Assembly (NCBI GenBank): GCA_028712375.1
Contig: JAQTQG010000006.1
Span: forward strand, 1 to 61,826
Direction of reading: 5' to 3'
DNA: 61,826 bases
Source of the DNA: Candidatus Omnitrophota bacterium
GTDB lineage: Bacteria > Omnitrophota > Gorgyraeia > Gygaellales > Profunditerraquicolaceae
Part shown: piece by piece, positions 1 through 61,826 of the stretch
How the letters are laid out: each line of letters begins with the position of its first letter
Position numbering within the stretch: the stretch's first letter is position 1
Position numbers and translations under genes: made by a program
Notes under the pieces: model-generated
What the model was told of the DNA's origin: nothing
The model's input: only the letters and a program-made list of their open reading frames with translations
Database searches by the model: none

Positions 1-893
1 GCAGCGGAATCAATCTTTTCTAAACCCAGATTCAGATTATAAACAGAATTCCATTTTAATTTTTGAAAAGCATCCTTTAGCTGTTTTGGCAAACTTTCAA
101 TTAAATCGGGCATTTCCGGCAAGGGAATGGTAGAAATTAGAAGATCGAATCTTGCGTTACCGCCGGAAGAAAAACTGATTTGTTTTTTAAGCAAATCGAT
201 CCGGGAAACCCGGCAAACTGTATGAATATTTTTAATCTGGCCGGCTAAAGCTAAAGGAAGCTGATCTATCCCCCCTTGCTTAGGATACCAAAAAGTAGAA
301 TTATACCCAAACTGCCTTTTATTCGGCTCGATCGTCCCATCAATTACCTCCTTCAGTGAAGGAGCGGGGATAAAACCATCCAACCATTCACAGGTCAATT
401 CACGCGGAGGATATGTCCAAAACTTAGTATTATAAGGAATCATAAAATGCCGGGCAATTCCGTTGCCGAAAGTGCGCATAATCCAATCATAAAATGAATA
501 GCGGCTACCGGTTTTTTTGTAATTATGATTATACGCTTGAATAAACCCCAAAAGGCAATCTTGAATGACCGGTTTCGGTAAACCATAAAGATTGGCTTGG
601 AAAGGATAATGAGTAAATCTGCCTGAGGAATAAATCCAGGCGCTTCTTTGATGTTTAGCTAAATTATTGCCGAGCAAATTTTTAACTAAATCAAATGCAT
701 AGCGGCGCTTAAAGTGCAGTAAATGCCCGTCACAGTCAAATATAAAACCGCCTATTTTTCTCGAACGGCATAACCCGCCTGCGGATAAACCTTGTTCAAA
801 AACCTGGCAATCAAAACCTCTTTTTTGTAAATGCCAAGCAACGCTCAACCCGGCCAGGCCGGCGCCCAAAATAAGTATCCGTTTTTTAGCCAT
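1..893 (-). CDS. FAD/NAD(P)-binding oxidoreductase (amine-oxidase / UDP-galactopyranose-mutase-like), 3' end cut by window edge
   Basis: Absent from the ORF track because it runs off the left edge. Own translation from ATG at 893 gives MAKKRILILGAGLAGLSVAWHLQKRGFDCQVFEQG, a GxGxxG Rossmann N-terminus. I translated only about the first 40 codons by hand; extension to position 1 is assumed, not checked. Confidence 0.55.
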   Translation of the reverse strand, partial: MAKKRILILGAGLAGLSVAWHLQKRGFDCQVFEQGLSAGGLCRSRKIGGFIFDCDGHLLHFKRRYAFDLVKNLLGNNLAKHQRSAWIYSSGRFTHYPFQANLYGLPKPVIQDCLLGFIQAYNHNYKKTGSRYSFYDWIMRTFGNGIARHFMIPYNTKFWTYPPRELTCEWLDGFIPAPSLKEVIDGTIEPNKRQFGYNSTFWYPKQGGIDQLPLALAGQIKNIHTVCRVSRIDLLKKQISFSSGGNARFDLLISTIPLPEMPDLIESLPKQLKDAFQKLKWNSVYNLNLGLEKIDSA

Positions 894-1179
894 TAGATGT
901 AACTCTTGTTAAAACAATAGTTTATGAACAAGGCAAGATAGTTAAAATAAGTAAAACTTATTTTTAAAAAAGCGTAAAAGTATCCGCAAATTAAAAAAAA
1001 TATGCTGCTAATCAACCGGTAATATTGTTACTTATTATACAAGGCAGGAGTGGAAATATCAAGAAATTATACGTGTTGCAGAAAAAATAAAAGAGAGATG
1101 TAATAGCTTCTTAATAAAAAGGTAAGGATATTTCTCTCTGTTAAAATTTCCGTAAAAATATCTTAATTTTATTCTTATT

Positions 1180-2295
1180 TTAAATAATAAGCATCCCTAA
1201 AAGCAGCCACCAGATAAAAGAAACCTCAGGCAGAAAAAAAGTAAAGTCCAGAAAGTTATGAATTAAAAAAACTGTGCTGGATGCTAATAAAATAGTAAGC
1301 CGATCCCTGTAAATAGGCTTTTTTAAGTTTATAAAACTAAATTTAAAAACCCTTAATATAATCCAAATCAAAGAGAGCAAGCCAAAAATCCCCATCTCCG
1401 CCAGGATTTGCAAATAAGAATTATGCGCATAACGGCTTAATTGCAGATTAAAGTTGCCCGGGCCAACCCCCACTAAAGGATGCGCCCTGATTAAATTCAA
1501 GCTCTCCTGCCAATAGCTTAACCGCATAACTACAGAAAAAGCGGGGCGCACATATTCTTTTGGGGCTCCCGAACGCCAAATAAATATAGCAATGATCAAT
1601 AAAGATATCCCGGCTAAAATAACAAGCCCTTTCCTCCCAAACCTGCCTTGCAGGCAAAAATAAACAACCCCCCCGCAAAACAGGCTGAAAAAAGCAACCG
1701 GAGATTTTGTAAATAATAAAGCAATGCACAATAGCGGAGTAACCCAGAGACGATTCTTGCCCAATAAAGTTAAAGGAATAATCATCGCCAAATACCCCCC
1801 CAGAACACCGGGAGTAACAAAGGGCAGGAAAACTCTTTTACGCTCAATGTACTCAAAAGCAAAAGGGAAAGAAAGCTTATTCTCCTTCAGGTATTCGAAC
1901 ACATGATTAAAGCCAAAAAAATACTGATGAATCGCTATAAGGCTTATTACCAATCCGGTAAAAATAACTGTCCGGATAACCGATGCTTTGTATTTTTCTG
2001 ATAAAGAAGCCCCGATAAAGAATAAGCCTAATGCACTAATATACTTATAAAGCTCGGCAAAACTGGCAGAAAAATTACGTGAAAAAATTGTTGAAATCAA
2101 CAATACAGACCAGAAAACAACGCAGGGAACTTCCAAAGCTGTAAGATCGGCGGTAAATAAACGACGGGGAATTATATATACGGCGTATGCGGTTAAAAAA
2201 ATAAGCAAAGCTGCAGAATAAACAAGATTTAGTTCCGGAAAGGCAAGCCCGCAAATAAAAGGACGTAAAAAAATCAGCAGCAAAAAAATAAGCAT
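1180..2295 (-). CDS. O-antigen ligase/polymerase family membrane protein (Wzy_C-like)
   Basis: Polytopic 371-aa protein with the motif YAHNSYLQILAEMGIFGL, typical of the O-antigen ligase domain. Confidence 0.65.
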   Translation of the reverse strand: MLIFLLLIFLRPFICGLAFPELNLVYSAALLIFLTAYAVYIIPRRLFTADLTALEVPCVVFWSVLLISTIFSRNFSASFAELYKYISALGLFFIGASLSEKYKASVIRTVIFTGLVISLIAIHQYFFGFNHVFEYLKENKLSFPFAFEYIERKRVFLPFVTPGVLGGYLAMIIPLTLLGKNRLWVTPLLCIALLFTKSPVAFFSLFCGGVVYFCLQGRFGRKGLVILAGISLLIIAIFIWRSGAPKEYVRPAFSVVMRLSYWQESLNLIRAHPLVGVGPGNFNLQLSRYAHNSYLQILAEMGIFGLLSLIWIILRVFKFSFINLKKPIYRDRLTILLASSTVFLIHNFLDFTFFLPEVSFIWWLLLGMLII

Positions 2296-2380
2296 AGCGT
2301 AATTATCTTAACAGATAAACTTAATCTTAGAAAGAATAATCCCATCTTTTGTTTTTAAACCGCCTGTTTTCCGGGCGCCT

Positions 2381-2740
2381 TTAGCCTTTAGCCAATAACC
2401 CGCCGCGGAAGATAAAAAACACGGCCGCCAGAATACATAAACCTGCCCATAAGTAATCCTGTTTTAAATTTTCTTTCATATAAAAAACCGAAAAGGGCAC
2501 AAAAATTGTTAAAGTGATTACTTCTTGCAGAATCTTAAGCTGCCCCAAATTCATTACCTGATGGCCGATCCTATTGGCAGGAACCTGCAGAAGATATTCC
2601 AATAACGCAATTGCCCAGCTTATGATTGCCGCCACAATCCAGGGCTTTTCATTATAATTTTTCAGATGCCCATACCAGGCAAAGGTCATAAACACATTAC
2701 TGCATATTAACATTATGGATGTAATAATAATCTGTCTCAT
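2381..2740 (-). CDS. small DMT-superfamily membrane protein (DUF486-like)
   Basis: About 119 aa with 4 TM helices. The track start at 2746 is GTG; the ATG at 2740 sits 8 nt after a GGAG and is preferred. Confidence 0.55.
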   Translation of the reverse strand: MRQIIITSIMLICSNVFMTFAWYGHLKNYNEKPWIVAAIISWAIALLEYLLQVPANRIGHQVMNLGQLKILQEVITLTIFVPFSVFYMKENLKQDYLWAGLCILAAVFFIFRGGLLAKG

Positions 2741-2872
2741 CTTCACTGCTCCTTCTATAGAATAAAAACTATTAAGAATATTACAACGCTGGCTTTACTA
2801 TTTATAATTCTCATACCGAAAACACAATACCTTGTTAAAAAACAGCGCGGCGACACCTTTATCCGGACAACA

Positions 2873-4846
2873 TCAATCTGCACGCCGGTATAGCTGCCAC
2901 CCTGTTTCCGGGGTAGTTAATACATGAACCGGAAAATACTGAATCAGCCTCCCCTTATCCAGGGTCTTATCTTCGTCTAAAAACGCGGGGTTAATCAAAA
3001 GATACCTGCCCGCTCCATTATAGGGAGAATTAAAATTAAAAAGCTTAACGTGGATCCGCCGGTCAAATAAAATATGGATGGCTTCGCGGCTGCAGGTAAA
3101 GACATAAACAACAGGCCGGGTTCCAGTCTGCAGAAAAAATTTATTCAGCAAAACTGCTTCCTTAAAGGTAAGCACATTTCTTTCACAGCTGCCTTTTTGT
3201 TCCAAAAATGCAATATCTCCGCGATAACGCTGCTGAGCTCCAAATAAAAATAACCCCCAATTATATTTACTAAGCCACCAGGACTGGAAAATAAACGAAA
3301 TGGCCAAACTAAAAATAAACCAAGCTCTTAAAGCTTTTTGCGGCAGCCTGCGATTACCTTCGCTAGCGGTGATTTTTTGATCGGCCATAATTACTCCGGC
3401 TAATGTTACCAATATGGTGGAAGCCAGAAACACGCGGTTAAAATGTAAACCCATGCTCCAAAAGGTAAGCTGAAAGATAAAGATAACCGCGATAAGATTT
3501 AATATTTTGTGTGACCTGCAAAAAAACGGCCAGAAGAATATACAAAAAACCAGAGGATAAGGCCATCCCATAGATGTAAATCTCGCTACGGTCATCGGAA
3601 GAAAATTTAAGAAGTTGAAAACTCTAGCCAATAGTTCTAAACCGGTGCTCAAAACAAAAACTAAATAAACCTGCAAAATAACCGGCGGCAATCCCGTAAT
3701 ATTATAAGAGGACTTAAGCTGCTCCATAGTTAATGTATAAGCGCCGTTCTGAAAAGGCCAAAAACACTTTGTCGGATAAATCGGATTACCGTATAAAACA
3801 GTATTCGCCCAGTATCCCGGCGCAGAGATAAATACAAAAATAACCGCCAGCGCTAGCACTTTAAATAAAGAAATCGTAACGCGTTTAGACAGTTTTATTA
3901 AAAAGAAAACGGCAAAACTTATGCATAACAAGACAGGAATAATCCCGGAAAAACGGTTCCCAAAAGCGAAGGCGGAAACCAATAAAGCGGCTAGCGAAAG
4001 ATAAAAGGCAATGCGGCAGGATTCTAGCGTTTTCTTATTACGCCAATAAATAACAAAGGACATTCCGATAGACAAAAATGCAGCTAACTCAAACATCATC
4101 ACCACTGCATCAATTTTTAAAGAAAGCGCCAGGTAAGATAAATCCGGAGTACTTAAAAACCCCGCCAGAGCCGCTAATGACCAAAAACGGCTTACTCGAA
4201 TAAGCCTTAAAAAAGTATATATACCAACACTGCAGAATAATAAATTAAACAACCGGTTTAACCGTATTAAATAAGTATCATTTGCCAATCCAAACAATAA
4301 AGCATCCCAGTTTTGCGCCAAATGTGAACGCGCGAAGGCAACAAACATATCCTCTTTAACAATATCCCGGAAAGTCCTGCCTCCTGCAATCAGTTTAGAC
4401 AAATACCCATAATAAAGTGTTTCATCCATATCTGACCACGGTAAAGTCATCCGGTATAAATACATGCATAAAAGAATGGTTAAAAAAACCAATATAATTT
4501 TTTCTTTAGCATTAAATCTGTACGGGGCCTGGAATAAATTAAGCTGCGTATAATTACGGATAACCGGCCAACTCACCAGTAAAAAAATAAACCCGATTGT
4601 GCTATTTAAAAAATACCTGAAGAATAAAGAAACGTTGGTAAAATACCCCCACACTAAAATAACAGACATCAACCCGCTGCTTACTGCCCAAGCCAAAAAA
4701 GACAAAAATAAAAAAAAGTATACACGCTCCCTATCGCTGCCGGAAAAACTTTTCCTATAAATTTCTCGGCCGTATTTACAAAATAAATTCAAAGTGGCAA
4801 GATAGAAACCGCATACAGTAAAAATAGCTGATAATAAATTAAACAT
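2873..4846 (-). CDS. large polytopic membrane protein, possibly a GT-C-fold glycosyltransferase
   Basis: 657 aa with more than 12 predicted hydrophobic helices and a soluble C-terminal region. It sits among other GT-C-like genes; no sharp motif was recognised. Confidence 0.35.
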   Translation of the reverse strand: MFNLLSAIFTVCGFYLATLNLFCKYGREIYRKSFSGSDRERVYFFLFLSFLAWAVSSGLMSVILVWGYFTNVSLFFRYFLNSTIGFIFLLVSWPVIRNYTQLNLFQAPYRFNAKEKIILVFLTILLCMYLYRMTLPWSDMDETLYYGYLSKLIAGGRTFRDIVKEDMFVAFARSHLAQNWDALLFGLANDTYLIRLNRLFNLLFCSVGIYTFLRLIRVSRFWSLAALAGFLSTPDLSYLALSLKIDAVVMMFELAAFLSIGMSFVIYWRNKKTLESCRIAFYLSLAALLVSAFAFGNRFSGIIPVLLCISFAVFFLIKLSKRVTISLFKVLALAVIFVFISAPGYWANTVLYGNPIYPTKCFWPFQNGAYTLTMEQLKSSYNITGLPPVILQVYLVFVLSTGLELLARVFNFLNFLPMTVARFTSMGWPYPLVFCIFFWPFFCRSHKILNLIAVIFIFQLTFWSMGLHFNRVFLASTILVTLAGVIMADQKITASEGNRRLPQKALRAWFIFSLAISFIFQSWWLSKYNWGLFLFGAQQRYRGDIAFLEQKGSCERNVLTFKEAVLLNKFFLQTGTRPVVYVFTCSREAIHILFDRRIHVKLFNFNSPYNGAGRYLLINPAFLDEDKTLDKGRLIQYFPVHVLTTPETGWQLYRRAD

Positions 4847-4959
4847 ATTTAACTCTTCCGGATTTTCCTAAACCTTATTAATGCAATTATTTTTCTTTTT
4901 CTGGCCTGAGCGTTGTTCCATTTTAGGGCACTGCCGCTTAACTGCCTAAAAATTATTAC

Positions 4960-5979
4960 TCAACGTTGAGAAGAATTAATCAAATTGTTAGACACATAAT
5001 CATATACCGCTTTCATAGCAGCGTGGGATTTTTCCCCCTTGCTATGAATTTGGTCTTCTTTCGATATTCTTAAATCATACATGCTTTGCGGCAAAAGATG
5101 TTGATGTAAATCAAGATAATCAATATGAACGGTTTTTACAGCGCGCATAATTTCTGCGTATTGCTGCTTTTCCAAATCATTATACTCATTAAGCGGCTTT
5201 AAATACGGCCAGATTACCGCAACCAGGCGAAGGTGCCGGGCGTCGCAAATGTCTTTAATACCGGCTAAATAATCCGCTCCTTCACTACCTTGCGGATCAA
5301 TATCTGCCTTTGCGCTCTGTAAATTCATCAAGTAACGATTTAACCTCAAAACTAAAAACCGGTAAAGATAAGAATGCTGCATAAGAAACAAATTCGGCGG
5401 GTATCTCTTCAGTAATTCACTACTTACATAATAACTGCAGCGGACGACGCCATGCTCATCTTTATAATAAACACTAGTATCAATGCCGAAATCATTCAAG
5501 CACAAAAAAATAAGCACCGAATCCGGATGATAACTCAAGCCTTTATATTTCAAATACAAATAATAGCGCCTGACATCATAACCGCCCACGCTACCATTCC
5601 AAATTTCAAAATTATATTTTACGCGTAAATAATCATTGCTATTTAACAGATCCTCCAGAAAATCCGTATCCAACCCCTCGCCTACAGAATCGCCAAGGAC
5701 CAGTATGCGGTAGGTATTTATGTTTTTTTTCAGCGGGTATTGTTTGCTCACTAATCCATACGAATTCATCCCAGAAAAATTTGGTATATTCTCATATCCT
5801 AATAATAATGCCGGGCGCTTGCGCCACATCAACTTACTTAAATATTCATCAGCATATGGCTTATAAGAATTTACCTGATACCCAAACCCCGGATTTGCCC
5901 GCAAGAATAACTCAAGAGAAACTAAAGCGGCTGCGCTCCCCATAAATAAAAAAAGTATAATAAACAACATTCTTTTCAT
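4960..5979 (-). CDS. SGNH/GDSL-type hydrolase with N-terminal signal/anchor
   Basis: Block I ILVLGDSVGEG, block III CLNDFG, and a C-terminal D-x-x-H (EDQIHS). Confidence 0.6.
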   Translation of the reverse strand: MKRMLFIILFLFMGSAAALVSLELFLRANPGFGYQVNSYKPYADEYLSKLMWRKRPALLLGYENIPNFSGMNSYGLVSKQYPLKKNINTYRILVLGDSVGEGLDTDFLEDLLNSNDYLRVKYNFEIWNGSVGGYDVRRYYLYLKYKGLSYHPDSVLIFLCLNDFGIDTSVYYKDEHGVVRCSYYVSSELLKRYPPNLFLMQHSYLYRFLVLRLNRYLMNLQSAKADIDPQGSEGADYLAGIKDICDARHLRLVAVIWPYLKPLNEYNDLEKQQYAEIMRAVKTVHIDYLDLHQHLLPQSMYDLRISKEDQIHSKGEKSHAAMKAVYDYVSNNLINSSQR

Positions 5980-6323
5980 ATCTGCCTGCTTTAGATTCTG
6001 CTGATCTAAATAATATATTAATTCCGGACTAACCCTCTAACTAAAGAGGATAGTTTTTAAATAATTCTTACTTACTCCGGGGGAAATTAACCAGTTGGAT
6101 TTATTTAATTTATTTTCATAATTTTGGCATGGTCTTATACTCCTCAAGCGCGGCATTACTACAGAGTATAATCTTTGGCTAGACAACATATAAAACGCAG
6201 AAAACTCTCTAAACATCTTAATATGGCTTAACTCTGCTGGGGATCAAAAAAGCTGCTTTGTCTGGTACCGCTATTAATAATAACAGTAAAATTTCACAAA
6301 AATTAATGGCAGCTAAAAACAGG

Positions 6324-7241
6324 CTAAATTCCCCGGGCAAGCTGCCGGCGTGATTTAAAAAAGAAAAATCCCACCACGCCGAAGGTGAGCACCGGAGACG
6401 CCCACTCCGGGATATAGATTCCAAAACTTTTTAAGATCATAAAAACACCCAAGAAAAGTACCGAATACATAGCTCCGTTTTTCAGATAGATATATTTCTT
6501 CACCCGTTCAATATTGCCTGCGGTAAGCTGACGCACAACTAAAGCGCCTAAACCGTTACCCACCAGGATTAATGGTATTGAAAACGTGAAGGCAAAAGCC
6601 CCCAACACTCCATCAATAGAAAAAGTAGTATCAATTACCTCCAAATACAGGATCTTACTCACGTCGGAGGCCGAAGAGCTTACCAGTTGTTTTTCTTTTT
6701 CTTCGGCGCTGGATTTAAATCCATGGGTAATAAAAAAAGCGCTGGAACCAACCACCGCCCCGAAAGCCATCAAAGGATGTTTTTGTAAAGCAAACCAAAC
6801 AATAGCACACAAAATAAGGGAAGCTACTGCGTAAAACCAGAATCCGTTGACATAAAAAAATTTCTCCGTGGGTAAGCCAAAATTTTTTTCTTCTAAAAAC
6901 AACCATGAAAAAAACAAAAATACCAAAAATACCCCTGCGCCAATAAGCAGTATTGGGCCGGACTCTTCTATAGCAGAAATAGCTTGCGGGTCATTGGAAA
7001 ATGTAGCCGTCAACGCCCCGTAAAAACCCAATTGAGGAGCAGTGCACCAAACAATCATCCAGGGCAGGAGACCGCGTACTACAAATACGGCAAAAACAAT
7101 ACCCCAGGATAAAAACCACCGCCTGGCCCAAGTTTGCATCTTAGAAAGCACTTCAGCGTTAATAATCGCATTATCAATGCTGCTAATGGATTCAAACAGG
7201 CAAAGCCCGAAAACTGTAAGAATGATTGTAAATATGTTCAT
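6324..7241 (-). CDS. integral membrane protein, DUF475/TerC-like
   Basis: Polytopic protein with YLEVIDTTFSIDGVLGAFAFT. The track start at 7295 would overlap the tRNA-Gln gene, so the internal ATG at 7241 (MNIFTIILTV) is preferred. Confidence 0.5.
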   Translation of the reverse strand: MNIFTIILTVFGLCLFESISSIDNAIINAEVLSKMQTWARRWFLSWGIVFAVFVVRGLLPWMIVWCTAPQLGFYGALTATFSNDPQAISAIEESGPILLIGAGVFLVFLFFSWLFLEEKNFGLPTEKFFYVNGFWFYAVASLILCAIVWFALQKHPLMAFGAVVGSSAFFITHGFKSSAEEKEKQLVSSSASDVSKILYLEVIDTTFSIDGVLGAFAFTFSIPLILVGNGLGALVVRQLTAGNIERVKKYIYLKNGAMYSVLFLGVFMILKSFGIYIPEWASPVLTFGVVGFFFFKSRRQLARGI

Positions 7242-7260
7242 TATGACGGGAAGATAGATT

Positions 7261-7334
7261 TGGTTGCCCCGCATGGACTCGAACCATGATAACAAGATCC
7301 AGAATCTTGTGTCCTACCATTAGACGACAGGGCA
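7261..7334 (-). tRNA. tRNA-Gln(CUG), CCA encoded
   Basis: Hand-folded cloverleaf: TGCCCTG/CGGGGCA acceptor stem, GTC/GAC D-stem, CAAGA-TTCTGGA-TCTTG anticodon arm, CATGG-TTCGAGT-CCATG T-arm, then ACCA. Confidence 0.85.
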
Positions 7335-7569
7335 ATAAAACTATTGAATTTTGTCCTACCTCCCGCCAAAAAGACGGCGGGATTTCGCTGTATATAAAAC
7401 CAAGGTGCTCAAATTAGACGACAGGGCAATAAAACTATTGAATTTTGTCCTACCTCCCGCCAAAAAGACGGCGGGATTTCGCTGTATATAAAACCAAGGT
7501 GCTCAAATTAGACGACAGGGCAATAAAACTATTGAATTTTGTCCTACCTCCCGCCAAAAAGACGGCGGG
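7319..7569. repeat. 2.7 tandem copies of a 94-bp unit, each beginning with tRNA-Gln nt 1-16 plus its upstream leader
   Basis: attagacgacagggca... recurs at 7319, 7413 and 7507 with by-eye perfect identity. A decayed further copy lies near 7640-7680. Confidence 0.9.
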
Positions 7570-7913
7570 TCCTTGCACTAAACATAAGGATTTCACTAGA
7601 TTCTTATGGGTGTTCAAATTTCGCCAGAACAGAATTCATCGGGCTCAAATTAGACGGCAAAACAATGAATTCATTAACCTACTATACTAGCTGCACTCAC
7701 AATTACTATTCTTAATGATAAAATGAGCATAACGCATTGTCATTTCCAATGATTTACACATTAATAATTATCTTAAGCTATTTTAAGTCTGCACCCAACA
7801 TAGCCAGATGCGAGCGGAACTCCAGCGTAAGCCATGGAATCGAAAATTAATTATACCCGCTCTTTTTAAGGCTGTAAAGAAGGATTTTCCTTCACCCTAA
7901 AACACATAAATAC

Positions 7914-9557
7914 CTACTCCATTAGGTATTTATTTTTAAAAACATACACATTTGTTATGCCCGCAGATTCCTTGCACAAAGCATTATCCAGGTAAAGTTT
8001 ATCTTTTTTCCCGGGAAAAGAATAATGAAACTTTACAATTTTTAATAATATGAATTTATCAAAATTTTGCTTAAAAGATTTGTATAAATATTTTGTATGG
8101 TTCCAAGCGTACTCCGGCAGGATTTCCTCAATAATCAAAAAATCACAACGGCTTATCTGCCTGCTAAAATCATTATTTATTTTTTTATCAGGCATAAAAT
8201 AAGCCTGGTCAATTACTGTATTATAAAGTTTAACGGGCATTTTTTTAACTATGCGCAGATAATCAAGCGTAGCAATAATCCGGGGGTCTTGGGCAATAAG
8301 CAAAATTTTTATTTTTTTCCTATGCGCAGACTGAACAAAATTATCCGATATAATCTTTATCACCTCTTCCATCCTGTTTTCCCAATCCCCTTCATTAACC
8401 ATCGAAAATAAACCGCTTTCAATTATGCTTCCTCCCGGGACAACGGATGAATTCCTGAAAAATCTATAATCGGCCGGGAAAAGATACCCGAATGAAATTA
8501 CCAAATACTGAATGACGCCGAATAAAACTAAAATCCAAACCAATAATTTTCTATATCTTATAAAAGCAAATACAAATCCTGCTATAAGAACGGCAATATA
8601 AGTAAAAATTGGTAAAATAAAACGATCTTGCTTATTAACCGACAGTGAAAAAATTACCAGCAGCCCTATAACCATCAGGGGAAGAAAATATTTTCCTCTT
8701 TTAAGATGGAAAATCAGGCTGGCGAAAAAAAGTAAGAAGAAAACCCAAAGAAGCTGGCGATTAATCAAAGCCTCCAAATAAAAGAATGGATTTAGAAAAG
8801 TCCTTTCTTGAAGATTGTTATACAAATCTGGTAATCCGCTGCGCAAAACTTTAAAGTAATAACCAGCTGCGATCGCTCCGGCGACGAAAATTAAAAAAGC
8901 AAAGTTTTTCATAATTTTTTTATTTGTTAAATTTCCTTTCTGCAAGAAGAAATACGCTGCAATCGGCAAAAAGAAAATAAAGTATGCCTGTTTGGACAAA
9001 GCACCTAAGCCGATAACAATACCGGTAAGCAAGGAAAATCTAAAGCTATCGAATTGGTTTAAAACAAATAAAAAGAACGTCAGCGCCACCATTGCAGATA
9101 AAGCAAAATCAATTATCAAAACCCTTGATAAAGCAAAAACGGATGGGAATACCGAAACTAAAAAGGCTGCGAGGATACCGGTTTTATAATCATACAATTT
9201 TTTACCAATCCCGTAAGTAGCAAATAATAAAATCGTAAAATAGAGCAAATTTGACATGATCACATTGTTTTTATCAATACCAAGGGCGAGAAAAGGGCTG
9301 GCCGTAATAAAAAATAGGGGCGGTTTTAAATCCGGAGCAAACAAAACATTGCAGGCATTAAGGATAGAGTCAAAGTCTAATCGAATATTTTTTAAAGTTT
9401 TAAAATTATGGTTTATAAAATCAAAATAAATAACGCCATTGACATCCAGGCAATATTGGCTTTTATTTAAAATGGCATAATTGCTTAAACCCTGAAATAA
9501 AATAAGGATAAAGATAAAAAATGCCGCTAATAGTCTTTTATCGAACCGCTTAAACAT
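7914..9557 (-). CDS. GT-C glycosyltransferase (family 39/83, ArnT/PMT-like)
   Basis: 547 aa. The N-terminal polytopic region has an ArnT-like segment (KPPLFF...YGIGKKLY...AAFLVSVFPSVFALSRVLIIDF) followed by a soluble C-terminal domain. Confidence 0.65.
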   Translation of the reverse strand: MFKRFDKRLLAAFFIFILILFQGLSNYAILNKSQYCLDVNGVIYFDFINHNFKTLKNIRLDFDSILNACNVLFAPDLKPPLFFITASPFLALGIDKNNVIMSNLLYFTILLFATYGIGKKLYDYKTGILAAFLVSVFPSVFALSRVLIIDFALSAMVALTFFLFVLNQFDSFRFSLLTGIVIGLGALSKQAYFIFFLPIAAYFFLQKGNLTNKKIMKNFAFLIFVAGAIAAGYYFKVLRSGLPDLYNNLQERTFLNPFFYLEALINRQLLWVFFLLFFASLIFHLKRGKYFLPLMVIGLLVIFSLSVNKQDRFILPIFTYIAVLIAGFVFAFIRYRKLLVWILVLFGVIQYLVISFGYLFPADYRFFRNSSVVPGGSIIESGLFSMVNEGDWENRMEEVIKIISDNFVQSAHRKKIKILLIAQDPRIIATLDYLRIVKKMPVKLYNTVIDQAYFMPDKKINNDFSRQISRCDFLIIEEILPEYAWNHTKYLYKSFKQNFDKFILLKIVKFHYSFPGKKDKLYLDNALCKESAGITNVYVFKNKYLME

Positions 9558-9586
9558 ATAATTACGCCTGCTGCCTTAGAAGTAAT

Positions 9587-11215
9587 TTATTTTATAGAAT
9601 ACAGGATATACACCGCCATTCCATTTCTTTGGTAGAATTTTTTCTCTTCAATCAAGGATCTACCAGAATCTAAAACGATTTTCTCAAAGATGCGGTATAT
9701 TTGAGGACGATTGGTAAAAACCGGGCTGTGAAATATATACAGGTTGGCATTCTTATTTAAAGTAAGCTTGCATTCTTCAATAAAACTATTTTTTTTATCA
9801 CTCTCTCCCCCTTCAATATAACCAAACTGACGGGGGATTATCTTGCCTGCGGAAAGAAAAACCAGGTTATGATAAATCCCCCAATCCATTACACAGGGGG
9901 AAAATAATTCATTCTGCTTAAGATAATCTACCAGCTCATAAACGGTATCAGTATAATTACCGGCACCGCCGGTTTTATTGAAATATAGATAGTTATTCCT
10001 CACTGTAGCATTGCATTCTGCCACTACAAAAACTGCTACAACTATATTTATTATTACAACAATTACTCTATTTTTTTTAAAGACTTCTATTATATCCATC
10101 CAGGCTAGCGCTAAAATAACCGGGAGCAGGGGAAATATAATAAACAAGTGGGGGCCGTTTAAGCTGGATAAAGTGAATGGCGATTGCAAAATAACCAGGC
10201 ATAATAATAGGACAACAAAAGACACCTTCCCCCTGGAAAAACTACTTTTCCCGGAAAAAAATGAAAACGCTAACCAAAATAAAGAACCAAAAAATAAAAA
10301 AGGATAGAGTTGATTTACCGCTATCTGCTCCCGGGCAACCCCCTGCATCATTAAAGGGTGCAGCCCATTAAGGTAATTAATGAAAAATTCCATCCGGCTA
10401 CTTAAATTTTCAAAATACAGGCCGTTATTAATAGAAAACTTTGTTTTAAAAAAATGTTCTGTTATATAATTAACGGTATTTCCTTTAACCTTAAAGTTAT
10501 AAATAACAAACAATGCGAGCCCGCTGGTAAAACTTAACAGACCAAAAAACAGGTATCTAGCCGGACTATTTCGTATTTTGCTCAAGATTTTTTTATGGAA
10601 AATCAGGAACAAAATAATCAGGCTGTTAACAAACCATAGAAACCAAACCCGGATACTTATTCCTAACCCAAGAATAAATAAAACAACATAAAAATAGACG
10701 CGGTTACTTCCACGATACCATTTGAATAAACTGCATAACACCAATATAGCTGCCAAATGCAACATTGAAGCACTATTGAGCCCAAGTTTTGTCTCCAACA
10801 GGAACACGGAGCTAATTGTTAAAAAAATTATGCTGGCAAAAGCAACTTTACGATTAAAAAAATCTTTTAATAAAAAATACAAAGCGATTAAAAACCCCGC
10901 CTGCATAATTATAGGCACTAGCCTTAAAACAACTACGTTTGCTCCAAATAACCAGAGAAAAGGTGAAAGGATATAACCTTCCATTGCCCCGGAGTACTCT
11001 GCGCCCTGCATAATCGGTAAACACCTGCCGAATAATTTTACCGAATAATACGCAAACGGACCGATATTTTTAAGAATTTGCAGGCCGATACATCCGGAAA
11101 AAGCTTCATCTACATACAGCCCCGGCAGGCTGATATTTATAATTTCTAAAATTAAATAAATGAGAATAATTACCGCTAAAATTATTTTTTCGTTTTTTTC
11201 CATAAAACCTGCCAT
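9587..11215 (-). CDS. GT-C-like polytopic membrane glycosyltransferase
   Basis: 542 aa. A first-loop acidic motif (GLYVDEAF), many TM helices and a soluble C-terminus. Confidence 0.5.
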   Translation of the reverse strand: MAGFMEKNEKIILAVIILIYLILEIINISLPGLYVDEAFSGCIGLQILKNIGPFAYYSVKLFGRCLPIMQGAEYSGAMEGYILSPFLWLFGANVVVLRLVPIIMQAGFLIALYFLLKDFFNRKVAFASIIFLTISSVFLLETKLGLNSASMLHLAAILVLCSLFKWYRGSNRVYFYVVLFILGLGISIRVWFLWFVNSLIILFLIFHKKILSKIRNSPARYLFFGLLSFTSGLALFVIYNFKVKGNTVNYITEHFFKTKFSINNGLYFENLSSRMEFFINYLNGLHPLMMQGVAREQIAVNQLYPFLFFGSLFWLAFSFFSGKSSFSRGKVSFVVLLLCLVILQSPFTLSSLNGPHLFIIFPLLPVILALAWMDIIEVFKKNRVIVVIINIVVAVFVVAECNATVRNNYLYFNKTGGAGNYTDTVYELVDYLKQNELFSPCVMDWGIYHNLVFLSAGKIIPRQFGYIEGGESDKKNSFIEECKLTLNKNANLYIFHSPVFTNRPQIYRIFEKIVLDSGRSLIEEKKFYQRNGMAVYILYSIK

Positions 11216-11531
11216 CTTAACGTTACTCCCGGATAACCCGCGGTTTCCCGCTCTTGAACGATTAACAGCAAACAGAAAAATGACCGGCGGTTGTTTTCAT
11301 GATAAACGCAAAAACAAGCATTCAATTATTTCTTACCGGCGAATAGCCTGAAAACTATTAAATATTCTAGCATAAATCCCGATATTATTAGCAATTTAAT
11401 AACCACTTTATAGCTAAAATACGCAATCCGGCAGGGCCATATCTCTTCCTTAAAAAACAGCCGGATTCTTAACGGGCAAAATCTCAAATTAGCAGTTTAC
11501 GGTGTTCTGCGGGGTAACCCATATACTTGTC

Positions 11532-13268
11532 TTATGATTTTGTTAATTTTATCTGCGGGGCGAATAAATCGTAGAGCTCTTTTTCGTTTCGCATTATCTG
11601 CTCTGATTTGGCAATAACTATAGAATAGGGATTTTTAATAAAATACACCAAATCCGCGGCGTGGATCGCAGATAATCTATGCGAAACTATAATAAAGGTG
11701 GTTTTACTATAAGCCTGCCGTATATTCTTAATAATCTGCTCTTCGCTCTCTGAATCCATAGAAGACATTGCCTCATCAAGAATAAGTATTTTAGGATTTT
11801 TAATCAAAGCGCGCGCAATAGCAATTTTTTGTTTTTGCCCCTCCGAAAGTTTACAGCCATTTTCGCCGATTATAGTTGAATATTTATTAGGTAAATTATT
11901 AATAAATTGATCTGCCCCGGTCATCCGGGCCGCCCAGACAACCTGATCATTGCTTACTCTCTCCAGAGGGTATTTTATATTGTTAAAAATAGAATCCTCC
12001 CATAAAAATGGTTCCTGCATCGCAATACCAATCTGGCTTCTTAGAGAGATAAACTTAAATTCTTTTATATTGTGCCCATCAATCGATATTCCGCCCTGCC
12101 AAGGATCATACAGCCTCAATAAAAGATTCAGCAGCGTGGTTTTACCGCTGCCGGATCGTCCAGCAATTGCCACGCAGCTTCCCGGTTCAATAACAAAACT
12201 CAACTTCTCCAACACCGGGATTGATTTATATCCGAAACTTAAATTTTCAACCACAATACGGCCCTCATCCATAAGTATCTCTTGAGCCTGGGCAGATTCA
12301 ACAACCTTGGCTTCTTCGGATATCAACTGTTCAACCCTGCCGCAAGAAATAAACCCCCGGATAGCAACGCGCCAAAAAGAAGCAAAATTCTCCACTAATC
12401 CGAATAGCTGGCTTAAATAAACAATAACTACCGTTAAGGTCCCCAACGTCAACCTACCCCTGATCACCTGATATCCACCGTAAAAAACAATACCGCCGAT
12501 AACCACTTTGCTTATAGCATTGCCGGCGAATACCGCTAAAATATCCAATTTGGAATTCTTTAACTGAAGATGCATATTGATCAACCAATTGTGTAAATAC
12601 TTTTTTATCTCCGCGCCATCCGAACCGAAAGCTTTAACCAGTTTAATATGTGAAAAGAGCTCCGTTAATTTTTTAAACAAAAATTCGGTGTTCTTTATAA
12701 TATCTTCCCCGATATTTTTTAATTTTCTATTAAAATAATACTGGGACACCCCCATAACTAACATAATAAACCAGCTTAGCAATGTTATGCGCCAGTCAAG
12801 ATAAAACAAGACCAGGCAAGTAAATAATATGCCTCCTAAGATGGTGATGATTTTCCGAGGAACCGCCGTAATTAATTCAGCAATCCTTTCTGAATCGTAA
12901 GTTATTTTATACACATGTTCCCCGGTTGATTTACCTTGGAACCAATTTATGGAAAGTTTCTCAAAACATACGAATAAATCCCTGGTCAATTCTACGGTCA
13001 CCTTAAACTTTACAACTCTTTCCAAATAATCCGCTGCGGCTTTCACTACGCCGCTGACAACAAAAACCAACGCGCTGGCAGAGAAAAATATAACAAAATT
13101 TTTCAAATCTTTCCCGATAATTGCTTTATCCATAATCAGCTTGCCGAAATAAGGATTTACCAGGGCAAACAAAACGGTCAAGCTGCTTAGAATTAAAATC
13201 AACAGTTCGCTTTTCCAATAAGGCAAAAGGTACCTGGCAAATTTAAAAAATAATTTATTTTTTATCAT
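11532..13268 (-). CDS. ABC exporter, fused permease-ATPase (type I exporter), no N-terminal C39 peptidase domain
   Basis: Walker A GRSGSGKTT, signature LSEGQKQKIAIARAL, Walker B ILILDEA, and a six-TM N-terminal half. Confidence 0.9.
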   Translation of the reverse strand: MIKNKLFFKFARYLLPYWKSELLILILSSLTVLFALVNPYFGKLIMDKAIIGKDLKNFVIFFSASALVFVVSGVVKAAADYLERVVKFKVTVELTRDLFVCFEKLSINWFQGKSTGEHVYKITYDSERIAELITAVPRKIITILGGILFTCLVLFYLDWRITLLSWFIMLVMGVSQYYFNRKLKNIGEDIIKNTEFLFKKLTELFSHIKLVKAFGSDGAEIKKYLHNWLINMHLQLKNSKLDILAVFAGNAISKVVIGGIVFYGGYQVIRGRLTLGTLTVVIVYLSQLFGLVENFASFWRVAIRGFISCGRVEQLISEEAKVVESAQAQEILMDEGRIVVENLSFGYKSIPVLEKLSFVIEPGSCVAIAGRSGSGKTTLLNLLLRLYDPWQGGISIDGHNIKEFKFISLRSQIGIAMQEPFLWEDSIFNNIKYPLERVSNDQVVWAARMTGADQFINNLPNKYSTIIGENGCKLSEGQKQKIAIARALIKNPKILILDEAMSSMDSESEEQIIKNIRQAYSKTTFIIVSHRLSAIHAADLVYFIKNPYSIVIAKSEQIMRNEKELYDLFAPQIKLTKS

Positions 13269-13277
13269 ATTAGAAGC

Positions 13278-13718
13278 TTACCTCTTGCCTAAATCAGAAT
13301 CCGGACTCTGCCGAAAACTATATTTACTATTTATTGTTGCTGCAAAAAAATAATAAACCGCCAACCAATAAAAAAGAAACTTATTATAAAACCCCATTTT
13401 TTTATTATCTATAGCGATAATATTATCGGCCCTGTTGACCGCGACGACTTTGCCGATGACCCAATCATATTCCACCGGCTGTTCAATAAAAAGATCCCGG
13501 TCGCCTTTGGTTAAAAACACAATCCGCTTTTGATTTCTAATTATTTTTATTAACCGATGCGCAAATAAATTTCCTCCCCGGTTGAAAGCAACGACATCCC
13601 CGGGATCAAAATCCACATCCCGGGCAGATTTAATGACCAGCGCATCATTTGGACAAATAACCGGCATCATACAATTACCTTGGGATTTTTTATATATATA
13701 TTTTTCTTGCGGGATCAT
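13278..13718 (-). CDS. SipW/Sec11-type (S26B-like) signal-peptidase homologue with Cys in place of the nucleophile Ser
   Basis: GNCMMP aligns with SGSMEP. Also GDVVAF, the His box LFAHRLI, LTKGDRD (compare TKGDNN), VIGKVV, and a C-terminal TM helix. Confidence 0.6.
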   Translation of the reverse strand: MIPQEKYIYKKSQGNCMMPVICPNDALVIKSARDVDFDPGDVVAFNRGGNLFAHRLIKIIRNQKRIVFLTKGDRDLFIEQPVEYDWVIGKVVAVNRADNIIAIDNKKMGFYNKFLFYWLAVYYFFAATINSKYSFRQSPDSDLGKR

Positions 13719-13766
13719 TATAGCAATATTCCAGATTTATTAAACACTGTATTTAACTGTTGATTT

Positions 13767-14708
13767 TTACTCCTGGGCAAAATCAAAGAAATTAGAATTT
13801 GACCTGCCGGGCGCGCGCCGGGGATCATTAGAAAAAATAAATGCATTCTGCTGACGATTTAGCTGGTCACAAACACCGCAATAAGGGAATTTATCAAAAT
13901 TTGTTTTTTTATGCCCCTGCCTTAATTCTTCATACAAGCTACTGTGCATCACCTCTTCTATGCTTTGATCTCTTAAATTGCCCAAAACCAGGTAACCATT
14001 ATAATCAAAACAGCAGGGAACAACTACCCCGTCCCATTGCACTTGCAAAGGCCCACACCATGGCCTGCCGCAACTTTTAGGCTTAACCGCCTGAGCCCTG
14101 TAAACTCTTCCGTCAATATAGTTATGCGGCCGCCAAATTTCAACAAAATCAGCTGTTATCCAGAAATTTTCGAAAGCCGCCGCCTGATGGGCATTTTCAT
14201 CCAAAACAAGAAAAGAAAGCGAAATTTCCGGATGGGGCAAATGCCGAAGTTTTTTTTGTTCTATTAACTTTTGGACGTTCGCTAAAGTAACATTAAAAGA
14301 TAATCCGCGATGCACTAACTCATAAACATCGCTAGTCAATCCATAAAAACTTATCCTTAGGCCGTCTAGGCCTGAAGTAATTATATTATCAGACATCTGC
14401 GAGTTAAGTAAAGAGGCGTTGGTAATGGTATTTACGCTTAAGCCTCTATCTTTAATATATTTTATGCGCTCTATAAAATAAGGATCCAGCAGGGGTTCGC
14501 CGAATCCTCCTAAAAAAATATGTTTTACACCGCAAGACACAGCATTATCAACAATTTTTTTAAAAAGCGGCCATTCCATTATACCCTGCGCCCGGGTTAA
14601 TTTATCCCGCGGGCACATAATACAGCTGCTGTTACATAAATTTGTATTTTCAATCCTTACTTCTGGATTTGTTAGTTTCATCTTTTTTTTCACCTGATAA
14701 AAAAACAT
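13767..14708 (-). CDS. radical SAM protein with SPASM/twitch-like C-terminal Cys cluster
   Basis: CNSSCIMC (CX3CX2C) near the N-terminus. C-terminal CGRPWCGPLQVQWDGVVVPCCFDYNG...PYCGVCDQ. Confidence 0.8.
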   Translation of the reverse strand: MFFYQVKKKMKLTNPEVRIENTNLCNSSCIMCPRDKLTRAQGIMEWPLFKKIVDNAVSCGVKHIFLGGFGEPLLDPYFIERIKYIKDRGLSVNTITNASLLNSQMSDNIITSGLDGLRISFYGLTSDVYELVHRGLSFNVTLANVQKLIEQKKLRHLPHPEISLSFLVLDENAHQAAAFENFWITADFVEIWRPHNYIDGRVYRAQAVKPKSCGRPWCGPLQVQWDGVVVPCCFDYNGYLVLGNLRDQSIEEVMHSSLYEELRQGHKKTNFDKFPYCGVCDQLNRQQNAFIFSNDPRRAPGRSNSNFFDFAQE

Positions 14709-16236
14709 CTGCTTTTTCGGCTATGCGGCCCACTGTAATACTGTCAAAACACAACCTTTTATCAAACAAACAATACTCCGCGTTACAAGGTGAACATGCT
14801 ATATTCGGAACAACTGAAGCATGCGAAGGAATGCTGTGCCCCGGAAGGCCCGGGCTAGTGGAACCATAAATAACAACACAATTAGTACGCAGCGCCACCG
14901 CAATTTCAGAAGCTCCCGAATCATTAACAATTAAAAGCTTTGCTTTCTCCAATAAAGCCGCATAAAGATCCACGGTTAATAAGCCGGCTAGATTCCAATG
15001 TTTTTTCTTCATCAAGCCAGACATCGCATAATCAACATCGGTGTTGTAACTGTTCAAAGGCTCAGCTATAATTACTTTTGCTTGATAGGTATCCACCAGA
15101 TAATCTCCGATCTCTGCAAATCTAGCAACTGCCCAACGCTTATGCTGCACTGTCCCGGGAGTAACTACCACAATCAAACTATTGCTATCTATGCCCTGGT
15201 GGTTAAGAATACTCTTGATCTTTTCCCGAGAAAGATCATTTACCATCAAACCTGGCAAATTTACCGATACCGGAATATTACAGCGAAGAAGAAAGTCAAT
15301 ATAAGTATCTCCGGTCTTAACTGGCAGCGATCTCTCGGGCTCCTTAAAGCCACCCGCACAGGCAGGCTCGGCAATATTAAACACCTTTCTCCCTTTAATA
15401 AATTTGTCAAATGCCGGCAATTCGGATTTTTTCCCTCCCAATAAATACACCGCCTGAAATTTGAACCTTAAAACATCGGGGAATACCTTAAAAATGTTAT
15501 GCAGCCATTTTTTTTTGTTGAAAAACACCCAATTGCTAACAAAAGGAATACACTTTACGAGATCTTTATAATTATCCGGGATAATTGCAGTTATCCTGGT
15601 CTGCGGGAAATTTGCCCGAAGGTTCTGCAGAACCGGTAAAGTAATAATAAAATCTCCTAATCCTGCAGTAGTCCGGTATGCAACGCAAATACCATCATTT
15701 ATACAGGCATAACGCAAGCGCCATAAATTAGCCCCCCGCATAAACAGTTCAACTAAATAATTTCTTAATTTAAGACAAGCATAAAAAGCTTTTCTAATAA
15801 AATACCTGGTCAGTTTATGAAAAAGAATAAAAAACAATGCCACCGGTAATTTTGCCCCCTTGATCTTCATAGAATACTTCTTATTCCAACGGTTAACAAT
15901 AACCAACTCTCTTTCGCTCCGCAATAGCAATAACGAAGCTAAAAGTAAGCTAGCGGCCCAAATTTTTGGCATGTTGATATACGGTAAAAAAACCACCTTA
16001 AAGCGGACATCGCGGATACGTTTAAAAGCTAATAATAAATCACGGAAATTATCCAAACAACCCAAAACATTGCATTTAGCAGTATTCCAGGCCAACGCAT
16101 TTTTTTTACCGAGAGCAATAATCGAAATGTCGGAAAATTGTATGCCGGGATAATAAAATTGCACATAAGCAAGCGCGCATTTCCTATAGGTCGCGTAATC
16201 CGCAGTTAATATAAGTATTTTATCCGAAGTAGGCAT
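14650..16236 (-). CDS. family 9 glycosyltransferase (heptosyltransferase-like) with ~180-aa N-terminal extension
   Basis: GLGDFIITLPVLQNLRANFP and C-terminal NDSGASEIAVAL motifs, typical of GT9. Confidence 0.7.
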   Translation of the reverse strand: MPTSDKILILTADYATYRKCALAYVQFYYPGIQFSDISIIALGKKNALAWNTAKCNVLGCLDNFRDLLLAFKRIRDVRFKVVFLPYINMPKIWAASLLLASLLLLRSERELVIVNRWNKKYSMKIKGAKLPVALFFILFHKLTRYFIRKAFYACLKLRNYLVELFMRGANLWRLRYACINDGICVAYRTTAGLGDFIITLPVLQNLRANFPQTRITAIIPDNYKDLVKCIPFVSNWVFFNKKKWLHNIFKVFPDVLRFKFQAVYLLGGKKSELPAFDKFIKGRKVFNIAEPACAGGFKEPERSLPVKTGDTYIDFLLRCNIPVSVNLPGLMVNDLSREKIKSILNHQGIDSNSLIVVVTPGTVQHKRWAVARFAEIGDYLVDTYQAKVIIAEPLNSYNTDVDYAMSGLMKKKHWNLAGLLTVDLYAALLEKAKLLIVNDSGASEIAVALRTNCVVIYGSTSPGLPGHSIPSHASVVPNIACSPCNAEYCLFDKRLCFDSITVGRIAEKADVFLSGEKKDETNKSRSKD

Positions 16237-16243
16237 TTATATT

Positions 16244-17722
16244 TCAAATATTCCCCAGCCCAAGCTGCTTTATTTCCCCGATTACCATTTCCGGAGTTAA
16301 GTCCTGCATACATTTTCTCTCAGGCAAGATACAGCGCCCCGTACAAGGACTGCATTGACAAGCGGTATTCCTGATAACTTTATAAGCAGGATGATTATAC
16401 CCACTGACCACCGGATCAGTAGCGCCATAAACCACTGCAGCCGGAGTCCCCACGGCAAATGCAATATGCGCCGGGCCGGAATCATTACACACCACCAGTT
16501 TGGATTTTTTAATTACGGCAACTAATTGACTTTGGCTCAAGCTGCCGGTCAAATTTAAACAATTTCCTTCAAGCTGACTGGCAATTGCCCGGGATTTTAA
16601 CAACTCCACAGTATCGGATGCTCCGGAAATAACAATTTTATACTTGTAGTGCTGGGCAATAAACCGGGCGACCTGCAAATACCCTTGCGCCAACCATGTG
16701 CGGACATCATCTCTTCCGGGGACAATCACGGCAAAGGCCGTATCCGGACCAATTCCCTGTTTAGACAAAAGTTTTTCTGTATCCTGCAAAACCTCAGGCG
16801 GGACACTTAAGGCCGTTCCTAATCCATCTGTTTTTAAACCATTCTGCATTAAATAGTTCAAAGAAAGCCACCTCAGCCCGAGGCTGCCATAAGTTTTTGC
16901 TTCACGCACTATCCTAAAATTATATATTTTTGCTTTATTAAACAGTAATTTAAGATAGCCGATAAACGGAGATTCCCCCAACACAAAAATGTTTTTAATA
17001 TTTTTTTGATACAGTTGGCGCAAGACACGGGCGTCCACACAACCGGAATCCTCTTTTGGAGTAAAATACCAATAATCCACTCCCGGGATACACCTACTAA
17101 TATCTTTAAATTTACCCCAACTCAAACAATTAACCTTGTGCCCGGGAAAATTAATATTAACCGCCCTTATATAGGGGGTAGTTGCTGTTAAATCCCCAAT
17201 TCCTAATACACCTAAAATAACCAAATTTTCATTTGCGGTAGAAATTGATTGCCTGCGGACAAACATGCTCTGCAATAGAAGATACAAATACGCCGACCTT
17301 ACAGAGAATAATTTATTCCAGCAAGACTTCAGAGTATTTATTAAATCGTTTCTCCAGGCATTTATCAGACCCCCGGGGGAATAAATAAGGCCTCCTAAAT
17401 CCGGGACCCAAATTACTTTGACTTTAAACAAGCTTAAAAATAAAAATAATAAAAAATTTATAGAAGTTTTAATTATTTTTTTATCCGATAAAACAAATAT
17501 AATTACAGAATATTTATTGCGCAGGAGGGATAAAATACCATTCAGATGCCCAACGATCAAACGGCATTTACTGACAGACCAGACGATTTTTTCTTTTTTT
17601 CCACAAAGTATAACGGTTAACTCCGCCTCAGGGGCTATCTGCCGGGCGATCGGTATAATACATTTCCTGTAAACATTATAACTACTGATAAAAGCTGCTA
17701 AGCTCGGCTTGTTTTGGCTCAT
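16244..17722 (-). CDS. family 9 glycosyltransferase, paralogue of the downstream gene, same N-terminal extension
   Basis: GIGDLTATTPYIRAVNINFP and CNDSGPAHIAFAVG. The N-terminus is alignable with that of 14650..16236. ATGA overlap with the upstream gene. Confidence 0.7.
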   Translation of the reverse strand: MSQNKPSLAAFISSYNVYRKCIIPIARQIAPEAELTVILCGKKEKIVWSVSKCRLIVGHLNGILSLLRNKYSVIIFVLSDKKIIKTSINFLLFLFLSLFKVKVIWVPDLGGLIYSPGGLINAWRNDLINTLKSCWNKLFSVRSAYLYLLLQSMFVRRQSISTANENLVILGVLGIGDLTATTPYIRAVNINFPGHKVNCLSWGKFKDISRCIPGVDYWYFTPKEDSGCVDARVLRQLYQKNIKNIFVLGESPFIGYLKLLFNKAKIYNFRIVREAKTYGSLGLRWLSLNYLMQNGLKTDGLGTALSVPPEVLQDTEKLLSKQGIGPDTAFAVIVPGRDDVRTWLAQGYLQVARFIAQHYKYKIVISGASDTVELLKSRAIASQLEGNCLNLTGSLSQSQLVAVIKKSKLVVCNDSGPAHIAFAVGTPAAVVYGATDPVVSGYNHPAYKVIRNTACQCSPCTGRCILPERKCMQDLTPEMVIGEIKQLGLGNI

Positions 17723-18612
17723 TTAGCTGCAAGCGCCCTTACAAAATTTACCGCTGTGTTATCAGGCACAAACTCCAGTTCATAACAAGGGATATTTTTT
17801 ACAATCTGTCCGCATAAATCTATAGATTTTTGATAAGCGCAATTATCCCACAGCGGAGCATGCGATCTTGAAATAAGTAAAGATACCGCCTGGCTGCTGG
17901 AAACACGGGTAGCCTTATTCGCCTTTCCATGTTTTAGAAAAAAGATGCCCTTCAGCGGCGCCCCGGATGGAGATACATTTCTAAATTTACCGAACCACGG
18001 AGTCCCGAAAATCCAGAACTTTTTATTGATTTTCCGGATAATCACTTTATCGTCATTAAGTAACATTGCCCCGCTTTTTATCCATAAATTAGCGGTGGTT
18101 GTTTTTCCGTATCCGGAATGCCCTAAAAATATGAACCCTACCCCTTTATCCACCACTCCGCAGGAATGAAAAAGAACGGCGTTCTTGGTATAAAGCAACG
18201 AAGAAACTAAAATCGGCCCCATCAAAGGAAGCAAAGGATTGATTTCCGGAGTTTTCCCCAGCCGATTGCGGTCGAATATTTCTCCATAGCTGAAGTTTTT
18301 ATTAAAAACTGCGGCATGGTATGGCTGGGGTAAATATTTAATTTCGGGAGCGCTAAATAATAAAATTTTTTTATTCTCAGCCTGGTGCAAACCCCAATAA
18401 TATCCATCAAAGATTTTTTGGCTGTTATTTAAAGATAGAAACTTTTTATCCACGTCTCTGCATTTAATCACCAGCCTGATGTCCGGCCGGGACATAGAAC
18501 CCACGATAAACCTTTTTAGCATATGGATATTTTCAAGCTTGCTTAAAGAATTCTGAGATTCTAATGAAAATTTAATACCCCCGATTTTAAAACAGATTTT
18601 GCGCTTTACCAT
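17719..18612 (-). CDS. HPr-kinase-like P-loop protein (HprK C-terminal-domain homologue)
   Basis: P-loop FLGHSGYGKTT. The start is moved to ATG 18612 (MVKRKICFKIGG), which overlaps the upstream stop by 7 nt. Confidence 0.6.
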   Translation of the reverse strand: MVKRKICFKIGGIKFSLESQNSLSKLENIHMLKRFIVGSMSRPDIRLVIKCRDVDKKFLSLNNSQKIFDGYYWGLHQAENKKILLFSAPEIKYLPQPYHAAVFNKNFSYGEIFDRNRLGKTPEINPLLPLMGPILVSSLLYTKNAVLFHSCGVVDKGVGFIFLGHSGYGKTTTANLWIKSGAMLLNDDKVIIRKINKKFWIFGTPWFGKFRNVSPSGAPLKGIFFLKHGKANKATRVSSSQAVSLLISRSHAPLWDNCAYQKSIDLCGQIVKNIPCYELEFVPDNTAVNFVRALAAK

Positions 18613-20711
18613 ACATTTCCTTTGGTTAAGATTAATTGATTTGTAAAAAATAATGACTCCACATATTCTTCTGTGCCCAGGCTTTTTCTTGCCCGACAAT
18701 ATTCTTTTGCTGTTATTTTATCAAGAGAAATGCATTTTGAACACACATTGTTTGCCGGGCAATATTTACACCCTCGCTCTGCTTGGATTTTCTGCATGAG
18801 AGCAGATATCCTGCTGGATAAAACCTCTACCCCCTGCGCTGTCCGGCCAACCACTGTGCCGGAAAAACAAGTGCAGACCTTACCGCTTTCCCCTAACACC
18901 AGACGGCTTAAGTTGCTTAACGGACATTTCCTGTGCCAACGGCAACTGTCCAGAATTATTATATTTTTATTTTTTCCTTTTTTGAATAAAACCAGTTGGT
19001 TTTTCAGCGCAAGCATATCTTGATTATCGGCAATCTTATAAATACACCCGGAGTCAACAGAAGAATAATCTGCCAAATGCTTAAAATTAAGAGATCTTTT
19101 AAAACTATCCAATACTCTGTTTTCCAGGCCGGCAACACTTAAGCAACTGTAGCGGGGATGTAAAAAACTGGCCGTATTCACCAGCAAACTTAAATGCCCG
19201 GTTCTGCGGCCGGATAATAAAATTTCCACATTCTTGCCAAAAATAAAGCTGGACCCCAAGGCTAAGTTATTTTCCATCCATTGCACAGGAAATTTTTTAG
19301 CCGCCACAACCACATCAATATTTCTTTTTCTATTTTCGGTCCCGCCATATATACCCGTCATGTTCCTTAAAAAAACCTGCCCCGTAGCGTTAAAAAAGTT
19401 CAATGATTCTAAGTCATTGTTTAGGCGGGGAATCTTATACACATTATATGCATAATTAACGGGATTAAGTACCGGATCAGAAACAACTTGCTTAAACTTA
19501 AAAGGCGGGATTCTTATCCCCCATTGCAAATGCTCTTTGGCGATTTGCGTACCAGAAAATATGTTCAAAAAATTATGCACATAAGTAGTAGGATTTAATT
19601 CCCTGAGGAAATTGATCGTTTTAATCGCTTTCTCATACGTATCACCAGGCAGGCCGAAAATAACACTTATATTGACATGAAATCCAAGTTTTTTAGCAGA
19701 ATAGGTAATCTTTTTTACCTTACCGATAAAATTCTTTTCCGCAGTAAAAATACCAGTTTTCTCCAATGCCTGCCCTTTGATTTTCTTTATGTTAAACAAA
19801 ACATCAACAGATGCGCTCTCCAGCCCGAATTTAATATGCTCAAAACCTGCCGCGTGCAATTCCTTTAAAATACCTTCATCAATAAAATCCGGACGGGTCA
19901 GGAATGAAAATCTTAACTTTAATTTATGCGCCGATATTTTGTCACAAATCCGGCTAACCCGCGTTTTGTTAAAAGTAAATATATCATCCTGTATTGCTAT
20001 TTTTCGATGATGATAATCGTGAATTTTGGAAGAAATTAACTGGAATTCCCGGATAATACGCCGGGTAGAATGATACCGGATAGTATGCCGGGACATCGCG
20101 GCAAAATTACAATAACTGCAATTAAATATACAGCCCCTGCTGGTTAACAGGGGAATTTCACTATTTACCCTCAAGACATCCGCTGGATCCAGAACCCCGC
20201 TAAGGTAAGGAGAGGGAATTGCATCTAAATTTTTTATTAAAGGCCTGCCTGGATTCCTGATAATTTTATTATTTAAACGATAAGTAATACCTTTTATTTT
20301 TGATAAATTTTTTCTTGCGCCTTGAGACAATAACTCCAACACAGTAAGCTCGCCTTCGCCTCTTACGCAAAAATCTAGAGCTTTTGTATCCTGCATAATA
20401 TTCATATCCGAAAATGTAGCCGTGGGGCCGCCGGCCAGGGTTAGAACTGTGGGAGTTTTTTGCTTAATTGCAGAGGTAATTTTTTTAACCAGGAAATAAT
20501 TAGCGTCAAAACAGGTAAACCCGGCAAAAACCGGACGTAAATCAAGGATCCGATCGGTTAATTCGCTGACGCTTAATTGATTACTGCAGATGAATTGCGA
20601 AGCATTTATTCCATTTTTTTTCAAATAGGCAACAATATAACTGGCACCTAGATGATATTGGCTGCTGCCGTCTTGCTGAAAAAAAATAAAAACACATTTG
20701 TTTCCTCTCAT
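18606..20711 (-). CDS. B12-binding-domain radical SAM enzyme (class B-like) with Cys-rich C-terminal extension
   Basis: Flavodoxin-like N-terminal region, SRGCIFNCSYCNF (CX3CX2C), and a ~250-aa C-terminal extension ending CKYCPANNVCSKCISL. Confidence 0.75.
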   Translation of the reverse strand: MRGNKCVFIFFQQDGSSQYHLGASYIVAYLKKNGINASQFICSNQLSVSELTDRILDLRPVFAGFTCFDANYFLVKKITSAIKQKTPTVLTLAGGPTATFSDMNIMQDTKALDFCVRGEGELTVLELLSQGARKNLSKIKGITYRLNNKIIRNPGRPLIKNLDAIPSPYLSGVLDPADVLRVNSEIPLLTSRGCIFNCSYCNFAAMSRHTIRYHSTRRIIREFQLISSKIHDYHHRKIAIQDDIFTFNKTRVSRICDKISAHKLKLRFSFLTRPDFIDEGILKELHAAGFEHIKFGLESASVDVLFNIKKIKGQALEKTGIFTAEKNFIGKVKKITYSAKKLGFHVNISVIFGLPGDTYEKAIKTINFLRELNPTTYVHNFLNIFSGTQIAKEHLQWGIRIPPFKFKQVVSDPVLNPVNYAYNVYKIPRLNNDLESLNFFNATGQVFLRNMTGIYGGTENRKRNIDVVVAAKKFPVQWMENNLALGSSFIFGKNVEILLSGRRTGHLSLLVNTASFLHPRYSCLSVAGLENRVLDSFKRSLNFKHLADYSSVDSGCIYKIADNQDMLALKNQLVLFKKGKNKNIIILDSCRWHRKCPLSNLSRLVLGESGKVCTCFSGTVVGRTAQGVEVLSSRISALMQKIQAERGCKYCPANNVCSKCISLDKITAKEYCRARKSLGTEEYVESLFFTNQLILTKGNVW

Positions 20712-20810
20712 ATTTAAGGTGCCTGATTAGTGCGAGGAAAAATTAAGATAGGCTGATAAGCTTATCCATTTAACAAGAAAAGGCGATTATTAAAAAATTC
20801 TAAGCCGGAT

Positions 20811-20975
20811 TTAACCCGAAGCAGTACTGCATATACTGGATGAACAAGTACATGATGGCGTTGACGGGCCATTACCAGAAGAGGGTTTCTGGCATCCGGT
20901 TAAAACTGCTTCTTCGGCAATTAATTTAACCCTGGCAAGTTTTGGTTTCTCATAACGCGCTTTGGTCTTCTTCAT
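20811..20975 (-). CDS. 54-aa candidate precursor peptide: MKKTKARYEKPKLARVKLIAEEAVLTGCQKPSSGNGPSTPSCTCSSSICSTASG
   Basis: Hand-translated; it is below the ORF-track size cutoff. A strong SD (GGGGGAGAA) lies 2 nt before the ATG and 12 nt after the preceding rSAM stop. Basic leader, Cys/Ser/Thr-rich tail. Confidence 0.7.
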   Translation of the reverse strand: MKKTKARYEKPKLARVKLIAEEAVLTGCQKPSSGNGPSTPSCTCSSSICSTASG

Positions 20976-20987
20976 ATTCTCCCCCTG

Positions 20988-22064
20988 CTAAGCCATCAAA
21001 TTTCTTATTTTTTTAAACCTTAGTTTTGCTGTTTTACACATAAATGCGACGGGAGTGCCGATTGCGGTTTTTTCGATCAGATTCCACCCGGGGCAACATC
21101 CGCAAAGTACGTATAATGAACAATTATAGCATTTATTAGTCCTATTTTTCAACTTAATTTTGCTTGCATAAACCCTGGGCAGCTCTTTAAAAAATCCCTC
21201 CCGGAAGGAACCTTGAAGTATATTATAATTGGGCAGGCGGGACAAAACACAACCCCCCAAACGGCCAGAGGGGTCAATGTTGAACATCCCCTTACCAGCT
21301 GAACACATATATACTGAATCAGCCGGTTTTTGCCCGTAATATATCTTGTAAAATTTCTTCCATTCTTGCAGCCTTTTTTTATTGCTCAAGTCATATCGCA
21401 CTATTTCCTCCGGAGTCAACCTATACCCGCAGGGTTCAATCGAACCATCCAGATCCGAAGTGATCATCGGGTCATAGCGAAATGTGGTTTTAAACTTATC
21501 TGCTAACCGCTCTATTGCTTTAAACTCATGTTTATTTAATGTCATTAGCGCTGTTTTAACTTTAAATTTAATACCATACTTATGCAATAGTTTTATGCCA
21601 TTAAAACATTTCTCAAATGAACCGTTAACCCTGGTAATGCTTTCATAGGTTTTTTTAGTAACACCATAAATAGAAATTTCGATACCGAAAGGCGGATATC
21701 TGTGCAATAAATCAGCCATCCTCCGGTCGATTAGCGTCCCGTTGCTCAGCAACGTTATTAAAAAACCTTTACTTTTGGCATACAGGTAAATTTTTTTAAA
21801 ATCCCTCCTAATCATCGCTTCTCCGCCGGTCAAGGCTAGCCAGAGACAACCGGACGCAGCAAGCTGGTCCAAGACGCTGCAGACTTCCCGGAATGACATT
21901 TCTTTGCTTGCTTTATTCCTCTTGCCGATGTAACAATGCACGCACTTTAAATTACATTTGTAAGTAAGGTCTATCTGCCCTTGAATAGGAATATTTTTAT
22001 TAACGGTTTTATTAAAAATCCCCTTATTAAATATATTGTAAGGCAACACGCAGATATTACTCAT
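20988..22064 (-). CDS. radical SAM/SPASM peptide maturase paralogue 5 (subtype A)
   Basis: CNLKCVHCY, GCLWLALTGGEA, C-terminal CSAGKGMFNIDPSGRLGGC...CYNCSLYVLCGCCPG. ATGA overlap with the upstream gene. Confidence 0.85.
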   Translation of the reverse strand: MSNICVLPYNIFNKGIFNKTVNKNIPIQGQIDLTYKCNLKCVHCYIGKRNKASKEMSFREVCSVLDQLAASGCLWLALTGGEAMIRRDFKKIYLYAKSKGFLITLLSNGTLIDRRMADLLHRYPPFGIEISIYGVTKKTYESITRVNGSFEKCFNGIKLLHKYGIKFKVKTALMTLNKHEFKAIERLADKFKTTFRYDPMITSDLDGSIEPCGYRLTPEEIVRYDLSNKKRLQEWKKFYKIYYGQKPADSVYMCSAGKGMFNIDPSGRLGGCVLSRLPNYNILQGSFREGFFKELPRVYASKIKLKNRTNKCYNCSLYVLCGCCPGWNLIEKTAIGTPVAFMCKTAKLRFKKIRNLMA

Positions 22065-23176
22065 TGCTTCTCACCATTCTCTTTGCGCAACCTGGCTATT
22101 TTACAATAATAATTTTTTATCTTTGTATACCCTTTGGCGGAATCAGGATTATCCAAAAGGTTAAAACAAATACCGCAATAGGCAAGATAGGCGCATTTTT
22201 TACAAAAACAATCATTTTGGTCTCTTTCTTCTGCAAGTTTTTTTAAAAAATCCTGCCAACAAGCAGTAATTCCGCGCTTGACCAGATTATATTTCTGTTT
22301 TATGCACGGAAAATACCGATTTACGTCCAAATCCCCGCAAGGAGTAATGATCATCCCTTTTAAAGCAGAATTAAGCTGGTCCAGTTTTTGGCAATAATTT
22401 GTTGTCGCTATACCCCGGCGCTCATCTTCTTTAATCTTTCTGTAGAACTCTTTAAGCGTTCTACTTCTCGACTGCCCATACTCATTCTTTTCCACCTGCA
22501 AAACATCCTTAACCGTAGCCAAACAGGATTCAATGCTATCCAGGCAGGTATCATGAAGAGGGGGGAATAAAACCGGATTGCACATAAAACGTATCCCTCT
22601 GCTTATGGCAAAATCTTTAACCCGGCTAATCTGGTCTTTGTTTTGCCTGAATAACGGGGTTTTTATCCCTATTCTCACGCCATTCTTTAAAAGAAAATTT
22701 ATTCCCGCCAAACATCTATTAAATGAACCGGCCACCTGAGTAATCTCTTCATAAATCCTTCTGTCGGTAGCATACAGCGATATCTGTATCTCAAAAGGAG
22801 GGTTCTTTTTGAAAAATTCAGCGGCGGCAAAATCAATTAAAGCAGCATTAGTATATATGATAATTAAGAAACCTTTCTTTTTTGCGTAACGATAAATTTT
22901 AAAAAAATCTCTGTGCGCAAGCGGTTCTCCGCCGGAAAGAACCAGCCATAAAACCCCCGCATTGGCTAATTTATCCAATATTTTATAAATATTTTTTAAT
23001 TTTAACTCTCTTTTATCTATCTTGGCGGTAAGATGTTCATCCTCAATATAACAATGGATGCATTTATAATTACAGCGGTGGGTAATTTCCAATGCGCTTA
23101 CTTTCGGCAAGGCATATTTGTCCCTTTCAAAGAACTTCGTATAAAATGAAGGGTAATCTAACTCCCGGATGATCAT
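22061..23176 (-). CDS. radical SAM/SPASM peptide maturase paralogue 4 (subtype B)
   Basis: CNYKCIHCY, GVLWLVLSGGEP, C-terminal ITPCGDLDVNRYFPC...CFCKKCAYLAYCGIC. ATGA overlap. Confidence 0.85.
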   Translation of the reverse strand: MIIRELDYPSFYTKFFERDKYALPKVSALEITHRCNYKCIHCYIEDEHLTAKIDKRELKLKNIYKILDKLANAGVLWLVLSGGEPLAHRDFFKIYRYAKKKGFLIIIYTNAALIDFAAAEFFKKNPPFEIQISLYATDRRIYEEITQVAGSFNRCLAGINFLLKNGVRIGIKTPLFRQNKDQISRVKDFAISRGIRFMCNPVLFPPLHDTCLDSIESCLATVKDVLQVEKNEYGQSRSRTLKEFYRKIKEDERRGIATTNYCQKLDQLNSALKGMIITPCGDLDVNRYFPCIKQKYNLVKRGITACWQDFLKKLAEERDQNDCFCKKCAYLAYCGICFNLLDNPDSAKGYTKIKNYYCKIARLRKENGEKQ

Positions 23177-24225
23177 CTAAAATGCTCCTCTAACGCCTTA
23201 AGCCTGGCCCGAGTCACTTGGCAATGATAATCTCGAAAAACACTCCCCTGGCGGCTCAGCACGCTATGCGAAGCGCATTGGTAGCAAAAACGGAAGATTT
23301 CACATTCTTTACAAACACAGTCAAAAGAATCAACCTGTTGTTCTGCCTGTGCTAAATATTGTTTCCAAGCCGATGAAAATTTTATTTTCGTAAGATCAAA
23401 TACCAGCGGTATACAGGGGAATCTCCGCGTATTATTGAACTCCCCAAAAGCATTAATGATAAAGGCGCGGTGCACTCTTTCAAAAAGGCATTTTTTTATA
23501 CTCTTTCCCTCTTTATAACAAAAATAGTCCTGTTTCCAGCGGTCCAACAATCCATCGCTTAGTTCAACCTTAACCAACTCTTCCGCAGACAACCCCTGCT
23601 TCATTACGCGATCTTCATGAATAATTGTAGGGTCTACGTAAAGGTAATAGTCAAAATCAATGCCTAATTTTCTGGCATAATCTTTTGCGATAAATAATTC
23701 ATGCCGGTTTACTTTTAATAACGGCATCCTCAACATACCAATCCTTAAATCTGACTTCAATAACAGGCTTAGTCCGTTCCTAAAGCGGCTAAACGATCCC
23801 TTAACCCCGGAAACTTTTTCATACACATTTTCGGTAACACCTAAAATGGATAATTGAACTTGAAGCGGCGGATTTTTCTCAAGGCGAGTAATAAGTTTTT
23901 TATCTAATAATGTAGCATTGGTTAAGAGCGTAATGACAAACCCCATTTTTTTAGCATAAAGATAAATATCGAGAAAGTCTTTTCTAATTAAAGGTTCACC
24001 TCCGGTGATCGTCAGCCACAAACAGCCGGCATCCCGGATATCTTTAAGAATTTTAAAAACTGAAGCAGTACTTAATTCTTTTTTATCCGAAAAATCGCAG
24101 CTTGTTGAACAGTGGATACAGCGATAATTGCACTTATAAGTTATTTCAAAACTGCCTTTATAGGGCAACCCGCGGGAAATTATTCTTTGCTCATTAATGG
24201 CGCGGAAAAAAGATTTTTTAACCAT
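23173..24225 (-). CDS. radical SAM/SPASM peptide maturase paralogue 3 (subtype B)
   Basis: CNYRCIHCS, GCLWLTITGGEP, C-terminal CVCKECEIFRFCYQC. The track start at 24246 is TTG; ATG 24225 (MVKKSFF) overlaps the upstream stop by 8 nt and is preferred. Confidence 0.8.
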   Translation of the reverse strand: MVKKSFFRAINEQRIISRGLPYKGSFEITYKCNYRCIHCSTSCDFSDKKELSTASVFKILKDIRDAGCLWLTITGGEPLIRKDFLDIYLYAKKMGFVITLLTNATLLDKKLITRLEKNPPLQVQLSILGVTENVYEKVSGVKGSFSRFRNGLSLLLKSDLRIGMLRMPLLKVNRHELFIAKDYARKLGIDFDYYLYVDPTIIHEDRVMKQGLSAEELVKVELSDGLLDRWKQDYFCYKEGKSIKKCLFERVHRAFIINAFGEFNNTRRFPCIPLVFDLTKIKFSSAWKQYLAQAEQQVDSFDCVCKECEIFRFCYQCASHSVLSRQGSVFRDYHCQVTRARLKALEEHFR

Positions 24226-25264
24226 GTTTTCCAAAGCTCTTCGCAAAATATTTCGCCCTAAGTTTTGCTACCTGGCAATAATAATCTAAATATTTTCTTT
24301 GATCATTCTTCTGTTTTAAAATGGCTGAACACTTATCGCAAAATGCAAAGAAGGAGCAACCGCTGCACTCCCTGACGCTGGAATAGTTCTCCAAAGACTT
24401 TCTGTTTAAAATCTTCCAGCCGTCCCGGAAAGTACCTGAAATTAAACTATACCCGGGTGTACGCGGATACATTTTGCACATCATAAGCTTACCGCAAGAA
24501 TCAATCATAAACGACTTGCGCCCGGCATCACAGGTATATTTCCTTTTCCCCGGCTGTTTATTACAAGACCCTTCAAATTGCTTCTGCCATAATTGACGCC
24601 TCAGGCTGCGTTGAGCTAAGTCTAGCGCAACAACTTTATCCGGAGCCAAAGCATACTTAAAAACCTCTCCGCTGCCATCAATCCCCGGCCTAATCACCGG
24701 GTCAAATTTAAAAAAGAAGTTTTTCGCCCGGGCCAGTTGGCCTATTTTTTTAATCTCCTGAACATTTAATGTCGTCACGGTGGTTTTTATTTCAGTACGG
24801 ACACCGTATCTAAACAAAAGATCGATACCCGCCATGCATTTTTTATAGGAGCCTTTAACTCCGGTTATTTTTTCATAAACTTCTTTGGTCGCCCCGTAAA
24901 CAGAGACCTCAACAAGATAAGGTGGTAAACCTCTAAACAGTTTTGCTATTTTATCATTAATCAAGGTGCCATTAGTCAGTATCTTAACCAGCAAGCCTTT
25001 ACTTTTAGCGTATCTGTATATTTCAGAGAAGTCCTTCCTTAATAATGGTTCGCCGCCGGTAAAATGCAGCAAAATACAACCTGCCCGGACAATTTGGTCA
25101 AATATTTTGCATACTGTTTCATAAGACAATTCTTTAGCATAAAAATCATTCTTTAGATAACAATGCCGGCACTTTAGGTTACAATGTGAGGTTAATTCTA
25201 TACCGCCCTTAATCGGTAAAAAGTTACTTTTAAACAGTTTGGTTATTTTTTCTTCGAATAACAT
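24218..25264 (-). CDS. radical SAM/SPASM peptide maturase paralogue 2 (subtype A)
   Basis: CNLKCRHCY, GCILLHFTGGEP, C-terminal CDAGRKSFMIDSCGKLMMC...CSGCSFFAFCDKC. Confidence 0.85.
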   Translation of the reverse strand: MLFEEKITKLFKSNFLPIKGGIELTSHCNLKCRHCYLKNDFYAKELSYETVCKIFDQIVRAGCILLHFTGGEPLLRKDFSEIYRYAKSKGLLVKILTNGTLINDKIAKLFRGLPPYLVEVSVYGATKEVYEKITGVKGSYKKCMAGIDLLFRYGVRTEIKTTVTTLNVQEIKKIGQLARAKNFFFKFDPVIRPGIDGSGEVFKYALAPDKVVALDLAQRSLRRQLWQKQFEGSCNKQPGKRKYTCDAGRKSFMIDSCGKLMMCKMYPRTPGYSLISGTFRDGWKILNRKSLENYSSVRECSGCSFFAFCDKCSAILKQKNDQRKYLDYYCQVAKLRAKYFAKSFGKHG

Positions 25265-26369
25265 TATTTTTAGCCCTGAAATAGTTAGCGCGCAAAGCCG
25301 CAGTTTCGCAATAATGGCTCTTCATCGCCTCAACTAGGTTAGCTCCGGATGCCTGAGGCTGTTTAAAAGCTGCTGCGCCTAAACAATAATCACAAAAATA
25401 CCGTATTTTACAATTTAAACATTTTTTATTATCCTCAAGAATTGTATCGCTTATTTTTTGCAATTTTAACCAAGCCTCTTTTATCCTGCCACCCGCTAAA
25501 CTGCTGCCTGGCACTCTAGCTAACATGCACATGCTCATCGATCCATCTGCACAAACACAAAAAGCGTTTTGACCGGCGCCGCACTCATCAAATATGTATT
25601 CTTTTTCCAACCGGCTTTTCTTTACGCTAATCTTATTTTTAAAATACTCTAATTTTTCCTTAAATTGCATTTCTGCATTTACTACTTCTTTTGGTTTTAA
25701 TCTATAGCTAAAGGGTACAAGCGAGCCATCCAAGCCGGGATAAATAGCTGCATCAAACCTAAACGGCACATCTAGTTCTTTAGCCCACTTTCTAGCCATT
25801 CCTAACTCATGCTTGTTGATAGTCAACAGGGGCATTTTAAGGCTAAGCGGTATTTTGTGTGAAATTAATAATCCCAGCCCTTTTTTAAAATTTTCGAATG
25901 ACCCTGCTACTTTGGTAACCGCCTCATAAGTTTTTCTGGTACACCCGTAAATTGAAACCTCCACAAAAAGCGGCCGCCAGACAGTAAGCATCTTTGCTAA
26001 CTGCGGGGTAACAAGAGTAGCGTTGGAAAAAATTACAATTAAAAAACCCTTTTTCTTGGCATATAAGTAAATGTCCGGGAAATCTTTTCGCAAAAATGGT
26101 TCCCCGCCGGTAAAAATCAACCAAAGACAACCGCAAGAAGCAATTTTATCAAGAAGCCTTAAAATTTTATTTTTTGGCATGCGGGCTGTTTTAGAAGCAG
26201 ACTTGGGAATATAGCAATGCACGCACTTTAAATTACATTTTAAAGTCGGCTCAAAAAAACACTTCAGAGGTACATCTTTATTGTGAGTTTTACTGTGCAG
26301 GCGGGCTCTAAAAACATTATGCAGAAGTTCTTGCATTTTCAATGCCGGGGTCCTTCTGACAACCCTCAC
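25230..26369 (-). CDS. radical SAM/SPASM peptide maturase paralogue 1 (subtype A)
   Basis: CNLKCVHCY, GCLWLIFTGGEP, C-terminal CGAGQNAFCVCADGSMSMC...CLNCKIRYFCDYC. The track start is GTG at 26369 (GTGA overlap with pqqD-like). An alternative ATG at 26336 fits the paralogue N-terminal lengths better. Confidence 0.8.
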   Translation of the reverse strand: MRVVRRTPALKMQELLHNVFRARLHSKTHNKDVPLKCFFEPTLKCNLKCVHCYIPKSASKTARMPKNKILRLLDKIASCGCLWLIFTGGEPFLRKDFPDIYLYAKKKGFLIVIFSNATLVTPQLAKMLTVWRPLFVEVSIYGCTRKTYEAVTKVAGSFENFKKGLGLLISHKIPLSLKMPLLTINKHELGMARKWAKELDVPFRFDAAIYPGLDGSLVPFSYRLKPKEVVNAEMQFKEKLEYFKNKISVKKSRLEKEYIFDECGAGQNAFCVCADGSMSMCMLARVPGSSLAGGRIKEAWLKLQKISDTILEDNKKCLNCKIRYFCDYCLGAAAFKQPQASGANLVEAMKSHYCETAALRANYFRAKNNVIRRKNNQTV

Positions 26370-26647
26370 TTAATACTTTCAATTTCTTCCAGTTGAGCTA
26401 TAAAATCGTTTAAATCTTTCTCCGCTGTTGTCTCGGCTACTGCATACTCTTGGATAATCATTTTTTTTATTTTTTCAACATTAGTCTTACCGTCAATTTT
26501 TTCCCAAATCCAGGCAGCTAGCGGAGAAAGCGTATAAATACAATCGACCTCCTCAGTAGTTTTAACCATGGGCACCAGCAAAGCCTCATCATCTATCATT
26601 CTAAAAACAAACGAAGAATTTTTTTTATAGCACTTTTTCATATCCAT
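26366..26647 (-). CDS. PqqD-family protein (RiPP recognition element-type peptide chaperone)
   Basis: About 93 aa with FRMIDDEALLV...YTLSPLAAWIWEKIDGKTNVEKI...EY. ATG 26647 lies 5 nt after GGAGG. The track start (TTG 26692) is actually part of a -35 box. Confidence 0.75.
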   Translation of the reverse strand: MDMKKCYKKNSSFVFRMIDDEALLVPMVKTTEEVDCIYTLSPLAAWIWEKIDGKTNVEKIKKMIIQEYAVAETTAEKDLNDFIAQLEEIESIK

Positions 26648-26663
26648 AATTCCCTCCTTTTTT

Positions 26664-26692
26664 AGTATAGCTCCCGCAAAAAACCCTGTCAA
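26664..26692 (-). promoter_or_regulatory. near-consensus sigma70-type promoter of the maturation operon
   Basis: -35 TTGACA (26692..26687), 17-nt spacer, -10 TATACT (26669..26664), about 20 nt upstream of the pqqD-like SD. Confidence 0.55.
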
Positions 26693-26792
26693 TCAGTATT
26701 TCCCCGGCCCTATTATACCGACTGGTAATTTAATTATAACCGGCCTTACACAAAACATTTCTAGCCGCCATTTTAAAATTGCCTAAGCGCAA

Positions 26793-27968
26793 CTAACAAC
26801 TTATGTTTTTCAAAATTATATACGGTATCCGCAGTTTATATATTACCTTTGTTTTAAAGCTATATGGACCAAGACCGTAAAACCTTGCAAATTGCTCCTG
26901 CGGAATATTTAATAAGTAATTAATCGGTTCATAGTAATTGTCAAAAAATAAAAAATGCCCATAAAGATACATTTTTTTATCCCGGGCAGATCCAGTATTC
27001 CTAAAAAATGTTTTGTTTTTAATAAATCTTTCAATGATTTTACGTTTGCGTGGTGAAATTTCCAATTCCTGCACAACACTAGGCGGAAATTTTACATCAA
27101 AAAAAAGCTTAGCTTGGGTTAAACAAAAAAATAAAGTTGAACCGATCCGGCTCCTGCGGCATTCTTTCAATACATAGTCCCAATCCATACTGTTTTTATA
27201 TTCATTGAGCAAAATTGCAATATCGCATACATTCTTAATGCAGAGGATTTTACCAAAATGCCTAAGATGCAGAGCTAAAGAAAACAATTCATCTTCCCGG
27301 GAAAGATAAGCAAGCGGTGCTTGACCACTAATTGCATGGTTTTGGATACGCTGCCATAATAATGGCAGCTGTTTATAACTTCTTCGATAATCTAAAGCCC
27401 AATGAACCTCTACGGTAACCGGATAACTTGATTGGGACTCTTTAGTATAGACAAAATGATACTGGTGATTACGCCAGTAGCTTTGGCTAAACCCGTGGAG
27501 ATCTTTTTTGTATCCCAAAGAAAGCATTACATCCTCTGCCGCTGCTAGATCAGTTTCTTCTATCAGGATGTCAATGTCGGAACTCTGCCTGCCCGGGCGG
27601 TTTTTATATAATGTGTTAATTAACGACATCCCCTTCAACGGAACGGAGTTAATATTCTTTTCTTTTAATGCAATAGTTACATCCCAAAAGGCATTCTTTA
27701 AATTCTCGGCATAGAAAATATTGGCATAAAAATTATTACGTAAATAGTTTTCAACTTCTCCGGGGAGTTTTAAATTGTTTTTTTTAAAAAAAAGGTGGGC
27801 AAACACCAGCAATTCATGATAACGCAGGTATTCCAATAAAATATCGTATTCTATTTCGCCATAGCCCAGGTGGTTTTTGAAAGTATTTTCTTCCCTATAG
27901 ACAACGTCTCTTGCTATATCAAGCAACAACCCGGTCTCGGCGCTATCTGAAGTGCTGAATTCTAACAT
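26793..27968 (-). CDS. nucleotidyltransferase-fold protein (uncharacterised NTP_transf_5/PF14907-like)
   Basis: 391 aa with GRQSSDIDILIEE (a G-S...D-x-D polymerase-beta-type NTase motif). This family often neighbours PqqD/HprK-like genes. Confidence 0.55.
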   Translation of the reverse strand: MLEFSTSDSAETGLLLDIARDVVYREENTFKNHLGYGEIEYDILLEYLRYHELLVFAHLFFKKNNLKLPGEVENYLRNNFYANIFYAENLKNAFWDVTIALKEKNINSVPLKGMSLINTLYKNRPGRQSSDIDILIEETDLAAAEDVMLSLGYKKDLHGFSQSYWRNHQYHFVYTKESQSSYPVTVEVHWALDYRRSYKQLPLLWQRIQNHAISGQAPLAYLSREDELFSLALHLRHFGKILCIKNVCDIAILLNEYKNSMDWDYVLKECRRSRIGSTLFFCLTQAKLFFDVKFPPSVVQELEISPRKRKIIERFIKNKTFFRNTGSARDKKMYLYGHFLFFDNYYEPINYLLNIPQEQFARFYGLGPYSFKTKVIYKLRIPYIILKNISC

Positions 27969-28010
27969 ATTTACCTATTATAGTCAGTAAATTTTGCGAA
28001 GGTCTAGCTT

Positions 28011-28039
28011 ATTATATTCGGTCTTTTGACAATCAACAA
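28011..28039 (-). promoter_or_regulatory. candidate sigma70-type promoter for the nucleotidyltransferase gene
   Basis: -35 TTGTTG (28039..28034), 17-nt spacer, -10 TATAAT (28016..28011), 43 nt upstream of ATG 27968. Confidence 0.35.
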
Positions 28040-28183
28040 ACATTTTTATCATTCGGGTAAGAAATTGTTTTATGCGGCTTGCCTGCGCCAACCCTAAGAT
28101 TAGCTGCTGATACCCCACTGCTCCTTTAATATTTTTATTGTGGCTACTTGCAAATCAACACCAACACAGTGTATACTTAATTA

Positions 28184-28268
28184 GAAAGCATAAAGATGCT
28201 TAACTTTAACCGGGCAAGAGTGAGGAGTTGGTGGAAATAGGAAGACGGCCTCACGCCTTGCCTTTTTT
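28184..28268 (+). ncRNA. candidate ~85-nt plus-strand small RNA (the only plus-strand unit in the window)
   Basis: Plus-strand -35 TTGCAA (28148-28153), 18-nt spacer, -10 TATACT (28172-28177). It has a 5' hairpin AAGCAT-AAAG-ATGCTT and a terminator hairpin at 28213-28262 followed by TTTTTT. Confidence 0.3.
28213..28268 (+). terminator. plus-strand intrinsic-terminator-like hairpin plus T6
   Basis: GGCAAG..TGAGG / CCTCA..CTTGCC interrupted stem (6+5 bp) followed directly by TTTTTT on the plus strand. Confidence 0.45.
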
Positions 28269-28294
28269 ACTAACCTGGCGGTAGCTCCACTATA

Positions 28295-28327
28295 AAAATA
28301 AAAAGCCGGAATATACCCGGCTTTTTA
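28295..28327 (-). terminator. intrinsic terminator downstream of the small lipoprotein gene
   Basis: Minus strand AGCCGG-GTATATT-CCGGCT followed by TTTTATTTTTAT. Confidence 0.6.
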
Positions 28328-28363
28328 TAAACCCAAACCAATCAACTATTAACCTATAGAATA

Positions 28364-28564
28364 TTACCAGAGATTTTCTTTAACCCAATTATCAGCCTTT
28401 TCAATCATATTCGGGCCTTCATCGGCTGCCACTTGAGTGGTTTTTTTACCGCATTGAGCCGCATCACCATCAACACAAACCTTCTCTGCGCATATGGTAA
28501 CGCAACCGCTGCCTAAAAAAACAAAAGCAAAAAGTACAACTGATAAAAACATCTTTTTAACCAT
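28364..28564 (-). CDS. small secreted Cys-rich (lipo)protein, 66 aa
   Basis: ATG 28564 preceded by a GGGGG SD. The signal peptide MVKKMFLSVVLFAFVFLGSGC has a lipobox-like LGSGC. Confidence 0.5.
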   Translation of the reverse strand: MVKKMFLSVVLFAFVFLGSGCVTICAEKVCVDGDAAQCGKKTTQVAADEGPNMIEKADNWVKENLW

Positions 28565-28677
28565 TATTACCCCCTTTTGCCTAAGTTCAAACTCCATTTA
28601 TATTCAACATATATATCTTTTATTATAATAGCAGATTCTATAAATTTAGCAAGCTTCGCGTAAAATCAGCCTGCTGT

Positions 28678-28722
28678 AAAAAAGGCCTTTTGATCTTTTT
28701 CCCAGAAAGAGATCAAAAGGCC
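28678..28722 (-). terminator. intrinsic terminator (13-bp perfect stem plus T6)
   Basis: GGCCTTTTGATCT / AGATCAAAAGGCC stem at 28684-28722, followed on the minus strand by TTTTTT. Confidence 0.7.
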
Positions 28723-28920
28723 CCCCTGTTGCATACCGTATTCCAAGAAACTCAAGATAAAAACGGGCAAGGGGAAATTCTATTGGCACCTTTTTCTGGG
28801 CATTGCCTGCCCGCTGGTAGTTTACCCCTTGCCTTAACTACTCACAACTTACTAATTAACTATAACATAAATTAACTACCAATTTCAAGTGAGGCGCAAA
28901 AAGATATTCCCATTCTCAAG

Positions 28921-29391
28921 CTATGGATTATTTTCCTTCGGTAAATTCTTATCGGTTGAGGATTTAATCAAACTCGATTTTTTTCTAGCGTTGTGAATTG
29001 TGGCAGGGGACGGCAATCGGTCCACAGTTGACAAATTTTTATTTTTTTTCTGATTAGCCAAAGCTGCTGCTTCAGCCGGTTTCTGAATTTCATCTTCGAA
29101 AGCCTGTGCGGTAGTCTTAAGCGATGAAGCATAAGCTTTATATAATAACTCCATCTGCGGCGTTAAAGTATTCGGGGCGCCGGAGGTCGACTGATCAATA
29201 GAAAATATTTCATCATTGTAAAAAGTTAATTCTATCCCCTCAAAATCCAGCTTGACGTATTTATCCGTCTGTTCGATAATCTTTCCCTCAACTTTCTGCC
29301 CAGATTTAAGCAGGATTGTTTGGCTGAAACTTAAACCCAAGAAAGAAAAGAAAAAAATGGCACAAAGACAATAGACCTTTATTTTGCCCAT
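28921..29391 (-). CDS. hypothetical exported protein
   Basis: 156 aa with the signal peptide MGKIKVYCLCAIFFFSFLGLSFSQ. It overlaps the gltX stop by 13 nt. No recognisable family. Confidence 0.5.
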   Translation of the reverse strand: MGKIKVYCLCAIFFFSFLGLSFSQTILLKSGQKVEGKIIEQTDKYVKLDFEGIELTFYNDEIFSIDQSTSGAPNTLTPQMELLYKAYASSLKTTAQAFEDEIQKPAEAAALANQKKNKNLSTVDRLPSPATIHNARKKSSLIKSSTDKNLPKENNP

Positions 29392-30671
29392 TTTAATAGC
29401 CTCCTTTTACTGCGTTCTTTGCCAAGATAGTAAATTACTTCAAATAAACCCGGCCCGATCGTCTTGCCGGTAAGGGCAACGCGTACAGGATGAATCAGTT
29501 TCTTGGCTTCAATACCCAGCTCTGCCACCAACTCCCGGAAACTGGCCTCAATATTAACAATATCAAAACATTGCAGATTATCCAGCCTTTGCGCAAAAAG
29601 ATTGAGCTCTTTTGATAAATCCTGGGTTAAATATTTTTCTTGTGCTGCCGGATCCATCACCGGTTCATCCAGGAAGAAAAAATCTGCCCAATCCACAAAA
29701 TCATTAAGGCGAGGCAAGCGAGCCTGGAATAGTTTTACTAAAAGCAGCAGGTAGCCCCGGTCGAAGTGATCCTTATTTATATAGTGCTTATCCTCAAGCA
29801 ACGGCACCAACTCATCGGCTAATTTTTCCGGGTCAGCATCCTTAAGATATTGATTATTTATCCAGTCCAGTTTCTTTAAATCAAAGGTGGCGGAAGTTTT
29901 GTTTACATTTTTTATATCAAACAATCTCACCGCCTCCTGAATACTCACCAGTTCACGATTATCACCTGGAGCCCAACTAAGCAAAAGCAGGTAATTTAAC
30001 AAGGCCTCGGAAAGATACCCCATTTTACGGTAATCGCTGATCGCCGTAGCCCCGGTTCTTTTAGAGAGCCTGCCCCCATCTACCCCCATAATTAACGGCA
30101 AATGCGCAAAATCCGGTAACGCAAAACCCAACGCTTCATAAAGCATAATCTGTTTGGGAGTGTTTGAAATGTGATCATCGCCGCGGATAATGTGCGTGAT
30201 GTTCATTTCCGCGTCATCCACCACGCAGGCAAAGTTATAAGTCGGAGTACCGTCGGACTTAATCAAAACCTGGTCTTTGATCAGCGTAGAATCAAACTCG
30301 ATCTCCCCGCGGATCAAATCATTAACCTTGATCTTTTTTTCCGGCACCTTATAAATTATTGCTTCTTTGCCCTCGGGAGATTTTTCAATATAAGCCAGGC
30401 CGGCTTTCAGCAGTTTATCCGCGTGCATCCGGTAACGCTCAAAACGCTCACTCTGATAATAAAGCTCATCCCAATTAAACCCCAGCCATTTCAAGCTATA
30501 GAGTATTTCATCTACGAATTCCTTTTTGGAACGTTCTTTATCTGTATCTTCAATCCTTAAAATAAATTTTCCGTTTTGAGATTGAGAAAAAAGCCAGTTA
30601 AATAATGCGGTACGCCCACCGCCGATGTGCAAATTCCCCGTGGGACTAGGTGCGAAACGAACTCTAACCAT
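29379..30671 (-). CDS. gltX: glutamyl-tRNA synthetase (short form, 430 aa)
   Basis: Class I motifs PSPTGNLHIGG and RLSKR, with overall GluRS-like sequence. Confidence 0.9.
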   Translation of the reverse strand: MVRVRFAPSPTGNLHIGGGRTALFNWLFSQSQNGKFILRIEDTDKERSKKEFVDEILYSLKWLGFNWDELYYQSERFERYRMHADKLLKAGLAYIEKSPEGKEAIIYKVPEKKIKVNDLIRGEIEFDSTLIKDQVLIKSDGTPTYNFACVVDDAEMNITHIIRGDDHISNTPKQIMLYEALGFALPDFAHLPLIMGVDGGRLSKRTGATAISDYRKMGYLSEALLNYLLLLSWAPGDNRELVSIQEAVRLFDIKNVNKTSATFDLKKLDWINNQYLKDADPEKLADELVPLLEDKHYINKDHFDRGYLLLLVKLFQARLPRLNDFVDWADFFFLDEPVMDPAAQEKYLTQDLSKELNLFAQRLDNLQCFDIVNIEASFRELVAELGIEAKKLIHPVRVALTGKTIGPGLFEVIYYLGKERSKRRLLKWAK

Positions 30672-31200
30672 GATTTAATTTTTGCCCTTCTTCTAAGGCT
30701 TGCTGGTTAATCTTTAATATTTCCAGATTACCAGCCGGAGCGATAGATTTAAATACTTTTAATATATTTTTAACCTTAATAATTTTTTTAGCAGCAGCAA
30801 AACAACCCAATGCCGCCATATTGGCAACTTTAATATTGCCGATTTTTATGGCAATATCCGTAAACGGGAAAGATAAAACCTGCATTTTAGCATACTTATC
30901 AATTGCAGCTAAAGAAGAATTGAGAATCAAGATGCCATTTTTTTTTAGTTTACCCTTAAATCTTTCTAAAGAAGGCCGGTTAAGAATTATCAATGTATCA
31001 GCTTGGCTTATATAAGGAGAACCGATCTCTTGATCTGAAATAATCACCATGCAATGGCTGGTTCCTCCGCGCACCTCCGGCCCGTAAGCCGGAAACCAGG
31101 TCACCTGCTTGCCTTCAAGCATGGCAGTTTGCGCCAGGACTTTACCCAAGAGCATTACCCCCTGGCCGCCGCTGCCGGCAATAATTATGCGCTCAATCAT
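30664..31200 (-). CDS. 2-oxoacid:ferredoxin oxidoreductase, gamma subunit
   Basis: IIIAGSGGQGV N-terminus and position after the beta subunit. Confidence 0.8.
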   Translation of the reverse strand: MIERIIIAGSGGQGVMLLGKVLAQTAMLEGKQVTWFPAYGPEVRGGTSHCMVIISDQEIGSPYISQADTLIILNRPSLERFKGKLKKNGILILNSSLAAIDKYAKMQVLSFPFTDIAIKIGNIKVANMAALGCFAAAKKIIKVKNILKVFKSIAPAGNLEILKINQQALEEGQKLNHG

Positions 31201-31925
31201 TTAATCCTCCCTAAGGGAAACTCTTTACGCATAACAAGCTTAATCCAATCCAGCGATTCCTTCGGGGATAGCCCCCAATAAGTAGGGCAAGGAGAAAGCA
31301 CTTCCACCAAAGAAAAACCTAAATTATTTATTTGATTTTCAAAAGCCTGCTTAATTGCACGCTTGGCTTTCAACACTTCCTGCGGGTTCTCTAAAGAAAC
31401 CCGTTCGATATAACAAACTCCGGGTAACAATGCCAGCATTTCAGAAATTTTTAAAGGATAACCGTGAGCCTTTTTTGTCCGGCCTTCAATAGAAGTGGCG
31501 GTTTTCTGGCCCAAAAGCGTAGTAGGGGCCAGTTGCCCTCCGGTCATTCCGTATACCGCATTATTGATAAAAACTACAGAAAGATTTTCGCCGCGGTTGG
31601 CCGCATGAATAGTCTCATTGGTACCAATCGCCGCCAAATCCCCGTCCCCCTGGTAAGTAAAAACTACCTTTTCCGGATGCACTCTTTTTATCCCCGTCGC
31701 AACCGCCAGCGCCCGGCCATGCGCTGCTTCTGAACAATCAAAATTCCAGTAATCATAAGCCACTACCGCGCAGCCTACCGGGGCAACGCCAATGGTTTTT
31801 TCTCTGATGCCCAGGCTATCCACCGCTTCGGCTACCAGGCGATGGGCGATACCATGCCCGCAACCCGGGCAATAATGGGTAGCCACATCATACAAAGATT
31901 CACCACGCTTAAATATCTTTTCCAT
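31197..31925 (-). CDS. 2-oxoacid:ferredoxin oxidoreductase, beta (TPP-binding) subunit
   Basis: CPGCGHG and GDGD...NN..YGMTGGQ thiamine-diphosphate motifs. Confidence 0.85.
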   Translation of the reverse strand: MEKIFKRGESLYDVATHYCPGCGHGIAHRLVAEAVDSLGIREKTIGVAPVGCAVVAYDYWNFDCSEAAHGRALAVATGIKRVHPEKVVFTYQGDGDLAAIGTNETIHAANRGENLSVVFINNAVYGMTGGQLAPTTLLGQKTATSIEGRTKKAHGYPLKISEMLALLPGVCYIERVSLENPQEVLKAKRAIKQAFENQINNLGFSLVEVLSPCPTYWGLSPKESLDWIKLVMRKEFPLGRIK

Positions 31926-32995
31926 TATAATATTTTTTTAACCTTATCAATGATCTGTTCTTGGCTTAAAATCCCGCCGCCTGAACGGCCCAAAAATTCC
32001 ACCTGCTGCCGGCCATTAACCGCCAACCGGACGTCCTGAAGCATCTGGCCATAAGACAACTCCAGCACTAAATATTTTACCCTGTTGTTTTTTATTTGAA
32101 AGGCCCTCTCTGGAAACGGCCACAGGCTAATGGGGCGGATTAAACCCACTTGTTTACCTGCGTTTCTTAGCTGGCTAATCGCGCTTTTAGCAATGCGCGC
32201 CATTGTCCCATAAGCCACCAGTATAACTTTAGCATCAGATAAAAATAAACCTTCAAAACGCTGTTCTTTCTGCTGAATAATTTGGTAGTTCTTCTGCAGC
32301 TTAAGATTAAATTCCTCCAACGCTCCTTCCCGCAGAAAAAATGATTTAGCGATGTTTGGTTTTCTTCCGGCGCAGCCACAAAGCGCCCAACTTTTGACAG
32401 GAGGAGTTTTAATTTTCCTGGAAGATAACTTAACCGGCTCCATCATTTGACCCAATACACCATCACCCAAAATCATCACCGGGGTGCGGTATTTATCCGC
32501 TAAGTCAAAACCGGACTGCGTAAGATCATACGCTTCTTGTGCCGAGGCGGGAGCCAAAACAATCACATGATAATCACCGTGCCCGCCGCCGCGGGTAGCC
32601 TGAAAATAATCAGACTGCGCCGGAGCGATATTGCCTAGCCCGGGGCCGCCCCGCATAATATTTACAATTACCGCCGGCAGCTGTGAACCGGCAAGATAAG
32701 ATATTCCTTCCTGTTTTAAACTGATCCCCGGGCTTGAAGATGAAGTCATTGCCCTGGCCCCGGCAGCCGAAGCCCCATAAACCATATTGATCGCGGCTAA
32801 CTCAGACTCTGCCTGGATAAAAACCCTTGCCGCCTGTCCTTTGACCGCACCAGAGGCGGGCAAATATTTAGCCATATATGCAATAAGTTCGTTTTGCGGA
32901 GTAATCGGATACCCGGCATAAAAGGTGCAGCCAGCCTGAATTGCCCCCTGAGCGATTGCTTCATTGCCGCTTAAAAGTACTTTTGTCTTAGCCAT
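31925..32995 (-). CDS. 2-oxoacid:ferredoxin oxidoreductase, alpha subunit
   Basis: GNEAIAQGAIQAGC..YAGYPITPQNE, typical of POR/KOR/VOR alpha subunits. Confidence 0.85.
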   Translation of the reverse strand: MAKTKVLLSGNEAIAQGAIQAGCTFYAGYPITPQNELIAYMAKYLPASGAVKGQAARVFIQAESELAAINMVYGASAAGARAMTSSSSPGISLKQEGISYLAGSQLPAVIVNIMRGGPGLGNIAPAQSDYFQATRGGGHGDYHVIVLAPASAQEAYDLTQSGFDLADKYRTPVMILGDGVLGQMMEPVKLSSRKIKTPPVKSWALCGCAGRKPNIAKSFFLREGALEEFNLKLQKNYQIIQQKEQRFEGLFLSDAKVILVAYGTMARIAKSAISQLRNAGKQVGLIRPISLWPFPERAFQIKNNRVKYLVLELSYGQMLQDVRLAVNGRQQVEFLGRSGGGILSQEQIIDKVKKIL

Positions 32996-33089
32996 TATTT
33001 TAAATTCTAAACCCTAAACTTGAGTTTTTAAACTAATATTTTAACCTTTTAATCGCGAATTTCAAGTTCGTTCGGAAGCCCCGCGTTAA

Positions 33090-33296
33090 CTACTCTTTAT
33101 ACACCTCAATACAGCAATCCGGACAAATTATTGCGCATTGCATACAACCGATGCAGTTATCCTTTAAATCAACTTCCACAAAATTCAAACCCTGTTTATT
33201 TAATTTTGTGCTTTTTTTAATTAAACCTTTGGGGCAGAAATTAACACACAATAAACACCCCTTGCACTTATCCTGATTTATTATAATTTTAGGCAT
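33090..33296 (-). CDS. 2-oxoacid:ferredoxin oxidoreductase, delta subunit (2x[4Fe-4S] ferredoxin)
   Basis: Two CxxCxxCxxxCP motifs (CKGCLLCVNFCP, CIGCMQCAIICP) in 68 aa. Confidence 0.8.
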   Translation of the reverse strand: MPKIIINQDKCKGCLLCVNFCPKGLIKKSTKLNKQGLNFVEVDLKDNCIGCMQCAIICPDCCIEVYKE

Positions 33297-35151
33297 TTTT
33301 TATCACCTGGCGGATATGCTCGGCAATTCCCGCGGCATTAAGCTTATAATTTTCCAAAAGTAACCCCCGGGAACCATGTGGAATGAATTCAAGCGGTAAG
33401 CCCAGACGCTCTACCGGCTTATCCAACTGCTGGGCAACTGCGCTACCAAAGCCCATATCCCGGAGCCCCTCTTCAATAGTAAAAATAAACTTTTTCTGCT
33501 CACTCTCTATTTTAATTAATTCCATATCCAGCGGGGCAACAAACCGGGCATTAATTAAACTCCCATTTAATCCTTCCCGGCTTAATAGCTCCAGGGCTTT
33601 CTTCGCCTCCACCACCATGCTCCCCAAAGCGATAATCAAAAAATCCTTGCCTGCTTTAATTAATTGTCCCCGGCCCAATTCCAAAGTATCTACAGAGTCT
33701 TTTATCAAGGAAGCTTCTGCGCGGGGATATCTTATCGCAACAGGCTTACCCAACCGTACAGCAAATTCCAGCATTTGTTCCAATTCATAGCCATCACCGG
33801 GAGCCATAATTACCAAGTTCGGGATACTTCTTAAATAAGCAATATCAAATATGCCCTGATGCGTAACCCCATCTTCCCCCACAATGCCCGCCCGGTCAAC
33901 AGCGAAAATTACCGGCAACTCTTGTAAGGAAACATCTTCAATAATCTGATCGTAAGCCCTTTGCAGAAACGTAGAATAAATTGCTACCACCGGCTTAAAC
34001 CCCTGCTTAGCCAGGCCGGCAGCAAAACAAACCGCATGCGCTTCGGCAATTCCGCAATCAAAAAACCTTTCGCCAAAACTATCCCGGAATTTATCCAGGC
34101 CTGTTCCTTCCGGCATAGCGGCAGTAATCGCAACAATCTGTCGATCAGTTTGTGCCAACTGCGCTATTTTATCACGGAATATTTCAGTATAACTTTTTGA
34201 TTCCGGTAAAGGCTTCTTAATCGCTGCTTCGCCCGTATTAATATCAAAATGGCTAATACCATGAAATCTTACCGGATCTTTTTCTGCAAATGCGCAACCT
34301 TTGCCTTTTTTAGTAACAATGTGCAGGAGGCGAGGCCCTTTAATTTCCAGAATATTTCTTAAAGTAGAGGTCAAAGCACACAAATCATGCCCGTCAATCG
34401 GGCCAAAATAACGAAACCCCAGCTCTTCAAATAGCATCCCGGGGACAAAAAGCCCCTTTAACCCTTCTTCAAATTTGTTCATCAACTTAATCAGGCGGCT
34501 GCCCCGCGGAACGCGGGTTTTTAAAAAACTTTCCACGCTATCATGAAAACGGTTATACACCGGCAAAGAAATAATCTTATTTAAATAGTTGCTGATCGCT
34601 CCGACGTTAGGCGCGATACTTAATTCATTGGTATTTAAAACCACTAAAATATCTTTTTTCAGGTGCCCGGCATTGTTTAAACCTTCAAAACAAAGCCCTC
34701 CGCTTAAAGACCCGTCTCCGATTACACAAACTACTTTAAACTGTTCTTCTTTGGGCAAAAAATCCCTGCCGCAAGCAAGCCCCAAACCTAAAGAAACCGC
34801 GTTTGAACTATGCCCGCTAGTAAAGGGATCGTAAGCTGATTCGTCTTTGGAAGGAAAACCGCTTAACCCCTGATATTGCCTTAATGTAGAAAATTTGGAA
34901 TTCCGCCCAGTTAATATTTTATGGGCGTAAGCCTGATGGCCGACATCAAAAATAATTTTATCTTTAGGGGTATTCAAACAATAATGCAAAGCTACAATCA
35001 ACTCCACCGCCCCCAAGCTGGAAGCTAAATGGCCTCCGGTCTGTGAAACCACCTCGATCAGCCTTTGACGGACTTCACCGCTAAGGCACCCCAGCTGATC
35101 CGGGCTTAATTTCCTTAAATCTAAAGGTGAATTTATCTTCTCCAGAAACAT
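33289..35151 (-). CDS. dxs: 1-deoxy-D-xylulose-5-phosphate synthase
   Basis: 620 aa with GGHLASSLG, DVGHQAY.HK, the GDG TPP motif and a transketolase-like C-terminus. Confidence 0.92.
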   Translation of the reverse strand: MFLEKINSPLDLRKLSPDQLGCLSGEVRQRLIEVVSQTGGHLASSLGAVELIVALHYCLNTPKDKIIFDVGHQAYAHKILTGRNSKFSTLRQYQGLSGFPSKDESAYDPFTSGHSSNAVSLGLGLACGRDFLPKEEQFKVVCVIGDGSLSGGLCFEGLNNAGHLKKDILVVLNTNELSIAPNVGAISNYLNKIISLPVYNRFHDSVESFLKTRVPRGSRLIKLMNKFEEGLKGLFVPGMLFEELGFRYFGPIDGHDLCALTSTLRNILEIKGPRLLHIVTKKGKGCAFAEKDPVRFHGISHFDINTGEAAIKKPLPESKSYTEIFRDKIAQLAQTDRQIVAITAAMPEGTGLDKFRDSFGERFFDCGIAEAHAVCFAAGLAKQGFKPVVAIYSTFLQRAYDQIIEDVSLQELPVIFAVDRAGIVGEDGVTHQGIFDIAYLRSIPNLVIMAPGDGYELEQMLEFAVRLGKPVAIRYPRAEASLIKDSVDTLELGRGQLIKAGKDFLIIALGSMVVEAKKALELLSREGLNGSLINARFVAPLDMELIKIESEQKKFIFTIEEGLRDMGFGSAVAQQLDKPVERLGLPLEFIPHGSRGLLLENYKLNAAGIAEHIRQVIKNA

Positions 35152-35154
35152 ATT

Positions 35155-35403
35155 TTATTTTTCTTCCGCGCTGGCGTCATTGAATTCTTCCAAAGTAATC
35201 TTATTATCCTTTTTCATTAACAACTCTACTTTTCTTTGCGCCTCCGATAAAGTCAAAGCGCAGGACTGCGCAATCTTGACCCCTTCTTCATATTTTTTAA
35301 GCGACTCGCCTAAAGTAATCTTTCCACTAGAAAGTTCTTCAACGATTTTTTGTAATTTTTTCAGGTCTTCTTCAAATAAGGCACTACGCGTTTCTTTCGC
35401 CAT
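35155..35403 (-). CDS. xseB: exodeoxyribonuclease VII small subunit
   Basis: 82 aa with FEEDLKKLQKIVEELSSG...L.ESL..YEEG, adjacent to xseA. Confidence 0.85.
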   Translation of the reverse strand: MAKETRSALFEEDLKKLQKIVEELSSGKITLGESLKKYEEGVKIAQSCALTLSEAQRKVELLMKKDNKITLEEFNDASAEEK

Positions 35404-36643
35404 AAAATACCTCCTGCACTATGCTCGTAAATGTACCTTTATGTAACACTGTTTTTAATTTATCTCCCGGCTTTATCGCTGCTGCGTCTCTCAGGATTAC
35501 ATCTTGCGGCACAAGCATGCTTAAACTATAGCCGCGGGACAATATGGATAGCGGACTCAATGCTTCCAACCTTTCCACTAATGCGCTGCTGCGCTGGCCG
35601 GCTAGTTCCAAAGAATTACGCATTCCATAGTTTAACGCCGAGAATAATTCATCTATCTGTTGCTGTTTTTCAAACAGACGGTCACGCGGGCTCTTAAGCA
35701 TATGTGTCAAAGCAATAAGCCGATTGTTTAAATCACTAATTATATCATTAATCGCAAGATCAAATTCATACCTGGCCGCGGATACCTGGGCCAATAAAGC
35801 ATTTTTTCTATCTACAATGATCTTGGCTGCCGCCGAAGGCGTTTCCACAAAGACATCGGCCGCTAAATCGGATAAAGTAGTATTGATCTGATGGCCTACC
35901 GCCGAAATCACCGGAAGAGCGGAATTATAAATTGCCCGCACCACAATCTCTTCATTAAAAGACCACAGATCCTCCGCGCTTCCTCCTCCGCGGCTGACAA
36001 TAACCAAATCTATATTTTTAAGGTTATTGAGATCCGCTATCGCCTCGGCAATTTCATTAGCGGATTGTTCACCCTGTACGCGCACAGAACGCAATACCAC
36101 ATCTACGCAAGCAGCGCCTTTTTTAAGAATCTGCAGGATATCGCGCACCGCTGCTCCTTTACTGGAAGTAACTATCCCCACCCTAAAAGGCATCTGGGGA
36201 AGCGGTTTTTTATGCTCAATAGCAAATAACCCCTCCCGGCCTAATTTCTTTTTTAATTGTTCAAAGGCCAATTGTTGAGCGCCCACCCCTTTAGGTTCTA
36301 TATTTTCAACGATAATCTTATATTGCCCGCTAGGGCCGTAAACATCCACTTTGCCGAAGCAAATAACCTTTAAACCATCTTCGAGTTTAAACTTTAAGCT
36401 TTTATTGGCATAAACAAACATTGCCGCCCCGATTAAAGAACTCTGGTCTTTTAAAGAAAAATAAAAATGCCCGCTGGTTGCGGCTTTAAAATTAGAGATC
36501 TCCCCTTCCAGCCAAATCTGGCCGACTCGTTCTTCAAGCAGCCCCTTAATTACCTGGGTAATTTCTGAAACAGTATAAATATGTTTCTGGTTCTGGCTGG
36601 CGAAAGCCGAATTATTGTTTTCTGGTTTACTTATTCTCTGCAT
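35384..36643 (-). CDS. xseA: exodeoxyribonuclease VII large subunit
   Basis: YTVSEIT..IK.LLE...IWLEGEISNFK OB-fold N-terminus, RGGGS.EDLW.FN motif. Confidence 0.9.
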   Translation of the reverse strand: MQRISKPENNNSAFASQNQKHIYTVSEITQVIKGLLEERVGQIWLEGEISNFKAATSGHFYFSLKDQSSLIGAAMFVYANKSLKFKLEDGLKVICFGKVDVYGPSGQYKIIVENIEPKGVGAQQLAFEQLKKKLGREGLFAIEHKKPLPQMPFRVGIVTSSKGAAVRDILQILKKGAACVDVVLRSVRVQGEQSANEIAEAIADLNNLKNIDLVIVSRGGGSAEDLWSFNEEIVVRAIYNSALPVISAVGHQINTTLSDLAADVFVETPSAAAKIIVDRKNALLAQVSAARYEFDLAINDIISDLNNRLIALTHMLKSPRDRLFEKQQQIDELFSALNYGMRNSLELAGQRSSALVERLEALSPLSILSRGYSLSMLVPQDVILRDAAAIKPGDKLKTVLHKGTFTSIVQEVFYGERNA

Positions 36644-38651
36644 TGCTTACCTCTTTAAGCGCCGGTTTTTCTTCCAGCTTAACTTGCGCCGGCGCAGCCA
36701 CTGGGTTTAATTCCGCCGATTTAGCCTCCAAAGGCTTTACTTCAGCCAAACCGGCCGCCGGTGGAACAGGTTTTACTTCTATCGGTTTATCTTGTGGTTT
36801 AATTCCTGAAGCCGTCTTTTCTGCCGGCTTATTTTCTATAGGCTTGGTTTCTTGTGCAGGTTTTACTTCAGCCGGGACGGCTGCCTGCAAGTCAGGTGTT
36901 TGGCTTACGCTAATCAAATCCGCCGGTGGAACAGATTTTACTTCTGGCGGCTTCTTCTTAAAAACTAAAAGCTGCACTGAATAAGGACTTAATTCCATTT
37001 CTTCAGAATAACCTTGGCTAAAATCTATATCTTTTTCTAAATTTGGCTTGAATTCACAGTTCCGGGCGCAGCTACTATCAATTACATATTTGCTTAAAAT
37101 ATAGATATCTTTTGCGTTCTTTAATGAAACTTTGATCTTGCGGTTAACCGTAGAAAATTTATTAACTAAATTATTTAATTCAATGGCCCGCGTAAGCATA
37201 CCTTTGGTCTTAGCGCTAAGCCGCAGAGTAGCTAGGCTTAACTGGCCATCGAGGATTTTTTTCATCCGGTCGGATTTAATAATACCTAAAATTGCTTTTT
37301 GTTCGGCTCTGTTTAAATAAACTATATTATGCGAAAGATAATTCATCGCGGCTTGCGGATCGATATAGTTGTAAACAAGCAAAGCCAGATAATCTGCAGA
37401 ACGTGTGGGGATTACTCCTACAAATTCATCGCTGAATTTAGCGGTAAACAAATCCTGCCCCAAGAGAGCAAGCATCCGCCAAACGTTATAATTAGCTTTT
37501 GCCTGCCCTTTGCCCTCTCTGCGGGAAGGATCAAAGGAAAAAACACCTAAATTCCTGATCGCTCCGGTTTCATTGTCCCCAAAATCTTCCAAACAAAAAT
37601 AAGTCTGATAGTCTATGCCGGCTTCCTGCATATTTTTCAGCCGGCCGGGAATATAACTGGCAGAGATATGCGCATTCTTGCCTCTGGCTGCTAGGATATT
37701 AGCTGAACCGTCAAAGTTCCATTCATCAATCAGCAAAGGTAATGCGCTGTCAAACTTAAAATAAGTCAACCATTCACGAATAAGTGCAATAAAAGGTTTT
37801 TTGTAAATAGTATCCTGTTTTTCTTCCGCCTGATCGCTGGAATAAGCATGCCAAGAAATAAAATCCAAAGGCAGCCGATAACTATAACAGTATTTTATCA
37901 ACTCATAAATTAAGCTGCGTTCCGGAGAAAGGATATTGTTAGGTTCAATATTTCTAAACCAGGCGCTTACGGAAGGCCCGCCTAAAGGTATGTGTATTTT
38001 AGTTTCCTGGCGCAGTTCTTTTACCGCTTCGCCCACCAGGCGGTAAAGGTTAAAATACTCTGAACGCCCTCCTATAAAAAAATCCCCGATATCCGGAGCG
38101 CTCCAAACTTCATACCAAATATTATATTTTTTCTCACAACTCAGCTTGCGGATAGTATTCTTGACCAACTCCTTATATACCTTTAAATTATGCGGAGCGC
38201 TATTCTGATCCAACACTGTGCCTAAACCGTTAGGCGTTCCATATAGATCTAAAATTACTGTTCCTCCGCTATCGCTTATTCTTTTAATTATCTCTTCATA
38301 ATTATTCAAGAGCTTCTGGTAGGCATCTTTATCATTGGCGAGCTGTTGAATCTCCCAGAAATTATATTGAATGCGGTAAAAATTACGCAAGCCCAGATCC
38401 TTCTGCCAAGTGGACAGCGCATCATCCGAAGCTAAAGTCCGCGGAATGGTTCTATCGTGCTGCTTGCCGCGCCCGCTTAAATCTATGCTTGTTTTATATA
38501 TTTTAGGAAGACTAACTGTGGGAGAGTTTAAGTCTAAATTAAATTCTAAATATTCTGTAACCTGGGCAGCAGAATTTCCCGCACAAAAAGGCAGAGAAAA
38601 GATTAAAGATAATAAAACTCCAAATACAACAGGCGGTAGTTTTTTAATCAT
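36627..38651 (-). CDS. secreted glycoside-hydrolase-like protein with Pro/Glu/Lys/Ala-rich C-terminal tail
   Basis: Signal peptide and a TIM-barrel-like region (NIWYEVWSAPD, IDEWNF). The last ~110 aa are low-complexity (EVKP/AEVKP-like repeats). Confidence 0.45.
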   Translation of the reverse strand: MIKKLPPVVFGVLLSLIFSLPFCAGNSAAQVTEYLEFNLDLNSPTVSLPKIYKTSIDLSGRGKQHDRTIPRTLASDDALSTWQKDLGLRNFYRIQYNFWEIQQLANDKDAYQKLLNNYEEIIKRISDSGGTVILDLYGTPNGLGTVLDQNSAPHNLKVYKELVKNTIRKLSCEKKYNIWYEVWSAPDIGDFFIGGRSEYFNLYRLVGEAVKELRQETKIHIPLGGPSVSAWFRNIEPNNILSPERSLIYELIKYCYSYRLPLDFISWHAYSSDQAEEKQDTIYKKPFIALIREWLTYFKFDSALPLLIDEWNFDGSANILAARGKNAHISASYIPGRLKNMQEAGIDYQTYFCLEDFGDNETGAIRNLGVFSFDPSRREGKGQAKANYNVWRMLALLGQDLFTAKFSDEFVGVIPTRSADYLALLVYNYIDPQAAMNYLSHNIVYLNRAEQKAILGIIKSDRMKKILDGQLSLATLRLSAKTKGMLTRAIELNNLVNKFSTVNRKIKVSLKNAKDIYILSKYVIDSSCARNCEFKPNLEKDIDFSQGYSEEMELSPYSVQLLVFKKKPPEVKSVPPADLISVSQTPDLQAAVPAEVKPAQETKPIENKPAEKTASGIKPQDKPIEVKPVPPAAGLAEVKPLEAKSAELNPVAAPAQVKLEEKPALKEVSNAENK

Positions 38652-39431
38652 TTAAATTTTCTTCTGAATTCTTAAAATGGAACGCGCCTTACCGGTTGTT
38701 TCATCTATGTCAATAAGGGCGCCATGTAATTGCACATTCCCTTCGGCAACTTCGAACCTGACTGGAATAGAACTCAAGAAACGCGTAAGCACATCTTCTA
38801 CTCTTCTGCCGATTACCGAATCATAAGGGCCTGTCATGCCCACGTCGGTAATATAGGCGGTCCCCTGCGGCAGAATTTTTTCATCAGCGGTTTGAATATG
38901 CGTATGCGTGCCTAAAATAGCCGATACCTTGCCATCCAGATACCAGCCTAAGGCGACTTTTTCAGAGGTAGCCTCCGCATGTATATCTACAATGATAATT
39001 TTAGTGTCTTTGGATAATTCTTCAGCAGCCTTAAGCGCAGCCTTGAAAGGACACTCCAGAGCGTCCATAAAAACCCGGCCGTTAATATTAATTACGCCGA
39101 CTTTGGCGCCATTTTTAGCTTTAAACACGCTGGCGCCGCGGCCCGGAGCCCCGCTGGGGAAATTTAACGGCCGCAAAATTCTTTCTTCTTGATTAATCAA
39201 TTCGAAAATTTCGGGTTTCTTCCAAATGTGGTCACCAGAGGTAAGCACGTCCGCCCCGGAGGCAAAAAGTTCAGTAGCCACCCGCAAGGTAATCCCTGAT
39301 CCTCCGGAGGCATTTTCGGCATTAGCAATTACAAAATCAATCTGTAATTCCTGCTTAAGGGGAGCAACTAACTTTTTAATTGCTTCTCTGCCCGGGCTGC
39401 CGACGACATCTCCAATAAAAAGTATTTTCAT
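38652..39431 (-). CDS. ymdB: YmdB-family metallophosphoesterase (2',3'-cyclic-nucleotide phosphodiesterase-like)
   Basis: MKILFIGDVVG..GR, ANAENASGG.G, GDHIW and HAEATSEK motifs. The start is moved from the track GTG at 39446 to ATG 39431. Confidence 0.85.
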   Translation of the reverse strand: MKILFIGDVVGSPGREAIKKLVAPLKQELQIDFVIANAENASGGSGITLRVATELFASGADVLTSGDHIWKKPEIFELINQEERILRPLNFPSGAPGRGASVFKAKNGAKVGVININGRVFMDALECPFKAALKAAEELSKDTKIIIVDIHAEATSEKVALGWYLDGKVSAILGTHTHIQTADEKILPQGTAYITDVGMTGPYDSVIGRRVEDVLTRFLSSIPVRFEVAEGNVQLHGALIDIDETTGKARSILRIQKKI

Positions 39432-39479
39432 AGTTGATGACGGCACAATTTACATAAACAAAAATAGGTGGTTATAGGA

Positions 39480-39541
39480 ATTTGAGCACCTCAAGTTTCA
39501 GTCCAGCGAAATCCTTGATCGAACATCAGTGAGATCAAGGA
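39480..39541 (+). repeat. copy of a short conserved module ATTTGAGCACCT-N12-CAGCGAAATCC-hairpin
   Basis: Both blocks are identical, at the same 12-nt spacing, to those in each 94-bp tRNA-Gln repeat unit, but on the opposite strand. A 9-bp hairpin TCCTTGATC/GATCAAGGA follows. Confidence 0.6.
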
Positions 39542-39554
39542 TAATCCCGTAGAG

Positions 39555-39585
39555 TGTGGCAAAATTTAATAAAAATTTTGCCACA
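39555..39585. repeat. 13-bp perfect inverted repeat just downstream of rny
   Basis: TGTGGCAAAATTT-AATAA-AAATTTTGCCACA. No U-tract follows on either strand. Confidence 0.6.
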
Positions 39586-39611
39586 GATTCCGAGACGAGA
39601 TAAAACATAAT

Positions 39612-41168
39612 TTACTTAGCATATTCAATCGTGCGCATCTCGCGAATTACGGTAACCTTGATCTGACCGGGATATTCCATCCCTTCCTCAATCTTTTTGC
39701 GGATATCCCTGCACATGGTTATTGCTTCATTATCATTGATCTTTTCTGGCTGTACAATCACCCGGATCTCGCGGCCGGCCTGAATAGCAAAAGATTTTTC
39801 TACTCCTTTAAACAGATTAGCAATGGACTCTAATTTATCCAAACGCTTAACATAGATTTCCAATGTTTCTCTTCTGGCTCCGGGCCGGGCTGCGCTCACC
39901 GCATCCGCAGCAATCGCTAAAACCGCATACATCGTCTGTGCGGGAGCCTCTTCATGATGGGATTCGATCGCCGCAATTACCTCAGCGCTTTCATTATACT
40001 TTTTAGCTAAATCCGCACCCAACTTAGCATGCGTACCTTCCACTTGATGATCCACAGCTTTACCAATATCATGTAAAAGCCCTATTCTGCGGCCAAGTTT
40101 AAAATCTAAACCCAGTTCCGAAGCCATAATCCCCAGCAGAAAAGAAACTTCCTTGGAATGCTGCAAAGCATTTTGGCCATAGCTGGTGCGATATTTCAGG
40201 CGCCCTAAGAGTTTAATTATCTCCGGATGTAAACCATTAACTCCTGCCTCAAAAGCCACCCGCTCGCCTTCTTCGCGGATCTTCTCATCCATCTCCTTTT
40301 TAGTTTTTTCAACAATTTCTTCAATCCGCCCGGGATGAATCCTGCCGTCTGAGATAAGCTTCTCTAGGCTTAAGCGGGCAATTTCCCGGCGCACAGCATC
40401 AAAACCGGATAAAGTAACCGCGCCCGGAGTATCATCAATAATTACATCTACCCCGGTAGCCATTTCTAGCGCCCGGATATTTCTTCCTTCGCGGCCGATT
40501 ATCCTGCCCTTCATTTCATCATTAGGTAAAGTCACTACGCTCACCGTTGACTCAACGGTGTGTTCTGCGGCACAGCGCTGGATAGCCAGGCTTAAAATTT
40601 CACGGGCCTTTTTATCCGCGATACTACGCACCTCTTCTTCCTGACGCCGGATAAAAACCGCTTTTTCATTATTTAATTCTTCATTCAAACGGCCTAATAA
40701 AATTTGCTTTGCTTCTTCCGCAGATAAAGAAGAAATTTTTTGCAAGCGCTCTTTTTCTTCGGCAACCAAAGCATGCAATTGATTCTCTTTAGACTTTAAA
40801 GATTCTTCATGCTTCTTAAGATTGTCATTATGCGCCTCGACTTCTTTTTCCTTTCTTTCGACCAGATCAATCCGACGGTCAATATTCTCTTCCTTTTGGG
40901 TTAACCTTTTTTCAAGATTAACGATCTCCAATTTACGGTCTTTAATCTCGCGCTCAAAATCCTGGCGCATACGGTATAAAAGATCTTTGGCTTCCAGCTC
41001 CGCCTCCCGGCGCTTATCCAAAACATCTTTTTTAGCTACCTCCAGGATATGCTCGGCTTGCAGTTCGGCACTTTTAACTCTTTTTTCCGCGATATATTTT
41101 CTTAGGAAATAACCGCAATATGCGGCAACCAGGGCACCAAATAAGGGTAACACTATGTTAAGAATCAT
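39612..41168 (-). CDS. rny: ribonuclease Y
   Basis: N-terminal TM helix, long coiled coil, KH domain (GRIIGREGRNIRA) and HD domain (LLHDIGKA). Confidence 0.93.
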   Translation of the reverse strand: MILNIVLPLFGALVAAYCGYFLRKYIAEKRVKSAELQAEHILEVAKKDVLDKRREAELEAKDLLYRMRQDFEREIKDRKLEIVNLEKRLTQKEENIDRRIDLVERKEKEVEAHNDNLKKHEESLKSKENQLHALVAEEKERLQKISSLSAEEAKQILLGRLNEELNNEKAVFIRRQEEEVRSIADKKAREILSLAIQRCAAEHTVESTVSVVTLPNDEMKGRIIGREGRNIRALEMATGVDVIIDDTPGAVTLSGFDAVRREIARLSLEKLISDGRIHPGRIEEIVEKTKKEMDEKIREEGERVAFEAGVNGLHPEIIKLLGRLKYRTSYGQNALQHSKEVSFLLGIMASELGLDFKLGRRIGLLHDIGKAVDHQVEGTHAKLGADLAKKYNESAEVIAAIESHHEEAPAQTMYAVLAIAADAVSAARPGARRETLEIYVKRLDKLESIANLFKGVEKSFAIQAGREIRVIVQPEKINDNEAITMCRDIRKKIEEGMEYPGQIKVTVIREMRTIEYAK

Positions 41169-41227
41169 TTCTCTTCCTCCCGTTTAACCTTAATTAACTA
41201 TTCTAATGTGAAGCTTTTTTAGGAGTG

Positions 41228-41803
41228 CTAGGAAAAGATAACTTTCTTGACGCTTACATCATAGGAAGTGGTGGGGACTAGGGGTAAGATTTGGAAATCA
41301 AAAGCTAAGCCTATAGAAGGTGTTTTTTCAAGGGTGCACAAAAAACGGTCATAGCAACCTTTACCGCGGCCCAGGCGATTTCCTTTTTTATCAAAAGCTA
41401 GGCCGGGGACAATCACAAGATCCAGATCCTTTGGCTTAACCTGAGCACGCGCTACAGGTTCTAAAACACCATAAGGCCCTTTTCTTAATTTTACACAATC
41501 TTCTAATATAGCTGGCTGCATAGTTTCTTTATCTTTTCTACAAACTGGCACGCAGATGAGCTTGCCTATTTTTTTAGCTTCCCTAATCATTTCTTCAGTA
41601 TTTACTTCACCACCAAAAGCAATGTAAAACATCACTATCTTGGCCTTTTTAAAAACCTTATCCCTTAAAAGTTTAGCAGTAATTAACCTACTTTTTCGGC
41701 TTCGGTCTTCCTCCTTCTGTGTTTTTAATCTTAAAAGGATTTTACTACGTATTTGAGCTTTTGTCAACCCAGCTCTTCCTTTAAGTAAACCTGTATTTTT
41801 CAT
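41228..41803 (-). CDS. 5-formyltetrahydrofolate cyclo-ligase
   Basis: LDLVIVPGLAFDKKGNRLGRGKGCYDR is characteristic of MTHFS. The track start is TTG at 41818; ATG 41803 is preferred. Confidence 0.8.
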   Translation of the reverse strand: MKNTGLLKGRAGLTKAQIRSKILLRLKTQKEEDRSRKSRLITAKLLRDKVFKKAKIVMFYIAFGGEVNTEEMIREAKKIGKLICVPVCRKDKETMQPAILEDCVKLRKGPYGVLEPVARAQVKPKDLDLVIVPGLAFDKKGNRLGRGKGCYDRFLCTLEKTPSIGLAFDFQILPLVPTTSYDVSVKKVIFS

Positions 41804-41857
41804 AATATTAACTACCAACTATTGTTAAGCCCCTGATTTAAAAAACCGGGAGCAGAG

Positions 41858-42295
41858 CTATAAACAAGTTTCCCCTTCATGGGCATGCCCCTTATCCTCA
41901 AACGGAACCTCTTTGCCCTGCCGCTTGTAATAATCTTTCAGCGCCGAACGCAAAGCCTCTTCCGCCAAAACTGAACAATGCATCTTTTTCGCCGGCAGCC
42001 CGCCTAAGGCTTCTGCTACAGCAGCATTAGTAACCGCTAAAGCTTCTGTGATGGTTTTGCCTTTAACCATCTCGGTGACCATCGAGCTTGTCGCCACAGC
42101 CGCACCGCAGCCAAAAGTCTTAAACTTTACATCCACAATCACTTCTTTCTCTATTTTTAAATACATTTTCATCACATCCCCGCAAACCGGGTTGCCTACC
42201 GTGCCGACGCCACTGGCATCGATAATCTCGCCAACATTACGCGGATTGGTAAAATGCTCCATAACTTTTTCGCTATACGGAAGTTGTTCTGCCAT
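41858..42295 (-). CDS. NifU/IscU-type Fe-S cluster scaffold protein
   Basis: YSEKVMEHF.NPRN.G, GNPVCGD, FKTFGCGAA and HCS motifs. Confidence 0.88.
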   Translation of the reverse strand: MAEQLPYSEKVMEHFTNPRNVGEIIDASGVGTVGNPVCGDVMKMYLKIEKEVIVDVKFKTFGCGAAVATSSMVTEMVKGKTITEALAVTNAAVAEALGGLPAKKMHCSVLAEEALRSALKDYYKRQGKEVPFEDKGHAHEGETCL

Positions 42296-42296
42296 A

Positions 42297-42947
42297 TTAT
42301 TTCATAATTAACTTGTGCGGCTTGGTTGATTTATCGAAATTTTTAGGTTTTCTTATTTCTTTCAAAGACGCTAATTTTTTCTTCTTATCCAATTCTTTAT
42401 AGATTAAAATCCAGGCACAATCCTTTTGATTATCTACTTCACATTTACCTTGATTAACCCCGCCACAAGGCCCATTAAGCAGCCCTTTCGGACACAAAGT
42501 AATCGGGCATATCCCGCCCGTTTCATTTAAAACACATTCGGCGCACATTGAACATTTTTCAAAAAAATTACCCTGGGCATCCATTACCGCGCCAAACAAT
42601 GAATCGCAGGCAGAAAATACCATGAGCCCTAAACGGTCATTATCCTGAAATGACTGCGCCCCTAAACCACAGGCTAATACTAAAACCGCCTCCGACTGTC
42701 GTAAAGCTGGCAAATTTTTAGCCAATTCTATCTTAAGCTTAGCAGCAACGCAAGGAGCAGACGGAATACATGACCCGGTAATAATTTTACCTGCTGCTTC
42801 CAATTCCTGTTGCATCTTGGCAATCTCCGGCTGGCCGCCACTTTTACAAGTAGTTGCACACTCCCCGCAGCCCAACAAGAATATTTTATTATACCCTTTT
42901 AGGCTAGACAACAAATCATTAAGCGGCTTTTGCTGGCTGATAATCAT
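42297..42947 (-). CDS. methylenetetrahydrofolate reductase C-terminal-domain (MetV-like) Cys-rich protein
   Basis: GCGECATTCKSGG and CPKGLLNGPCGG, characteristic of the MTHFR_C family. Confidence 0.7.
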   Translation of the reverse strand: MIISQQKPLNDLLSSLKGYNKIFLLGCGECATTCKSGGQPEIAKMQQELEAAGKIITGSCIPSAPCVAAKLKIELAKNLPALRQSEAVLVLACGLGAQSFQDNDRLGLMVFSACDSLFGAVMDAQGNFFEKCSMCAECVLNETGGICPITLCPKGLLNGPCGGVNQGKCEVDNQKDCAWILIYKELDKKKKLASLKEIRKPKNFDKSTKPHKLIMK

Positions 42948-42999
42948 ATCAGAAATTTTATCATACTTTTATTCCCTGCTCAAGGCAAAAAGAAAAGCT

Positions 43000-45027
43000 T
43001 TATTCATTACGGAAATATTCTTCCATCGTTTCAAAAAATTCTTTATTTTTGTTTCTTTTTTCGCCGATGATATCTTCCAACTCTAAATCATCCAGGCCAG
43101 AAAGAGCACCGCTATTTTGCACATCCACAAATTCTTCCAGCAAACCCCCCTGTTCTAAGAAACGGGAAACCTGAGTAAAAACAGACCCGCCGCCATCCAT
43201 AAAACTGCGGGGAGAACGATCCAGGTGCGGTTTTAATAAAAATAAATTCACCTTAGCCCGCGTAGCCGCAACATAAAATAAACGCCTCTCTTCTTCAATC
43301 TGCTCATCAGTTTCTAAAGACAGGTAGGAAGGCAGGTGCCCTTCGGCGACATAAATTAAAAATACGGTATGCCACTCCAGGCCTTTGGCGGAATGTATTG
43401 TGGAAAGAGTAAGCGGGGCATCATCTTTATCCTGGCGCGCAGGCTCAACCAACATTCTTTCCGGAGGCTCCAGCGCCATATCCACTAAAAACTGTTCCGT
43501 AGTTTTGTAGCGCTGGGCAATTCTAAGCAGCGAATCCAGGTCATTTAAACGCTTATTAAAATCATCATACTTAATTTTTAATAGCGGCTGATAATAACCA
43601 AGAAAACTTTCAATAACTGAAGCCGGGCTATCGCACTCCAAATCCACCTCTTTCAATAATTCAAACAGTTTCTTAAGTTCGTCGTTTTTCTGCCAAAGTT
43701 CCTCTAGCTTAGACTGATCCAGAATTGCTTCAATAATTTTAGCCGCACTTTTAGGGCCAATCCTGGGAATTAACAAAAGAACGCGTAACCAGCTTACTTG
43801 ATCATGCCTGTTATAAGCAATGCGCAAATAACTTACTATATCTTTAATATGTGCTGCCTCCACAAATTTCTGTCCGCCGTATTTTGTAAATGGAATATTC
43901 CGGCTGGCCAGCTCCACTTCTAAATCATTAGAATGCCATCCGGAACGAAAAAGCACGGCGACATCTTTTAAAGCCACTCCTTCCTCTCTTAATTCCAGGA
44001 TTTTTTCTGCCACAAAAACAGATTGCGCATTCTCATCCGGACAGTCAACAAAAACAGGAGTATTACCGCCTTGTTTCCTGGTGTAAAGGTTTTTCTCAAA
44101 TTTCTCTTTAGCTTGAGCAATCACGGCGTTTGTCAAATTCAGGATTGGCTGAGTAGAGCGATAATTTTCTTCCAAAGTAATAATTCTTGTCCCTTTAAAA
44201 ATCTTGGGAAAATCGATAATGTTTTTGAAATTCGCACCCCGGAACGAGTAGATGCTTTGCGCATCATCACCTACTACCATAATATTAGCGTGGTCGGCGG
44301 CCAACAAGCAAGCAATGTGCGCCTGCAGTTTATTCGTATCCTGATATTCATCAACCATAATATACTGGTATTTGGCGCTTAAACTGGCGCGGACATCTTC
44401 ATGCTTGGTGAGCAAATTCTTCAAAAAAACCAGTAAATCATCGTAATCCAAAAGGGATTTTTGATATTTATACTTAATATATTCATCGCGGATTTTTTTA
44501 ATCTCTTCGACAAATTCAATAAATTGCGGATATTCATCCATTAACACCCCAGAAATTTCCTCGGATTTATTCACGCTTTTGGAAATTACCTCTAAAATAG
44601 CATGTTTGCGCGGAAAACGTTTTTCGGTTTTATGAAAGTTCAATTGTGTGCGAATCAGGTTTATCGCGTCTTCGCTGTCGGCCTGGTCAAGAATAGTAAA
44701 ATTATTACTGATTCCTAAAAGTTTAGCATACTTTCTTAAAATCATATTGGCAAAAGAATGGAACGTCCCGCCGGAAACATGCTTGCAACGTTCATCCAAT
44801 AACAGGCTGGCCCGGCGCAGCATCTCTTCGGCAGACCGGCGCGTAAAAGTAAGCAGAAGTATATTTTCCGGAGTTATGCCTTGTTCAACTAGATAGGCAA
44901 CCCGGTGCACTAAAACACGCGTTTTGCCGCTGCCGGCTCCGGCAATCACCAAATGCGGGCCAGTAATCGATTCAACGGCTTTAAGTTGTGCAGAATTTAA
45001 TTCCTGCTGATAATTTATTTTTTTCAT
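43000..45027 (-). CDS. UvrD/PcrA/Rep-family ATP-dependent DNA helicase
   Basis: LN..Q..AV, AGAGSGKT, VDEYQDTN, ENYRST and TIHSAKGLEW motifs. Confidence 0.9.
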   Translation of the reverse strand: MKKINYQQELNSAQLKAVESITGPHLVIAGAGSGKTRVLVHRVAYLVEQGITPENILLLTFTRRSAEEMLRRASLLLDERCKHVSGGTFHSFANMILRKYAKLLGISNNFTILDQADSEDAINLIRTQLNFHKTEKRFPRKHAILEVISKSVNKSEEISGVLMDEYPQFIEFVEEIKKIRDEYIKYKYQKSLLDYDDLLVFLKNLLTKHEDVRASLSAKYQYIMVDEYQDTNKLQAHIACLLAADHANIMVVGDDAQSIYSFRGANFKNIIDFPKIFKGTRIITLEENYRSTQPILNLTNAVIAQAKEKFEKNLYTRKQGGNTPVFVDCPDENAQSVFVAEKILELREEGVALKDVAVLFRSGWHSNDLEVELASRNIPFTKYGGQKFVEAAHIKDIVSYLRIAYNRHDQVSWLRVLLLIPRIGPKSAAKIIEAILDQSKLEELWQKNDELKKLFELLKEVDLECDSPASVIESFLGYYQPLLKIKYDDFNKRLNDLDSLLRIAQRYKTTEQFLVDMALEPPERMLVEPARQDKDDAPLTLSTIHSAKGLEWHTVFLIYVAEGHLPSYLSLETDEQIEEERRLFYVAATRAKVNLFLLKPHLDRSPRSFMDGGGSVFTQVSRFLEQGGLLEEFVDVQNSGALSGLDDLELEDIIGEKRNKNKEFFETMEEYFRNE

Positions 45028-45086
45028 CCTGCACCTTCTTTTTAATTAATATACCAAACCTACGTTCTTAATAATTGAATATTTAA

Positions 45087-45117
45087 AAGGTGTCGGATTC
45101 ATATCCGGACACACCTT
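45087..45117 (-). terminator. possible intrinsic terminator after the cyclophilin gene
   Basis: 7+5-bp bulged stem AAGGTGT..CGGAT/ATCCG..ACACCTT. The downstream U-tract (TTAAATATT) is weak. Confidence 0.35.
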
Positions 45118-45183
45118 CGGTAATTCTCAACAAAACAACACGCTGCTTTAGCGGTTATTGAGTTAGTTTTTCAGCGGGCTATT

Positions 45184-45735
45184 TTAGACGCTGGGTTTTA
45201 TATACGCTCGGGTGATCTTCTGTTGGGCGAGCGGACGGTCATCGGCATCAGTCGGAGTATTTTCAATTTTTTGCGCTACCTCTAATCCTTCCACAACTTC
45301 ACCGAAAATGGTATGGCGCATATTCAACCAAGGCGTTTTAGCACAAGTAATAAAAAACTGGCTGCCGTTGGTGTTTGGACCGGCATTGGCCATCGCCAAT
45401 ATTCCGGGGCCATCAAAAGTGACCGCGGGAGTCACTTCATCTTCAAAGGATTTACCCCAAATTGATGTCCCCCCGGCTCCGGTTCCCGTAGGATCTCCGC
45501 CCTGGATCATAAAACCTTTAATCACCCGGTGGAAAATCAAACCATTATAATATCCTTTTTCTACCAACTTAATAAAATTTTCACAAGTTTTTGGCGCAAT
45601 ATCGGTTTTTAGTTTAATTTCAATATTCCCCTGGCTAGTTTCCAAAACCACAATTTTATCTTCCATCGCCGAAACCCCTCCATAATAAAAAGTTAACCCT
45701 AAAATTAATATTACCGTAACGATTTTCATCTTCAC
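45184..45735 (-). CDS. peptidyl-prolyl cis-trans isomerase (cyclophilin type), secreted
   Basis: FHRVI.GFMIQGGDP.GTG.GG.SIWG and MAN.GPNTNGSQFFI, with an N-terminal signal. Confidence 0.9.
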   Translation of the reverse strand: MKMKIVTVILILGLTFYYGGVSAMEDKIVVLETSQGNIEIKLKTDIAPKTCENFIKLVEKGYYNGLIFHRVIKGFMIQGGDPTGTGAGGTSIWGKSFEDEVTPAVTFDGPGILAMANAGPNTNGSQFFITCAKTPWLNMRHTIFGEVVEGLEVAQKIENTPTDADDRPLAQQKITRAYIKPSV

Positions 45736-45737
45736 AA

Positions 45738-46772
45738 CTACTCCTGCGTCCCTTCTTTTTTTTGCTGCTCTTTAGTATCTTGCGTTCCTTGCTCCGGCTC
45801 CGCATCCGGCGCCCTGGTTTCTTCTGACGCCACTCCTTTTACCGGCTTAATCTCCTCAGAAACATCCCCGCCGGAAAGTGATTCCGGGGGCTTGCTTTGC
45901 TCAGCCTGTTTACCCTCCTGTTTGGATTCTTCGCTTACAATTTCAACTGGTTTTTTAATTTCTTCGGGCAGATTCTCCTTATTTTCCTCCGGAACAGCCT
46001 GCGCTATTTTAATATCTGCTGCCGGGCTTGTTTCTTTAGCCAAATGCGGTTTTTTATCCTGCTCCTGGCGCAAATGCATAATCTCAGCAGCAAAACTTTT
46101 CAATTTTTCTTGAGCAGCTTCCAGCTCTTTTTCTATCTCCGTATATTCTTTATTTAATTGATTGAACTCTAATTTGGGAACCCACTCGCTGATTTTTTCT
46201 TTACGATTGAATTCCGCGATTGTTGCCAAATGCTCATTAATCGTTTTCAACTGGCTTTCAATCTGATGTTTCTGCGCTTGCAGCTGATCTTCTTTAAGCC
46301 GGCAAGCCATATCCTTAGACTCCAAATCAGACTTTATCTGGCGCATTTCCCGGTCTAAATTTACATTTTTAGCAAACTCTCCCTGCAATTCATTTTCCTT
46401 AGCCAGAAATTTACTATTTAAATCCGCATTCTCTGCTCTAACTTTGGCTAATTCCGCTTCTGCCTTGGCCACCCACTCTTCCCTGCGTTTTAGCTCAACC
46501 AAAAATTCCGCCTCTTTCTCCTGCAGTGTCACCGTACCGGATCTTTCGCCCGCTGAAGCCGCCCTGGCTTCTTCCAACTGACTTTCTAGCTTAGCTACCT
46601 GACTTTGTAAACGTTGAATTTTCTGTTCTTTACCCACGTCTTCCACGGGCCCCGCATTAACCTGGTGCTTTTGTTTTTTTGAAGAAGCCGGACCTTCAGT
46701 AAACACGCTAAAGACAGCATAAATAACCGCGCTTACGCCTAAGACTACCAAAATTTGCATAATAAGCATCAT
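45738..46772 (-). CDS. membrane-anchored coiled-coil protein with acidic C-terminal tail
   Basis: N-terminal TM helix, about 200 aa of heptad-like E/K/Q/L-rich sequence, and an E/K/P/Q-rich tail. No family recognised. Confidence 0.5.
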   Translation of the reverse strand: MMLIMQILVVLGVSAVIYAVFSVFTEGPASSKKQKHQVNAGPVEDVGKEQKIQRLQSQVAKLESQLEEARAASAGERSGTVTLQEKEAEFLVELKRREEWVAKAEAELAKVRAENADLNSKFLAKENELQGEFAKNVNLDREMRQIKSDLESKDMACRLKEDQLQAQKHQIESQLKTINEHLATIAEFNRKEKISEWVPKLEFNQLNKEYTEIEKELEAAQEKLKSFAAEIMHLRQEQDKKPHLAKETSPAADIKIAQAVPEENKENLPEEIKKPVEIVSEESKQEGKQAEQSKPPESLSGGDVSEEIKPVKGVASEETRAPDAEPEQGTQDTKEQQKKEGTQE

Positions 46773-48148
46773 TTTGATTTTCCCTTTCCTGCCGGACCAT
46801 TTTGTGAATGGCTGTGCATATCTTTATCCGCCGCAGAAGAAGCTTGCCGTAACTTTTCTAAACGCTCTTTAATTTTAGCCTCATGCCCTAAGTCCGTTGG
46901 CTCATAATAGCACATTTTCTTTCTCATATATTGTTGTTTTACATAATGGCCTGGATAATCATGGCTATATTTATATTCTAAACCATGCCCAAGTTCTCGG
47001 GCACCGTCGTAAGAAGCATCTTTTAGGTGATCCGGGACTTCTTGAACTTTATTTTCTTGAATATCCCGGGTGGCTTTTTCCACCGCCAGGTAACTGGCAT
47101 TGGATTTAGGAGCGCAGGCGACATAAGTCACCGCTTGCGCCAAAGGTATCCTGGCTTCCGGCATCCCCACAAATTCACAGACCTGTAAAGCGGCATTAGC
47201 CAAAACTAATGCTAAAGGATCCGCATTGCCCACATCTTCAGAAGCTAAAATACAAATTCTGCGGGCGATAAACCGCGGATCTTCTCCGGCATAAAGCATT
47301 TTAGCCATCCAATAAATCGCCGCATCCGGATCAGAACCACGCATAGATTTAATAAACGCGGAGGCCGTGTCGTAATGGCCATCGCCATCACGGTCATAAA
47401 CCACTGCTTTTTTCTGAATAGACTCCTGGGCAATCTCTAAATCGAAATGAATATATCCATCCTTATCCGCCGGAGTAGTAAGCACCCCTAACTCCAGGGC
47501 AGACAAAACCCTGCGCGCATCACCTTCGCAACTTTTGGCCAAGAAATTAAGTGCTTTTTTATCAAGCTTGACTTTAAAATTACCCAACCCTTTTTCCCGG
47601 TTTTTTAGCGCCAGATCGATTATATTTAATAAATCGGCGGATTGCAGCTCTTTTAATTCACAGACAATTGAACGCGACAACAAAGCAGAAGTAAGTGAAA
47701 AATATGGATTGTGGACCGTAGCGCCAATTAATACTAGACGGCCCTCTTCCACATCCGGCAGGAGGACATCCTGCTGCGCTTTATTGAAACGATGGATTTC
47801 GTCGATAAAAAGGATGGTTTTCTTTTTTCCTTCCTTGGCCCTTAATTTGGAGGCGGCAATAATTTTTCTTAGCTCTTCAACATTAGAGGTCGTAGCGTTA
47901 ATTGCTACATAGTTGGCCTGGGTAATATTTGCGATACACCAGGCCAAAGAAGTTTTTCCCACTCCCGGCGGGCCAAATAAAATAAGCGAAGTAAGCCGAT
48001 CGGCTTCAATAGCCCGGCGCAATAGTTTGTTTTTACCTAAAATGTGATCCTGTCCAAATAGCTGATCAAGAGAAGTTGGCCGCAGGCGCACGGCTAAAGG
48101 AAGATTTTTGTTTTGGCTATTTAAATTTTCTTCGGTAAATAGGTCCAT
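46769..48148 (-). CDS. rarA: replication-associated recombination protein A (AAA+ ATPase)
   Basis: PLA.RLRP, GPPGVGKTSLA and FIDEIHRFNK motifs, plus the MgsA C-terminal domain. The track start is TTG at 48163; ATG 48148 (MDLFTEE) is preferred. Confidence 0.88.
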   Translation of the reverse strand: MDLFTEENLNSQNKNLPLAVRLRPTSLDQLFGQDHILGKNKLLRRAIEADRLTSLILFGPPGVGKTSLAWCIANITQANYVAINATTSNVEELRKIIAASKLRAKEGKKKTILFIDEIHRFNKAQQDVLLPDVEEGRLVLIGATVHNPYFSLTSALLSRSIVCELKELQSADLLNIIDLALKNREKGLGNFKVKLDKKALNFLAKSCEGDARRVLSALELGVLTTPADKDGYIHFDLEIAQESIQKKAVVYDRDGDGHYDTASAFIKSMRGSDPDAAIYWMAKMLYAGEDPRFIARRICILASEDVGNADPLALVLANAALQVCEFVGMPEARIPLAQAVTYVACAPKSNASYLAVEKATRDIQENKVQEVPDHLKDASYDGARELGHGLEYKYSHDYPGHYVKQQYMRKKMCYYEPTDLGHEAKIKERLEKLRQASSAADKDMHSHSQNGPAGKGKSK

Positions 48149-48584
48149 AAATTTTTGGTTCAACTAAAGATTTAATGCTATGGGTTACCCGCCACAAAGA
48201 TTGGCGGATTTTGACCTGGCCATGCCTTAAACATCCTGCCAGGTCAAAAAAAATCCCCGCAAAAGTGCCGTTGGACTGATATTCTGAACCGGTTTGGCTT
48301 CAGATGGGAACCCTATCTTTAAGCACACGTGCCTAAAAGAATAATGGGGCTCCCGTGAAAATAGTGTTGGTTCAACAATTATCAAAATTCCAACGCGCAC
48401 CGCAGGGATATCTAAAAGAGCTGTTTTTCATTCTTGCGTAAAAAGTATAACATATACGAAACAAAAATCAATCCCCCAACACCCCAGCCTAAAGCCCGGG
48501 GTTTGCTCAGGATTGATGCTGAGGCGGCATGTTCTTTTTCCACTCCCTAAATGGAGGGGGCAAATGCCACCGAGTGTATTAAGG

Positions 48585-50624
48585 CTACCTCAATTTGGCT
48601 TCAAATTGCCTGCCGAGTAATTCACAAAGCAAATCATGAACAGGCTGAACTTCTTTTTCAGTCAAAGTACGCTCACCCGAAGCATAAAAACATGATAAAG
48701 TAAACCCCCGGTAGCCCGCTGGAATTTGTTTACCTTGGTAATAATCCGCGATCTTCACGTCACTTAAAAGGGGCTGCCCTTTTTCCTTTAATTGCACAAG
48801 TATTTCCTGAACGGAAAAATTCTCCTTCAGAATAAAACTTATGTCTCTGGTAACACCGGGATATTTAGGAAGAGGGGTAAATTTTTTATTCAACCGGGCA
48901 AAAGAAAAAAGTTTCTCTAAAGAAATCTCGCACAGAAAAACACTCCTGTTTTTTATTGCTAATGAATTTAGCGATTGATGATTAAGCTCAAACATTGCGC
49001 CTATTTTTTCTTTTTCAACACAGATCTGCACTAAAGAATCATTCTGGCTGATAAATTCGTAACCGCTCACCCCTAACCGCCCAAAGACCTTTTCTAAAAT
49101 TCCTTTAAGGTTTAAAAGGCCGGCCTCATCCTTAACTTTACCCTGCGCGGTAAAAAAACTTTTTGTTCCACTCAAAGCAATGCCCAAAGCAAGGTTTTCT
49201 TCGGGCTCTTTTTCCGCTTTAAAAATACCGGCAATCTCAAATATGGCAACATGCTCTTGTTTCTGATTAAGGTTAAAACCAACGGCGCGGCCAAGGCCAA
49301 GCATCAGTGTCGGCCTTAAAATTTCCTGTTCTTGGCTTAACGGGTTCATCACCTCTACAGGCTTAACACCGGAAGCAAAACCTGCATCCACTAATCCGCG
49401 CCGGTCAATAAGGCTATAAGTAATCGCTTCGTTGAGTCCTAACCCCAACAGCGCGTTTTTCACTTCCCTAACCAGCTCTCGTGTCCCTTCCACGGCTATA
49501 TCAGGCTTGACCGAAGGAATGGTATTGGGAATACGCTCATAACCAAAAATCCGGGACACTTCTTCCACTAAATCAATCTGCTGCTTTACGTCCTGCCTAA
49601 AACAGGGCACCTGCACTCTCAGGATATTCTTTGATTTTTGTTTAATTGAAAATCCCAGCCCGGCAAGAATCTGTTTAATTTTGGCGGCGGTTAAGCTTAC
49701 TCCTAATATTTTACAAACATAAACAATATCTAAATCAACCTGTGTTACCTGAAGGCTGCTTAAACCGCTTATTGCAAAACCGGATTCCTCTGCCCCACAG
49801 AATTCTTGCAATAATTGCGCTGCCCGTAAAGATGCCCGGGCAACCATCTCTAAATCCACGCCCCTTTCAAACCGATAACTTGCTTCACTTGTCTTGCCGA
49901 TAGATTGGCGGGATCTCCGGATGATAACCGGATTAAATACTGCTGCTTCTAATAAAATATTTTTTGTGGTAAAGCCTACCTCTGAATCCTTCCCCCCCAT
50001 TACTCCGGCGACGGCGATAACCTTTCCCGAATCAGCAATCGCCAAAACGTCTTTAGAAAGATTGCTTTCCAAGCCATCTATGGTTAATATTTTTTCTCCC
50101 GCCTTAGCCCGGCGGACGATAATTTTTTCCTGATTAATTTTGTCTAAATCAAAAGCATGTAAAGGCTCTCCCAGTTCGAATAAAACATAATTGGTTATAT
50201 CTACTACATTATTTACGCTTCGGCATCCGACTAATTCTAGTCTTTTTTTAATCCATTCTGGGGATGGGCCGACTTTTACGCCTCTGATTATGCGGGCGGT
50301 ATAAAGAGGACAATCTTTCTTATCCTCAATTTCAATCCTAAGCTTACCATTATGTTGTTTTACTTTAGGATGCTTCTTTCCGGCTTCCGGTAAACATAAA
50401 TTTTTTAGTTTTGCGCCTGTAATTGCCGCTACTTCCCGGGCAACCCCAAGAATACTTAACCAGTCCGGGCGGTTAGAAGTAATCTCAATCTCAAAAATAA
50501 AATCGTCGTCTTTGGCTTCCAAGGCCACCACTTCTAGCCCGGCCATTGTTAATTTATCCGCTAACTCCTTGGGAGGAATCTTAATATCAACGAAATCTTT
50601 TAACCAATTATAAGTAACTCTCAT
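48585..50624 (-). CDS. pheT: phenylalanyl-tRNA synthetase beta subunit, short form lacking the EMAP/OB tRNA-binding domain
   Basis: MRVTYNWLKDFV N-terminus runs directly into ITSNRPDWLSILGVAREV. B3/4, B5 and FDX-ACB-like regions are present; 679 aa. Confidence 0.9.
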   Translation of the reverse strand: MRVTYNWLKDFVDIKIPPKELADKLTMAGLEVVALEAKDDDFIFEIEITSNRPDWLSILGVAREVAAITGAKLKNLCLPEAGKKHPKVKQHNGKLRIEIEDKKDCPLYTARIIRGVKVGPSPEWIKKRLELVGCRSVNNVVDITNYVLFELGEPLHAFDLDKINQEKIIVRRAKAGEKILTIDGLESNLSKDVLAIADSGKVIAVAGVMGGKDSEVGFTTKNILLEAAVFNPVIIRRSRQSIGKTSEASYRFERGVDLEMVARASLRAAQLLQEFCGAEESGFAISGLSSLQVTQVDLDIVYVCKILGVSLTAAKIKQILAGLGFSIKQKSKNILRVQVPCFRQDVKQQIDLVEEVSRIFGYERIPNTIPSVKPDIAVEGTRELVREVKNALLGLGLNEAITYSLIDRRGLVDAGFASGVKPVEVMNPLSQEQEILRPTLMLGLGRAVGFNLNQKQEHVAIFEIAGIFKAEKEPEENLALGIALSGTKSFFTAQGKVKDEAGLLNLKGILEKVFGRLGVSGYEFISQNDSLVQICVEKEKIGAMFELNHQSLNSLAIKNRSVFLCEISLEKLFSFARLNKKFTPLPKYPGVTRDISFILKENFSVQEILVQLKEKGQPLLSDVKIADYYQGKQIPAGYRGFTLSCFYASGERTLTEKEVQPVHDLLCELLGRQFEAKLR

Positions 50625-50625
50625 T

Positions 50626-51639
50626 TTAGAATTGCCTCAAAAATCTTAAATCATTCTCAAAAAATAAACGTATATCGTTAATCCCGTATTTAAGCATTGC
50701 GATCCTTTCTACGCCCATCCCAAAGGCAAACCCGGTATATTTCTTAGCATCAATACCAACGTGCTTAAAAACATTGGGATGGATCATCCCTGAGCCTAAT
50801 ATCTCAAGCCATCCCTTTCTGCCGCATACAGAGCACCCTTTGCCTTTACAGATTATACAAGAAATATCCACTTCTGCGGAAGGTTCGGTAAACGGAAAGA
50901 AATGCGGCCGAAAGCGCATTTTTATATCATTGCCGAATACGGCCTTGGCGAAAGTTTCCAATAATCCCTTAAGGTCGGAAAGTTTTATATTTTCATCGAC
51001 CATAAAACCTTCAATCTGATGAAACATAAACGAATGCGATGCATCTACCGCATCCGGCCGGTACACCCGGCCCGGAACAACTATCGCCAGGGGAGGCTTT
51101 TTATCTTTCATCAGGCGCACCTGCGCTGGAGAAGTATGGCTGCGCAGGAGCATTTTACTGTAATCTTTTAAATAAAAAGTGTCAAATGCTTCCCGGGAAG
51201 GATGCTCCAGCGGAATATTCAATCCGGTAAAATTATTGTACTCTGTTTCTATCTCCGGTCCGCCAAGAATAGAAAACCCCATTTTTCTAAATATTGCGCA
51301 GACCTCTTCAGTAACCCGGGTGATCGGATGAAGCACCCCTAACTCCTGAGCTATCCCCGGCATCCCGATATCTAAATTAGATTTTTTTACAACAGTATTA
51401 CCTGCCGTTAATTCTTTTTCTTTTTTAATAAACAAATCCAGCGTTTGGTTCTTTAAAGCATTTACCTGTTTACCAAAAGCCCCTCTTTGCTCAACCGGCA
51501 ATCCGGCAATCGCGCCAGTTAACTCCGCAAGCAGGCCTTTACGGCCTAAATATTTAGCCCGTACTTCTTCCAGTTCCGATAAAGAATCAATCTTGGCTAA
51601 ATCACCTTCTATTTGCGTTTGAATAAGATTAATATCCAT
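50626..51639 (-). CDS. pheS: phenylalanyl-tRNA synthetase alpha subunit
   Basis: Class II motifs (LRSHTSP, FRPHFFPFTEPS, GFAFGMGVERI). Confidence 0.93.
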   Translation of the reverse strand: MDINLIQTQIEGDLAKIDSLSELEEVRAKYLGRKGLLAELTGAIAGLPVEQRGAFGKQVNALKNQTLDLFIKKEKELTAGNTVVKKSNLDIGMPGIAQELGVLHPITRVTEEVCAIFRKMGFSILGGPEIETEYNNFTGLNIPLEHPSREAFDTFYLKDYSKMLLRSHTSPAQVRLMKDKKPPLAIVVPGRVYRPDAVDASHSFMFHQIEGFMVDENIKLSDLKGLLETFAKAVFGNDIKMRFRPHFFPFTEPSAEVDISCIICKGKGCSVCGRKGWLEILGSGMIHPNVFKHVGIDAKKYTGFAFGMGVERIAMLKYGINDIRLFFENDLRFLRQF

Positions 51640-52097
51640 ATTAAAAATAATGCCCCCGATAAAATAAGCCCTAAACGGACTTTATCAAAATTTAGCTTCT
51701 CCTGAATTACCCCCCCATCGCTCACCTTGCGTAAGCTCTGGGCGTGAATATCTAAATCTCCTCCATGATTAGCGCAAGCGCGATTGAATATGCCGGTAAT
51801 TTCCAGGTTATCCCCGCGCTCTTTATAATTTCCAGCAAATTTTATCTCTTTTGCCAAAACAGATTTTACCCAAACCCCGAGAGCATTCTCCCCGTCGTTG
51901 ATGGTTACCCAGGAAAATTCCCCTCGCGACATCACTTCCCCCACCACCTCTCCGGAATAAGTAATTAGTTTGCCATCATATTGCTTGGCATTACTAATTA
52001 GTTCCCGGCTGCTTAAGCTTTGTGCAAAAACAATAGCCTGAAAATTTATTAAGCTCAAGAATAAAATTATCGCAATTAGTCCAAAAAATTTTTTCAT
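51609..52097 (-). CDS. hypothetical exported protein with C-terminal TM anchor (OB-fold-like core)
   Basis: Signal peptide MKKFFGLIAIILFLSLINFQAIVFA and C-terminal LGLILSGALFLIWILILF. It overlaps the pheS start by 31 nt. Confidence 0.45.
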   Translation of the reverse strand: MKKFFGLIAIILFLSLINFQAIVFAQSLSSRELISNAKQYDGKLITYSGEVVGEVMSRGEFSWVTINDGENALGVWVKSVLAKEIKFAGNYKERGDNLEITGIFNRACANHGGDLDIHAQSLRKVSDGGVIQEKLNFDKVRLGLILSGALFLIWILILFKRK

Positions 52098-53596
52098 TTT
52101 CCTTTAAGGCTGGCAAATATAAACCCCAAAATCGTAAACACAGACATAAATTCCAAACGTCCTGCCCACATCTGCAGCATATAAGTAATTTTTAACATTG
52201 CCGGCATAGCAGTATTGGTAATCCCACAGGATAAACCCACGTTAGCCGCTGCGGAAGTAGATTCAAAAAGCGACTCTAAAAAAGGATACCCATAAAACAT
52301 ACCAACTAATGCGCCTAAACCATATAAAATTAAATAAGCTAGCGTGATCATTAAAGCGCTTCTGGCCAGCTTATCCTCTAAAAACACCTCCCGGATATGG
52401 TGAAATTTTTCAACGACAATCGCTCTCTCCGGCATAATAATCCGCTTGAGGTCTTCTTTAAAAGACTTTAGGATAATCCCGATACGCAACATTTTAATTG
52501 CCCCGGTAGTTGAACAAACTGCCCCTCCTAAAGCCATCGCTGAAATGATCCCCGCTAAAGCCAAAGGGTTCCAATCCACGCCAAACTGCTGGGCATATAT
52601 CGTCTGAAAACCTGTTCCGGTGTGCCCGGAAATAAGCTGATAGAACCCTTTACGCAAAAGCGTTACCGCCGCCGGATACGCCCCTGTCTGCGCTAACCCT
52701 ACCGCAACCACAGAAAAAGTAACAATAACCGTGACAAAAAGGGTGCGTGTTTCAATATTTTTAATTAGCTCCTTGCGATTACCCATCCATAGGTGATAAT
52801 GCAGTTTAAAATTAAGCGCCCCCAGCACCATAAGAATGATAGTAATCGCTTCATAGGCAAAGCTGTGATAATAAAGTATGCTTTGTGACTGCGGGCTAAA
52901 TCCTCCGGTATCGAAGGCTGCCATAAATATGCAGGCTCCATGAAAAAAGGAATTGACCGGTTTCATGCCACTCAATACCCCGGTTATTCCCAAAGCAAGC
53001 GTCCCCAAGATCAGATAAACAATACTAACTAGCCAGATAAACCGGGAAGTATTAATAACGTTGGGCATGATTTTTTCATCCCGCGCCTCACCTACATACA
53101 TCTTGAATGCCCCGGAAAACCCGCGCACAAAAAATGAAAGGGCAATTACTACGATTCCCTGGCCCCCTAAAAACATAGTCAGGTGCCGCCACAAATTATG
53201 CGCATAAGAAAGATGGTCCAGGTCCTGAACCAAACCCAGCCCGGTAGTAGCAAATCCGGACATCGCATCAAAACATGCATCTAAGAAAGATTTCCAGTGG
53301 CCGCTTAAATACAGCGGGATTGCCCCCAGAACCATAGCCACCAGCCAAGACAAACTGACTACAATCATGCCTTGCATCCAGTTCAGATCTTTATCTGTAC
53401 GGCAGATTTTAATTAAAAACAGACCTAACAAAACAGATATTTCAATGCTCACAAAAAAATCTAAAGCGGGGTTTAACTCTCTAAAACACAAAGCAACCAG
53501 GGCAGGGATAACCATTGTCAAGGCTAACCCTAAAATTATTTTACCGAGGTAAAAACCAATAATCTTTAGATCTTCGCGGCGGGGCTTAAGAATCAT
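52094..53596 (-). CDS. trkH: Trk/Ktr-type potassium uptake membrane subunit
   Basis: 500-aa polytopic protein with repeated TGF/GGFS-type pore-loop motifs (GFATTGLG, FDTGGFSP, GHTGTGF, ANVGLS). Confidence 0.85.
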   Translation of the reverse strand: MILKPRREDLKIIGFYLGKIILGLALTMVIPALVALCFRELNPALDFFVSIEISVLLGLFLIKICRTDKDLNWMQGMIVVSLSWLVAMVLGAIPLYLSGHWKSFLDACFDAMSGFATTGLGLVQDLDHLSYAHNLWRHLTMFLGGQGIVVIALSFFVRGFSGAFKMYVGEARDEKIMPNVINTSRFIWLVSIVYLILGTLALGITGVLSGMKPVNSFFHGACIFMAAFDTGGFSPQSQSILYYHSFAYEAITIILMVLGALNFKLHYHLWMGNRKELIKNIETRTLFVTVIVTFSVVAVGLAQTGAYPAAVTLLRKGFYQLISGHTGTGFQTIYAQQFGVDWNPLALAGIISAMALGGAVCSTTGAIKMLRIGIILKSFKEDLKRIIMPERAIVVEKFHHIREVFLEDKLARSALMITLAYLILYGLGALVGMFYGYPFLESLFESTSAAANVGLSCGITNTAMPAMLKITYMLQMWAGRLEFMSVFTILGFIFASLKGK

Positions 53597-53709
53597 AGCT
53601 TAAAATATATGGCTAAGCAGATTAAAAATGCCGCCAACATGATAAAAAACACATAAGAAATTTCTGTGGCTATGCCGAATATAATGTTTAAGGTAGGTTT
53701 AAATTTCAT
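53593..53709 (-). CDS. 38-aa single-TM micro-ORF between trkA and trkH (MKFKPTLNIIFGIATEISYVFFIMLAAFLICLAIYFKL)
   Basis: Hand-found. Its stop overlaps the trkH ATG as ATGA, and its ATG lies 5 nt after the trkA stop. There is no clear SD. Confidence 0.35.
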   Translation of the reverse strand: MKFKPTLNIIFGIATEISYVFFIMLAAFLICLAIYFKL

Positions 53710-53714
53710 GGTCT

Positions 53715-54377
53715 TTAAAGCTTTCCGGCTAAAAGACTGAGCAGCTGAGGTTCATTACCAATTAAAGTAAGCGCAATAACATCGTCTCCGGTTTTAAACA
53801 CCGTATCGCCTTTAGGAAGGATCACTTCTTCTCCCCGAAGGATAGAAACCAATACCGCATCTTTAGGTAAAGCGATATCTTTAACCTGCTTGTTAACTAC
53901 CGGGGCGTCATTTGGCAAATCTACGCGTACAATCGCCAGCTTCCCGCGCTTAAAACTCATTAAATTTACAAAATCCGAAAAAGAAACCTCTTCTTCGATA
54001 ATCTTGGCAATAATTTTAGTGGAATCAACGGGAACATCTATGCCCAATTCATTAAAGGTATGTTCATTATCAGGATTATTTACCCGGCCCACAGTACGCT
54101 GTAAATTAAACCTTTCTTTAGCCAGCTGGCAAATAATCAGGTTATCTTCATCGTCACCGGTAACCGCGGCTAAAACATCCGCCCGCGCAATGCCTGCTTC
54201 TTCCAATATTTTAGGATCACAAGCATCGCCATTAATTACCAAAACGTCTAACTCTTTGGCCAACTCCTCACAAATTTGGCGGTCTTTATCTACAACACTT
54301 ATCGTATGTTTGCCCTGGCAAAGCCTTCTAGCTAAAAAATAACCCACCTTGCCTGCGCCGACAATTAAAATATACAT
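53715..54377 (-). CDS. trkA: Trk/Ktr system NAD-binding (RCK) subunit
   Basis: ILIVGAGKVGYFLA Rossmann motif plus a TrkA_C domain. Confidence 0.85.
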   Translation of the reverse strand: MYILIVGAGKVGYFLARRLCQGKHTISVVDKDRQICEELAKELDVLVINGDACDPKILEEAGIARADVLAAVTGDDEDNLIICQLAKERFNLQRTVGRVNNPDNEHTFNELGIDVPVDSTKIIAKIIEEEVSFSDFVNLMSFKRGKLAIVRVDLPNDAPVVNKQVKDIALPKDAVLVSILRGEEVILPKGDTVFKTGDDVIALTLIGNEPQLLSLLAGKL

Positions 54378-54379
54378 TC

Positions 54380-55033
54380 CTATTTTTCCCCCAAATGGAA
54401 CTTTTCCCTAACCCCCTGCAGGCTGGAAACTTTTACTACCCCCATTAAAATATCTTTATTTTTTAAAACGGTTTTGGGTTCGGGGATAACTACTCCCTGC
54501 ATCCGGCGCAAGGCCGCAACTATAAAATCTCCCGGAATATTTATATCCTGGATGGTTTTGCCGACCAAATCATTCTTAACTTCAATTTCAATAACCCCTA
54601 AATCCTTGGATTCAATTAAATAACTGGAAAACCTGCTTTCAATAATTTTATCCCTGAGCATAGCGGAAAAAAGCATTGTACCGCTGATAATGTCCAAACC
54701 CAGCGCCGCGTAAATATGTGCGCGTTGCGGATCATAGACCCGGGCAAGCACTTTAGGCACGCTAAAAATTTTTTTCGCTACCTGGGCACTGATTAAATTA
54801 GTATTATCCCCATCGGTTACCGCACAAAAAGCATCCGCTTTTTCAATGCCTACTTGTTTCAAGAGGGCCAGGTCAAATCCATTACCAACCATTGTCAGGC
54901 CGTTAAAGGTGTTTCCGAGGCGATTAAGCGCATTCTGCGCCTTATCGATAACTACGACATCGTGGCCTTCTCCAGACAACAATTTGGCCAATTCGGAGCC
55001 TACTCTACCACAACCAACAATAATTATATACAT
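54380..55033 (-). CDS. trkA: Trk/Ktr system NAD-binding (RCK) subunit, second paralogue
   Basis: IIIVGCGRVGSELA Rossmann motif plus a TrkA_C domain. Confidence 0.85.
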   Translation of the reverse strand: MYIIIVGCGRVGSELAKLLSGEGHDVVVIDKAQNALNRLGNTFNGLTMVGNGFDLALLKQVGIEKADAFCAVTDGDNTNLISAQVAKKIFSVPKVLARVYDPQRAHIYAALGLDIISGTMLFSAMLRDKIIESRFSSYLIESKDLGVIEIEVKNDLVGKTIQDINIPGDFIVAALRRMQGVVIPEPKTVLKNKDILMGVVKVSSLQGVREKFHLGEK

Positions 55034-55082
55034 AGCGACTCTTTATCCTTTTACCTGCCAGTTAAATGCCTGGAAAAAGATT

Positions 55083-55430
55083 TTATTTTTTAACTATATC
55101 CACCAGCTTTTTAAAAGCCGGGTTATCTCTTACCGCTAAATCCGCTAAGATCTTACGGTCCAGAGTAATTTTGGATTTCTTAAGCCCATCCATAAATACA
55201 CTATAAGATATCCCCGTCTCCCGGCAAGCTGCGTTAATCCTGGCAATCCAGAGACTGCGGAATTCGCGCTTCTTGTTGCGGCGATCCCGGTACGCATACC
55301 TAAGAGCGTGAACTAATACCCTCTTGGCCTGCTGGTATTGTTTGCTCCGATCTCCCCAGAATCCTTTAGCCTGCTTAAGGACTTTTTTCTTTTTTTTACG
55401 CGTTGCTACACTATGCTTAGCTTTTGCCAT
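55083..55430 (-). CDS. rplT: 50S ribosomal protein L20
   Basis: [35 protein letters not shown]. Confidence 0.95.
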
Positions 55431-55460
55431 TATTGTTCTCCTTTAAAATCATTGCCCATT

Positions 55461-55661
55461 CTAATTATAGGGCAACATTGATTTAATAAATCTGACTTCT
55501 TTTCTGCCTGCCAGCGTCCGGCGTTTTTTTAAGTCGCGCATTTTTTTGGTTTTTTTAGATGAAGCTAAATGGCTTTTTCCGCCGGCGGAATATTTAACCT
55601 TACCCTTCTTGGTAATTTTAAAGCGCTTAGCTACACCGCGTTTTGTTTTTAGTTTTGGCAT
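55461..55661 (-). CDS. rpmI: 50S ribosomal protein L35
   Basis: MPKLKTKRGVAKRFKITKKGKV. ATG 55661 is preceded by an AAGGAG SD; the track start at 55703 is TTG. Confidence 0.9.
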   Translation of the reverse strand: MPKLKTKRGVAKRFKITKKGKVKYSAGGKSHLASSKKTKKMRDLKKRRTLAGRKEVRFIKSMLPYN

Positions 55662-55670
55662 TTTTTCTCC

Positions 55671-55717
55671 TTGTCCACGTGGACAACACCCGCGCAATTC
55701 CAATTAGCGCGGGGTGT
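55671..55717 (-). promoter_or_regulatory. structured infC-rpmI intergenic leader (two hairpins abutting the rpmI SD)
   Basis: A 16-nt perfect palindrome TTGTCCACGTGGACAA sits immediately 5' of the SD. A GC-rich ~10-bp hairpin ACACCCGCGC/GCGCGGGGTGT accompanies it. Confidence 0.4.
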
Positions 55718-55775
55718 CAACCTATTAATGTTACACCGACGCAAATCTACAAGCCATCGGGTATTTTATTATATC

Positions 55776-56282
55776 TTACTTCGGGGCAATTACAAAGGAC
55801 ATAATTCTACCTTCCAGCGCCGGCGCTTTTTCTACCTGTCCATCGCCCTGGGTATCAAGAATAAATTTATCTAAAACTTTTCTCCCCAAATCTATATGCT
55901 CCATCTGCCTGCCCCGGAAGAAAAGATTAACTTTTACCTTGTCTTTTTTCTTTAGAAAGCTTACTACCTGTTTAACTTTAGTCTCAAAATCATGGTCGTC
56001 AATATTGGGCTTAAGCCGGATTTCTTTCAACCGTCCCTGTTTCTGATGTTTCTTTGACTCCCGCTCCTTTTTCTCCAGATCATACCTAAATTTACTATAC
56101 TCGATAATCCGGCAAACCGGAGGAGTAGCCGCAGCAGCTACTTCCACTAAATCCAATTCATGTTGATTAGCAATTTCTAAAGCCCTCTGCACGGACATTA
56201 CTCCCAACTGGCTTCCATCATGGCCAATAACCCTAACCTGTGGTGCGTTAATTCTGTCGTTAATACGCGTAAACTTTTTTAT
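55776..56282 (-). CDS. infC: translation initiation factor IF-3, probable non-AUG (ATA) start
   Basis: The track starts at an internal TTG. The frame stays open upstream and encodes IKKFTRINDRINAPQVRVIGHDGSQLGV, a conserved IF3 N-terminus. GGAGG lies 5 nt before the ATA at 56282. Confidence 0.8.
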   Translation of the reverse strand: MKKFTRINDRINAPQVRVIGHDGSQLGVMSVQRALEIANQHELDLVEVAAAATPPVCRIIEYSKFRYDLEKKERESKKHQKQGRLKEIRLKPNIDDHDFETKVKQVVSFLKKKDKVKVNLFFRGRQMEHIDLGRKVLDKFILDTQGDGQVEKAPALEGRIMSFVIAPK

Positions 56283-56296
56283 AGCTTCCTCCTTTT

Positions 56297-58015
56297 TTAC
56301 TTATGCTCTTGAATCTGATTAATTAAATCCCCTACAAATTTATCCAGGTCCACCGCTCCTTGATTACCGCTGCCTTTTTTACGCACACTCACCTGCTGCT
56401 GTTTGGCTTCCCGTTCTCCTAAAATCAAACAATACGGAATTTTATTTATCTCGGCATTGCGGATCTTTTTATCTAAAGTTTCATTATGCAAATCCATCTC
56501 CACACGGATATTCTGATTTGCTAATTTATTTTTTACCTCTTGAGCATAACTTAAAACGGTTTCTTTGAGCGGAATCAATAAAACCTGCGTCGGGCTTAGC
56601 CATAAAGGAAGCTCTCCCTTGTAATGCTCAATCAACGCGCCGATAAAACGCTCCAGGCTGCCCAATAAAACCCGGTGCAACATAATCGGCTGTTGTTCTT
56701 TTCCGGAAGCATCGATATAAGCTAAGTTAAATCTTTTCGGAAGCGCAAAATCGCATTGAATAGTGGCGCACTGCCATGTTCTTTTAAGCGCATCTTTTAG
56801 TTTAATATCAATTTTCGGCCCGTAAAAAGCACCGTCTCCCACATTAACCTCATAAGGCAACCCTTTTTCTTTTAATGCTGTCTCCAGGGCTTCCGTGGCG
56901 CTTTGCCAATCTTCATCCGAGCCAATGGATTTTTCCGGACGAGTACTGAGTTCGATTCCCACCTTATCAAACCCGAAAACTTTCATTGTATCAAACACAA
57001 AATCAATCGCCCCTTTAATTTCAGCAGACAATTGCTCCGGTAAGCAAAATATATGTGCATCATCCTGGGTAAACCCGCGCACCCGCAATAACCCGTGTAA
57101 AACCCCGGCTTTTTCCCGGCGATAAACTGTTCCCAGCTCAAACAGCCGGATCGGTAAATCTTTATAACTGCGTGTTTTAGATTTATAGATCAAGATATGC
57201 CCGGGGCAATTCATCGGCTTTAATATAAATTCTTTATCTTCGGCAGTAAAAGAATACATATTCTCCCGGTAATAATCGTAATGGCCGCTGGTCTTCCAAA
57301 GATCCACATCCATAATATGCGGGGTAATCACCATTTCATATCCGCGCTTCAGGTGTTCTGTTTTTTCATAGTCCTCAATAATCTTGCGCAAAATCGCGCC
57401 CTTAGGATGATAAAAAACTAACCCTGCGCCCGCTTCTTCATGATAAATATCAAAAAACCCTAATGCCGGGCCCAACTTTCTGTGGTCCCGCAATTTAGCT
57501 TCTTCTAAATTTTTTAAATACTCGTCTAATTCTTTTTGCGTTTCAAAACAGGTGCCGTAAATTCTTTGCAGCATAGGATTGGTTTCAATCCCGTGCCAAT
57601 AAGCGCCGGCAACAGATAGCAGCTTAAAGGCTTTAATCTGTCCGGTAGATGCTATGTGCGGCCCCCGGCAGAGGTCTAAGAAATCCTTGCCGGTCCTGTA
57701 AATAGAAATCGGCTGATTGGGTAGCGTTTCAATCAATTCAACTTTGTAATTTTCTTTTAATTTTTGAAATAGCCCTAAAGCTTGCGGCCTCTCTAGCTCT
57801 TCGCGCAAAAATGGTTCATCCCGAACAATGATTTTTTGCATAACTTTTTCAATTGCCTGCAGGTCGGCATCTGTAAACGGGGTTTGTTTATCAAAATCAT
57901 AATAAAATCCGTCTTCAATGGATGGGCCGATAGCCAGCTTAACCTCCGGCCAGAGCTCCTTTACCGCCTGCGCCATCACATGTGAACAAGAATGTCTTAA
58001 AGTATTTAGATCCAT
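56297..58015 (-). CDS. thrS: threonyl-tRNA synthetase lacking the N-terminal TGS domain
   Basis: It starts at the editing domain (RHSCSHVMAQAVKELWP), followed by a class II core and an anticodon-binding domain; 572 aa. Confidence 0.92.
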   Translation of the reverse strand: MDLNTLRHSCSHVMAQAVKELWPEVKLAIGPSIEDGFYYDFDKQTPFTDADLQAIEKVMQKIIVRDEPFLREELERPQALGLFQKLKENYKVELIETLPNQPISIYRTGKDFLDLCRGPHIASTGQIKAFKLLSVAGAYWHGIETNPMLQRIYGTCFETQKELDEYLKNLEEAKLRDHRKLGPALGFFDIYHEEAGAGLVFYHPKGAILRKIIEDYEKTEHLKRGYEMVITPHIMDVDLWKTSGHYDYYRENMYSFTAEDKEFILKPMNCPGHILIYKSKTRSYKDLPIRLFELGTVYRREKAGVLHGLLRVRGFTQDDAHIFCLPEQLSAEIKGAIDFVFDTMKVFGFDKVGIELSTRPEKSIGSDEDWQSATEALETALKEKGLPYEVNVGDGAFYGPKIDIKLKDALKRTWQCATIQCDFALPKRFNLAYIDASGKEQQPIMLHRVLLGSLERFIGALIEHYKGELPLWLSPTQVLLIPLKETVLSYAQEVKNKLANQNIRVEMDLHNETLDKKIRNAEINKIPYCLILGEREAKQQQVSVRKKGSGNQGAVDLDKFVGDLINQIQEHK

Positions 58016-58037
58016 AATTTTTAAAGGAAAATAAAAA

Positions 58038-58111
58038 TGGGCCCAAGTGGACTTGAACCACTGACCTTTGCGATGTCAACGCAACGCTCTAACCAACTGA
58101 GCTATGAGCCC
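58038..58111 (-). tRNA. tRNA-Val(GAC), no encoded CCA
   Basis: GGGCTCA TA GCTC AGTTGGTTA GAGC G TTGCG TTGACAT CGCAA AGGTC AGTGG TTCAAGT CCACT TGGGCCC A. Confidence 0.9.
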
Positions 58112-58325
58112 GAATTTTTTGCCAAGCGAATAGCGAGTACCTTTTACCAATGACTCGGGATGGCTTTTCATCCCGAGGAATCCCGGCAGCTTTTTGCCGG
58201 GACTGAGCTATGAGCCCGAATTTTTTGTGCCCGCTCATAGCGAACACTGTTTACCAATGACTCGGGATGGCTTTTCATGCCGAGGAATCCCGGCAGCTTT
58301 TTGCCGGGACTGAGCTATGAGCCCG
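58096..58325. repeat. 2.2 tandem copies of a 106-107-bp unit, each beginning with tRNA-Val nt 1-16 plus upstream leader
   Basis: actgagctatgagcccg recurs at 58096, 58202 and 58309. The units share hairpins CCCGGC-N8-GCCGGG and CTCGGGA-N10-TCCCGAG. Identity is imperfect, with one divergent ~24-nt block. Confidence 0.85.
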
Positions 58326-58385
58326 CGCACCAAAAAGTTTTTATCCAACGCGGTTCCGACGGTTTTTGTCGGAGCCTAATTTAAT

Positions 58386-58468
58386 TGGGCAAGAAGGGAG
58401 TCGGACCCTTACGACCTTGCGGCCAACAGATTTTAAGTCTGTCGTGTATGCCATTCCACCACTTGCCC
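58386..58468 (-). tRNA. tRNA-Leu(UAA) with long variable arm and atypical T-loop
   Basis: GGGCAAG/CTTGCCC acceptor stem, ACAGA-CTTAAAA-TCTGT anticodon arm, variable arm TGGCCGCAAGGTCGT. The T-arm is AAGGG-TCCGACT-CCCTT, with C where U55 is expected. Confidence 0.75.
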
Positions 58469-58496
58469 TAACTTATTGTTGCTTTATATAAAATCT

Positions 58497-58568
58497 AGGC
58501 GACGAGCGGAATTGAACCGCTGAATAGTTGTTTTGCAGACAACTGCCTTACCACTTGGCTACGTCGCC
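58497..58568 (-). tRNA. tRNA-Cys(GCA)
   Basis: GGCGACG/CGTCGCC acceptor stem, GTTGT-CTGCAAA-ACAAC anticodon arm, AGCGG-TTCAATT-CCGCT T-arm, discriminator U. Confidence 0.9.
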
Positions 58569-58572
58569 AAAA

Positions 58573-59118
58573 CTACAATAATTTTTTAACTTCTTTGATA
58601 ATCTGGTCTGTTTCTGCCAAACAACCGACGCCGGTGACCCCGCAAGCCAAGAGGCCCTTGCGGGGAAGAACAAAGTTTAATCCCGAAGATTTTAGTTTTG
58701 CAATATTTCCCTGGGTAATTTTATTATTATACATATTTTCATTCATCGCCGGGGCGACTAAAACTTGCGCTTTGCTGGCGCAAACTGTGCAACTTAAAAG
58801 ATCATCGCAAATTCCGGCAGACAGTTTAGCAATAATATTAGCCGTTGCCGGAGCAATTAAAATTAAATCCGCTTTAGATGCCAAAGCAATATGTTCAATC
58901 TCCCAGGTATCCGGCGCATCGAATATTTCTCCGGAGTAAACCCGGTTACCGCTTAAACTCTGGAATACAACCGGTTTAATTAATTCCTGTGCTTCTTTAG
59001 TCATTACCACGTGTACTGCAAAGCCGCATTCTCTAAGCCGGCGAATCAAACTGCAGGACTTATAGATAGCAATACTGGCGGTTACGCCCAGAATAATATT
59101 TTTTTGATTTTTCTTCAT
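58573..59118 (-). CDS. coaC: stand-alone phosphopantothenoylcysteine decarboxylase-type flavoprotein
   Basis: ILGVTASIAIYK, IAPATANIIAKLS.GI.DDLL, PAMN..M and LACG..G.G motifs of the Dfp N-terminal domain. Confidence 0.75.
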   Translation of the reverse strand: MKKNQKNIILGVTASIAIYKSCSLIRRLRECGFAVHVVMTKEAQELIKPVVFQSLSGNRVYSGEIFDAPDTWEIEHIALASKADLILIAPATANIIAKLSAGICDDLLSCTVCASKAQVLVAPAMNENMYNNKITQGNIAKLKSSGLNFVLPRKGLLACGVTGVGCLAETDQIIKEVKKLL

Positions 59119-59327
59119 TACTCTTTAGCTTTAAGTTTCCTGGCTTCAATCTTACCGGCAGCAATTTCATGTAAGGCTACCGTTGATGGTTTTACCGAAG
59201 CCTCGTCAGATACTAGTTTTGGCTGCCCTTCGGCAATCTCCAAGGCTCTTTTGGAAGCCAAAATCACCAATTTATAAATTGAACCCATGCTGCTGTTTAA
59301 AAGTTTCTCTCTACCTTGATAACCCAT
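59118..59327 (-). CDS. rpoZ: DNA-directed RNA polymerase omega subunit
   Basis: 69 aa with SIYKLVILASKRALEIAEG. Confidence 0.8.
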   Translation of the reverse strand: MGYQGREKLLNSSMGSIYKLVILASKRALEIAEGQPKLVSDEASVKPSTVALHEIAAGKIEARKLKAKE

Positions 59328-59349
59328 CTTTTACCCCCGGTGTGATATG

Positions 59350-60033
59350 TTAAATACTGCTTTCCTGCCAAAAAATATTTTTTAGCTCTTTAAGCGCGAC
59401 AGATAACTTTTGGTTCAAAATACAATAGTCAAATGCACCGGCTGCCTGTAATTCTTTACGCGCAAGCAACAAGCGCTGCTCTATTTCCTGCTGGTTGGTA
59501 TGGCGGCAACGATTCTGAATTCTTTCCTTCAGCGTCCCGAGCGACGGCGGTAACACAAAAATCGTTACCGTGTTTTCAGGATACATCTTTTTAAGCGCTC
59601 GGGCGCCCTTTAAATCCAGGCAAAGCCCTACATTTTTTGCCCCTTTCAGCTGCCGTTCTAAGGCCTCTTTAGGCGTTCCGTAATAATAGCCCAAATACCT
59701 GGTCCATTCAAGAATTTTTTTCGCTTTTAACAGCCGCTTAAACTCCGCCGCGCTGACAAAAAAATACTCCTTTCCTTCCCTCTCTTGCGAACGTTTCGGC
59801 CGCGTAGTGATAGAACAGGATTTTTTTAGTATTTTCCCGATTTTTTTATCTTGAATTAAACTAGATAAAAGGGTGGTTTTACCGGAGCCTGACGGCCCGC
59901 TGATCACAAAAATTTTGCCTTGGCTTTGCTTAGTAGTAAGCAAGCTACTGCTCTCTAGCTTGCAGCTTTGTTTCGTGGCAGACAAACCATTACTTTTTAA
60001 CTTAAATTTATTATAACGGTTAAGGGCTATCAC
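59350..60033 (-). CDS. gmk: guanylate kinase (with ~35-aa N-terminal extension)
   Basis: ISGPSGSGKTTL, TTRPKRSQEREGKEYFFVS. Confidence 0.88.
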   Translation of the reverse strand: MIALNRYNKFKLKSNGLSATKQSCKLESSSLLTTKQSQGKIFVISGPSGSGKTTLLSSLIQDKKIGKILKKSCSITTRPKRSQEREGKEYFFVSAAEFKRLLKAKKILEWTRYLGYYYGTPKEALERQLKGAKNVGLCLDLKGARALKKMYPENTVTIFVLPPSLGTLKERIQNRCRHTNQQEIEQRLLLARKELQAAGAFDYCILNQKLSVALKELKNIFWQESSI

Positions 60034-60869
60034 TACTCGATATTCTGCACTTGTTCGCGAATCTTCTCAATTTGGCTTTTCATCCCGACAGCGCGTCCGG
60101 AAATCACCAGATCAAAAGACTTAGCTGCCAGCGTATTGGCTTCCCGCTGCATTTCTTGAGTAATAAAATCCAATTCCTTACCCACTGCTCCTCCCTGAGA
60201 AATCTTATGCCCAAAATTATTAATATGAAAATAGAGGCGGTCTATCTCTTCAGCCACATCCGCGCCTTTTAGAAAAGCCGCGCGTTCTTCATCCGTTTGT
60301 ATTTTTTTAAGCCTGTCTTTTACTGCCGCGGAAAAACGTTTTTTAATAAAAACCAGGTCTTGCTTAAGCAAAGCGGTTCTTTCTTTTAACAAGCCCGCTA
60401 AAGCTTTGCCTTCTTTCTGGCGCGCTATTAATAAATTTGCAAGTGCTTGTAAAAAAACGGGGTTAAGCTTCTCCCAAATGTGAGCACCTACCGGCTTGTC
60501 TTCTTTAAGCGATAGAATCCCCGGCAGGCGGATTAATGAATCCAGGTTAAGGCCATCTTTAATCTTAAACTCTTTTTTTACGCTGTTGAGCTCATGCAAA
60601 TAATTCTTAAGGAGTTTACGGTTAACAAAAATTCCCTGGGCAAGCTGCCCTTTGATGTTGATGGCACAATAAATTCTGCCTCTTTTAAGCCTGCTTTCGA
60701 TTTCTTTTTTCAACTTATCTTCCAAAGAAAGCAACCCTTCCGGAAGATGAAAAGCCGTTTCCAGGAATTTATGGTTGGTGCACCTTAACTCCACAGAAAT
60801 TCTGCCGACAGAATTAATCTCTTTTTCAAAACAACCAAAACCTGTCATACTATTTACTATATTTTTCAT
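60033..60869 (-). CDS. yicC: YicC-family stress-induced protein
   Basis: MTGFG...VELRCTNHKFLE N-terminus and C-terminal GKELDFITQEMQREANT. Confidence 0.88.
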   Translation of the reverse strand: MKNIVNSMTGFGCFEKEINSVGRISVELRCTNHKFLETAFHLPEGLLSLEDKLKKEIESRLKRGRIYCAINIKGQLAQGIFVNRKLLKNYLHELNSVKKEFKIKDGLNLDSLIRLPGILSLKEDKPVGAHIWEKLNPVFLQALANLLIARQKEGKALAGLLKERTALLKQDLVFIKKRFSAAVKDRLKKIQTDEERAAFLKGADVAEEIDRLYFHINNFGHKISQGGAVGKELDFITQEMQREANTLAAKSFDLVISGRAVGMKSQIEKIREQVQNIE

Positions 60870-61375
60870 TTATCGGCCCAAATTTTACAGGATAATTCTT
60901 TTTTCACAACATCCTTTGTCGCATAAAGATCGACGATAATCTCATCCGGAGTAAACCAAAGCTTAATTTCTCTCTCGGCTTCAGGAACATTGGATGACAC
61001 GTGGACAACGTTTTCATAAACCCCTGAAGTAGTAATCCGCCCATAAGAACCGCGGATAGATGTTGACTCCGCCTCTTCGGGATTAGTCGCCCCGGCTAAC
61101 TCCCGGCATTTAGTTATTGCATCATTGCCCCAATAAACCAGAGCCATGACTTTTTTGCGGTCATGAAAATCTCCCTGCAAATATTTAATAATTTCCCCAA
61201 AGAATGGTTTATCTTTTAAATGTTTATAATGCTCTTGTGCCAACTCTTTGGAAACGCGCACCATTTTCGCAGCCACAATTTCAAGCTTTGTCTCAGAAAG
61301 CCGCGTCAGAATGTTGCCAGTGAGTGATTTTTTTAATCCATCGGGTTTAATTAAAATTAAGACTGCCTGTCCCAT
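60866..61375 (-). CDS. ndk: nucleoside-diphosphate kinase (long form)
   Basis: LILIKPDG, KPFF, IRGSYG and NVVHVSS (catalytic His) motifs. Confidence 0.75.
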   Translation of the reverse strand: MGQAVLILIKPDGLKKSLTGNILTRLSETKLEIVAAKMVRVSKELAQEHYKHLKDKPFFGEIIKYLQGDFHDRKKVMALVYWGNDAITKCRELAGATNPEEAESTSIRGSYGRITTSGVYENVVHVSSNVPEAEREIKLWFTPDEIIVDLYATKDVVKKELSCKIWADK

Positions 61376-61378
61376 TCT

Positions 61379-61826
61379 TTATTTTCCTCCTTTAATAACA
61401 TTTACGATACGCTGAAGATCTTCTGGGGAATAAAACTCAATGTTAATATGACCTCTTTTTTTTCTTTTACTGATGCGCACCTTAGTAGCTAAAGCATGCT
61501 GCAACTGTTCTTCTAAAATCGCAACCATCGGCTCACGCTGCCCTTGCCCAACATTACGTTTGATAGATTTTGGCCGCACGCTTTTAATTAAATTTTCAAG
61601 CTCGCGTACTGAAAGCCCCTTAGCAATAATATCTTGGGCTATTTTTCTTTGGTGATTAGAGTCTTCGATTTCCAGCAAAGCACGACCGTGCGCGAAGCTA
61701 ATCCGCCCTTTTTTCATTTCTCCCTGAATTTCATGCGGAGGTTTAAGCAAGCGTAACGTGTTGGTAATAGAAACCCGGGATTTACCTAACACTTCGCTTA
61801 TCTTCTCATGGGTAACCTGGAATTTA
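61379..61826 (-). CDS. parB: ParB/Spo0J chromosome partitioning protein, N-terminus beyond window edge
   Basis: HTH region ...EKISEVLGKSRVSITNTLRLLKPP continues in-frame to the right edge, with a C-terminal dimerisation region. Confidence 0.85.
   Translation of the reverse strand, partial: KFQVTHEKISEVLGKSRVSITNTLRLLKPPHEIQGEMKKGRISFAHGRALLEIEDSNHQRKIAQDIIAKGLSVRELENLIKSVRPKSIKRNVGQGQREPMVAILEEQLQHALATKVRISKRKKRGHINIEFYSPEDLQRIVNVIKGGK

Follow-up and report, generated by a model that had tools for sequence, protein, structure and literature searches.

A 61,826-nt stretch of a Candidatus Omnitrophota genome (contig JAQTQG010000006.1; hereafter the window) most likely carries an unusually large version of a widespread, conserved peptide cassette. 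In our judgement the region is probably a single minus-strand operon, with a nucleotidyltransferase (NTase) gene just upstream, for a ribosomal, heavily modified and exported peptide. A sequence-only reading of the same DNA had proposed a RiPP-type system. That proposal is strongly supported, as the small ORF falls in a cross-phylum precursor family and the core enzyme genes co-occur in fixed order elsewhere, and the reading as a whole is partly supported.

A radical-SAM-rich run of genes on the minus strand

The operon spans ~16 kb. A check of ORFs and coordinates confirmed the gene list, coordinates, spacing and upstream NTase gene first proposed, all on the minus strand, with overlaps or gaps of at most 99 nt across the run; the widest gap separates the peptide ORF from the B12-rSAM gene. 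From upstream to downstream, the features are:

28298..28328, minus: intrinsic-terminator-like hairpin (13 pairs and a T run) that ends the upstream lipoprotein gene
27977..28006, minus: promoter-like site TAGACC-18-TATAAT (10/12), 9 nt 5' of the NTase start codon; consensus match only
26793..27968, minus: PF14907 nucleotidyltransferase-fold protein (LppN/PsmN-like), 391 aa, motif SSDIDIL (Pfam E 1.4e-43)
26664..26692, minus: promoter-like site TTGACA-17-TATACT (11/12), 5' of the PqqD gene; top match in 20 kb
26366..26647, minus: discrete PqqD-type RRE, ~93 aa (PF05402 E 1.9e-13)
25230..26369, minus: radical-SAM (rSAM) paralogue 1, CX3CX2C and CX2CX5CX2C..C (Pfam, motifs)
24218..25264, minus: rSAM paralogue 2 (Pfam, motifs); 61%-identity orthologue on a 1.5-kb contig (P0007)
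23173..24246, minus: rSAM paralogue 3 (Pfam, motifs)
22061..23176, minus: rSAM paralogue 4 (Pfam, motifs)
21123..21152, minus: internal promoter-like site TTGAAA-18-TATAAT with upstream TG (11/12), ~150 nt 5' of the precursor ORF; consensus match only
20988..22064, minus: rSAM paralogue 5, orthologue of the canonical cassette's single rSAM (42-43% identity)
20811..20975, minus: precursor peptide, 54 aa, MKKTKARYEKPKLARVKLIAEEAVLTG-CQKPSSGNGPSTPSCTCSSSICSTASG, with a GGGGGAG ribosome-binding site upstream
18606..20711, minus: B12-binding rSAM, 701 aa, extended at its C-terminus by a Cys-rich stretch (Pfam B12-binding and Radical_SAM)
17719..18612, minus: ScmC/HprK-like P-loop kinase, 297 aa, with His149, GxSGxGKT (Lys170) and Asp187-Asp188 (Pfam, motifs)
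16244..17722, minus: GT9 glycosyltransferase a (Glyco_transf_9) with an extra N-terminal domain of ~165 aa
14650..16236, minus: GT9 glycosyltransferase b (Glyco_transf_9), paralogous to GT9a (25% identity) and sharing its N-terminal domain
13767..14708, minus: seventh rSAM, SPASM/twitch type, 313 aa (PF13186 and PF04055)
13278..13718, minus: archaeal/SipW-type signal-peptidase-like leader peptidase (LppS-like), 146 aa (Pfam, TIGR02228)
11532..13268, minus: MsbA-like ABC exporter with transmembrane and ATPase domains (ABC_membrane, ABC_tran) and without a peptidase domain
7914..11215, minus: two PMT_2 (GT-C) membrane glycosyltransferases (Pfam), downstream; membership uncertain

The hairpin is the probable upstream boundary of the locus. 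At the other end, a 316-nt gap separates the PMT_2 pair from the exporter gene, and homologues of the pair were not found at the related loci fetched for comparison. The near-consensus promoter originally assigned to 26664-26692 does score highly, but the region holds 63 promoter-like sites where 59 ± 7.7 are expected by chance, so we treat it simply as a consensus match. The PqqD ORF extends over 26366-26692; an AGGAGG site precedes the ATG at 26647, which is probably the true start.

The small ORF belongs to a conserved precursor family

We trained an HMM on 49 peptides, all from other genomes and without the window peptide. Its sole match among 1,747 window segments was the 54-aa ORF (E 4.6e-16). 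Conservation of this ORF had been named as a check on the RiPP proposal, and the precursor family is indeed conserved across phyla. Judged from its sequence, this small ORF encodes a genuine precursor.

Statistics on 80-82 unique peptides describe a family of ~55 aa with the pattern YxKPx[IVL]..V.L..EEAVL..CK…C…C…GS. The Tyr of the YxxP motif is present in 76 of 80 peptides, and lies 20 residues from the first Cys in 72/80. CK occurs in 73/80; 69 of 82 have three Cys, and nearly all (79/82) end in Ser or Thr. The window peptide has the canonical spacing (Y to C1, 20; C1-C2, 14) but carries CQ where the family has CK, and it terminates in Gly (ASG) rather than Ser/Thr. Thus, the predicted C-terminal phosphosite is absent here.

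The cassette recurs in more than 12 phyla

An ScmC-pattern scan found relatives in 241 species genomes, and cassette order was read from 80 loci fetched from these genomes, which span more than 12 phyla, Desulfobacterota, Chloroflexota, Nitrospirota, Omnitrophota and Acidobacteriota among them. The order is nearly universal: PqqD, rSAM, ~55-aa peptide, ScmC, peptidase and NTase, with or without an ABC exporter. The family peptide sits between the rSAM and ScmC genes in 82 of 86 loci. Shared gene order in ~80 independent loci exceeds chance. Near relatives of the source organism (72% identity in ScmC, 61% in rSAM2) are known only from contigs of 1.3-1.5 kb.

To this cassette the window adds four rSAM paralogues, the B12-rSAM, two GT9 genes and a sugar-type SPASM rSAM. 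Co-occurrence of the whole gene set, another check proposed at the outset, holds for the exporter, the RRE and the rSAM, kinase, peptidase and NTase enzymes, but not for the two GT9 genes or the seventh rSAM. The number of maturases is, as first claimed, far above the usual: seven rSAMs in the window versus one in canonical loci and five in three other enlarged loci. The latter, all metagenomic (L087, L088 and L089), resemble the window in having rSAM paralogues, ScmC and PqqD, peptides of the same family with a long Ser-rich tail, and large B12-rSAMs of the window enzyme's subfamily (38-39% identity over 96% of the length). Unlike the window, they combine three rSAMs with two B12-rSAMs, two PqqD genes and a TPR protein; GT9 is absent, and the expansion of rSAMs in them is independent of that in the window.

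Kinase, peptidase and partner proteins

The kinase has a precomputed Pfam match to PF27840 'ScmC', and its ORF (17719-18699) scores 26 bits against Hpr_kinase_C, under the gathering score of 33.3. His149, Lys170, Thr172 and Asp187 are invariant. The AlphaFold2 model of the ScmC kinase has a pLDDT of 92.8, with PEP carboxykinase and HPr kinase/phosphatase as the best folds in Foldseek. The peptidase reaches 22.8 bits for Peptidase_S24 (gathering score 23.3) and 38 bits for TIGR02228 (archaeal signal peptidase I); it has a hydrophobic segment at its C-terminus and none at its N-terminus. Its nucleophile is Cys16 (GNCMMP), with His54 and Asp73, and activity with Cys in place of Ser is plausible. 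The top NCBIfam match of the PqqD protein is a lasso PqqD chaperone at 30 bits, under cut-off; HprK_C, Peptidase_S24 and all NCBIfam models stayed under curated thresholds. NTase homologues occur in 42 related loci, in nine of which they are fused to the peptidase, arguing that the two enzymes are functionally coupled. Comparable ABC exporters are present in nine related loci.

Relation to LPP, lasso and SynChlorMet systems

The claim that the architecture lacks a characterised relative did not survive comparison with the linear polyphosphorylated peptides (LPP), whose core, lppA, K, B, S, D and N, was demonstrated by experiment in Bacillota (Popov et al., Nat Commun 2026, PMC13381572) and equals the cassette gene set minus the rSAM. 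It holds five of seven cassette parts: RRE, kinase, peptidase, NTP-transferase and exporter. LPP leaders also begin with a YxxPx[V/L] RRE-binding motif, LPP loci often lie inside polysaccharide gene clusters, and catalytic spacing is similar in the two peptidases (LppS Ser29/His68/Asp93; window Cys16/His54/Asp73), although the nucleophile is Ser in one and Cys in the other. The differences are as clear. LPP products are described as linear and LPP as restricted to Bacillota, whereas the present cassette occurs in many other phyla, and no radical-SAM enzyme is reported for LPP clusters in the text of PMC13381572 or in the supplements covered here. In LPP the leader goes on with HQxIxFETxxS, a stretch missing from the window leader, and the core is variable and without a Cys pattern, in contrast to the Cys-patterned core of the cassette family.

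In the lasso peptides paeninodin and pseudomycoidin, an HprK-like kinase targets the C-terminal Ser (PMC6993621), a likeness to the Ser/Thr end of the cassette-family peptides. These systems share with the window an HprK-like kinase, an NTP-transferase-fold protein, a [Y/W]xxP leader and a discrete RRE. Domain searches of the window found no lasso cyclase, as first stated, and no B2 protease; it also differs in having rSAMs, a signal-peptidase-like enzyme for leader removal and a peptide ending in Gly.

SynChlorMet (TIGR04248-04251: ScmC, ScmD, ScmE, ScmF), once put forward as the nearest relative, is distantly related: both have an HprK-related P-loop protein, here matching 'ScmC', a PqqD homologue and PqqE-like rSAM/SPASM proteins. 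Membership was rejected, with all four models far under curated cut-offs. The SynChlorMet cassette is described with two rSAMs and is not known to include a precursor, peptidase or NTase.

Seven radical-SAM enzymes

All seven rSAM proteins are intact and contain CX3CX2C. The five paralogues match PF04055 (E 1e-17 to 1e-24) and keep an invariant auxiliary-cluster motif, CX2CX5CX2C...C; the rSAM/SPASM label given to them earlier holds to that extent, but none matched the Pfam SPASM model. The nearest solved structure to rSAM5 is the thioether synthase SkfB (E 9e-17). The rSAM and auxiliary-cluster motifs, and the predicted RRE-guided action on a Cys-containing core, are shared with SkfB, AlbA and PapB. 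Unlike in those enzymes the window RRE is a separate protein, scores fall far under sactipeptide and ranthipeptide family cut-offs, and those classes lack kinase, NTase and signal-peptidase partners. The B12-rSAM, full-length homologues of which were found in other enlarged ScmC clusters, is nearest in solved structure to the methyltransferases TokK and CysS. Nearest to the seventh rSAM (13767-14708) are BtrN, BlsE and DesII, and it is probably a sugar-tailoring enzyme rather than a peptide maturase.

Placement of the rSAMs in cofactor or glycan families would have spoken against the RiPP proposal; only the seventh is sugar-enzyme-like, and the others are unaffected. The locus might still make a peptide-derived redox cofactor or mature an enzyme, as for PQQ, mycofactocin, heme d1 (NirJ/AhbD) or a tungsten-enzyme maturase, and the top NCBIfam rows do read AhbD, AhbC, NirJ and mycofactocin maturase for the paralogues and tungsten cofactor oxidoreductase maturase for the seventh rSAM. 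Those scores, however, are 4- to 8-fold under curated cut-offs and mostly cover the generic rSAM half; no partner oxidoreductase or tetrapyrrole gene was found in the locus. Leader peptidase, exporter, kinase and NTase are alien to such pathways, and the conserved precursor bears a lasso/LPP-type leader. We regard this reading as very improbable.

Sugar enzymes and polysaccharide neighbours

Counterparts of the GT9 pair and seventh rSAM were not found at the other ~85 loci, and what connects these genes with the pathway is solely that they lie between ScmC and the peptidase. They could instead belong to a second, unrelated module in the same operon, in which two GT9 heptosyltransferase-like enzymes, the sugar-type rSAM, an MsbA-like flippase and the two PMT_2 (ArnT-like) proteins would act on a lipid-linked glycan rather than a peptide, leaving the NTase, RRE, rSAMs, peptide, B12-rSAM and kinase as a RiPP module. 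The best GT9 matches are LPS heptosyltransferases II, III and I, with WaaF or GT9 structures, the ABC protein scores best with the MsbA family, and genes for PMT_2 and Wzy_C follow downstream; the BtrN/BlsE/DesII resemblance and the absence from other loci fit as well. We nonetheless consider two modules unlikely. All GT9 scores are under LPS-enzyme cut-offs (79.8 versus 134.6), and both GT9s carry an N-terminal domain not seen in LPS heptosyltransferases. The peptidase and full-length MsbA-like exporter are conserved in the peptide cassette elsewhere and in the LPP core. In the window both come after the GT9 genes, which places the GT9 pair and the rSAM gene inside the cassette, flanked on either side by its genes, with 4-nt overlaps and 7-48 nt gaps.

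Neighbouring genes bear on a further alternative, that the modified peptide is no free natural product but part of exopolysaccharide (EPS) or capsule assembly, where it might serve as an anchor, as a phospho-glycosylated primer or acceptor, or as a signal controlling the polysaccharide export machinery beside which the cassette frequently lies. In 18 of 82 loci, from at least seven phyla, the cassette has Wzz/BY-kinase genes as neighbours, and other flanks include an AAA_22 ATPase (pepcterm_ATPase-like; 14 loci), HD-domain proteins (15) and ABC-2 transporters (17). In Bacilli, LPP and paeninodin clusters also sit within capsule loci, and expression of lppB rises together with that of an EPS gene (PMC13381572). 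The window operon itself contains glycosyltransferases, with the PMT_2 and Wzy_C genes beyond it. Yet the association holds in a minority of loci (many contigs are short), the link between peptide and polysaccharide is putative, and Wzz, Wza and BY-kinase genes were not found near the cluster in the window. A dedicated exporter and leader peptidase are equally compatible with a secreted peptide, and we give the EPS role a low probability.

A proposed pathway

For a single operon making an exported peptide, we infer the chemistry of the rSAM-containing cassette family; this analysis itself establishes which genes are present and in what order, the conservation of the family, and the fold and catalytic motifs of the kinase. 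The RRE would bind the leader motif YEKPKL, and rSAM5 and its four paralogues would put cross-links into the core, the likeliest being thioethers from the conserved Cys28, Cys42 and Cys49 and the extra Cys44. The B12-rSAM may then C-methylate the peptide.

Kinases of homologous type polyphosphorylate one Ser (PMC13381572). The kinase here is predicted to phosphorylate a core Ser, in the family most likely at the nearly invariant C-terminal Ser/Thr and in the window peptide somewhere in the Ser-rich tail. LPP peptides, however, carry the phosphate on core residue Ser3 rather than at the C-terminus (PMC13381572), which makes the site uncertain. For pseudomycoidin, made with PsmK and PsmN, the latter, of NTP-transferase fold, is required for hexoses on the phosphate (PMC6993621). 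The NTP-transferase and two GT9 enzymes might similarly assemble a sugar decoration on phosphate or Ser/Thr, which the BtrN/BlsE-like rSAM could tailor. An SpI-like peptidase of homologous type removes the leader in an RRE-dependent manner (PMC13381572); in the window, the RRE would present the leader to the Cys-nucleophile peptidase for a cut near EEA|VL, and the MsbA-like pump would export the product. The non-radical half of this putative pathway was first characterised in 2026, as LPP, and its rSAM-bearing form spans more than 12 phyla.

An unbroken gene run on the minus strand

ORFs follow one another without a break on the minus strand from 27968 down to 11532, and every junction is either an overlap or a gap of at most 99 nt. 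Pfam and NCBIfam confirmed each gene assignment made in the sequence-only reading, and none of the cluster proteins reached a curated NCBIfam cut-off.

Genes of the cluster, from upstream to downstream
26793–27968, minus: PF14907 nucleotidyltransferase (NTase; Pfam E 1.4e-43)
26366–26647, minus: PqqD-type protein, a discrete RRE (PqqD E 1.9e-13)
25230–20988, minus: five paralogous radical-SAM (rSAM) proteins, from 25230–26369 down to 20988–22064 (Pfam/NCBIfam)
20811–20975, minus: 54-aa ORF, predicted precursor
18606–20711, minus: B12-binding rSAM, 701 aa
17719–18612, minus: HprK-like P-loop protein (PF07475 E 6.6e-6, and PF27840)
16244–17722 and 14650–16236, minus: two GT9 glycosyltransferases
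13767–14708, minus: rSAM with a Pfam SPASM domain
13278–13718, minus: signal-peptidase-like protein (TIGR02228 38 bits, PF00717 22.8 bits)
11532–13268, minus: ABC exporter (best family MsbA, 315 bits; equivalog cut-off 602)

Two finer claims held in part. The five paralogues had been described as SPASM proteins; they share an invariant CX2CX5CX2C...C motif, but the Pfam SPASM model gives no match. No site in 20 kb fits the consensus better than the proposed promoter at 26692–26664 (TTGACA-17-TATACT), but sites of this class are no commoner than in shuffles. The upstream edge of the cluster is marked by a strong terminator-like hairpin at 28328–28298. Within the run, the 104-nt spacer after the precursor gene folds no better than shuffles (z = 0.63), giving no sign of an attenuator there.

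Apart from a single ORF of 150 aa that sits within a longer minus-strand gene, all 46 ORFs of at least 150 aa in the window lie on the minus strand. GC content is 0.38 for 7.3–28.3 kb versus 0.425 for 28.3–61.8 kb, where housekeeping genes are found (Dxs, PheT, ThrS, UvrD, RNase Y), and the cluster may belong to an accessory region. A genomic-island test, in which we looked near 28 kb for a direct repeat of tRNA-Gln, revealed a local tandem repeat but nothing att-like. A 94-nt unit carrying a GC-rich hairpin occurs in three tandem copies at 7319–7600, two of them perfect and the third at 81%. This repeat begins within the 5' end of tRNA-Gln(ctg) (7261–7334, minus strand), and it could reflect a genuine duplication of sequence upstream of the tRNA or an error of assembly. 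The contig also carries a 6S RNA gene (48250–48411, minus strand; Rfam RF00013, 61.7 bits) and tRNA-Val, tRNA-Leu and tRNA-Cys within 58038–58568.

The cassette recurs across many phyla

A profile search returned at least 896 homologues of the five paralogues. The neighbourhoods of three of these homologues share a recurring set of PqqD, rSAM, a 'ScmC' (PF27840) protein, PF14907 and a 51–53-aa ORF similar to the 54-aa ORF of the window. We then scanned one genome per species across 185,579 species, using patterns from an alignment of ScmC proteins, and found ScmC relatives in 241 genomes. The 80 loci retrieved, all from metagenome-assembled genomes, come from Desulfobacterota, Chloroflexota, Nitrospirota, Omnitrophota, Acidobacteriota, WOR-3, KSB1, Aminicenantes, Planctomycetota and Armatimonadota, with a few archaea also among the source genomes. 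When the ORFs of these loci were searched with the window proteins, a near-universal order emerged: PqqD, one rSAM, peptide, ScmC, an S24/S26-type peptidase and NTase, in some cases together with ABC transporter genes. In about 72 of 82 loci, a single rSAM is a constant part of the cassette. The gene set is complete in the window and keeps this order, save that the NTase lies upstream and extra genes are inserted. Our literature search found no description of an rSAM-containing cassette of this kind.

A uniform family of candidate precursor peptides

An HMM built from 49 peptides, with the window peptide left out, matched the 54-aa ORF and no other among 1,747 stop-to-stop segments (E 4.6e-16), and the peptide HMM found a family ORF in 82 of 86 loci. 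By homology, the 54-aa ORF is a real, conserved precursor. The family is strikingly uniform across 80–82 distinct peptides, with a basic N-terminus and a leader pattern of Y-x-K-P-x-[IVL]-x-x-V-x-L-x-x-E-E-A-V-L-x-x followed by C-K. The motif Tyr is present in 76 of 80 peptides and lies exactly 20 residues before the first Cys in 72 of 80; CK is found in 73 of 80, and three Cys in 69 of 82. The second Cys follows the first at a median of 14 residues and the third comes a median of 6 further on, leaving a tail of about 6 residues. A C-terminal Ser/Thr is present in 79 of 82 peptides, 57 of which end in GS.

The window peptide, whose leader reads YEKPKL with the remainder ARVKLIAEEAVLTGC, keeps this scaffold: Y8 to C28 spans 20 residues, C28 to C42 14 and C42 to C49 7, with a tail of 5, in agreement with the family spacing Y-20-C1-~14-C2-~6-C3. 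It departs from the family in having CQ instead of CK and in ending ...STASG, with a C-terminal Gly in place of Ser/Thr. Further departures are an extra Cys44, giving a core with four Cys, and 12 Ser/Thr among the 27 core residues. At another locus (L008:8977-9820), three tandem precursor-like ORFs share one common leader, and the core is truncated or lacks Cys in two of them.

The non-rSAM genes match those of linear polyphosphorylated peptides

The linear polyphosphorylated peptides (LPPs) of Bacillota are made by a core that combines the discrete RRE LppB and the HprK-like kinase LppK with LppN, an uncharacterised NTP-transferase, and LppD, an MsbA-like exporter (PMC13381572). LppK places up to four phosphates onto Ser3 of the core. 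The peptidase LppS removes the leader only if LppB presents it, with cleavage favoured by phosphorylation, and LppN was without effect in the host used (PMC13381572). The LPP leader has the motif YxxPxVLxHQxIxFETxxS, and the clusters are often found inside capsule loci (PMC13381572).

The window contains a counterpart for each of these parts. A signal peptidase I-like enzyme of archaeal type accompanies a discrete RRE, as in LPP clusters, but its predicted nucleophile is Cys, not Ser. The HprK-like protein, identified by Pfam and by its PEPCK/HprK fold, is likened to LppK by family and not by sequence. An NTP-transferase, together with an MsbA-like exporter, is also present, on the assumption that LppN corresponds to PF14907. 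Of the LPP leader motif, the window peptide has the YxxPx[L/V] part only; from motif alignment, the LppS cut between Y+15 and Y+16 would fall near the junction of EEA and VL here. The LPP product is linear and involves no other class-defining maturase, whereas the window operon has seven rSAM genes. LPPs are stated to be restricted to Bacillota, and the main text of that paper and the supplements searched make no mention of radical SAM enzymes (PMC13381572). Since the non-rSAM genes of the window form the LPP set, and LPPs as so described are limited to Bacillota and do without rSAMs, the cassette is best seen as an LPP-type core joined, in other phyla, to an rSAM maturase and a Cys-patterned precursor. 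The RiPP interpretation of the sequence-only reading gains support from the conserved precursor family and recurring cassette, and its statement that no characterised class resembles the cluster needs updating, because the LPP core does.

Other classes share parts of the gene set. As in the sactipeptide/ranthipeptide set, the window has rSAMs with CX3CX2C and an auxiliary Fe-S Cys motif (SPASM/twitch), along with an RRE and a core that contains Cys. SynChlorMet (TIGR04248-04251), which had been named as the nearest relative, stands as a distant one; membership is rejected because all of its curated cut-offs are missed (ScmC at least 125 bits, ScmD at least 100, ScmE and ScmF at least 400). The window ScmC has no TIGR04249 match at E <= 0.001 and its relatives score 23–43 bits; ScmD reaches 28 bits, and ScmE and ScmF 53–84 bits. 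GeoRSP membership is likewise rejected on curated cut-offs, as is, on cut-offs and context, a role in cofactor maturation (AhbD, NirJ, mycofactocin, tungsten maturase). In pseudomycoidin, a lasso peptide, the kinase targets the C-terminal Ser, and PsmN, of NTP-transferase fold, is needed to add 1–2 hexoses to the phosphate (PMC6993621). Neither an Asn-synthetase-like lasso cyclase nor a transglutaminase-like B2 protease was found among the cluster ORFs and ten others, including all of at least 500 aa, so these ORFs lack both marks of a lasso peptide of paeninodin type.

The ScmC-like protein has the motifs and predicted fold of an HprK-type kinase

Walker A (GxSGxGKT) and Asp-Asp motifs are invariant among aligned ScmC relatives, with an invariant His 21 residues before the Walker Lys and the Asp-Asp 17 residues after it. 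We take this spacing to match His140, Lys161 and Asp178/179 of HPr kinase/phosphatase. An AlphaFold2 model built from an alignment of 52 sequences had a pLDDT of 92.8 (34 with a 3-sequence alignment). Compared with the PDB, the model matched PEP carboxykinases (E 2.6e-8) and HPr kinase/phosphatase (E about 1e-6), at modest TM-scores of 0.3–0.48. The family comprises 423 clusters (50% identity) at E <= 1e-30 and 4,838 at E <= 1e-10. An exact look-up of a long TTG-start version of the window protein gave no match, and a word-based search found only two relatives (72%), on contigs of 1.3–1.4 kb that are too short for context.

The peptidase and NTase are fused at nine loci

Judged from its sequence, the window peptidase is of the archaeal/SipW signal-peptidase-I type; both of its family scores fall just under cut-off, and orthologues at related loci exceed the TIGR02228 cut-off (64 and 57 bits). 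The motif GxSMxP is found in 45 of 46 relatives. The window protein reads GNCMMP, which would put Cys at the position of the catalytic Ser, and it retains the His (AHRLI) and Asp (KGD); the peptidase of one other locus reads GMCMYP. Because it has a hydrophobic segment at the C-terminus and none at the N-terminus, the window enzyme is probably tail-anchored and faces the cytoplasm. At nine loci (L001:12176-13708, L031:2993-4624, L061:4836-6467 and six more), a signal-peptidase-like domain is fused to the PF14907 NTase domain in a single protein, which indicates that both act on the same substrate. For neither the NTase nor the peptidase did sequence searches of the PDB yield a usable match.

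The window is the largest enlarged cassette seen

Where canonical loci carry a single rSAM, the window carries five paralogues of it, the B12-rSAM and a further SPASM rSAM, all seven with CX3CX2C intact. The paralogues are 26–36% identical in pairs and share invariant C45/C49/C52 and C317/C320/C326/C329/C354. The single rSAM of related loci always has paralogue 5 (20988–22064) as its best match in the window, and the nearest solved structure to paralogue 5 is the thioether synthase SkfB (E 9e-17). Among the 120 best matches, the only counterpart of paralogues 1–4 was an orthologue of paralogue 2, at 61% identity, on a contig of 1.5 kb.

The B12-rSAM has full-length relatives at 31–41% identity, many from Omnitrophota, and its nearest solved structures are the C-methyltransferases TokK and CysS. 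Some members of its subfamily (P0146, P0181) carry a fused PqqD domain, which supports a peptide substrate for the subfamily. Through B12-rSAM relatives we found three enlarged metagenomic clusters (L087-L089), each with two B12-rSAMs, two PqqD genes, three rSAMs and ScmC; their peptides belong to the same family and have a long Ser-rich tail with Ser at the end. A neighbour-joining tree suggests that these expansions are independent of that in the window. The cassette has thus been enlarged repeatedly, the window being the largest instance seen.

The two GT9 proteins, paralogues of each other at 25% identity, both have an additional N-terminal domain of about 165 aa (Y..YRKC...GKK...W..KC) without a family match. 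Neither reaches an LPS heptosyltransferase (WaaC, WaaF, WaaQ) equivalog cut-off, the best score being 79.8 versus 134.6 bits (TIGR02195). The rSAM at 13767–14708 has the sugar-modifying enzymes BtrN, BlsE and DesII as its nearest solved relatives. All three genes are flanked by ScmC on one side and, on the other, by the peptidase/exporter pair, which belongs to the cassette elsewhere, and this position is the sole evidence that they act on the peptide. They occur in no related locus. A metagenome scan found no GT9 with the N-terminal domain, only a single ordinary GT9, at 23% identity and without cassette genes in its neighbourhood, and so gave the GT9s no support from co-occurrence.

Cassettes recur beside polysaccharide genes

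We clustered all neighbouring ORFs of 82 loci. Wzz/GNVR/BY-kinase genes lie by the cassette in 18 of the 82, which span at least 7 phyla; a pepcterm_ATPase-like AAA_22 gene occurs in 14, an HD-domain gene in 15 and ABC-2 transporter genes in 17.

Loci with polysaccharide export or chain-length genes (among them Wzz/BY-kinase, Poly_export, the pepcterm_ATPase-like AAA_22 gene and the HD-domain gene) in their flanks
L001, L004, L007, L010, L012, L019, L020, L027, L028, L030-L033
L052, L064, L069, L072, L081

The LPP clusters of Bacilli are themselves embedded in capsule loci and co-induced with an EPS gene (PMC13381572). Downstream of the window cluster lie a Wzy_C gene (1180–2295) and two PMT_2 GT-C genes (7914–11215). 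A 657-aa ORF (2873–4846) between a GDSL-like gene and the Wzy_C gene has no Pfam match.

Taken together, the polysaccharide flanks, the capsule embedding of LPP clusters and the Wzy_C and PMT_2 genes of the window make a functional link between these peptides and surface polysaccharide a live possibility. It is conceivable, if rather unlikely, that cassette peptides are rSAM-cross-linked, phospho-glycosylated parts of the exopolysaccharide or capsule machinery, with phospho-Ser as the glycan attachment point. This would explain why LPP, paeninodin and cassette clusters all lie in polysaccharide loci. If true, the product would represent a type of peptide-phosphate-glycan conjugate that has not been described in bacteria, and the link would be captured directly in the window, since its peptide operon would have recruited glycosyltransferases and a sugar-tailoring rSAM.

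A model for the pathway and its implications

Gene content, gene order, family conservation and the kinase motifs were observed in this analysis, along with the kinase fold in a predicted model. Enzymes of the same types have been shown by others to carry out Ser polyphosphorylation and RRE-dependent leader removal by an SpI-like peptidase (PMC13381572), and NTase-dependent hexosylation of phosphate (PMC6993621). In our model, the RRE would bind YEKPKL, the rSAMs would cross-link the core at Cys residues, the B12-rSAM would methylate the peptide and the kinase would phosphorylate a Ser. The NTase, GT9s and sugar-type rSAM would build and tailor a glycan, the Cys-type peptidase would take off the leader at the membrane, and the MsbA-like pump would export the product. 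The phosphosite is the weakest point of this model: the family's invariant C-terminal Ser/Thr points to the paeninodin mode, the window peptide lacks that residue, and LPP uses Ser3 of the core.

We consider it likely that the cluster is a RiPP pathway of the LPP-like, rSAM-containing type, and hold the individual chemical steps with much lower confidence. The cluster would then be a hypertrophied, rSAM-containing relative of LPP clusters and a member of a widespread, uncharacterised cassette. The LPP logic of kinase, NTP-transferase and RRE-guided signal-peptidase-like peptidase would reach beyond Bacillota into at least a dozen phyla, most of them uncultured, and LPP-type phosphorylation would be coupled with radical-SAM cross-linking in one pathway. 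The window is among the richest versions, with seven rSAMs including a B12-rSAM and two unusual GT9s, and is a good target for heterologous expression. For ScmC/HprK-related cassettes, long uncharacterised, there is now a concrete hypothesis of precursor and pathway, with Y-20-CK...C...C...GS as a genome-mining signature for precursors, and their recurring place beside polysaccharide export genes bears on the cellular role of phosphorylated RiPPs.

Follow-up and report, generated by a model that had tools for sequence, protein, structure and literature searches.

A Short Gene Next to Tandem Radical-SAM Genes in an Omnitrophota Bacterium Encodes a Member of a Large, as yet Unnamed Family of Putative RiPP Precursors

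Introduction

In the genome of a Candidatus Omnitrophota bacterium the gap between a row of five radical-SAM (rSAM) genes and a gene for a B12-binding radical-SAM protein holds a minus-strand open reading frame (ORF) of only 54 codons, and the question raised by this locus is whether the ORF is a gene and, if so, what is made of its product. A sequence-only reading had taken it as the precursor of a RiPP with a leader of the YxxPxL type and with tailoring by a kinase and a nucleotidyltransferase (NTase), a proposal that is supported by the comparisons reported here, leader binding and tailoring being inferred. The whole stretch of DNA that was analyzed, 61,826 nucleotides in length, is referred to as the window.

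The ORF is a true gene, the product of which serves as precursor of a modified peptide natural product. That it encodes a RiPP precursor of a large unnamed family, matured by the series of steps proposed below, is given a probability of roughly 0.8, the chemistry of cross-linking, phosphorylation and glycosylation being inferred. Translation of the peptide, binding of its leader and every one of its modifications are inferences made without experiments or expression data.

The ORF and Its Start Signals

The ORF occupies positions 20811..20975 of the minus strand, from an ATG at 20975 to a TAA at 20811-20813, and its translation is MKKTKARYEKPKLARVKLIAEEAVLTGCQKPSSGNGPSTPSCTCSSSICSTASG (54 aa); position, strand and length agree with the original description, as does the distance of 12 nt between the stop codon of the fifth radical-SAM gene (rSAM5, 20988-22064) and the ATG. 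A leader of residues 1-27 (20895-20975, minus strand) and a core of residues 28-54 (20814-20894, minus strand), the latter beginning at an invariant Cys28, are proposed, with a boundary that is inferred and not demonstrated. The leader holds Y8-E-K-P11-K-L13 and, exactly as counted before, 16 of the last 27 residues are Ser (9), Cys (4) or Thr (3).

The SD-like string GGGGGAGAA that had been pointed out before the ORF is present at 20977..20985 (minus strand), 1 nt upstream of the ATG. It occurs once in the whole window, but since 0.42 copies are expected by chance the string alone is not significant; its GGAG core lies only 3 nt from the ATG, a spacing that becomes 5 nt if GGGGG pairs with the anti-SD. 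A sigma-70 promoter-like site with an extended -10 (21123..21152, minus strand; TTGAAA, 18 nt spacer, TG-TATAAT, 11/12 matches) lies within the last part of the rSAM5 gene, some 150 nt 5' of the peptide ATG, and could possibly serve as an internal promoter for the precursor, although it is known only as a match to the consensus. The RNA 3' of the peptide gene showed no significant structure (z = 0.31), therefore no attenuator is claimed.

A gene caller predicted the peptide ORF in two public assemblies. A contig of 4377 bp from run SRR22315508 is 100% identical to positions 18729-23105 of the window, and the peptide gene was called there; the source organism was therefore present in that run.

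Evidence That the ORF Is Coding

A word-based search with the peptide alone recovered only the peptide itself, and homologues were reached via the neighboring B12-binding radical-SAM protein (B12-rSAM) and afterwards via a search with a peptide alignment. Homologues of the B12-rSAM sit in similar clusters that contain small ORFs of the same architecture, for example MKKPYSKPTVFRIKLDYQQAVLAACHGS...SS, and the alignment of these peptides, used as query, retrieved 18 further peptides. When 1.84 billion representative proteins were scanned in full with HMMER, 2,484 matched at E<=1e-3, nearly all of them 46-70 aa long. No relatives were found in a scan of viral contigs. Genome contigs scanned with the B12-rSAM alignment returned mostly generic B12-rSAMs, full-length relatives being limited to two loci (L004 and L005), neither of which holds a family peptide, and the B12-rSAM homologue closest to that of the window lies on a contig (L158) whose short length leaves no room for a precursor.

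In a leave-one-out comparison, the window peptide was withheld from a profile of 215 relatives, which was then run against the 365 ORFs of 30-120 aa in the window: the ORF scored 53.1 bits (E 4.8e-16) and the runner-up 4.2 bits. Against its nearest relatives the window peptide keeps 18 of the 21 amino acids at residues 8-28 despite 14 (L086) and 11 (L090) synonymous codon changes, which is the signature of selection on the protein. Homologous small ORFs were sought and found in syntenic clusters, their alignment displays a conserved leader followed by a variable core, and no frameshift or stop interrupts the frame in any relative examined. The reading of the ORF as a product of chance in an intergenic gap, or as a non-coding spacer, could appeal to its shortness and to a low-complexity, Ser-rich tail that might arise randomly, yet it is refuted by the profile score, the invariant positions, the synonymous divergence and the synteny across many independent metagenomic loci, and retains a negligible probability.

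A Large, Unnamed Peptide Family

Across about 2,480 representative metagenome peptides the leader follows the pattern [YW]xxPx[ILV]xx[VI]xLxxE[EQ]A[VI]Lxx and is followed by an invariant Cys. In the numbering of the window peptide, position 8 is Tyr or Trp and position 11 is Pro in 215/215 relatives, and position 13 is Ile, Val or Leu in 199/215, so that the likeness to YxxPxL noted in the single sequence is no coincidence. Val or Ile occupies position 16 in 207/215 and Leu position 18 in 167/215, positions 21-25 (E-[EQ]-A-[VI]-L) are nearly invariant among the 215, and Cys is found at position 28 in 215/215, at position 44 in 208/209 and at position 49 in 207/207. The window peptide keeps all of these positions (Y8, P11, L13, V16, L18, E21, E22, A23, V24, L25, C28, C44 and C49).

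Beyond Cys28 the peptides vary in sequence and in length (median 30 residues) and contain much Gly, Ser, Thr and Ala. Three Cys are present in 78% of the relatives and four in 18%, and the C-terminal residue is Ser in 184/204 and Thr in 16/204, together 98%. The window peptide is atypical in having four Cys and in ending ...A-S-G, with Ser in the penultimate position; it also has Gln after the first Cys, where 73% of relatives have Lys, and a Ser plus Thr share of the core of 44% versus a family average of 23%.

The family is represented by no Pfam or NCBIfam model; scans of ten family peptides against both gave nothing significant, and ten representative clusters that were looked up are all metagenomic, with names that are absent or read 'hypothetical protein'. 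No description of the peptide family was found in the open-access literature, an overlooked paper not being excluded. The family is large, so far unnamed and apparently unstudied.

Variation in gene number and setting was observed within the family. One locus carries four tandem precursor genes with different cores (L124, 2274-3511), another carries two (L002, 15419-15803), and a third has two complete cassettes in a row (L149, 4781-11282). A clear family member, MKKPYEKPELTRVILKPEEAVLAACKTNNGGGPGGSACLGPRVAPCFAGGS, lies in a phage-like replication module (L084:2002-2157 and L085:10001-10156, also L119 and L122), where its neighbors include a primase, a helicase, a UvsX-like recombinase, an exonuclease, DnaB and RuvC, and where the flanking 10 kb on both sides contain no rSAM, PqqD or ScmC gene; this peptide may be a precursor borne by a mobile element that uses the maturases of its host. 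A further orphan peptide (L153:7216-7410) is found on a 17-kb contig with no cassette genes recognized nearby.

The Operon of the Window

The ORF belongs to a long minus-strand operon that is transcribed from the 27968 side. Its first gene, preceded by a strong terminator-like hairpin and then by promoter-like sites, encodes an NTP_transf_5 nucleotidyltransferase (26793..27968; PF14907, 150 bits) and is followed by a discrete PqqD-like protein, a putative RRE (26366..26692; PF05402, 51 bits). The real start of the latter is probably the ATG at 26647, which gives 93 aa: an AGGAGG at 26653-26658 lies 5 nt upstream of it, and PqqD-like relatives measure 91-101 aa. Next come the five tandem radical-SAM genes, namely the paralogues rSAM1 (25230..26369) and rSAM2 (24218..25264), the divergent paralogues rSAM3 (23173..24246), in which one auxiliary-cluster Cys is missing and another is shifted, and rSAM4 (22061..23176), in which two are missing, and the radical-SAM/SPASM-like rSAM5 (20988..22064; PF04055), the orthologue of the enzyme of the minimal cassette described below.

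Beyond the peptide gene, and on the same minus strand, lie a B12-binding radical-SAM protein with a Cys-rich C-terminal domain (18606..20711; PF02310 and PF04055) and an HPr-kinase-like P-loop protein of the ScmC type (17719..18699; Hpr_kinase_C E 6.6e-6, below the cut-off), whose coordinates are those of the longest ORF and whose real start may be an internal Met. They are followed by a GT9 (heptosyltransferase-like) glycosyltransferase with a long N-terminal extension (16244..17722), a second GT9 enzyme (14650..16236), a further radical-SAM/SPASM enzyme (13767..14708; PF04055 and PF13186), a SipW-like (S24/S26) signal-peptidase homologue considered as putative leader peptidase (13278..13718) and an ABC exporter with fused permease and ATPase (11532..13268). 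Tandem PMT_2 (GT-C) membrane glycosyltransferases (9587-11215 and 7914-9557) complete the series, their membership in the cluster being uncertain. The window thus holds seven radical-SAM enzymes, one of the B12 type, together with two GT9 and two PMT_2 glycosyltransferases.

Several features of the surroundings were also recorded. Just upstream of the operon a 77-aa ORF (28364-28597, minus strand) encodes a lipoprotein-like signal sequence (…VFLGSGC…) and is followed by a terminator-like hairpin with a 13-bp stem (28298-28328, minus strand); the gene that precedes it (28921-29391) encodes a Leptospira-type N-terminal domain (NF047433). The half of the window that contains the cluster (1-30000) has a G+C content of about 38%, versus 42-45% in the housekeeping half (30001-61826), and a tRNA gene lies near the far end of the operon (7264-7334, minus strand); the cluster may be a horizontally acquired island. 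Elsewhere on the minus strand, a 6S RNA gene (61.7 bits) was located at 48250-48411 and three clustered tRNA genes at 58038-58568.

A Conserved Cassette in Relatives

Synteny was assessed in 68 loci obtained from a metagenome scan with the peptide motif [PA]EEAVL[AT][AG]C alone, that is, with no enzyme as query, and their ORFs were labeled by similarity to the window proteins and to the first relatives. The usual order in these loci is PqqD, radical-SAM/SPASM enzyme, one or more peptides and a ScmC-type HPr-kinase-like (HprK-like) protein, followed variably on the 3' side by the SipW-like peptidase, NTP_transf_5 and an ABC transporter. The peptide gene almost always stands between these last two enzymes: a radical-SAM gene lies directly upstream of the peptide in 23 of the 28 loci with enough upstream DNA and the ScmC/HprK-like gene directly downstream in 30 of the 37 with enough downstream DNA; a discrete PqqD gene was seen in 24 of 63 mostly short loci. 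The same gene arrangement holds in the clusters reached via the B12-rSAM.

Among the window paralogues rSAM5 is the best match for 54 of 58 cassette radical-SAM enzymes, with up to 46% identity. It is thus the cassette orthologue and the other four are extra paralogues, which makes the window operon an expanded version of a simple and widespread cassette.

The SipW-like peptidase of the relatives is either a standalone protein or fused to a GNAT acetyltransferase. In L094 (11158-12150) the gene after the HprK-like gene encodes a SipW-like signal peptidase I domain fused to GNAT, and a GNAT-labeled gene is found in the same place in L087, L095, L097, L102, L107, L117, L118 and others, in which the peptidase domain was not checked. 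The fusion suggests, by inference, that leader cleavage is coupled to N-acetylation.

The Maturation Enzymes

The five tandem radical-SAM proteins are paralogues of 26-36% identity that all keep CxxxCxxC, and the full set of C-terminal auxiliary-cluster Cys is found in three of them (rSAM1, 2 and 5); rSAM3 and rSAM4 may have one auxiliary cluster only and catalyze a different reaction. The nearest solved structure to rSAM5 is that of SkfB (6efn, E 9e-17), a sactionine synthase that forms Cys-to-C-alpha thioethers. The MftC, PapB, AlbA, StsB and SkfB models align over much of rSAM5 far below their cut-offs, the maturases reaching 60-115 bits with the SkfB, AlbA, StsB and PapB models, for which 300-850 are demanded. 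In NCBIfam, rSAM5 and a cassette radical-SAM enzyme both match MftC best, over nearly the full length, at 109-114 bits (cut-off 265). None of the radical-SAM enzymes attains the curated cut-off of a characterized maturase family. Scores so far below the curated cut-offs mean that the family is new and its chemistry unreadable, and the nature of the cross-link is a guess.

These comparisons bear on two other readings of the peptide. It could be a member of one of the defined Cys-rich radical-SAM RiPP classes, SCIFF/ranthipeptides or sactipeptides, as its core contains Cys, a radical-SAM/SPASM-like enzyme appears to work with an RRE and SkfB is the nearest structure. For the precursor, however, none of the curated precursor models gives a match even when E is relaxed to 10, the maturases stay at the low scores just given, and the invariant partner is an HprK-like protein. 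To our knowledge no such partner has been described for the sactipeptide, ranthipeptide or SCIFF classes, and no link between the two was found in the open-access literature. Membership in a known class is on this evidence unlikely.

An intracellular, unsecreted precursor of a redox cofactor or another small molecule, in the manner of PQQ or mycofactocin and with PqqD and a radical-SAM/SPASM enzyme at work near the C-terminus, would account for MftC as the best NCBIfam match and for a conserved C-terminal residue, which MftA also has. The cores of cofactor precursors are conserved, whereas in this family both the sequence and the length of the core are hypervariable; the cassettes repeatedly contain ABC exporters and signal-peptidase homologues, and tandem precursors with different cores (L124, L002 and L149) are typical of secreted RiPPs. 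The cofactor reading is given little credit, a shade less than the preceding one.

The nearest structures to the B12-rSAM, homologues of which occur in related clusters, are the C-methyltransferases TokK and CysS, and the enzyme is a putative C-methyltransferase. The HprK-like protein aligns to the HprK/P structure 1ko7 with its His, the Walker A motif GHSGYGKTT and the NDD motif, and the His, the Walker A loop and the DD motif show little or no variation among 51 family members; of 40 conserved positions, 6 do not follow the family consensus in the window protein. An HPr-kinase homologue with an intact P-loop is thus encoded near the window precursor, its Pfam and NCBIfam scores being sub-threshold. 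The SipW-like peptidase of the window has Cys in place of the catalytic Ser (GNCMMP vs GxSMxP), which is Ser in 16 of 19 relatives, and retains the conserved His-Arg and Gly-Asp motifs. Before the invariant Cys of the peptides, position -3 is Leu in 99% and position -1 is Ala, Gly, Thr or Ser in 92% of relatives. Residues -3 and -1 define the site rule of signal peptidases, and the pattern fits cleavage by the SipW-like peptidase, again by inference; cleavage at this point would place the Cys at the new N-terminus.

A Proposed Maturation Pathway

Under the preferred reading, the discrete PqqD-like protein would bind the leader through its YxxPxL-type motif and present the core to rSAM5, a binding that is inferred from the motif and its conservation. 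rSAM5, perhaps with the four extra paralogues, may then form thioethers of the sactionine or ranthionine type from the Cys thiols, and the B12-rSAM is predicted to C-methylate the peptide. The HPr-kinase-like protein would phosphorylate a Ser in or close to the C-terminal position, and the phosphate would be extended by NTP_transf_5, as in phosphorylated and phosphoglycosylated lasso peptides. The unusually Ser/Thr-rich core might be glycosylated by the GT9 enzymes and possibly by those of the PMT_2 type. Finally, the SipW-like peptidase would cut off the leader before Cys28, with Leu at -3 and Gly at -1, and the ABC transporter would export the product.

The tailoring steps are modeled on lasso systems, in which the linear precursor receives a phosphate on its C-terminal Ser from an HPr-kinase homologue, and a hexose is subsequently attached to that phosphate by a nucleotidyltransferase (PMC8498205). 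With a C-terminal Ser or Thr in 98% of the relatives and an adjoining kinase-like gene, the most economical assumption for the family as a whole is lasso-like tailoring. The case for C-terminal Ser tailoring is weaker in the window peptide because its Ser is penultimate. The analogy with paeninodin drawn from the Ser-rich tail of this one peptide is supported at the level of the family, by the adjacent HprK-like gene and the Ser/Thr end, but less so for the window peptide itself, which ends in Gly. In addition to this Gly end, the Gln after the first Cys, the departures of the kinase-like protein from its family consensus, the Cys in place of the catalytic Ser in the peptidase, the low scores of the radical-SAM enzymes with all curated maturase models and the orphan peptides of L084/L085 and L153, which lie far from maturases, count against the pathway.

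The peptide could in principle also be a lasso-peptide precursor outright, tailored as in paeninodin and pseudomycoidin. A leader motif of the same form, accessory genes for PqqD, HprK-like and NTP_transf_5 proteins as found in lasso clusters of Firmicutes and Proteobacteria, and weak, sub-threshold matches of family members to the rhodolasso and PadeA leader models (E about 0.1) would agree with this. The genes of the operon and dozens of related cassettes, however, yielded neither an Asn-synthetase-like cyclase nor a transglutaminase-like B2 protease, the window core is devoid of Asp and Glu and so lacks the acceptor that an isopeptide ring requires at core position 7-9, and the conserved partner is a radical-SAM/SPASM protein. 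Because no cyclase or B2 protease was found in the operon and the acidic acceptor is missing, the system is not a lasso system; the lasso-peptide reading is effectively refuted and keeps only a very slight chance of being correct.

Significance

As a RiPP precursor, the peptide supplies a substrate for the enzymes around it, so that a gene cluster whose purpose was unknown becomes a pathway open to testing. A single ORF gives access to some 2,500 sequence clusters of peptides without a name, and the cassette of PqqD, radical-SAM enzyme, peptide and HprK-like protein is widespread, mostly in uncultured anaerobes such as Omnitrophota. To the RiPP field the analysis offers a family profile and a minimal set of four genes for heterologous expression. 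It also offers the hypothesis that tailoring by kinase and nucleotidyltransferase, so far described for lasso peptides alone, is also the rule in another family, one based on radical-SAM enzymes. The operon of the window represents an extreme case, in which seven radical-SAM enzymes could be studied on one core of 27 residues.

More tentatively, and with the balance of opinion against it, the family might constitute a new RiPP class, possibly including the missing substrate of ScmC-type cassettes, with a chemistry unlike that of the known sacti- and ranthipeptides. Such a class could be characterized, for example, by a radical-SAM cross-link at the invariant first Cys and an obligatory phosphate-based tag on the C-terminal Ser; the product of the window, with seven radical-SAM enzymes and up to four glycosyltransferases for a 27-residue core, would rank among the most densely modified bacterial peptides, and some precursors of the class would be borne by phage-like elements without maturases.

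Comparison With Known Systems

Among the closest known systems is the SynChlorMet (SCM) cassette of TIGRFAMs/NCBIfam (ScmC, ScmD, ScmE and ScmF), with which a PqqD homologue, a PqqE-like radical-SAM/SPASM enzyme and a ScmC-type HprK-like protein are shared; HprK-like proteins of the relatives are recorded as PF27840 ScmC matches, and the best NCBIfam matches below threshold include ScmC, ScmD and ScmE. All scores remain far below the cut-offs (ScmC 38 vs 125, ScmD 35 vs 100, ScmE 91 vs 400). The window proteins reach 28 vs 100 with ScmD and 81 vs 400 with ScmE and have no match to ScmC, and the relatives reach 32-38 vs 125 with the ScmC model. SCM has two radical-SAM enzymes where the minimal cassette has one. 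As far as we know from the text of the SCM model, the SCM precursor had not been identified. Since membership is not supported by the NCBIfam cut-offs, yet PF27840 ScmC matches exist, the system is best called an SCM-like sister system.

With sacti- and ranthipeptides (SkfB, AlbA, StsB, PapB, SCIFF) it shares an RRE-dependent radical-SAM enzyme with auxiliary Fe-S clusters and a small Cys-containing core. Here, however, the RRE is encoded on its own, leader and precursor family are different, HprK-like, NTase and SipW-like partners are conserved, and thioethers have not been shown; filing under sactipeptides, ranthipeptides or SCIFF is not possible on present evidence.

The presence of many radical-SAM and B12-rSAM enzymes acting on one precursor recalls the proteusins (polytheonamide), and seven radical-SAM enzymes, one of them B12-dependent, beside one short precursor suggest very dense modification. 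In contrast to proteusins, there is no leader of the NHLP or Nif11 type, four glycosyltransferases are present, and the radical-SAM enzymes are unrelated to known epimerases by any curated model.

The tailored lasso peptides (paeninodin, the polyphosphorylated proteobacterial peptides and pseudomycoidin) share with this family an aromatic-x-x-Pro-x-aliphatic leader, a discrete PqqD-type RRE, a Walker A HPr-kinase homologue, an NTP_transf_5-type enzyme and a family-wide Ser end. They differ in that the core enzyme here is of the radical-SAM/SPASM type and not a cyclase plus B2 protease, in the conserved core Cys and the lack of an acidic acceptor, and in a likely SipW-like leader peptidase. The general logic is that of RRE-dependent radical-SAM RiPPs, in which the precursor adjoins its maturases, a conserved leader precedes a core that varies across clusters, and a PqqD-like RRE and a radical-SAM enzyme with CxxxCxxC and auxiliary Cys belong to the same operon. 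By analogy, then, the system appears to work like an RRE-dependent radical-SAM RiPP pathway to which tailoring of the lasso type, itself inferred, has been joined.

Follow-up and report, generated by a model that had tools for sequence, protein, structure and literature searches.

Five overlapping radical SAM/SPASM paralogues in an Omnitrophota contig, a probable expanded version of a widespread one-maturase RiPP system

In the window analysed here, a 61,826-nucleotide stretch of DNA from a Candidatus Omnitrophota bacterium, five complete and overlapping minus-strand ORFs (26369-20988) encode the radical SAM (rSAM) enzymes r1-r5. We propose, with a probability of roughly 0.6, that each of the five has its own, non-redundant part in the maturation of a single RiPP. 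Their pathway would be a rare and expanded form of a widespread, uncharacterised system in which PqqD and an rSAM/SPASM enzyme are encoded together with an ScmC-like kinase and a precursor that contains Cys. As one Cys-rich peptide gene accompanies the enzymes and the same set is present in two other uncultured bacteria, the pathway appears to be rare and uncharacterised, and no description of such a multi-enzyme pathway was found in the searchable literature. It would modify one short peptide unusually heavily.

The first-pass annotation had reported five tandem, overlapping rSAM paralogues, and indeed all five match Pfam Radical_SAM (65-85 bits vs cutoff 29.5). Their pairwise identity is 28-40% and therefore they are old paralogues, not assembly duplicates. 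The kinds of junction reported were all seen: GTGA between PqqD and r1, a 35-nt overlap of r1 and r2, an overlap of r2 and r3 of 29 nt from a TTG start or 8 nt from an internal ATG, and ATGA at both r3/r4 and r4/r5; 12 nt lie between the r5 stop and the precursor ATG, with the ribosome-binding site GGGGGAG. The block CN[LY][KR]C[VIR]HC is common to the five proteins, as had been claimed, whereas the other two blocks described as shared each have an exception, GC(L/I)(W/L)L in r4 (GVLWL) and YAK(K/S)(K/M)GF in r2 (YAKSKGL). None is an obvious pseudo-enzyme, since r1-r5 and their orthologues all retain CxxxCxxC, GGE and 7-8 C-terminal Cys. CxxxCxxC begins at residue 28-45 and the AF2 models have a single helix ahead of strand 1, so that a built-in N-terminal recognition domain (RRE) is absent from all five. 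None of r1-r5 scored at E<=0.01 against the Pfam SPASM model or reached the cutoff of a curated NCBIfam maturase family, the best match of r5 being MftC (109 bits vs cutoff 265). The nearest folds to the r5 model (pLDDT 92) are SkfB, SuiB and anSME, and the r4 model (pLDDT 84) has an rSAM/SPASM-like fold whose best matches include SuiB, SkfB, MoaA and anSME. Over its whole length the r5 family profile can be aligned with CteB, anSME and TigE, and the closest solved relatives are the peptide-modifying SPASM/twitch enzymes SkfB, SuiB, CteB, anSME and PqqE. The original assignment is supported: these are peptide maturases of the rSAM/SPASM type, with PqqD as partner and a precursor that has four Cys.

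The division into two subtypes also holds, both in a neighbour-joining (NJ) tree and in motifs that are conserved in relatives. The A-type enzymes r1, r2 and r5 carry the canonical seven-Cys SPASM pattern (in r1, C263-x12-G-x4-C281; C317xxC320x5C326xxC329; C354). The A-type motif proposed earlier, C.AG...F.......G....C, groups the right three proteins but misstates the spacing, which is C-x12-G-x4-C with five residues, not seven, from the conserved F to G. In the B-type enzymes r3 and r4 the pattern is rearranged to G-x9-C ending in (R/Y)FPC. The eight Cys of r3 are C253-x14-G-x9-C278 (RRFPC), C310xC312xxC315x5C321xxC324 and C342; r4 has Leu in place of the first SPASM Cys, and its Cys are 262, 280, YFPC291, C323xC325xxC328x5C334xxC337 and C358. 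Both contain an extra Cys (DCxCKxC, giving CxCxxCx5CxxC) that the first-pass annotation had not mentioned. The motifs G[ED]x[DN][VI]xRxxPC and CxCxxC are kept in all B-type orthologues and were found only within multi-enzyme arrays. The chemistry of the B-type may differ from that of the A-type.

The operon opens with NTP_transf_5 and stand-alone PqqD; r1-r5 come next, then the gene of the 54-aa precursor and those of a B12-rSAM and an ScmC homologue that resembles HPr kinase. Glycosyltransferase genes lie 3' of these, as do genes for a peptidase and an ABC exporter (Table 1). A promoter-like site (28006-27977) and an upstream terminator (28328-28298) are located at the NTP_transf_5 gene, which probably encodes a tailoring enzyme. 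The PqqD protein, with weak NCBIfam matches to lasso PqqD and ScmD, is encoded by the only such gene of the cluster and is therefore presumably common to all five rSAM enzymes. The B12-rSAM, a probable C-methyltransferase, ends in an additional conserved domain that is rich in Cys and SPASM-like; in NCBIfam it comes closest to HpnJ, ApyD and RiPP C-methyltransferases without reaching any of their cutoffs. The ScmC-like protein, homologues of which are present in about 30 related loci, is probably a peptide Ser kinase. The two GT9 proteins match heptosyltransferase II of NCBIfam below cutoff, and their conservation was looked for in related loci and not found; they are possible tailoring enzymes and their membership of the cluster is uncertain. 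The sixth rSAM, r6, has a SPASM/twitch domain detectable by Pfam, its nearest NCBIfam family being a tungsten-cofactor oxidoreductase maturase (123 bits vs cutoff 380). The peptidase is a candidate leader peptidase with homologues adjoining 61 related loci, 49 with Ser and 5 with Cys, and the ABC exporter, with bacteriocin-type and MsbA-like NCBIfam matches below cutoff, probably carries the product out.

Table 1. Positions of the genes of the cluster in the window
Feature	Position	Strand	Details
NTP_transf_5 (PF14907) nucleotidyltransferase-like protein	26793..27968	-	Pfam 149.7 bits; first gene of the operon
PqqD-family stand-alone RiPP recognition element	26366..26692	-	PF05402 51 bits vs cutoff 23.4
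r1, rSAM/SPASM, A-type, orthogroup 1	25230..26369	-	379 aa
r2, rSAM/SPASM, A-type, orthogroup 2	24218..25264	-	348 aa
r3, rSAM, B-type SPASM variant, orthogroup 3	23173..24246	-	357 aa
r4, rSAM, B-type, orthogroup 4	22061..23176	-	371 aa
r5, rSAM/SPASM, A-type, orthogroup 5	20988..22064	-	358 aa
Precursor peptide MKKTKARYEKPKLARVKLIAEEAVLTGCQKPSSGNGPSTPSCTCSSSICSTASG	20811..20975	-	YxxPxL...EEAVL leader, four-Cys core
B12-binding rSAM	18606..20711	-	Pfam B12-binding + Radical_SAM
HPr-kinase-like P-loop protein, ScmC-like	17719..18699	-	weak Hpr_kinase_C and HprK-related matches
Two GT9 heptosyltransferase-like glycosyltransferases	17722-16244, 16236-14650	-	Pfam Glyco_transf_9
r6, sixth rSAM, unrelated to r1-r5	13767..14708	-	Pfam SPASM 54.6 bits + Radical_SAM
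Signal-peptidase-I/S24-like peptidase	13278..13718	-	GNCMMP replaces GxSMxP
ABC exporter, fused permease and ATPase	11532..13268	-	Pfam ABC_membrane + ABC_tran

The version with five or more enzymes was found in two other metagenomic lineages, with five (L083) and seven (L084/L085) paralogues, both of which carry NTP_transf_5, PqqD, the B12-rSAM and the precursor; ScmC is present in L084/L085, and the L083 contig stops just past the precursor. The genes are collinear (OG1-OG2...OG3-OG4...OG5-precursor), B-type copies are present and the four-Cys precursor is conserved. In L083 and L085 the NTP_transf_5 orthologues (38% identity) are again the first gene, the PqqD orthologues are 39-45% identical, the B12-rSAM orthologues are 38-41% identical over their full length with the Cys motif kept, and the ScmC-like orthologue of L085 (36%) belongs to Pfam PF27840 ScmC. 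Five orthogroups were defined by reciprocal best hits and NJ clades, orthologues being 32-45% identical compared with 28-40% between paralogues. The reciprocal best hits are L083_2 and L085_2 for r2 (which is also 61% identical to P0002 of an independent Logan contig), L083_3 (=P0188) and L085_5 for r3 (bootstrap 83%), L083_4 (=P0190) and L085_6 for r4 (91%) and, clearly, L083_5 and L085_7 for r5 (45% identity). r1 pairs reciprocally with L083_1, but its best hit to L085_1 is not reciprocal, L085_1 scoring marginally higher against r5 than against r1. NJ bootstrap is modest for OG1 (61%) and OG2 (~60%) and weak for OG5 (28%). In each of the three lineages the orthologues of r1 and r2 are neighbours, as are those of r3 and r4; most of these junctions overlap, and in the other loci PqqD separates the A-A pair from the B-B pair. 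The collinear orthologues, the B-type copies and the conserved precursor indicate that the paralogues are old, retained and probably specialised; judged by their sequences, r1-r5 are probably neither redundant nor dead. The earlier suggestion of dedicated paralogues gains from this result, as a collinear counterpart of each in two lineages, reciprocal best except for r1 and L085_1, argues for non-redundant, specialised roles.

On sequence, r5 is orthologous to the lone maturase of a widespread one-enzyme family, with at least 880 homologues at E<=1e-30 (40-46% identity). Only one rSAM copy is present in 113 of 127 fetched loci that carry a family rSAM, at least nine of the 113 having ~10 kb on each side, and this copy is accompanied by PqqD and an ScmC-like gene as well as a precursor with three Cys, whose last residue is nearly always Ser. 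The precursor of the window, with a core of 27-28 residues, is homologous to 79 precursor ORFs adjoining related rSAM genes and 57-67% identical to those of L083 and L085; the window cluster and these two loci, when searched, have one precursor each, always adjoined by the r5 orthologue. That one maturase is normally enough, as had been assumed, agrees with ~60 single-rSAM relatives in this family with three-Cys cores. The notion of one enzyme per Cys does not survive, as single-enzyme relatives handle three Cys and the sister locus has seven paralogues for four.

We infer every chemical step of the pathway that we propose. The stand-alone PqqD would bind the precursor leader (YEKPKL...EEAVL) and offer the core to r1-r5 in turn. 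r5 would install the family-defining modification, most likely Cys-derived thioether crosslinks formed through its seven-Cys SPASM domain. By analogy, thioether formation is plausible as r1, r2 and r5 match the seven-Cys pattern of the thioether-forming enzymes CteB, QhpD and Tte1186 (PMC10352776); in CteB the substrate Cys is bound at an open site of Aux I (PMC8172795). Additional radical modifications, specific in site or in chemistry, might come from r1 and r2, which have canonical SPASM domains, and from r3 and r4, a distinct variant in which one predicted ligand Cys is displaced and an eighth conserved Cys is present. The B12-rSAM would methylate, the ScmC-like kinase, NTP_transf_5 and the glycosyltransferases could decorate a C-terminal Ser, and the signal-peptidase-like enzyme would cut off the leader and the ABC transporter would export the product.

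The conserved pairs bear on a different reading, in which the paralogues form obligate hetero-oligomers, either as pairs (r1-r2, r3-r4 or A/B) or in a larger assembly, with only some subunits catalytic and others serving as scaffolds, electron conduits or substrate clamps. Adjacent and mostly overlapping r1-r2 and r3-r4 orthologues fit co-translational assembly, the 5-7 rSAM enzymes outnumber the four Cys, and pseudo-rSAM partners of rSAM enzymes have been discussed for other RiPP clusters (PMC10352776). Yet CxxxCxxC and GGE in every copy and orthologue are unexpected for pure scaffolds at such divergence, and we regard this reading as rather unlikely; the A/B pairs put forward in the first-pass annotation are disfavoured by synteny, the conserved overlapping pairs lying within one subtype.

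It is improbable that the paralogues are redundant, making the same type of crosslink, or that each serves a precursor encoded elsewhere, so that gene number brings no new chemistry. Two-maturase sactipeptide clusters do exist: in one of them either ThzC or ThzD is sufficient by itself, and TrnC and TrnD share one function (PMC8172795). Arrays of three paralogues are also found separately in other lineages, and one of these arrays (L152) has several precursor-like ORFs. The single precursor of the three multi-enzyme loci speaks against partitioning, and so long a persistence of redundant copies, 28-40% identical and kept as five collinear orthogroups in three lineages, would not be expected; the B-type also has its own conserved pattern of predicted cluster ligands. 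We find it very improbable that some paralogues act on a cofactor, sugar or lipid from the neighbouring glycan genes instead of the peptide. Glycan-related genes do flank all three multi-rSAM loci, BlsE joins MoaA among the fold matches, and the heme-modifying enzymes AhbC, AhbD and NirJ are among the highest-scoring NCBIfam families for r2-r4, but these NCBIfam matches are 4-6-fold below cutoffs and mostly cover the generic rSAM core, the flanking glycan genes vary between loci, and all five enzymes fall within a clade whose other members are linked to precursor, PqqD and ScmC.

Compared with known systems, the pathway of non-redundant maturases that we favour resembles the SynChlorMet (Scm) cassette (NCBIfam TIGR04248-04251 and Pfam PF27840), which comprises ScmC, the PqqD-like ScmD and the two rSAM/SPASM enzymes ScmE and ScmF, in that a single operon combines a PqqD-like protein, an HPr-kinase-like protein of the ScmC family and two or more rSAM/SPASM enzymes. 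That cassette is itself uncharacterised, and no mention of it was found in the searchable literature. ScmE, ScmF and ScmD are among the NCBIfam matches of window proteins; membership of ScmE/ScmF was rejected (53-84 bits vs cutoffs of 400), as was identity of the window PqqD with ScmD (28 bits vs cutoff 100). Unlike Scm with its two rSAM enzymes, window-type loci have five (or seven), and the window has the B-type SPASM, the B12-rSAM, NTP_transf_5 and a YxxPxL...EEAVL-GC precursor.

Paeninodin PadeK and pseudomycoidin PsmK/PsmN offer a parallel for the HPr-kinase-like and nucleotidyltransferase-like proteins, PsmN being likened by description. In lasso peptides the C-terminal Ser is phosphorylated by HprK-type kinases, and hexose additions onto that phosphate depend on PsmN, an uncharacterised NTP transferase (PMC6993621). 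The YxxPxL leader motif and the terminal Ser of family precursors are also lasso-like, but there is no lasso cyclase or B protease, and the precursor of the window has SG instead of S at its C-terminus, so that C-terminal Ser phosphorylation may not apply here.

The enzymes share an rSAM domain, SPASM/twitch auxiliary clusters and a Cys-containing RiPP precursor with maturases of sactipeptides and ranthipeptides (AlbA, SkfB, ThnB, CteB, PapB and Tte1186); of the solved structures, that of SkfB is the nearest in both sequence and fold. Those maturases have an N-terminal RRE and one enzyme for all crosslinks, in contrast to a separate PqqD and five enzymes in the window; the curated family cutoffs were all missed 4-10-fold, the last SPASM spacing is CxxC instead of CxxxC, and the B-type has no counterpart among the six. 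A discrete leader-binding protein of the PqqD family and rSAM/SPASM enzymes that lack their own RRE recall PqqE/PqqD and MftC/MftB, in which, however, one enzyme per chaperone makes a redox cofactor, whereas one chaperone gene stands here beside five enzymes. More than one divergent rSAM maturase per RiPP cluster is known from thuricin CD (TrnC/TrnD), thuricin Z/huazacin (ThzC/ThzD) (PMC8172795) and ruminococcin C (RumMC1/RumMC2) (PMC8188230). In such clusters the two enzymes are reported to be functionally equivalent and there are usually at least two precursor genes, whereas window-type loci combine 5-7 enzymes in conserved 1:1 orthogroups with one precursor.

The five radical SAM (rSAM) paralogues r1-r5 were found as complete open reading frames on one strand, exactly where the first-pass annotation had placed them, and the translational coupling it had claimed was borne out: the PqqD gene runs into r1 through a GTGA overlap, r1 and r2 overlap by 35 nt, r2 and r3 by 29 nt (8 nt if an internal ATG is used), and the r3/r4 and r4/r5 junctions are both ATGA. 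By motif, by Pfam score (65-85 bits each against Radical_SAM PF04055, cutoff 29.5) and by the beta/alpha core of their AF2 models all five belong to the radical SAM superfamily. The shared blocks reported earlier hold in the main, CN[LY][KR]C[VIR]HC and GGE being present in all five, with three details in need of correction: r4 reads GVLWL in place of GC(L/I)(W/L)L, r2 reads YAKSKGL where a terminal GF had been given, and the A-type copies are spaced C-x12-G-x4-C, none of which alters the substance of the observation. As r1-r5 have every catalytic and cluster motif intact, the possibility that some copies are pseudo-enzymes is rejected, and as pairwise identity is 28-40% and orthologues occur elsewhere, so is a recent tandem duplication or an assembly artefact. 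An exact-sequence look-up of r4 returned no matching record, and in a scan of GTDB representatives, a set without the window's own genome, the nearest relative was 36% identical.

Features of the operon in the window, of its surroundings and of the two sister multi-rSAM loci
Feature	Position	Strand	Remark
Terminator	28328-28298		13-bp stem
Promoter-like site	28006-27977
NTP_transf_5	27968-26793	minus
Stand-alone PqqD	26692-26366	minus	PF05402 51 bits, cutoff 23.4
r1	26369-25230	minus	complete ORF (ORF listing)
r2	25264-24218	minus	complete ORF (ORF listing)
r3	24246-23173	minus	complete ORF (ORF listing)
r4	23176-22061	minus	complete ORF (ORF listing)
r5	22064-20988	minus	complete ORF (ORF listing)
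Sigma-70-like site	21152-21123	minus	TTGAAA-18-TATAAT with TG
Precursor, 54 aa	20975-20811	minus	sequence MKKTKARYEKPKLARVKLIAEEAVLTGCQKPSSGNGPSTPSCTCSSSICSTASG
B12-binding rSAM	20711-18606	minus
HPr-kinase-like P-loop protein	18699-17719	minus
Two GT9 glycosyltransferases	17722-14650	minus
r6, rSAM/SPASM unrelated to r1-r5	14708-13767	minus	Pfam SPASM 54.6 bits
Signal-peptidase-I-like peptidase	13718-13278	minus
ABC exporter	13268-11532	minus
Glycan genes of the window	1180-11215, 14650-17722		GT9 x2, PMT_2 x2, Wzy_C
Sister locus L083			Logan SRR22388083; Wzy_C, NTP_transf_5, rSAM, rSAM, PqqD, methyltransferase, rSAM, rSAM, B12-rSAM, rSAM, precursor
Glycan gene of L083	2607-3857		Wzy_C
Sister locus L084/L085/L167			JGI 3300037880; NCBI GCA_020063065.1; NTP_transf_5, rSAM x2, PqqD, rSAM x4, B12-rSAM, rSAM, precursor, ScmC
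Glycan genes of L084/L167	720-1439, 14747-16991		L084: GT2, TagF-like Glyphos_transf, CTP_transf_3

The paralogues are part of one minus-strand operon, whose upstream boundary is formed by the terminator and the promoter-like site, and the ATG of the precursor lies 12 nt past the r5 stop behind a strong ribosome-binding site. The PqqD protein scores above the PF05402 threshold and its gene overlaps r1, as befits a PqqD-family recognition element. Since the CxxxCxxC motif starts at residue 28-45 in each of r1-r5 and a single helix precedes strand 1 in the AF2 models, all five are without an N-terminal recognition domain, unlike AlbA, CteB and SuiB, in which such a domain takes up ~100 residues. 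As no paralogue has a domain of this kind, the lone PqqD is predicted to be the sole recognition element for r1-r5. The sigma-70-like site, matching the consensus at 11 of 12 positions, falls within the 3'-terminal part of r5, ~150 nt ahead of the ATG of the precursor, and could be a promoter of the precursor's own.

The division into two subtypes proved real. The A-type paralogues r1, r2 and r5 carry C-x12-G-x4-C, then CxxCx5CxxC and a final Cys, seven in all, in agreement with the pattern that defines the SPASM subfamily (CX9-15GX4C - gap - CX2CX5CX3C - gap - C; PF13186 / Haft & Basu), the sole departure being the last spacing, CxxC instead of CxxxC. The B-type paralogues r3 and r4 do not fit this pattern: their second Cys has moved by five residues and lies within (R/Y)FPC, giving G-x9-C against the A-type G-x4-C, and an extra Cys, missed at first, stands two residues ahead of CxxC to yield CxCxxCx5CxxC. 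The first SPASM Cys is present in r3 and replaced by Leu in r4. The Pfam model PF13186 gave no match at E<=0.01 in any of the five. Judged from these patterns and from the models, r3 and r4 appear to represent a variant of SPASM and not canonical members, with a fold that is probably still SPASM-like; we infer the assignment of cluster ligands in the B-type from sequence. When a profile of r3 and r4 was searched against 1.84 billion representative proteins, no more than a few further B-type proteins stood among the best 150 matches, namely P0188, P0189, P0190, P0202 and the partial match P0199. All of these share G[ED]x[DN][VI]xRxxPC, and each has CxCxxC except P0199, whose sequence beyond RMAPC no longer follows the family motifs. 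As the matches are few and the motifs are kept among them, the B-type is a conserved yet rare subfamily, and in the loci scanned its genes were seen only within multi-enzyme arrays.

The AF2 model of r5 (pLDDT 92) is closest in fold to SkfB, SuiB, anSMEcpe and PqqE (TM-score 0.55-0.66) and that of r4 (pLDDT 84) to SuiB, SkfB, MoaA, anSME, ChlB and TigE (0.52-0.63). By sequence the nearest solved enzyme is SkfB (E=9e-17 with r5, 5e-28 with the family profile), and the profile aligns end to end, through the C-terminal domains, with CteB, anSME and TigE. Sequence and models together point to rSAM/SPASM-type peptide maturases that are far from any solved enzyme. All of r1-r5 score below cutoff with every curated NCBIfam family; their top matches, MftC, AhbD, ScmE, GeoRSP and StsB, fall 4-10-fold short. 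For the curated sacti/ranthipeptide maturases the best scores were 74 for AlbA NF012164 (cutoff 850), 77 for SkfB TIGR04403 (300), 98 for StsB NF045574 (625) and 69 for PapB NF047865 (340), with 58-84 for ScmE TIGR04250 and 53-82 for ScmF TIGR04251 of the SynChlorMet cassette (both 400), at most 109 for the mycofactocin maturase MftC TIGR03962 (265) and at most 79 for PqqE TIGR02109 (381), while the PqqD protein scored 28 against ScmD TIGR04248 (100). Assignment to AlbA, SkfB, PapB, MftC, PqqE or ScmE/F is thus ruled out by the curated cutoffs. The HPr-kinase-like protein gave weak Hpr_kinase_C and HprK-related matches, and its orthologue in L085 (36% identity) is annotated as PF27840 ScmC.

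At least 880 homologues of r5 were found at E<=1e-30, with 40-46% identity. A six-frame scan of 80 genome and 80 metagenome loci revealed a recurrent core of four parts, namely PqqD, one rSAM, a small precursor ORF and an ScmC-like kinase, to which a signal-peptidase-like gene is often added. About 30 loci from genomes and dozens from metagenomes share this set, and the window carries all four parts. The hosts are metagenome-assembled genomes of Acidobacteriota, Chloroflexota, Nitrospirota, Omnitrophota, WOR-3, Fermentibacteria, Verrucomicrobiota, Myxococcota and Elusimicrobiota. A search of the 54-aa precursor against a set of 5.8 billion proteins returned only itself; since this set evidently lacks calls of small peptides, precursors were located by a six-frame ORF scan and jackhmmer over the fetched loci. 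The family precursor has a leader Y-x-x-P-x-L...EEAVL and a core of the form GCK...C...C...GS, with three core Cys, few exceptions aside, at single-enzyme loci. A family rSAM is present at 127 of the fetched loci, as a single copy in 113 of them, as two copies in four, three in six, five in two and seven in two, and although many contigs are short, at least nine single-copy loci extend ~10 kb on each side.

Three-paralogue arrays, all A-type, occur in L001 (7353-11092; Candidatus Kaelpia, Omnitrophota), L020 (9905-15985), L144, L161 and L152 (9947-14322), the hosts including Elusimicrobia and metagenome contigs; in L152 several precursor-like ORFs lie between the rSAM genes. As these arrays fall in clades other than that of r1-r5, they look like independent expansions. 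Two Cys within the rSAM core of r5, C73 (in GC-LWL before GGE) and C153 (in SFxxC), occupy positions at least 90% conserved across an 81-sequence family alignment; their equivalents are variably missing in the extra paralogues, the first from r4, the second from r1 and r3.

Two further multi-enzyme loci, L083 and L084/L085/L167, emerged from the genomic context of the B-type matches. Their precursors (L083, ...AEEAVLTGCLKGTDIGPSLPQCSCTWMTCSSPGS; L085, ...AEEAVLTGCASKGQNGPATPNCSCSWMICSTGGS) are 57-67% identical to that of the window and share with it four Cys including a CxC pair; NTP_transf_5, PqqD and B12-rSAM are 38-45% identical between the window and these loci. In neighbour-joining bootstrap trees on p-distance/Kimura distances the paralogues of the three loci fell into five orthogroups: OG1 (r1/L083_1/L085_1, 61%), OG2 (r2/P0002/L083_2/L085_2, 60%), OG3 (r3/L083_3/L085_5, 83%), OG4 (r4/L083_4/L085_6, 91%) and OG5 (r5/L083_5/L085_7), the last weak at 28%. 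OG5 is nevertheless the clearest reciprocal best hit (45% identity) and always adjoins the precursor. Reciprocal best hits linked all five paralogues with L083 and four of the five with L085, where r1/L085_1 is a near tie with r5. All three loci keep the collinear order OG1-OG2...OG3-OG4...OG5-precursor, and P0002, on an independent contig, is an r2 orthologue with 61% identity. As orthogroups, reciprocal best hits and gene order all recur, the five-fold set appears to be older than the split of these lineages, each of its members having been kept.

What the additional enzymes do can be considered in this light. One enzyme dedicated to each Cys is unlikely, because a single enzyme handles three Cys in the one-enzyme relatives and seven paralogues accompany four Cys in a sister locus; most probably, the extra enzymes add different chemistry or act at non-Cys sites. 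If the paralogues acted as hetero-oligomers, the conserved adjacency of r1-r2 and of r3-r4 would be readily understood; however, these pairs stay within a subtype, which does not favour the A/B pairing originally suggested, and the catalytic motifs are kept in every copy.

Redundant paralogues, or paralogues serving other substrates, are not without precedent, as in ThzC/ThzD and TrnC/TrnD (PMC8172795), yet the deep divergence of r1-r5, the retention of their orthogroups and the single precursor make this reading a disfavoured one. The glycan genes beside all three loci could mean that some paralogues act on non-peptide substrates, but the flanking glycan genes are not the same between loci and r1-r5 all nest in the precursor-linked clade.

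Favouring different chemistry or non-Cys sites for the extra enzymes, we propose a pathway in which PqqD would bind the YxxPxL/EEAVL leader and present the core to each enzyme in turn. As the core enzyme of the family, r5 would make Cys-derived thioether crosslinks, by analogy with CteB, QhpD and Tte1186, which have the 7-Cys SPASM (PMC10352776), and with CteB in particular, in which the open site of Aux I binds the substrate Cys (PMC8172795). Further modifications may be added by r1 and r2, while in r3 and r4, with their eight-Cys pattern, the auxiliary clusters may be fully ligated and the reaction a different one. The B12-rSAM would methylate, the ScmC-like kinase and NTP_transf_5 would phosphorylate and glycosylate a C-terminal Ser, a step with a precedent in PsmK and PsmN of pseudomycoidin (PMC6993621), the SPase-like peptidase would take off the leader and the ABC transporter would export the product.

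Going one step further, it is conceivable, at a probability of roughly 0.3, that the B-type constitutes a new SPASM-variant subfamily with non-thioether chemistry and that an ordered relay yields a densely radical-modified peptide. The eight conserved Cys, as read from the alignment, would then fully ligate both auxiliary clusters, the chemistry would be, for example, C-C/C-O crosslinking, epimerisation or dehydrogenation, and one stand-alone PqqD would hand a 27-28-residue core to five to seven rSAMs and a B12-rSAM-SPASM fusion. If so, few known short peptides would be as densely radical-modified as the product, which might also be phospho-glycosylated.

In most characterised rSAM-modified RiPPs one maturase makes every crosslink, two-enzyme systems being the few exceptions. 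At the present loci a single four-Cys precursor goes with five to seven rSAM/SPASM enzymes that have diverged deeply and were kept as sets of orthologues across three lineages. A PqqD-dependent rSAM/SPASM RiPP pathway is an already known kind; the conserved set of five to seven enzymes and the SPASM ligand variant are new. In the searchable literature we found no description of the family, of a RiPP cluster equally rich in rSAM/SPASM paralogues or of a product of the PqqD/rSAM/ScmC family, nothing on SynChlorMet, no combination of HPr kinase, radical SAM, PqqD and precursor peptide, and nothing RiPP-related on four to seven radical SAM enzymes per cluster; the RRE-Finder paper mentions neither kinases nor SPASM. 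In the databases, nothing beyond generic 'radical SAM/SPASM' proteins and a recent Pfam ScmC family is recognised. The locus also draws attention to PqqD/rSAM/ScmC RiPP clusters as a large family across phyla, with at least 880 proteins. With the single-enzyme relatives as a built-in natural control, the system lends itself to asking how the work on one peptide is shared out among radical SAM maturases, how several enzymes are served by a single stand-alone recognition protein and how rearranged SPASM ligands, a shifted Cys and an eighth Cys, affect the auxiliary clusters.

Several observations concern the remaining genes. The C-terminal ~150 residues of the B12-binding rSAM (about 18606-19100, minus strand) form a third, Cys-rich domain with the motif D[STA]CRW..CP ... 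CF.G ... CxxCx5CS[KR]C ... YC, which the orthologues from both L083 and L085 have kept; in this protein Pfam finds only B12-binding and Radical_SAM. The domain looks SPASM-like, and a fusion of B12-binding, rSAM and SPASM-like parts seems unusual. The signal-peptidase-I/S24-like protein reads GNCMMP where the family has GxSMxP, and therefore has Cys in place of the Ser nucleophile; among 61 homologues by related RiPP loci, 49 have Ser, five have Cys and seven are without the motif, and this peptidase is a conserved, hitherto unremarked member of the RiPP family that likely removes the leader. The nearest family of r6 is the rSAM maturase of tungsten-cofactor oxidoreductases (123 bits, cutoff 380), and the sister loci showed no counterpart of it. 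In the window the precursor closes with ...STASG, while nearly all of the 79 family precursors, those of both sister multi-rSAM loci included, end in Ser (GS, TS, AS), a difference that matters if the ScmC-like kinase acts on a C-terminal Ser. Finally, each of the three multi-rSAM loci is flanked by genes for glycans and envelope polymers, with a gene content that differs from locus to locus, a hint at a possible glycosylation of the peptide or attachment of it to a polymer.
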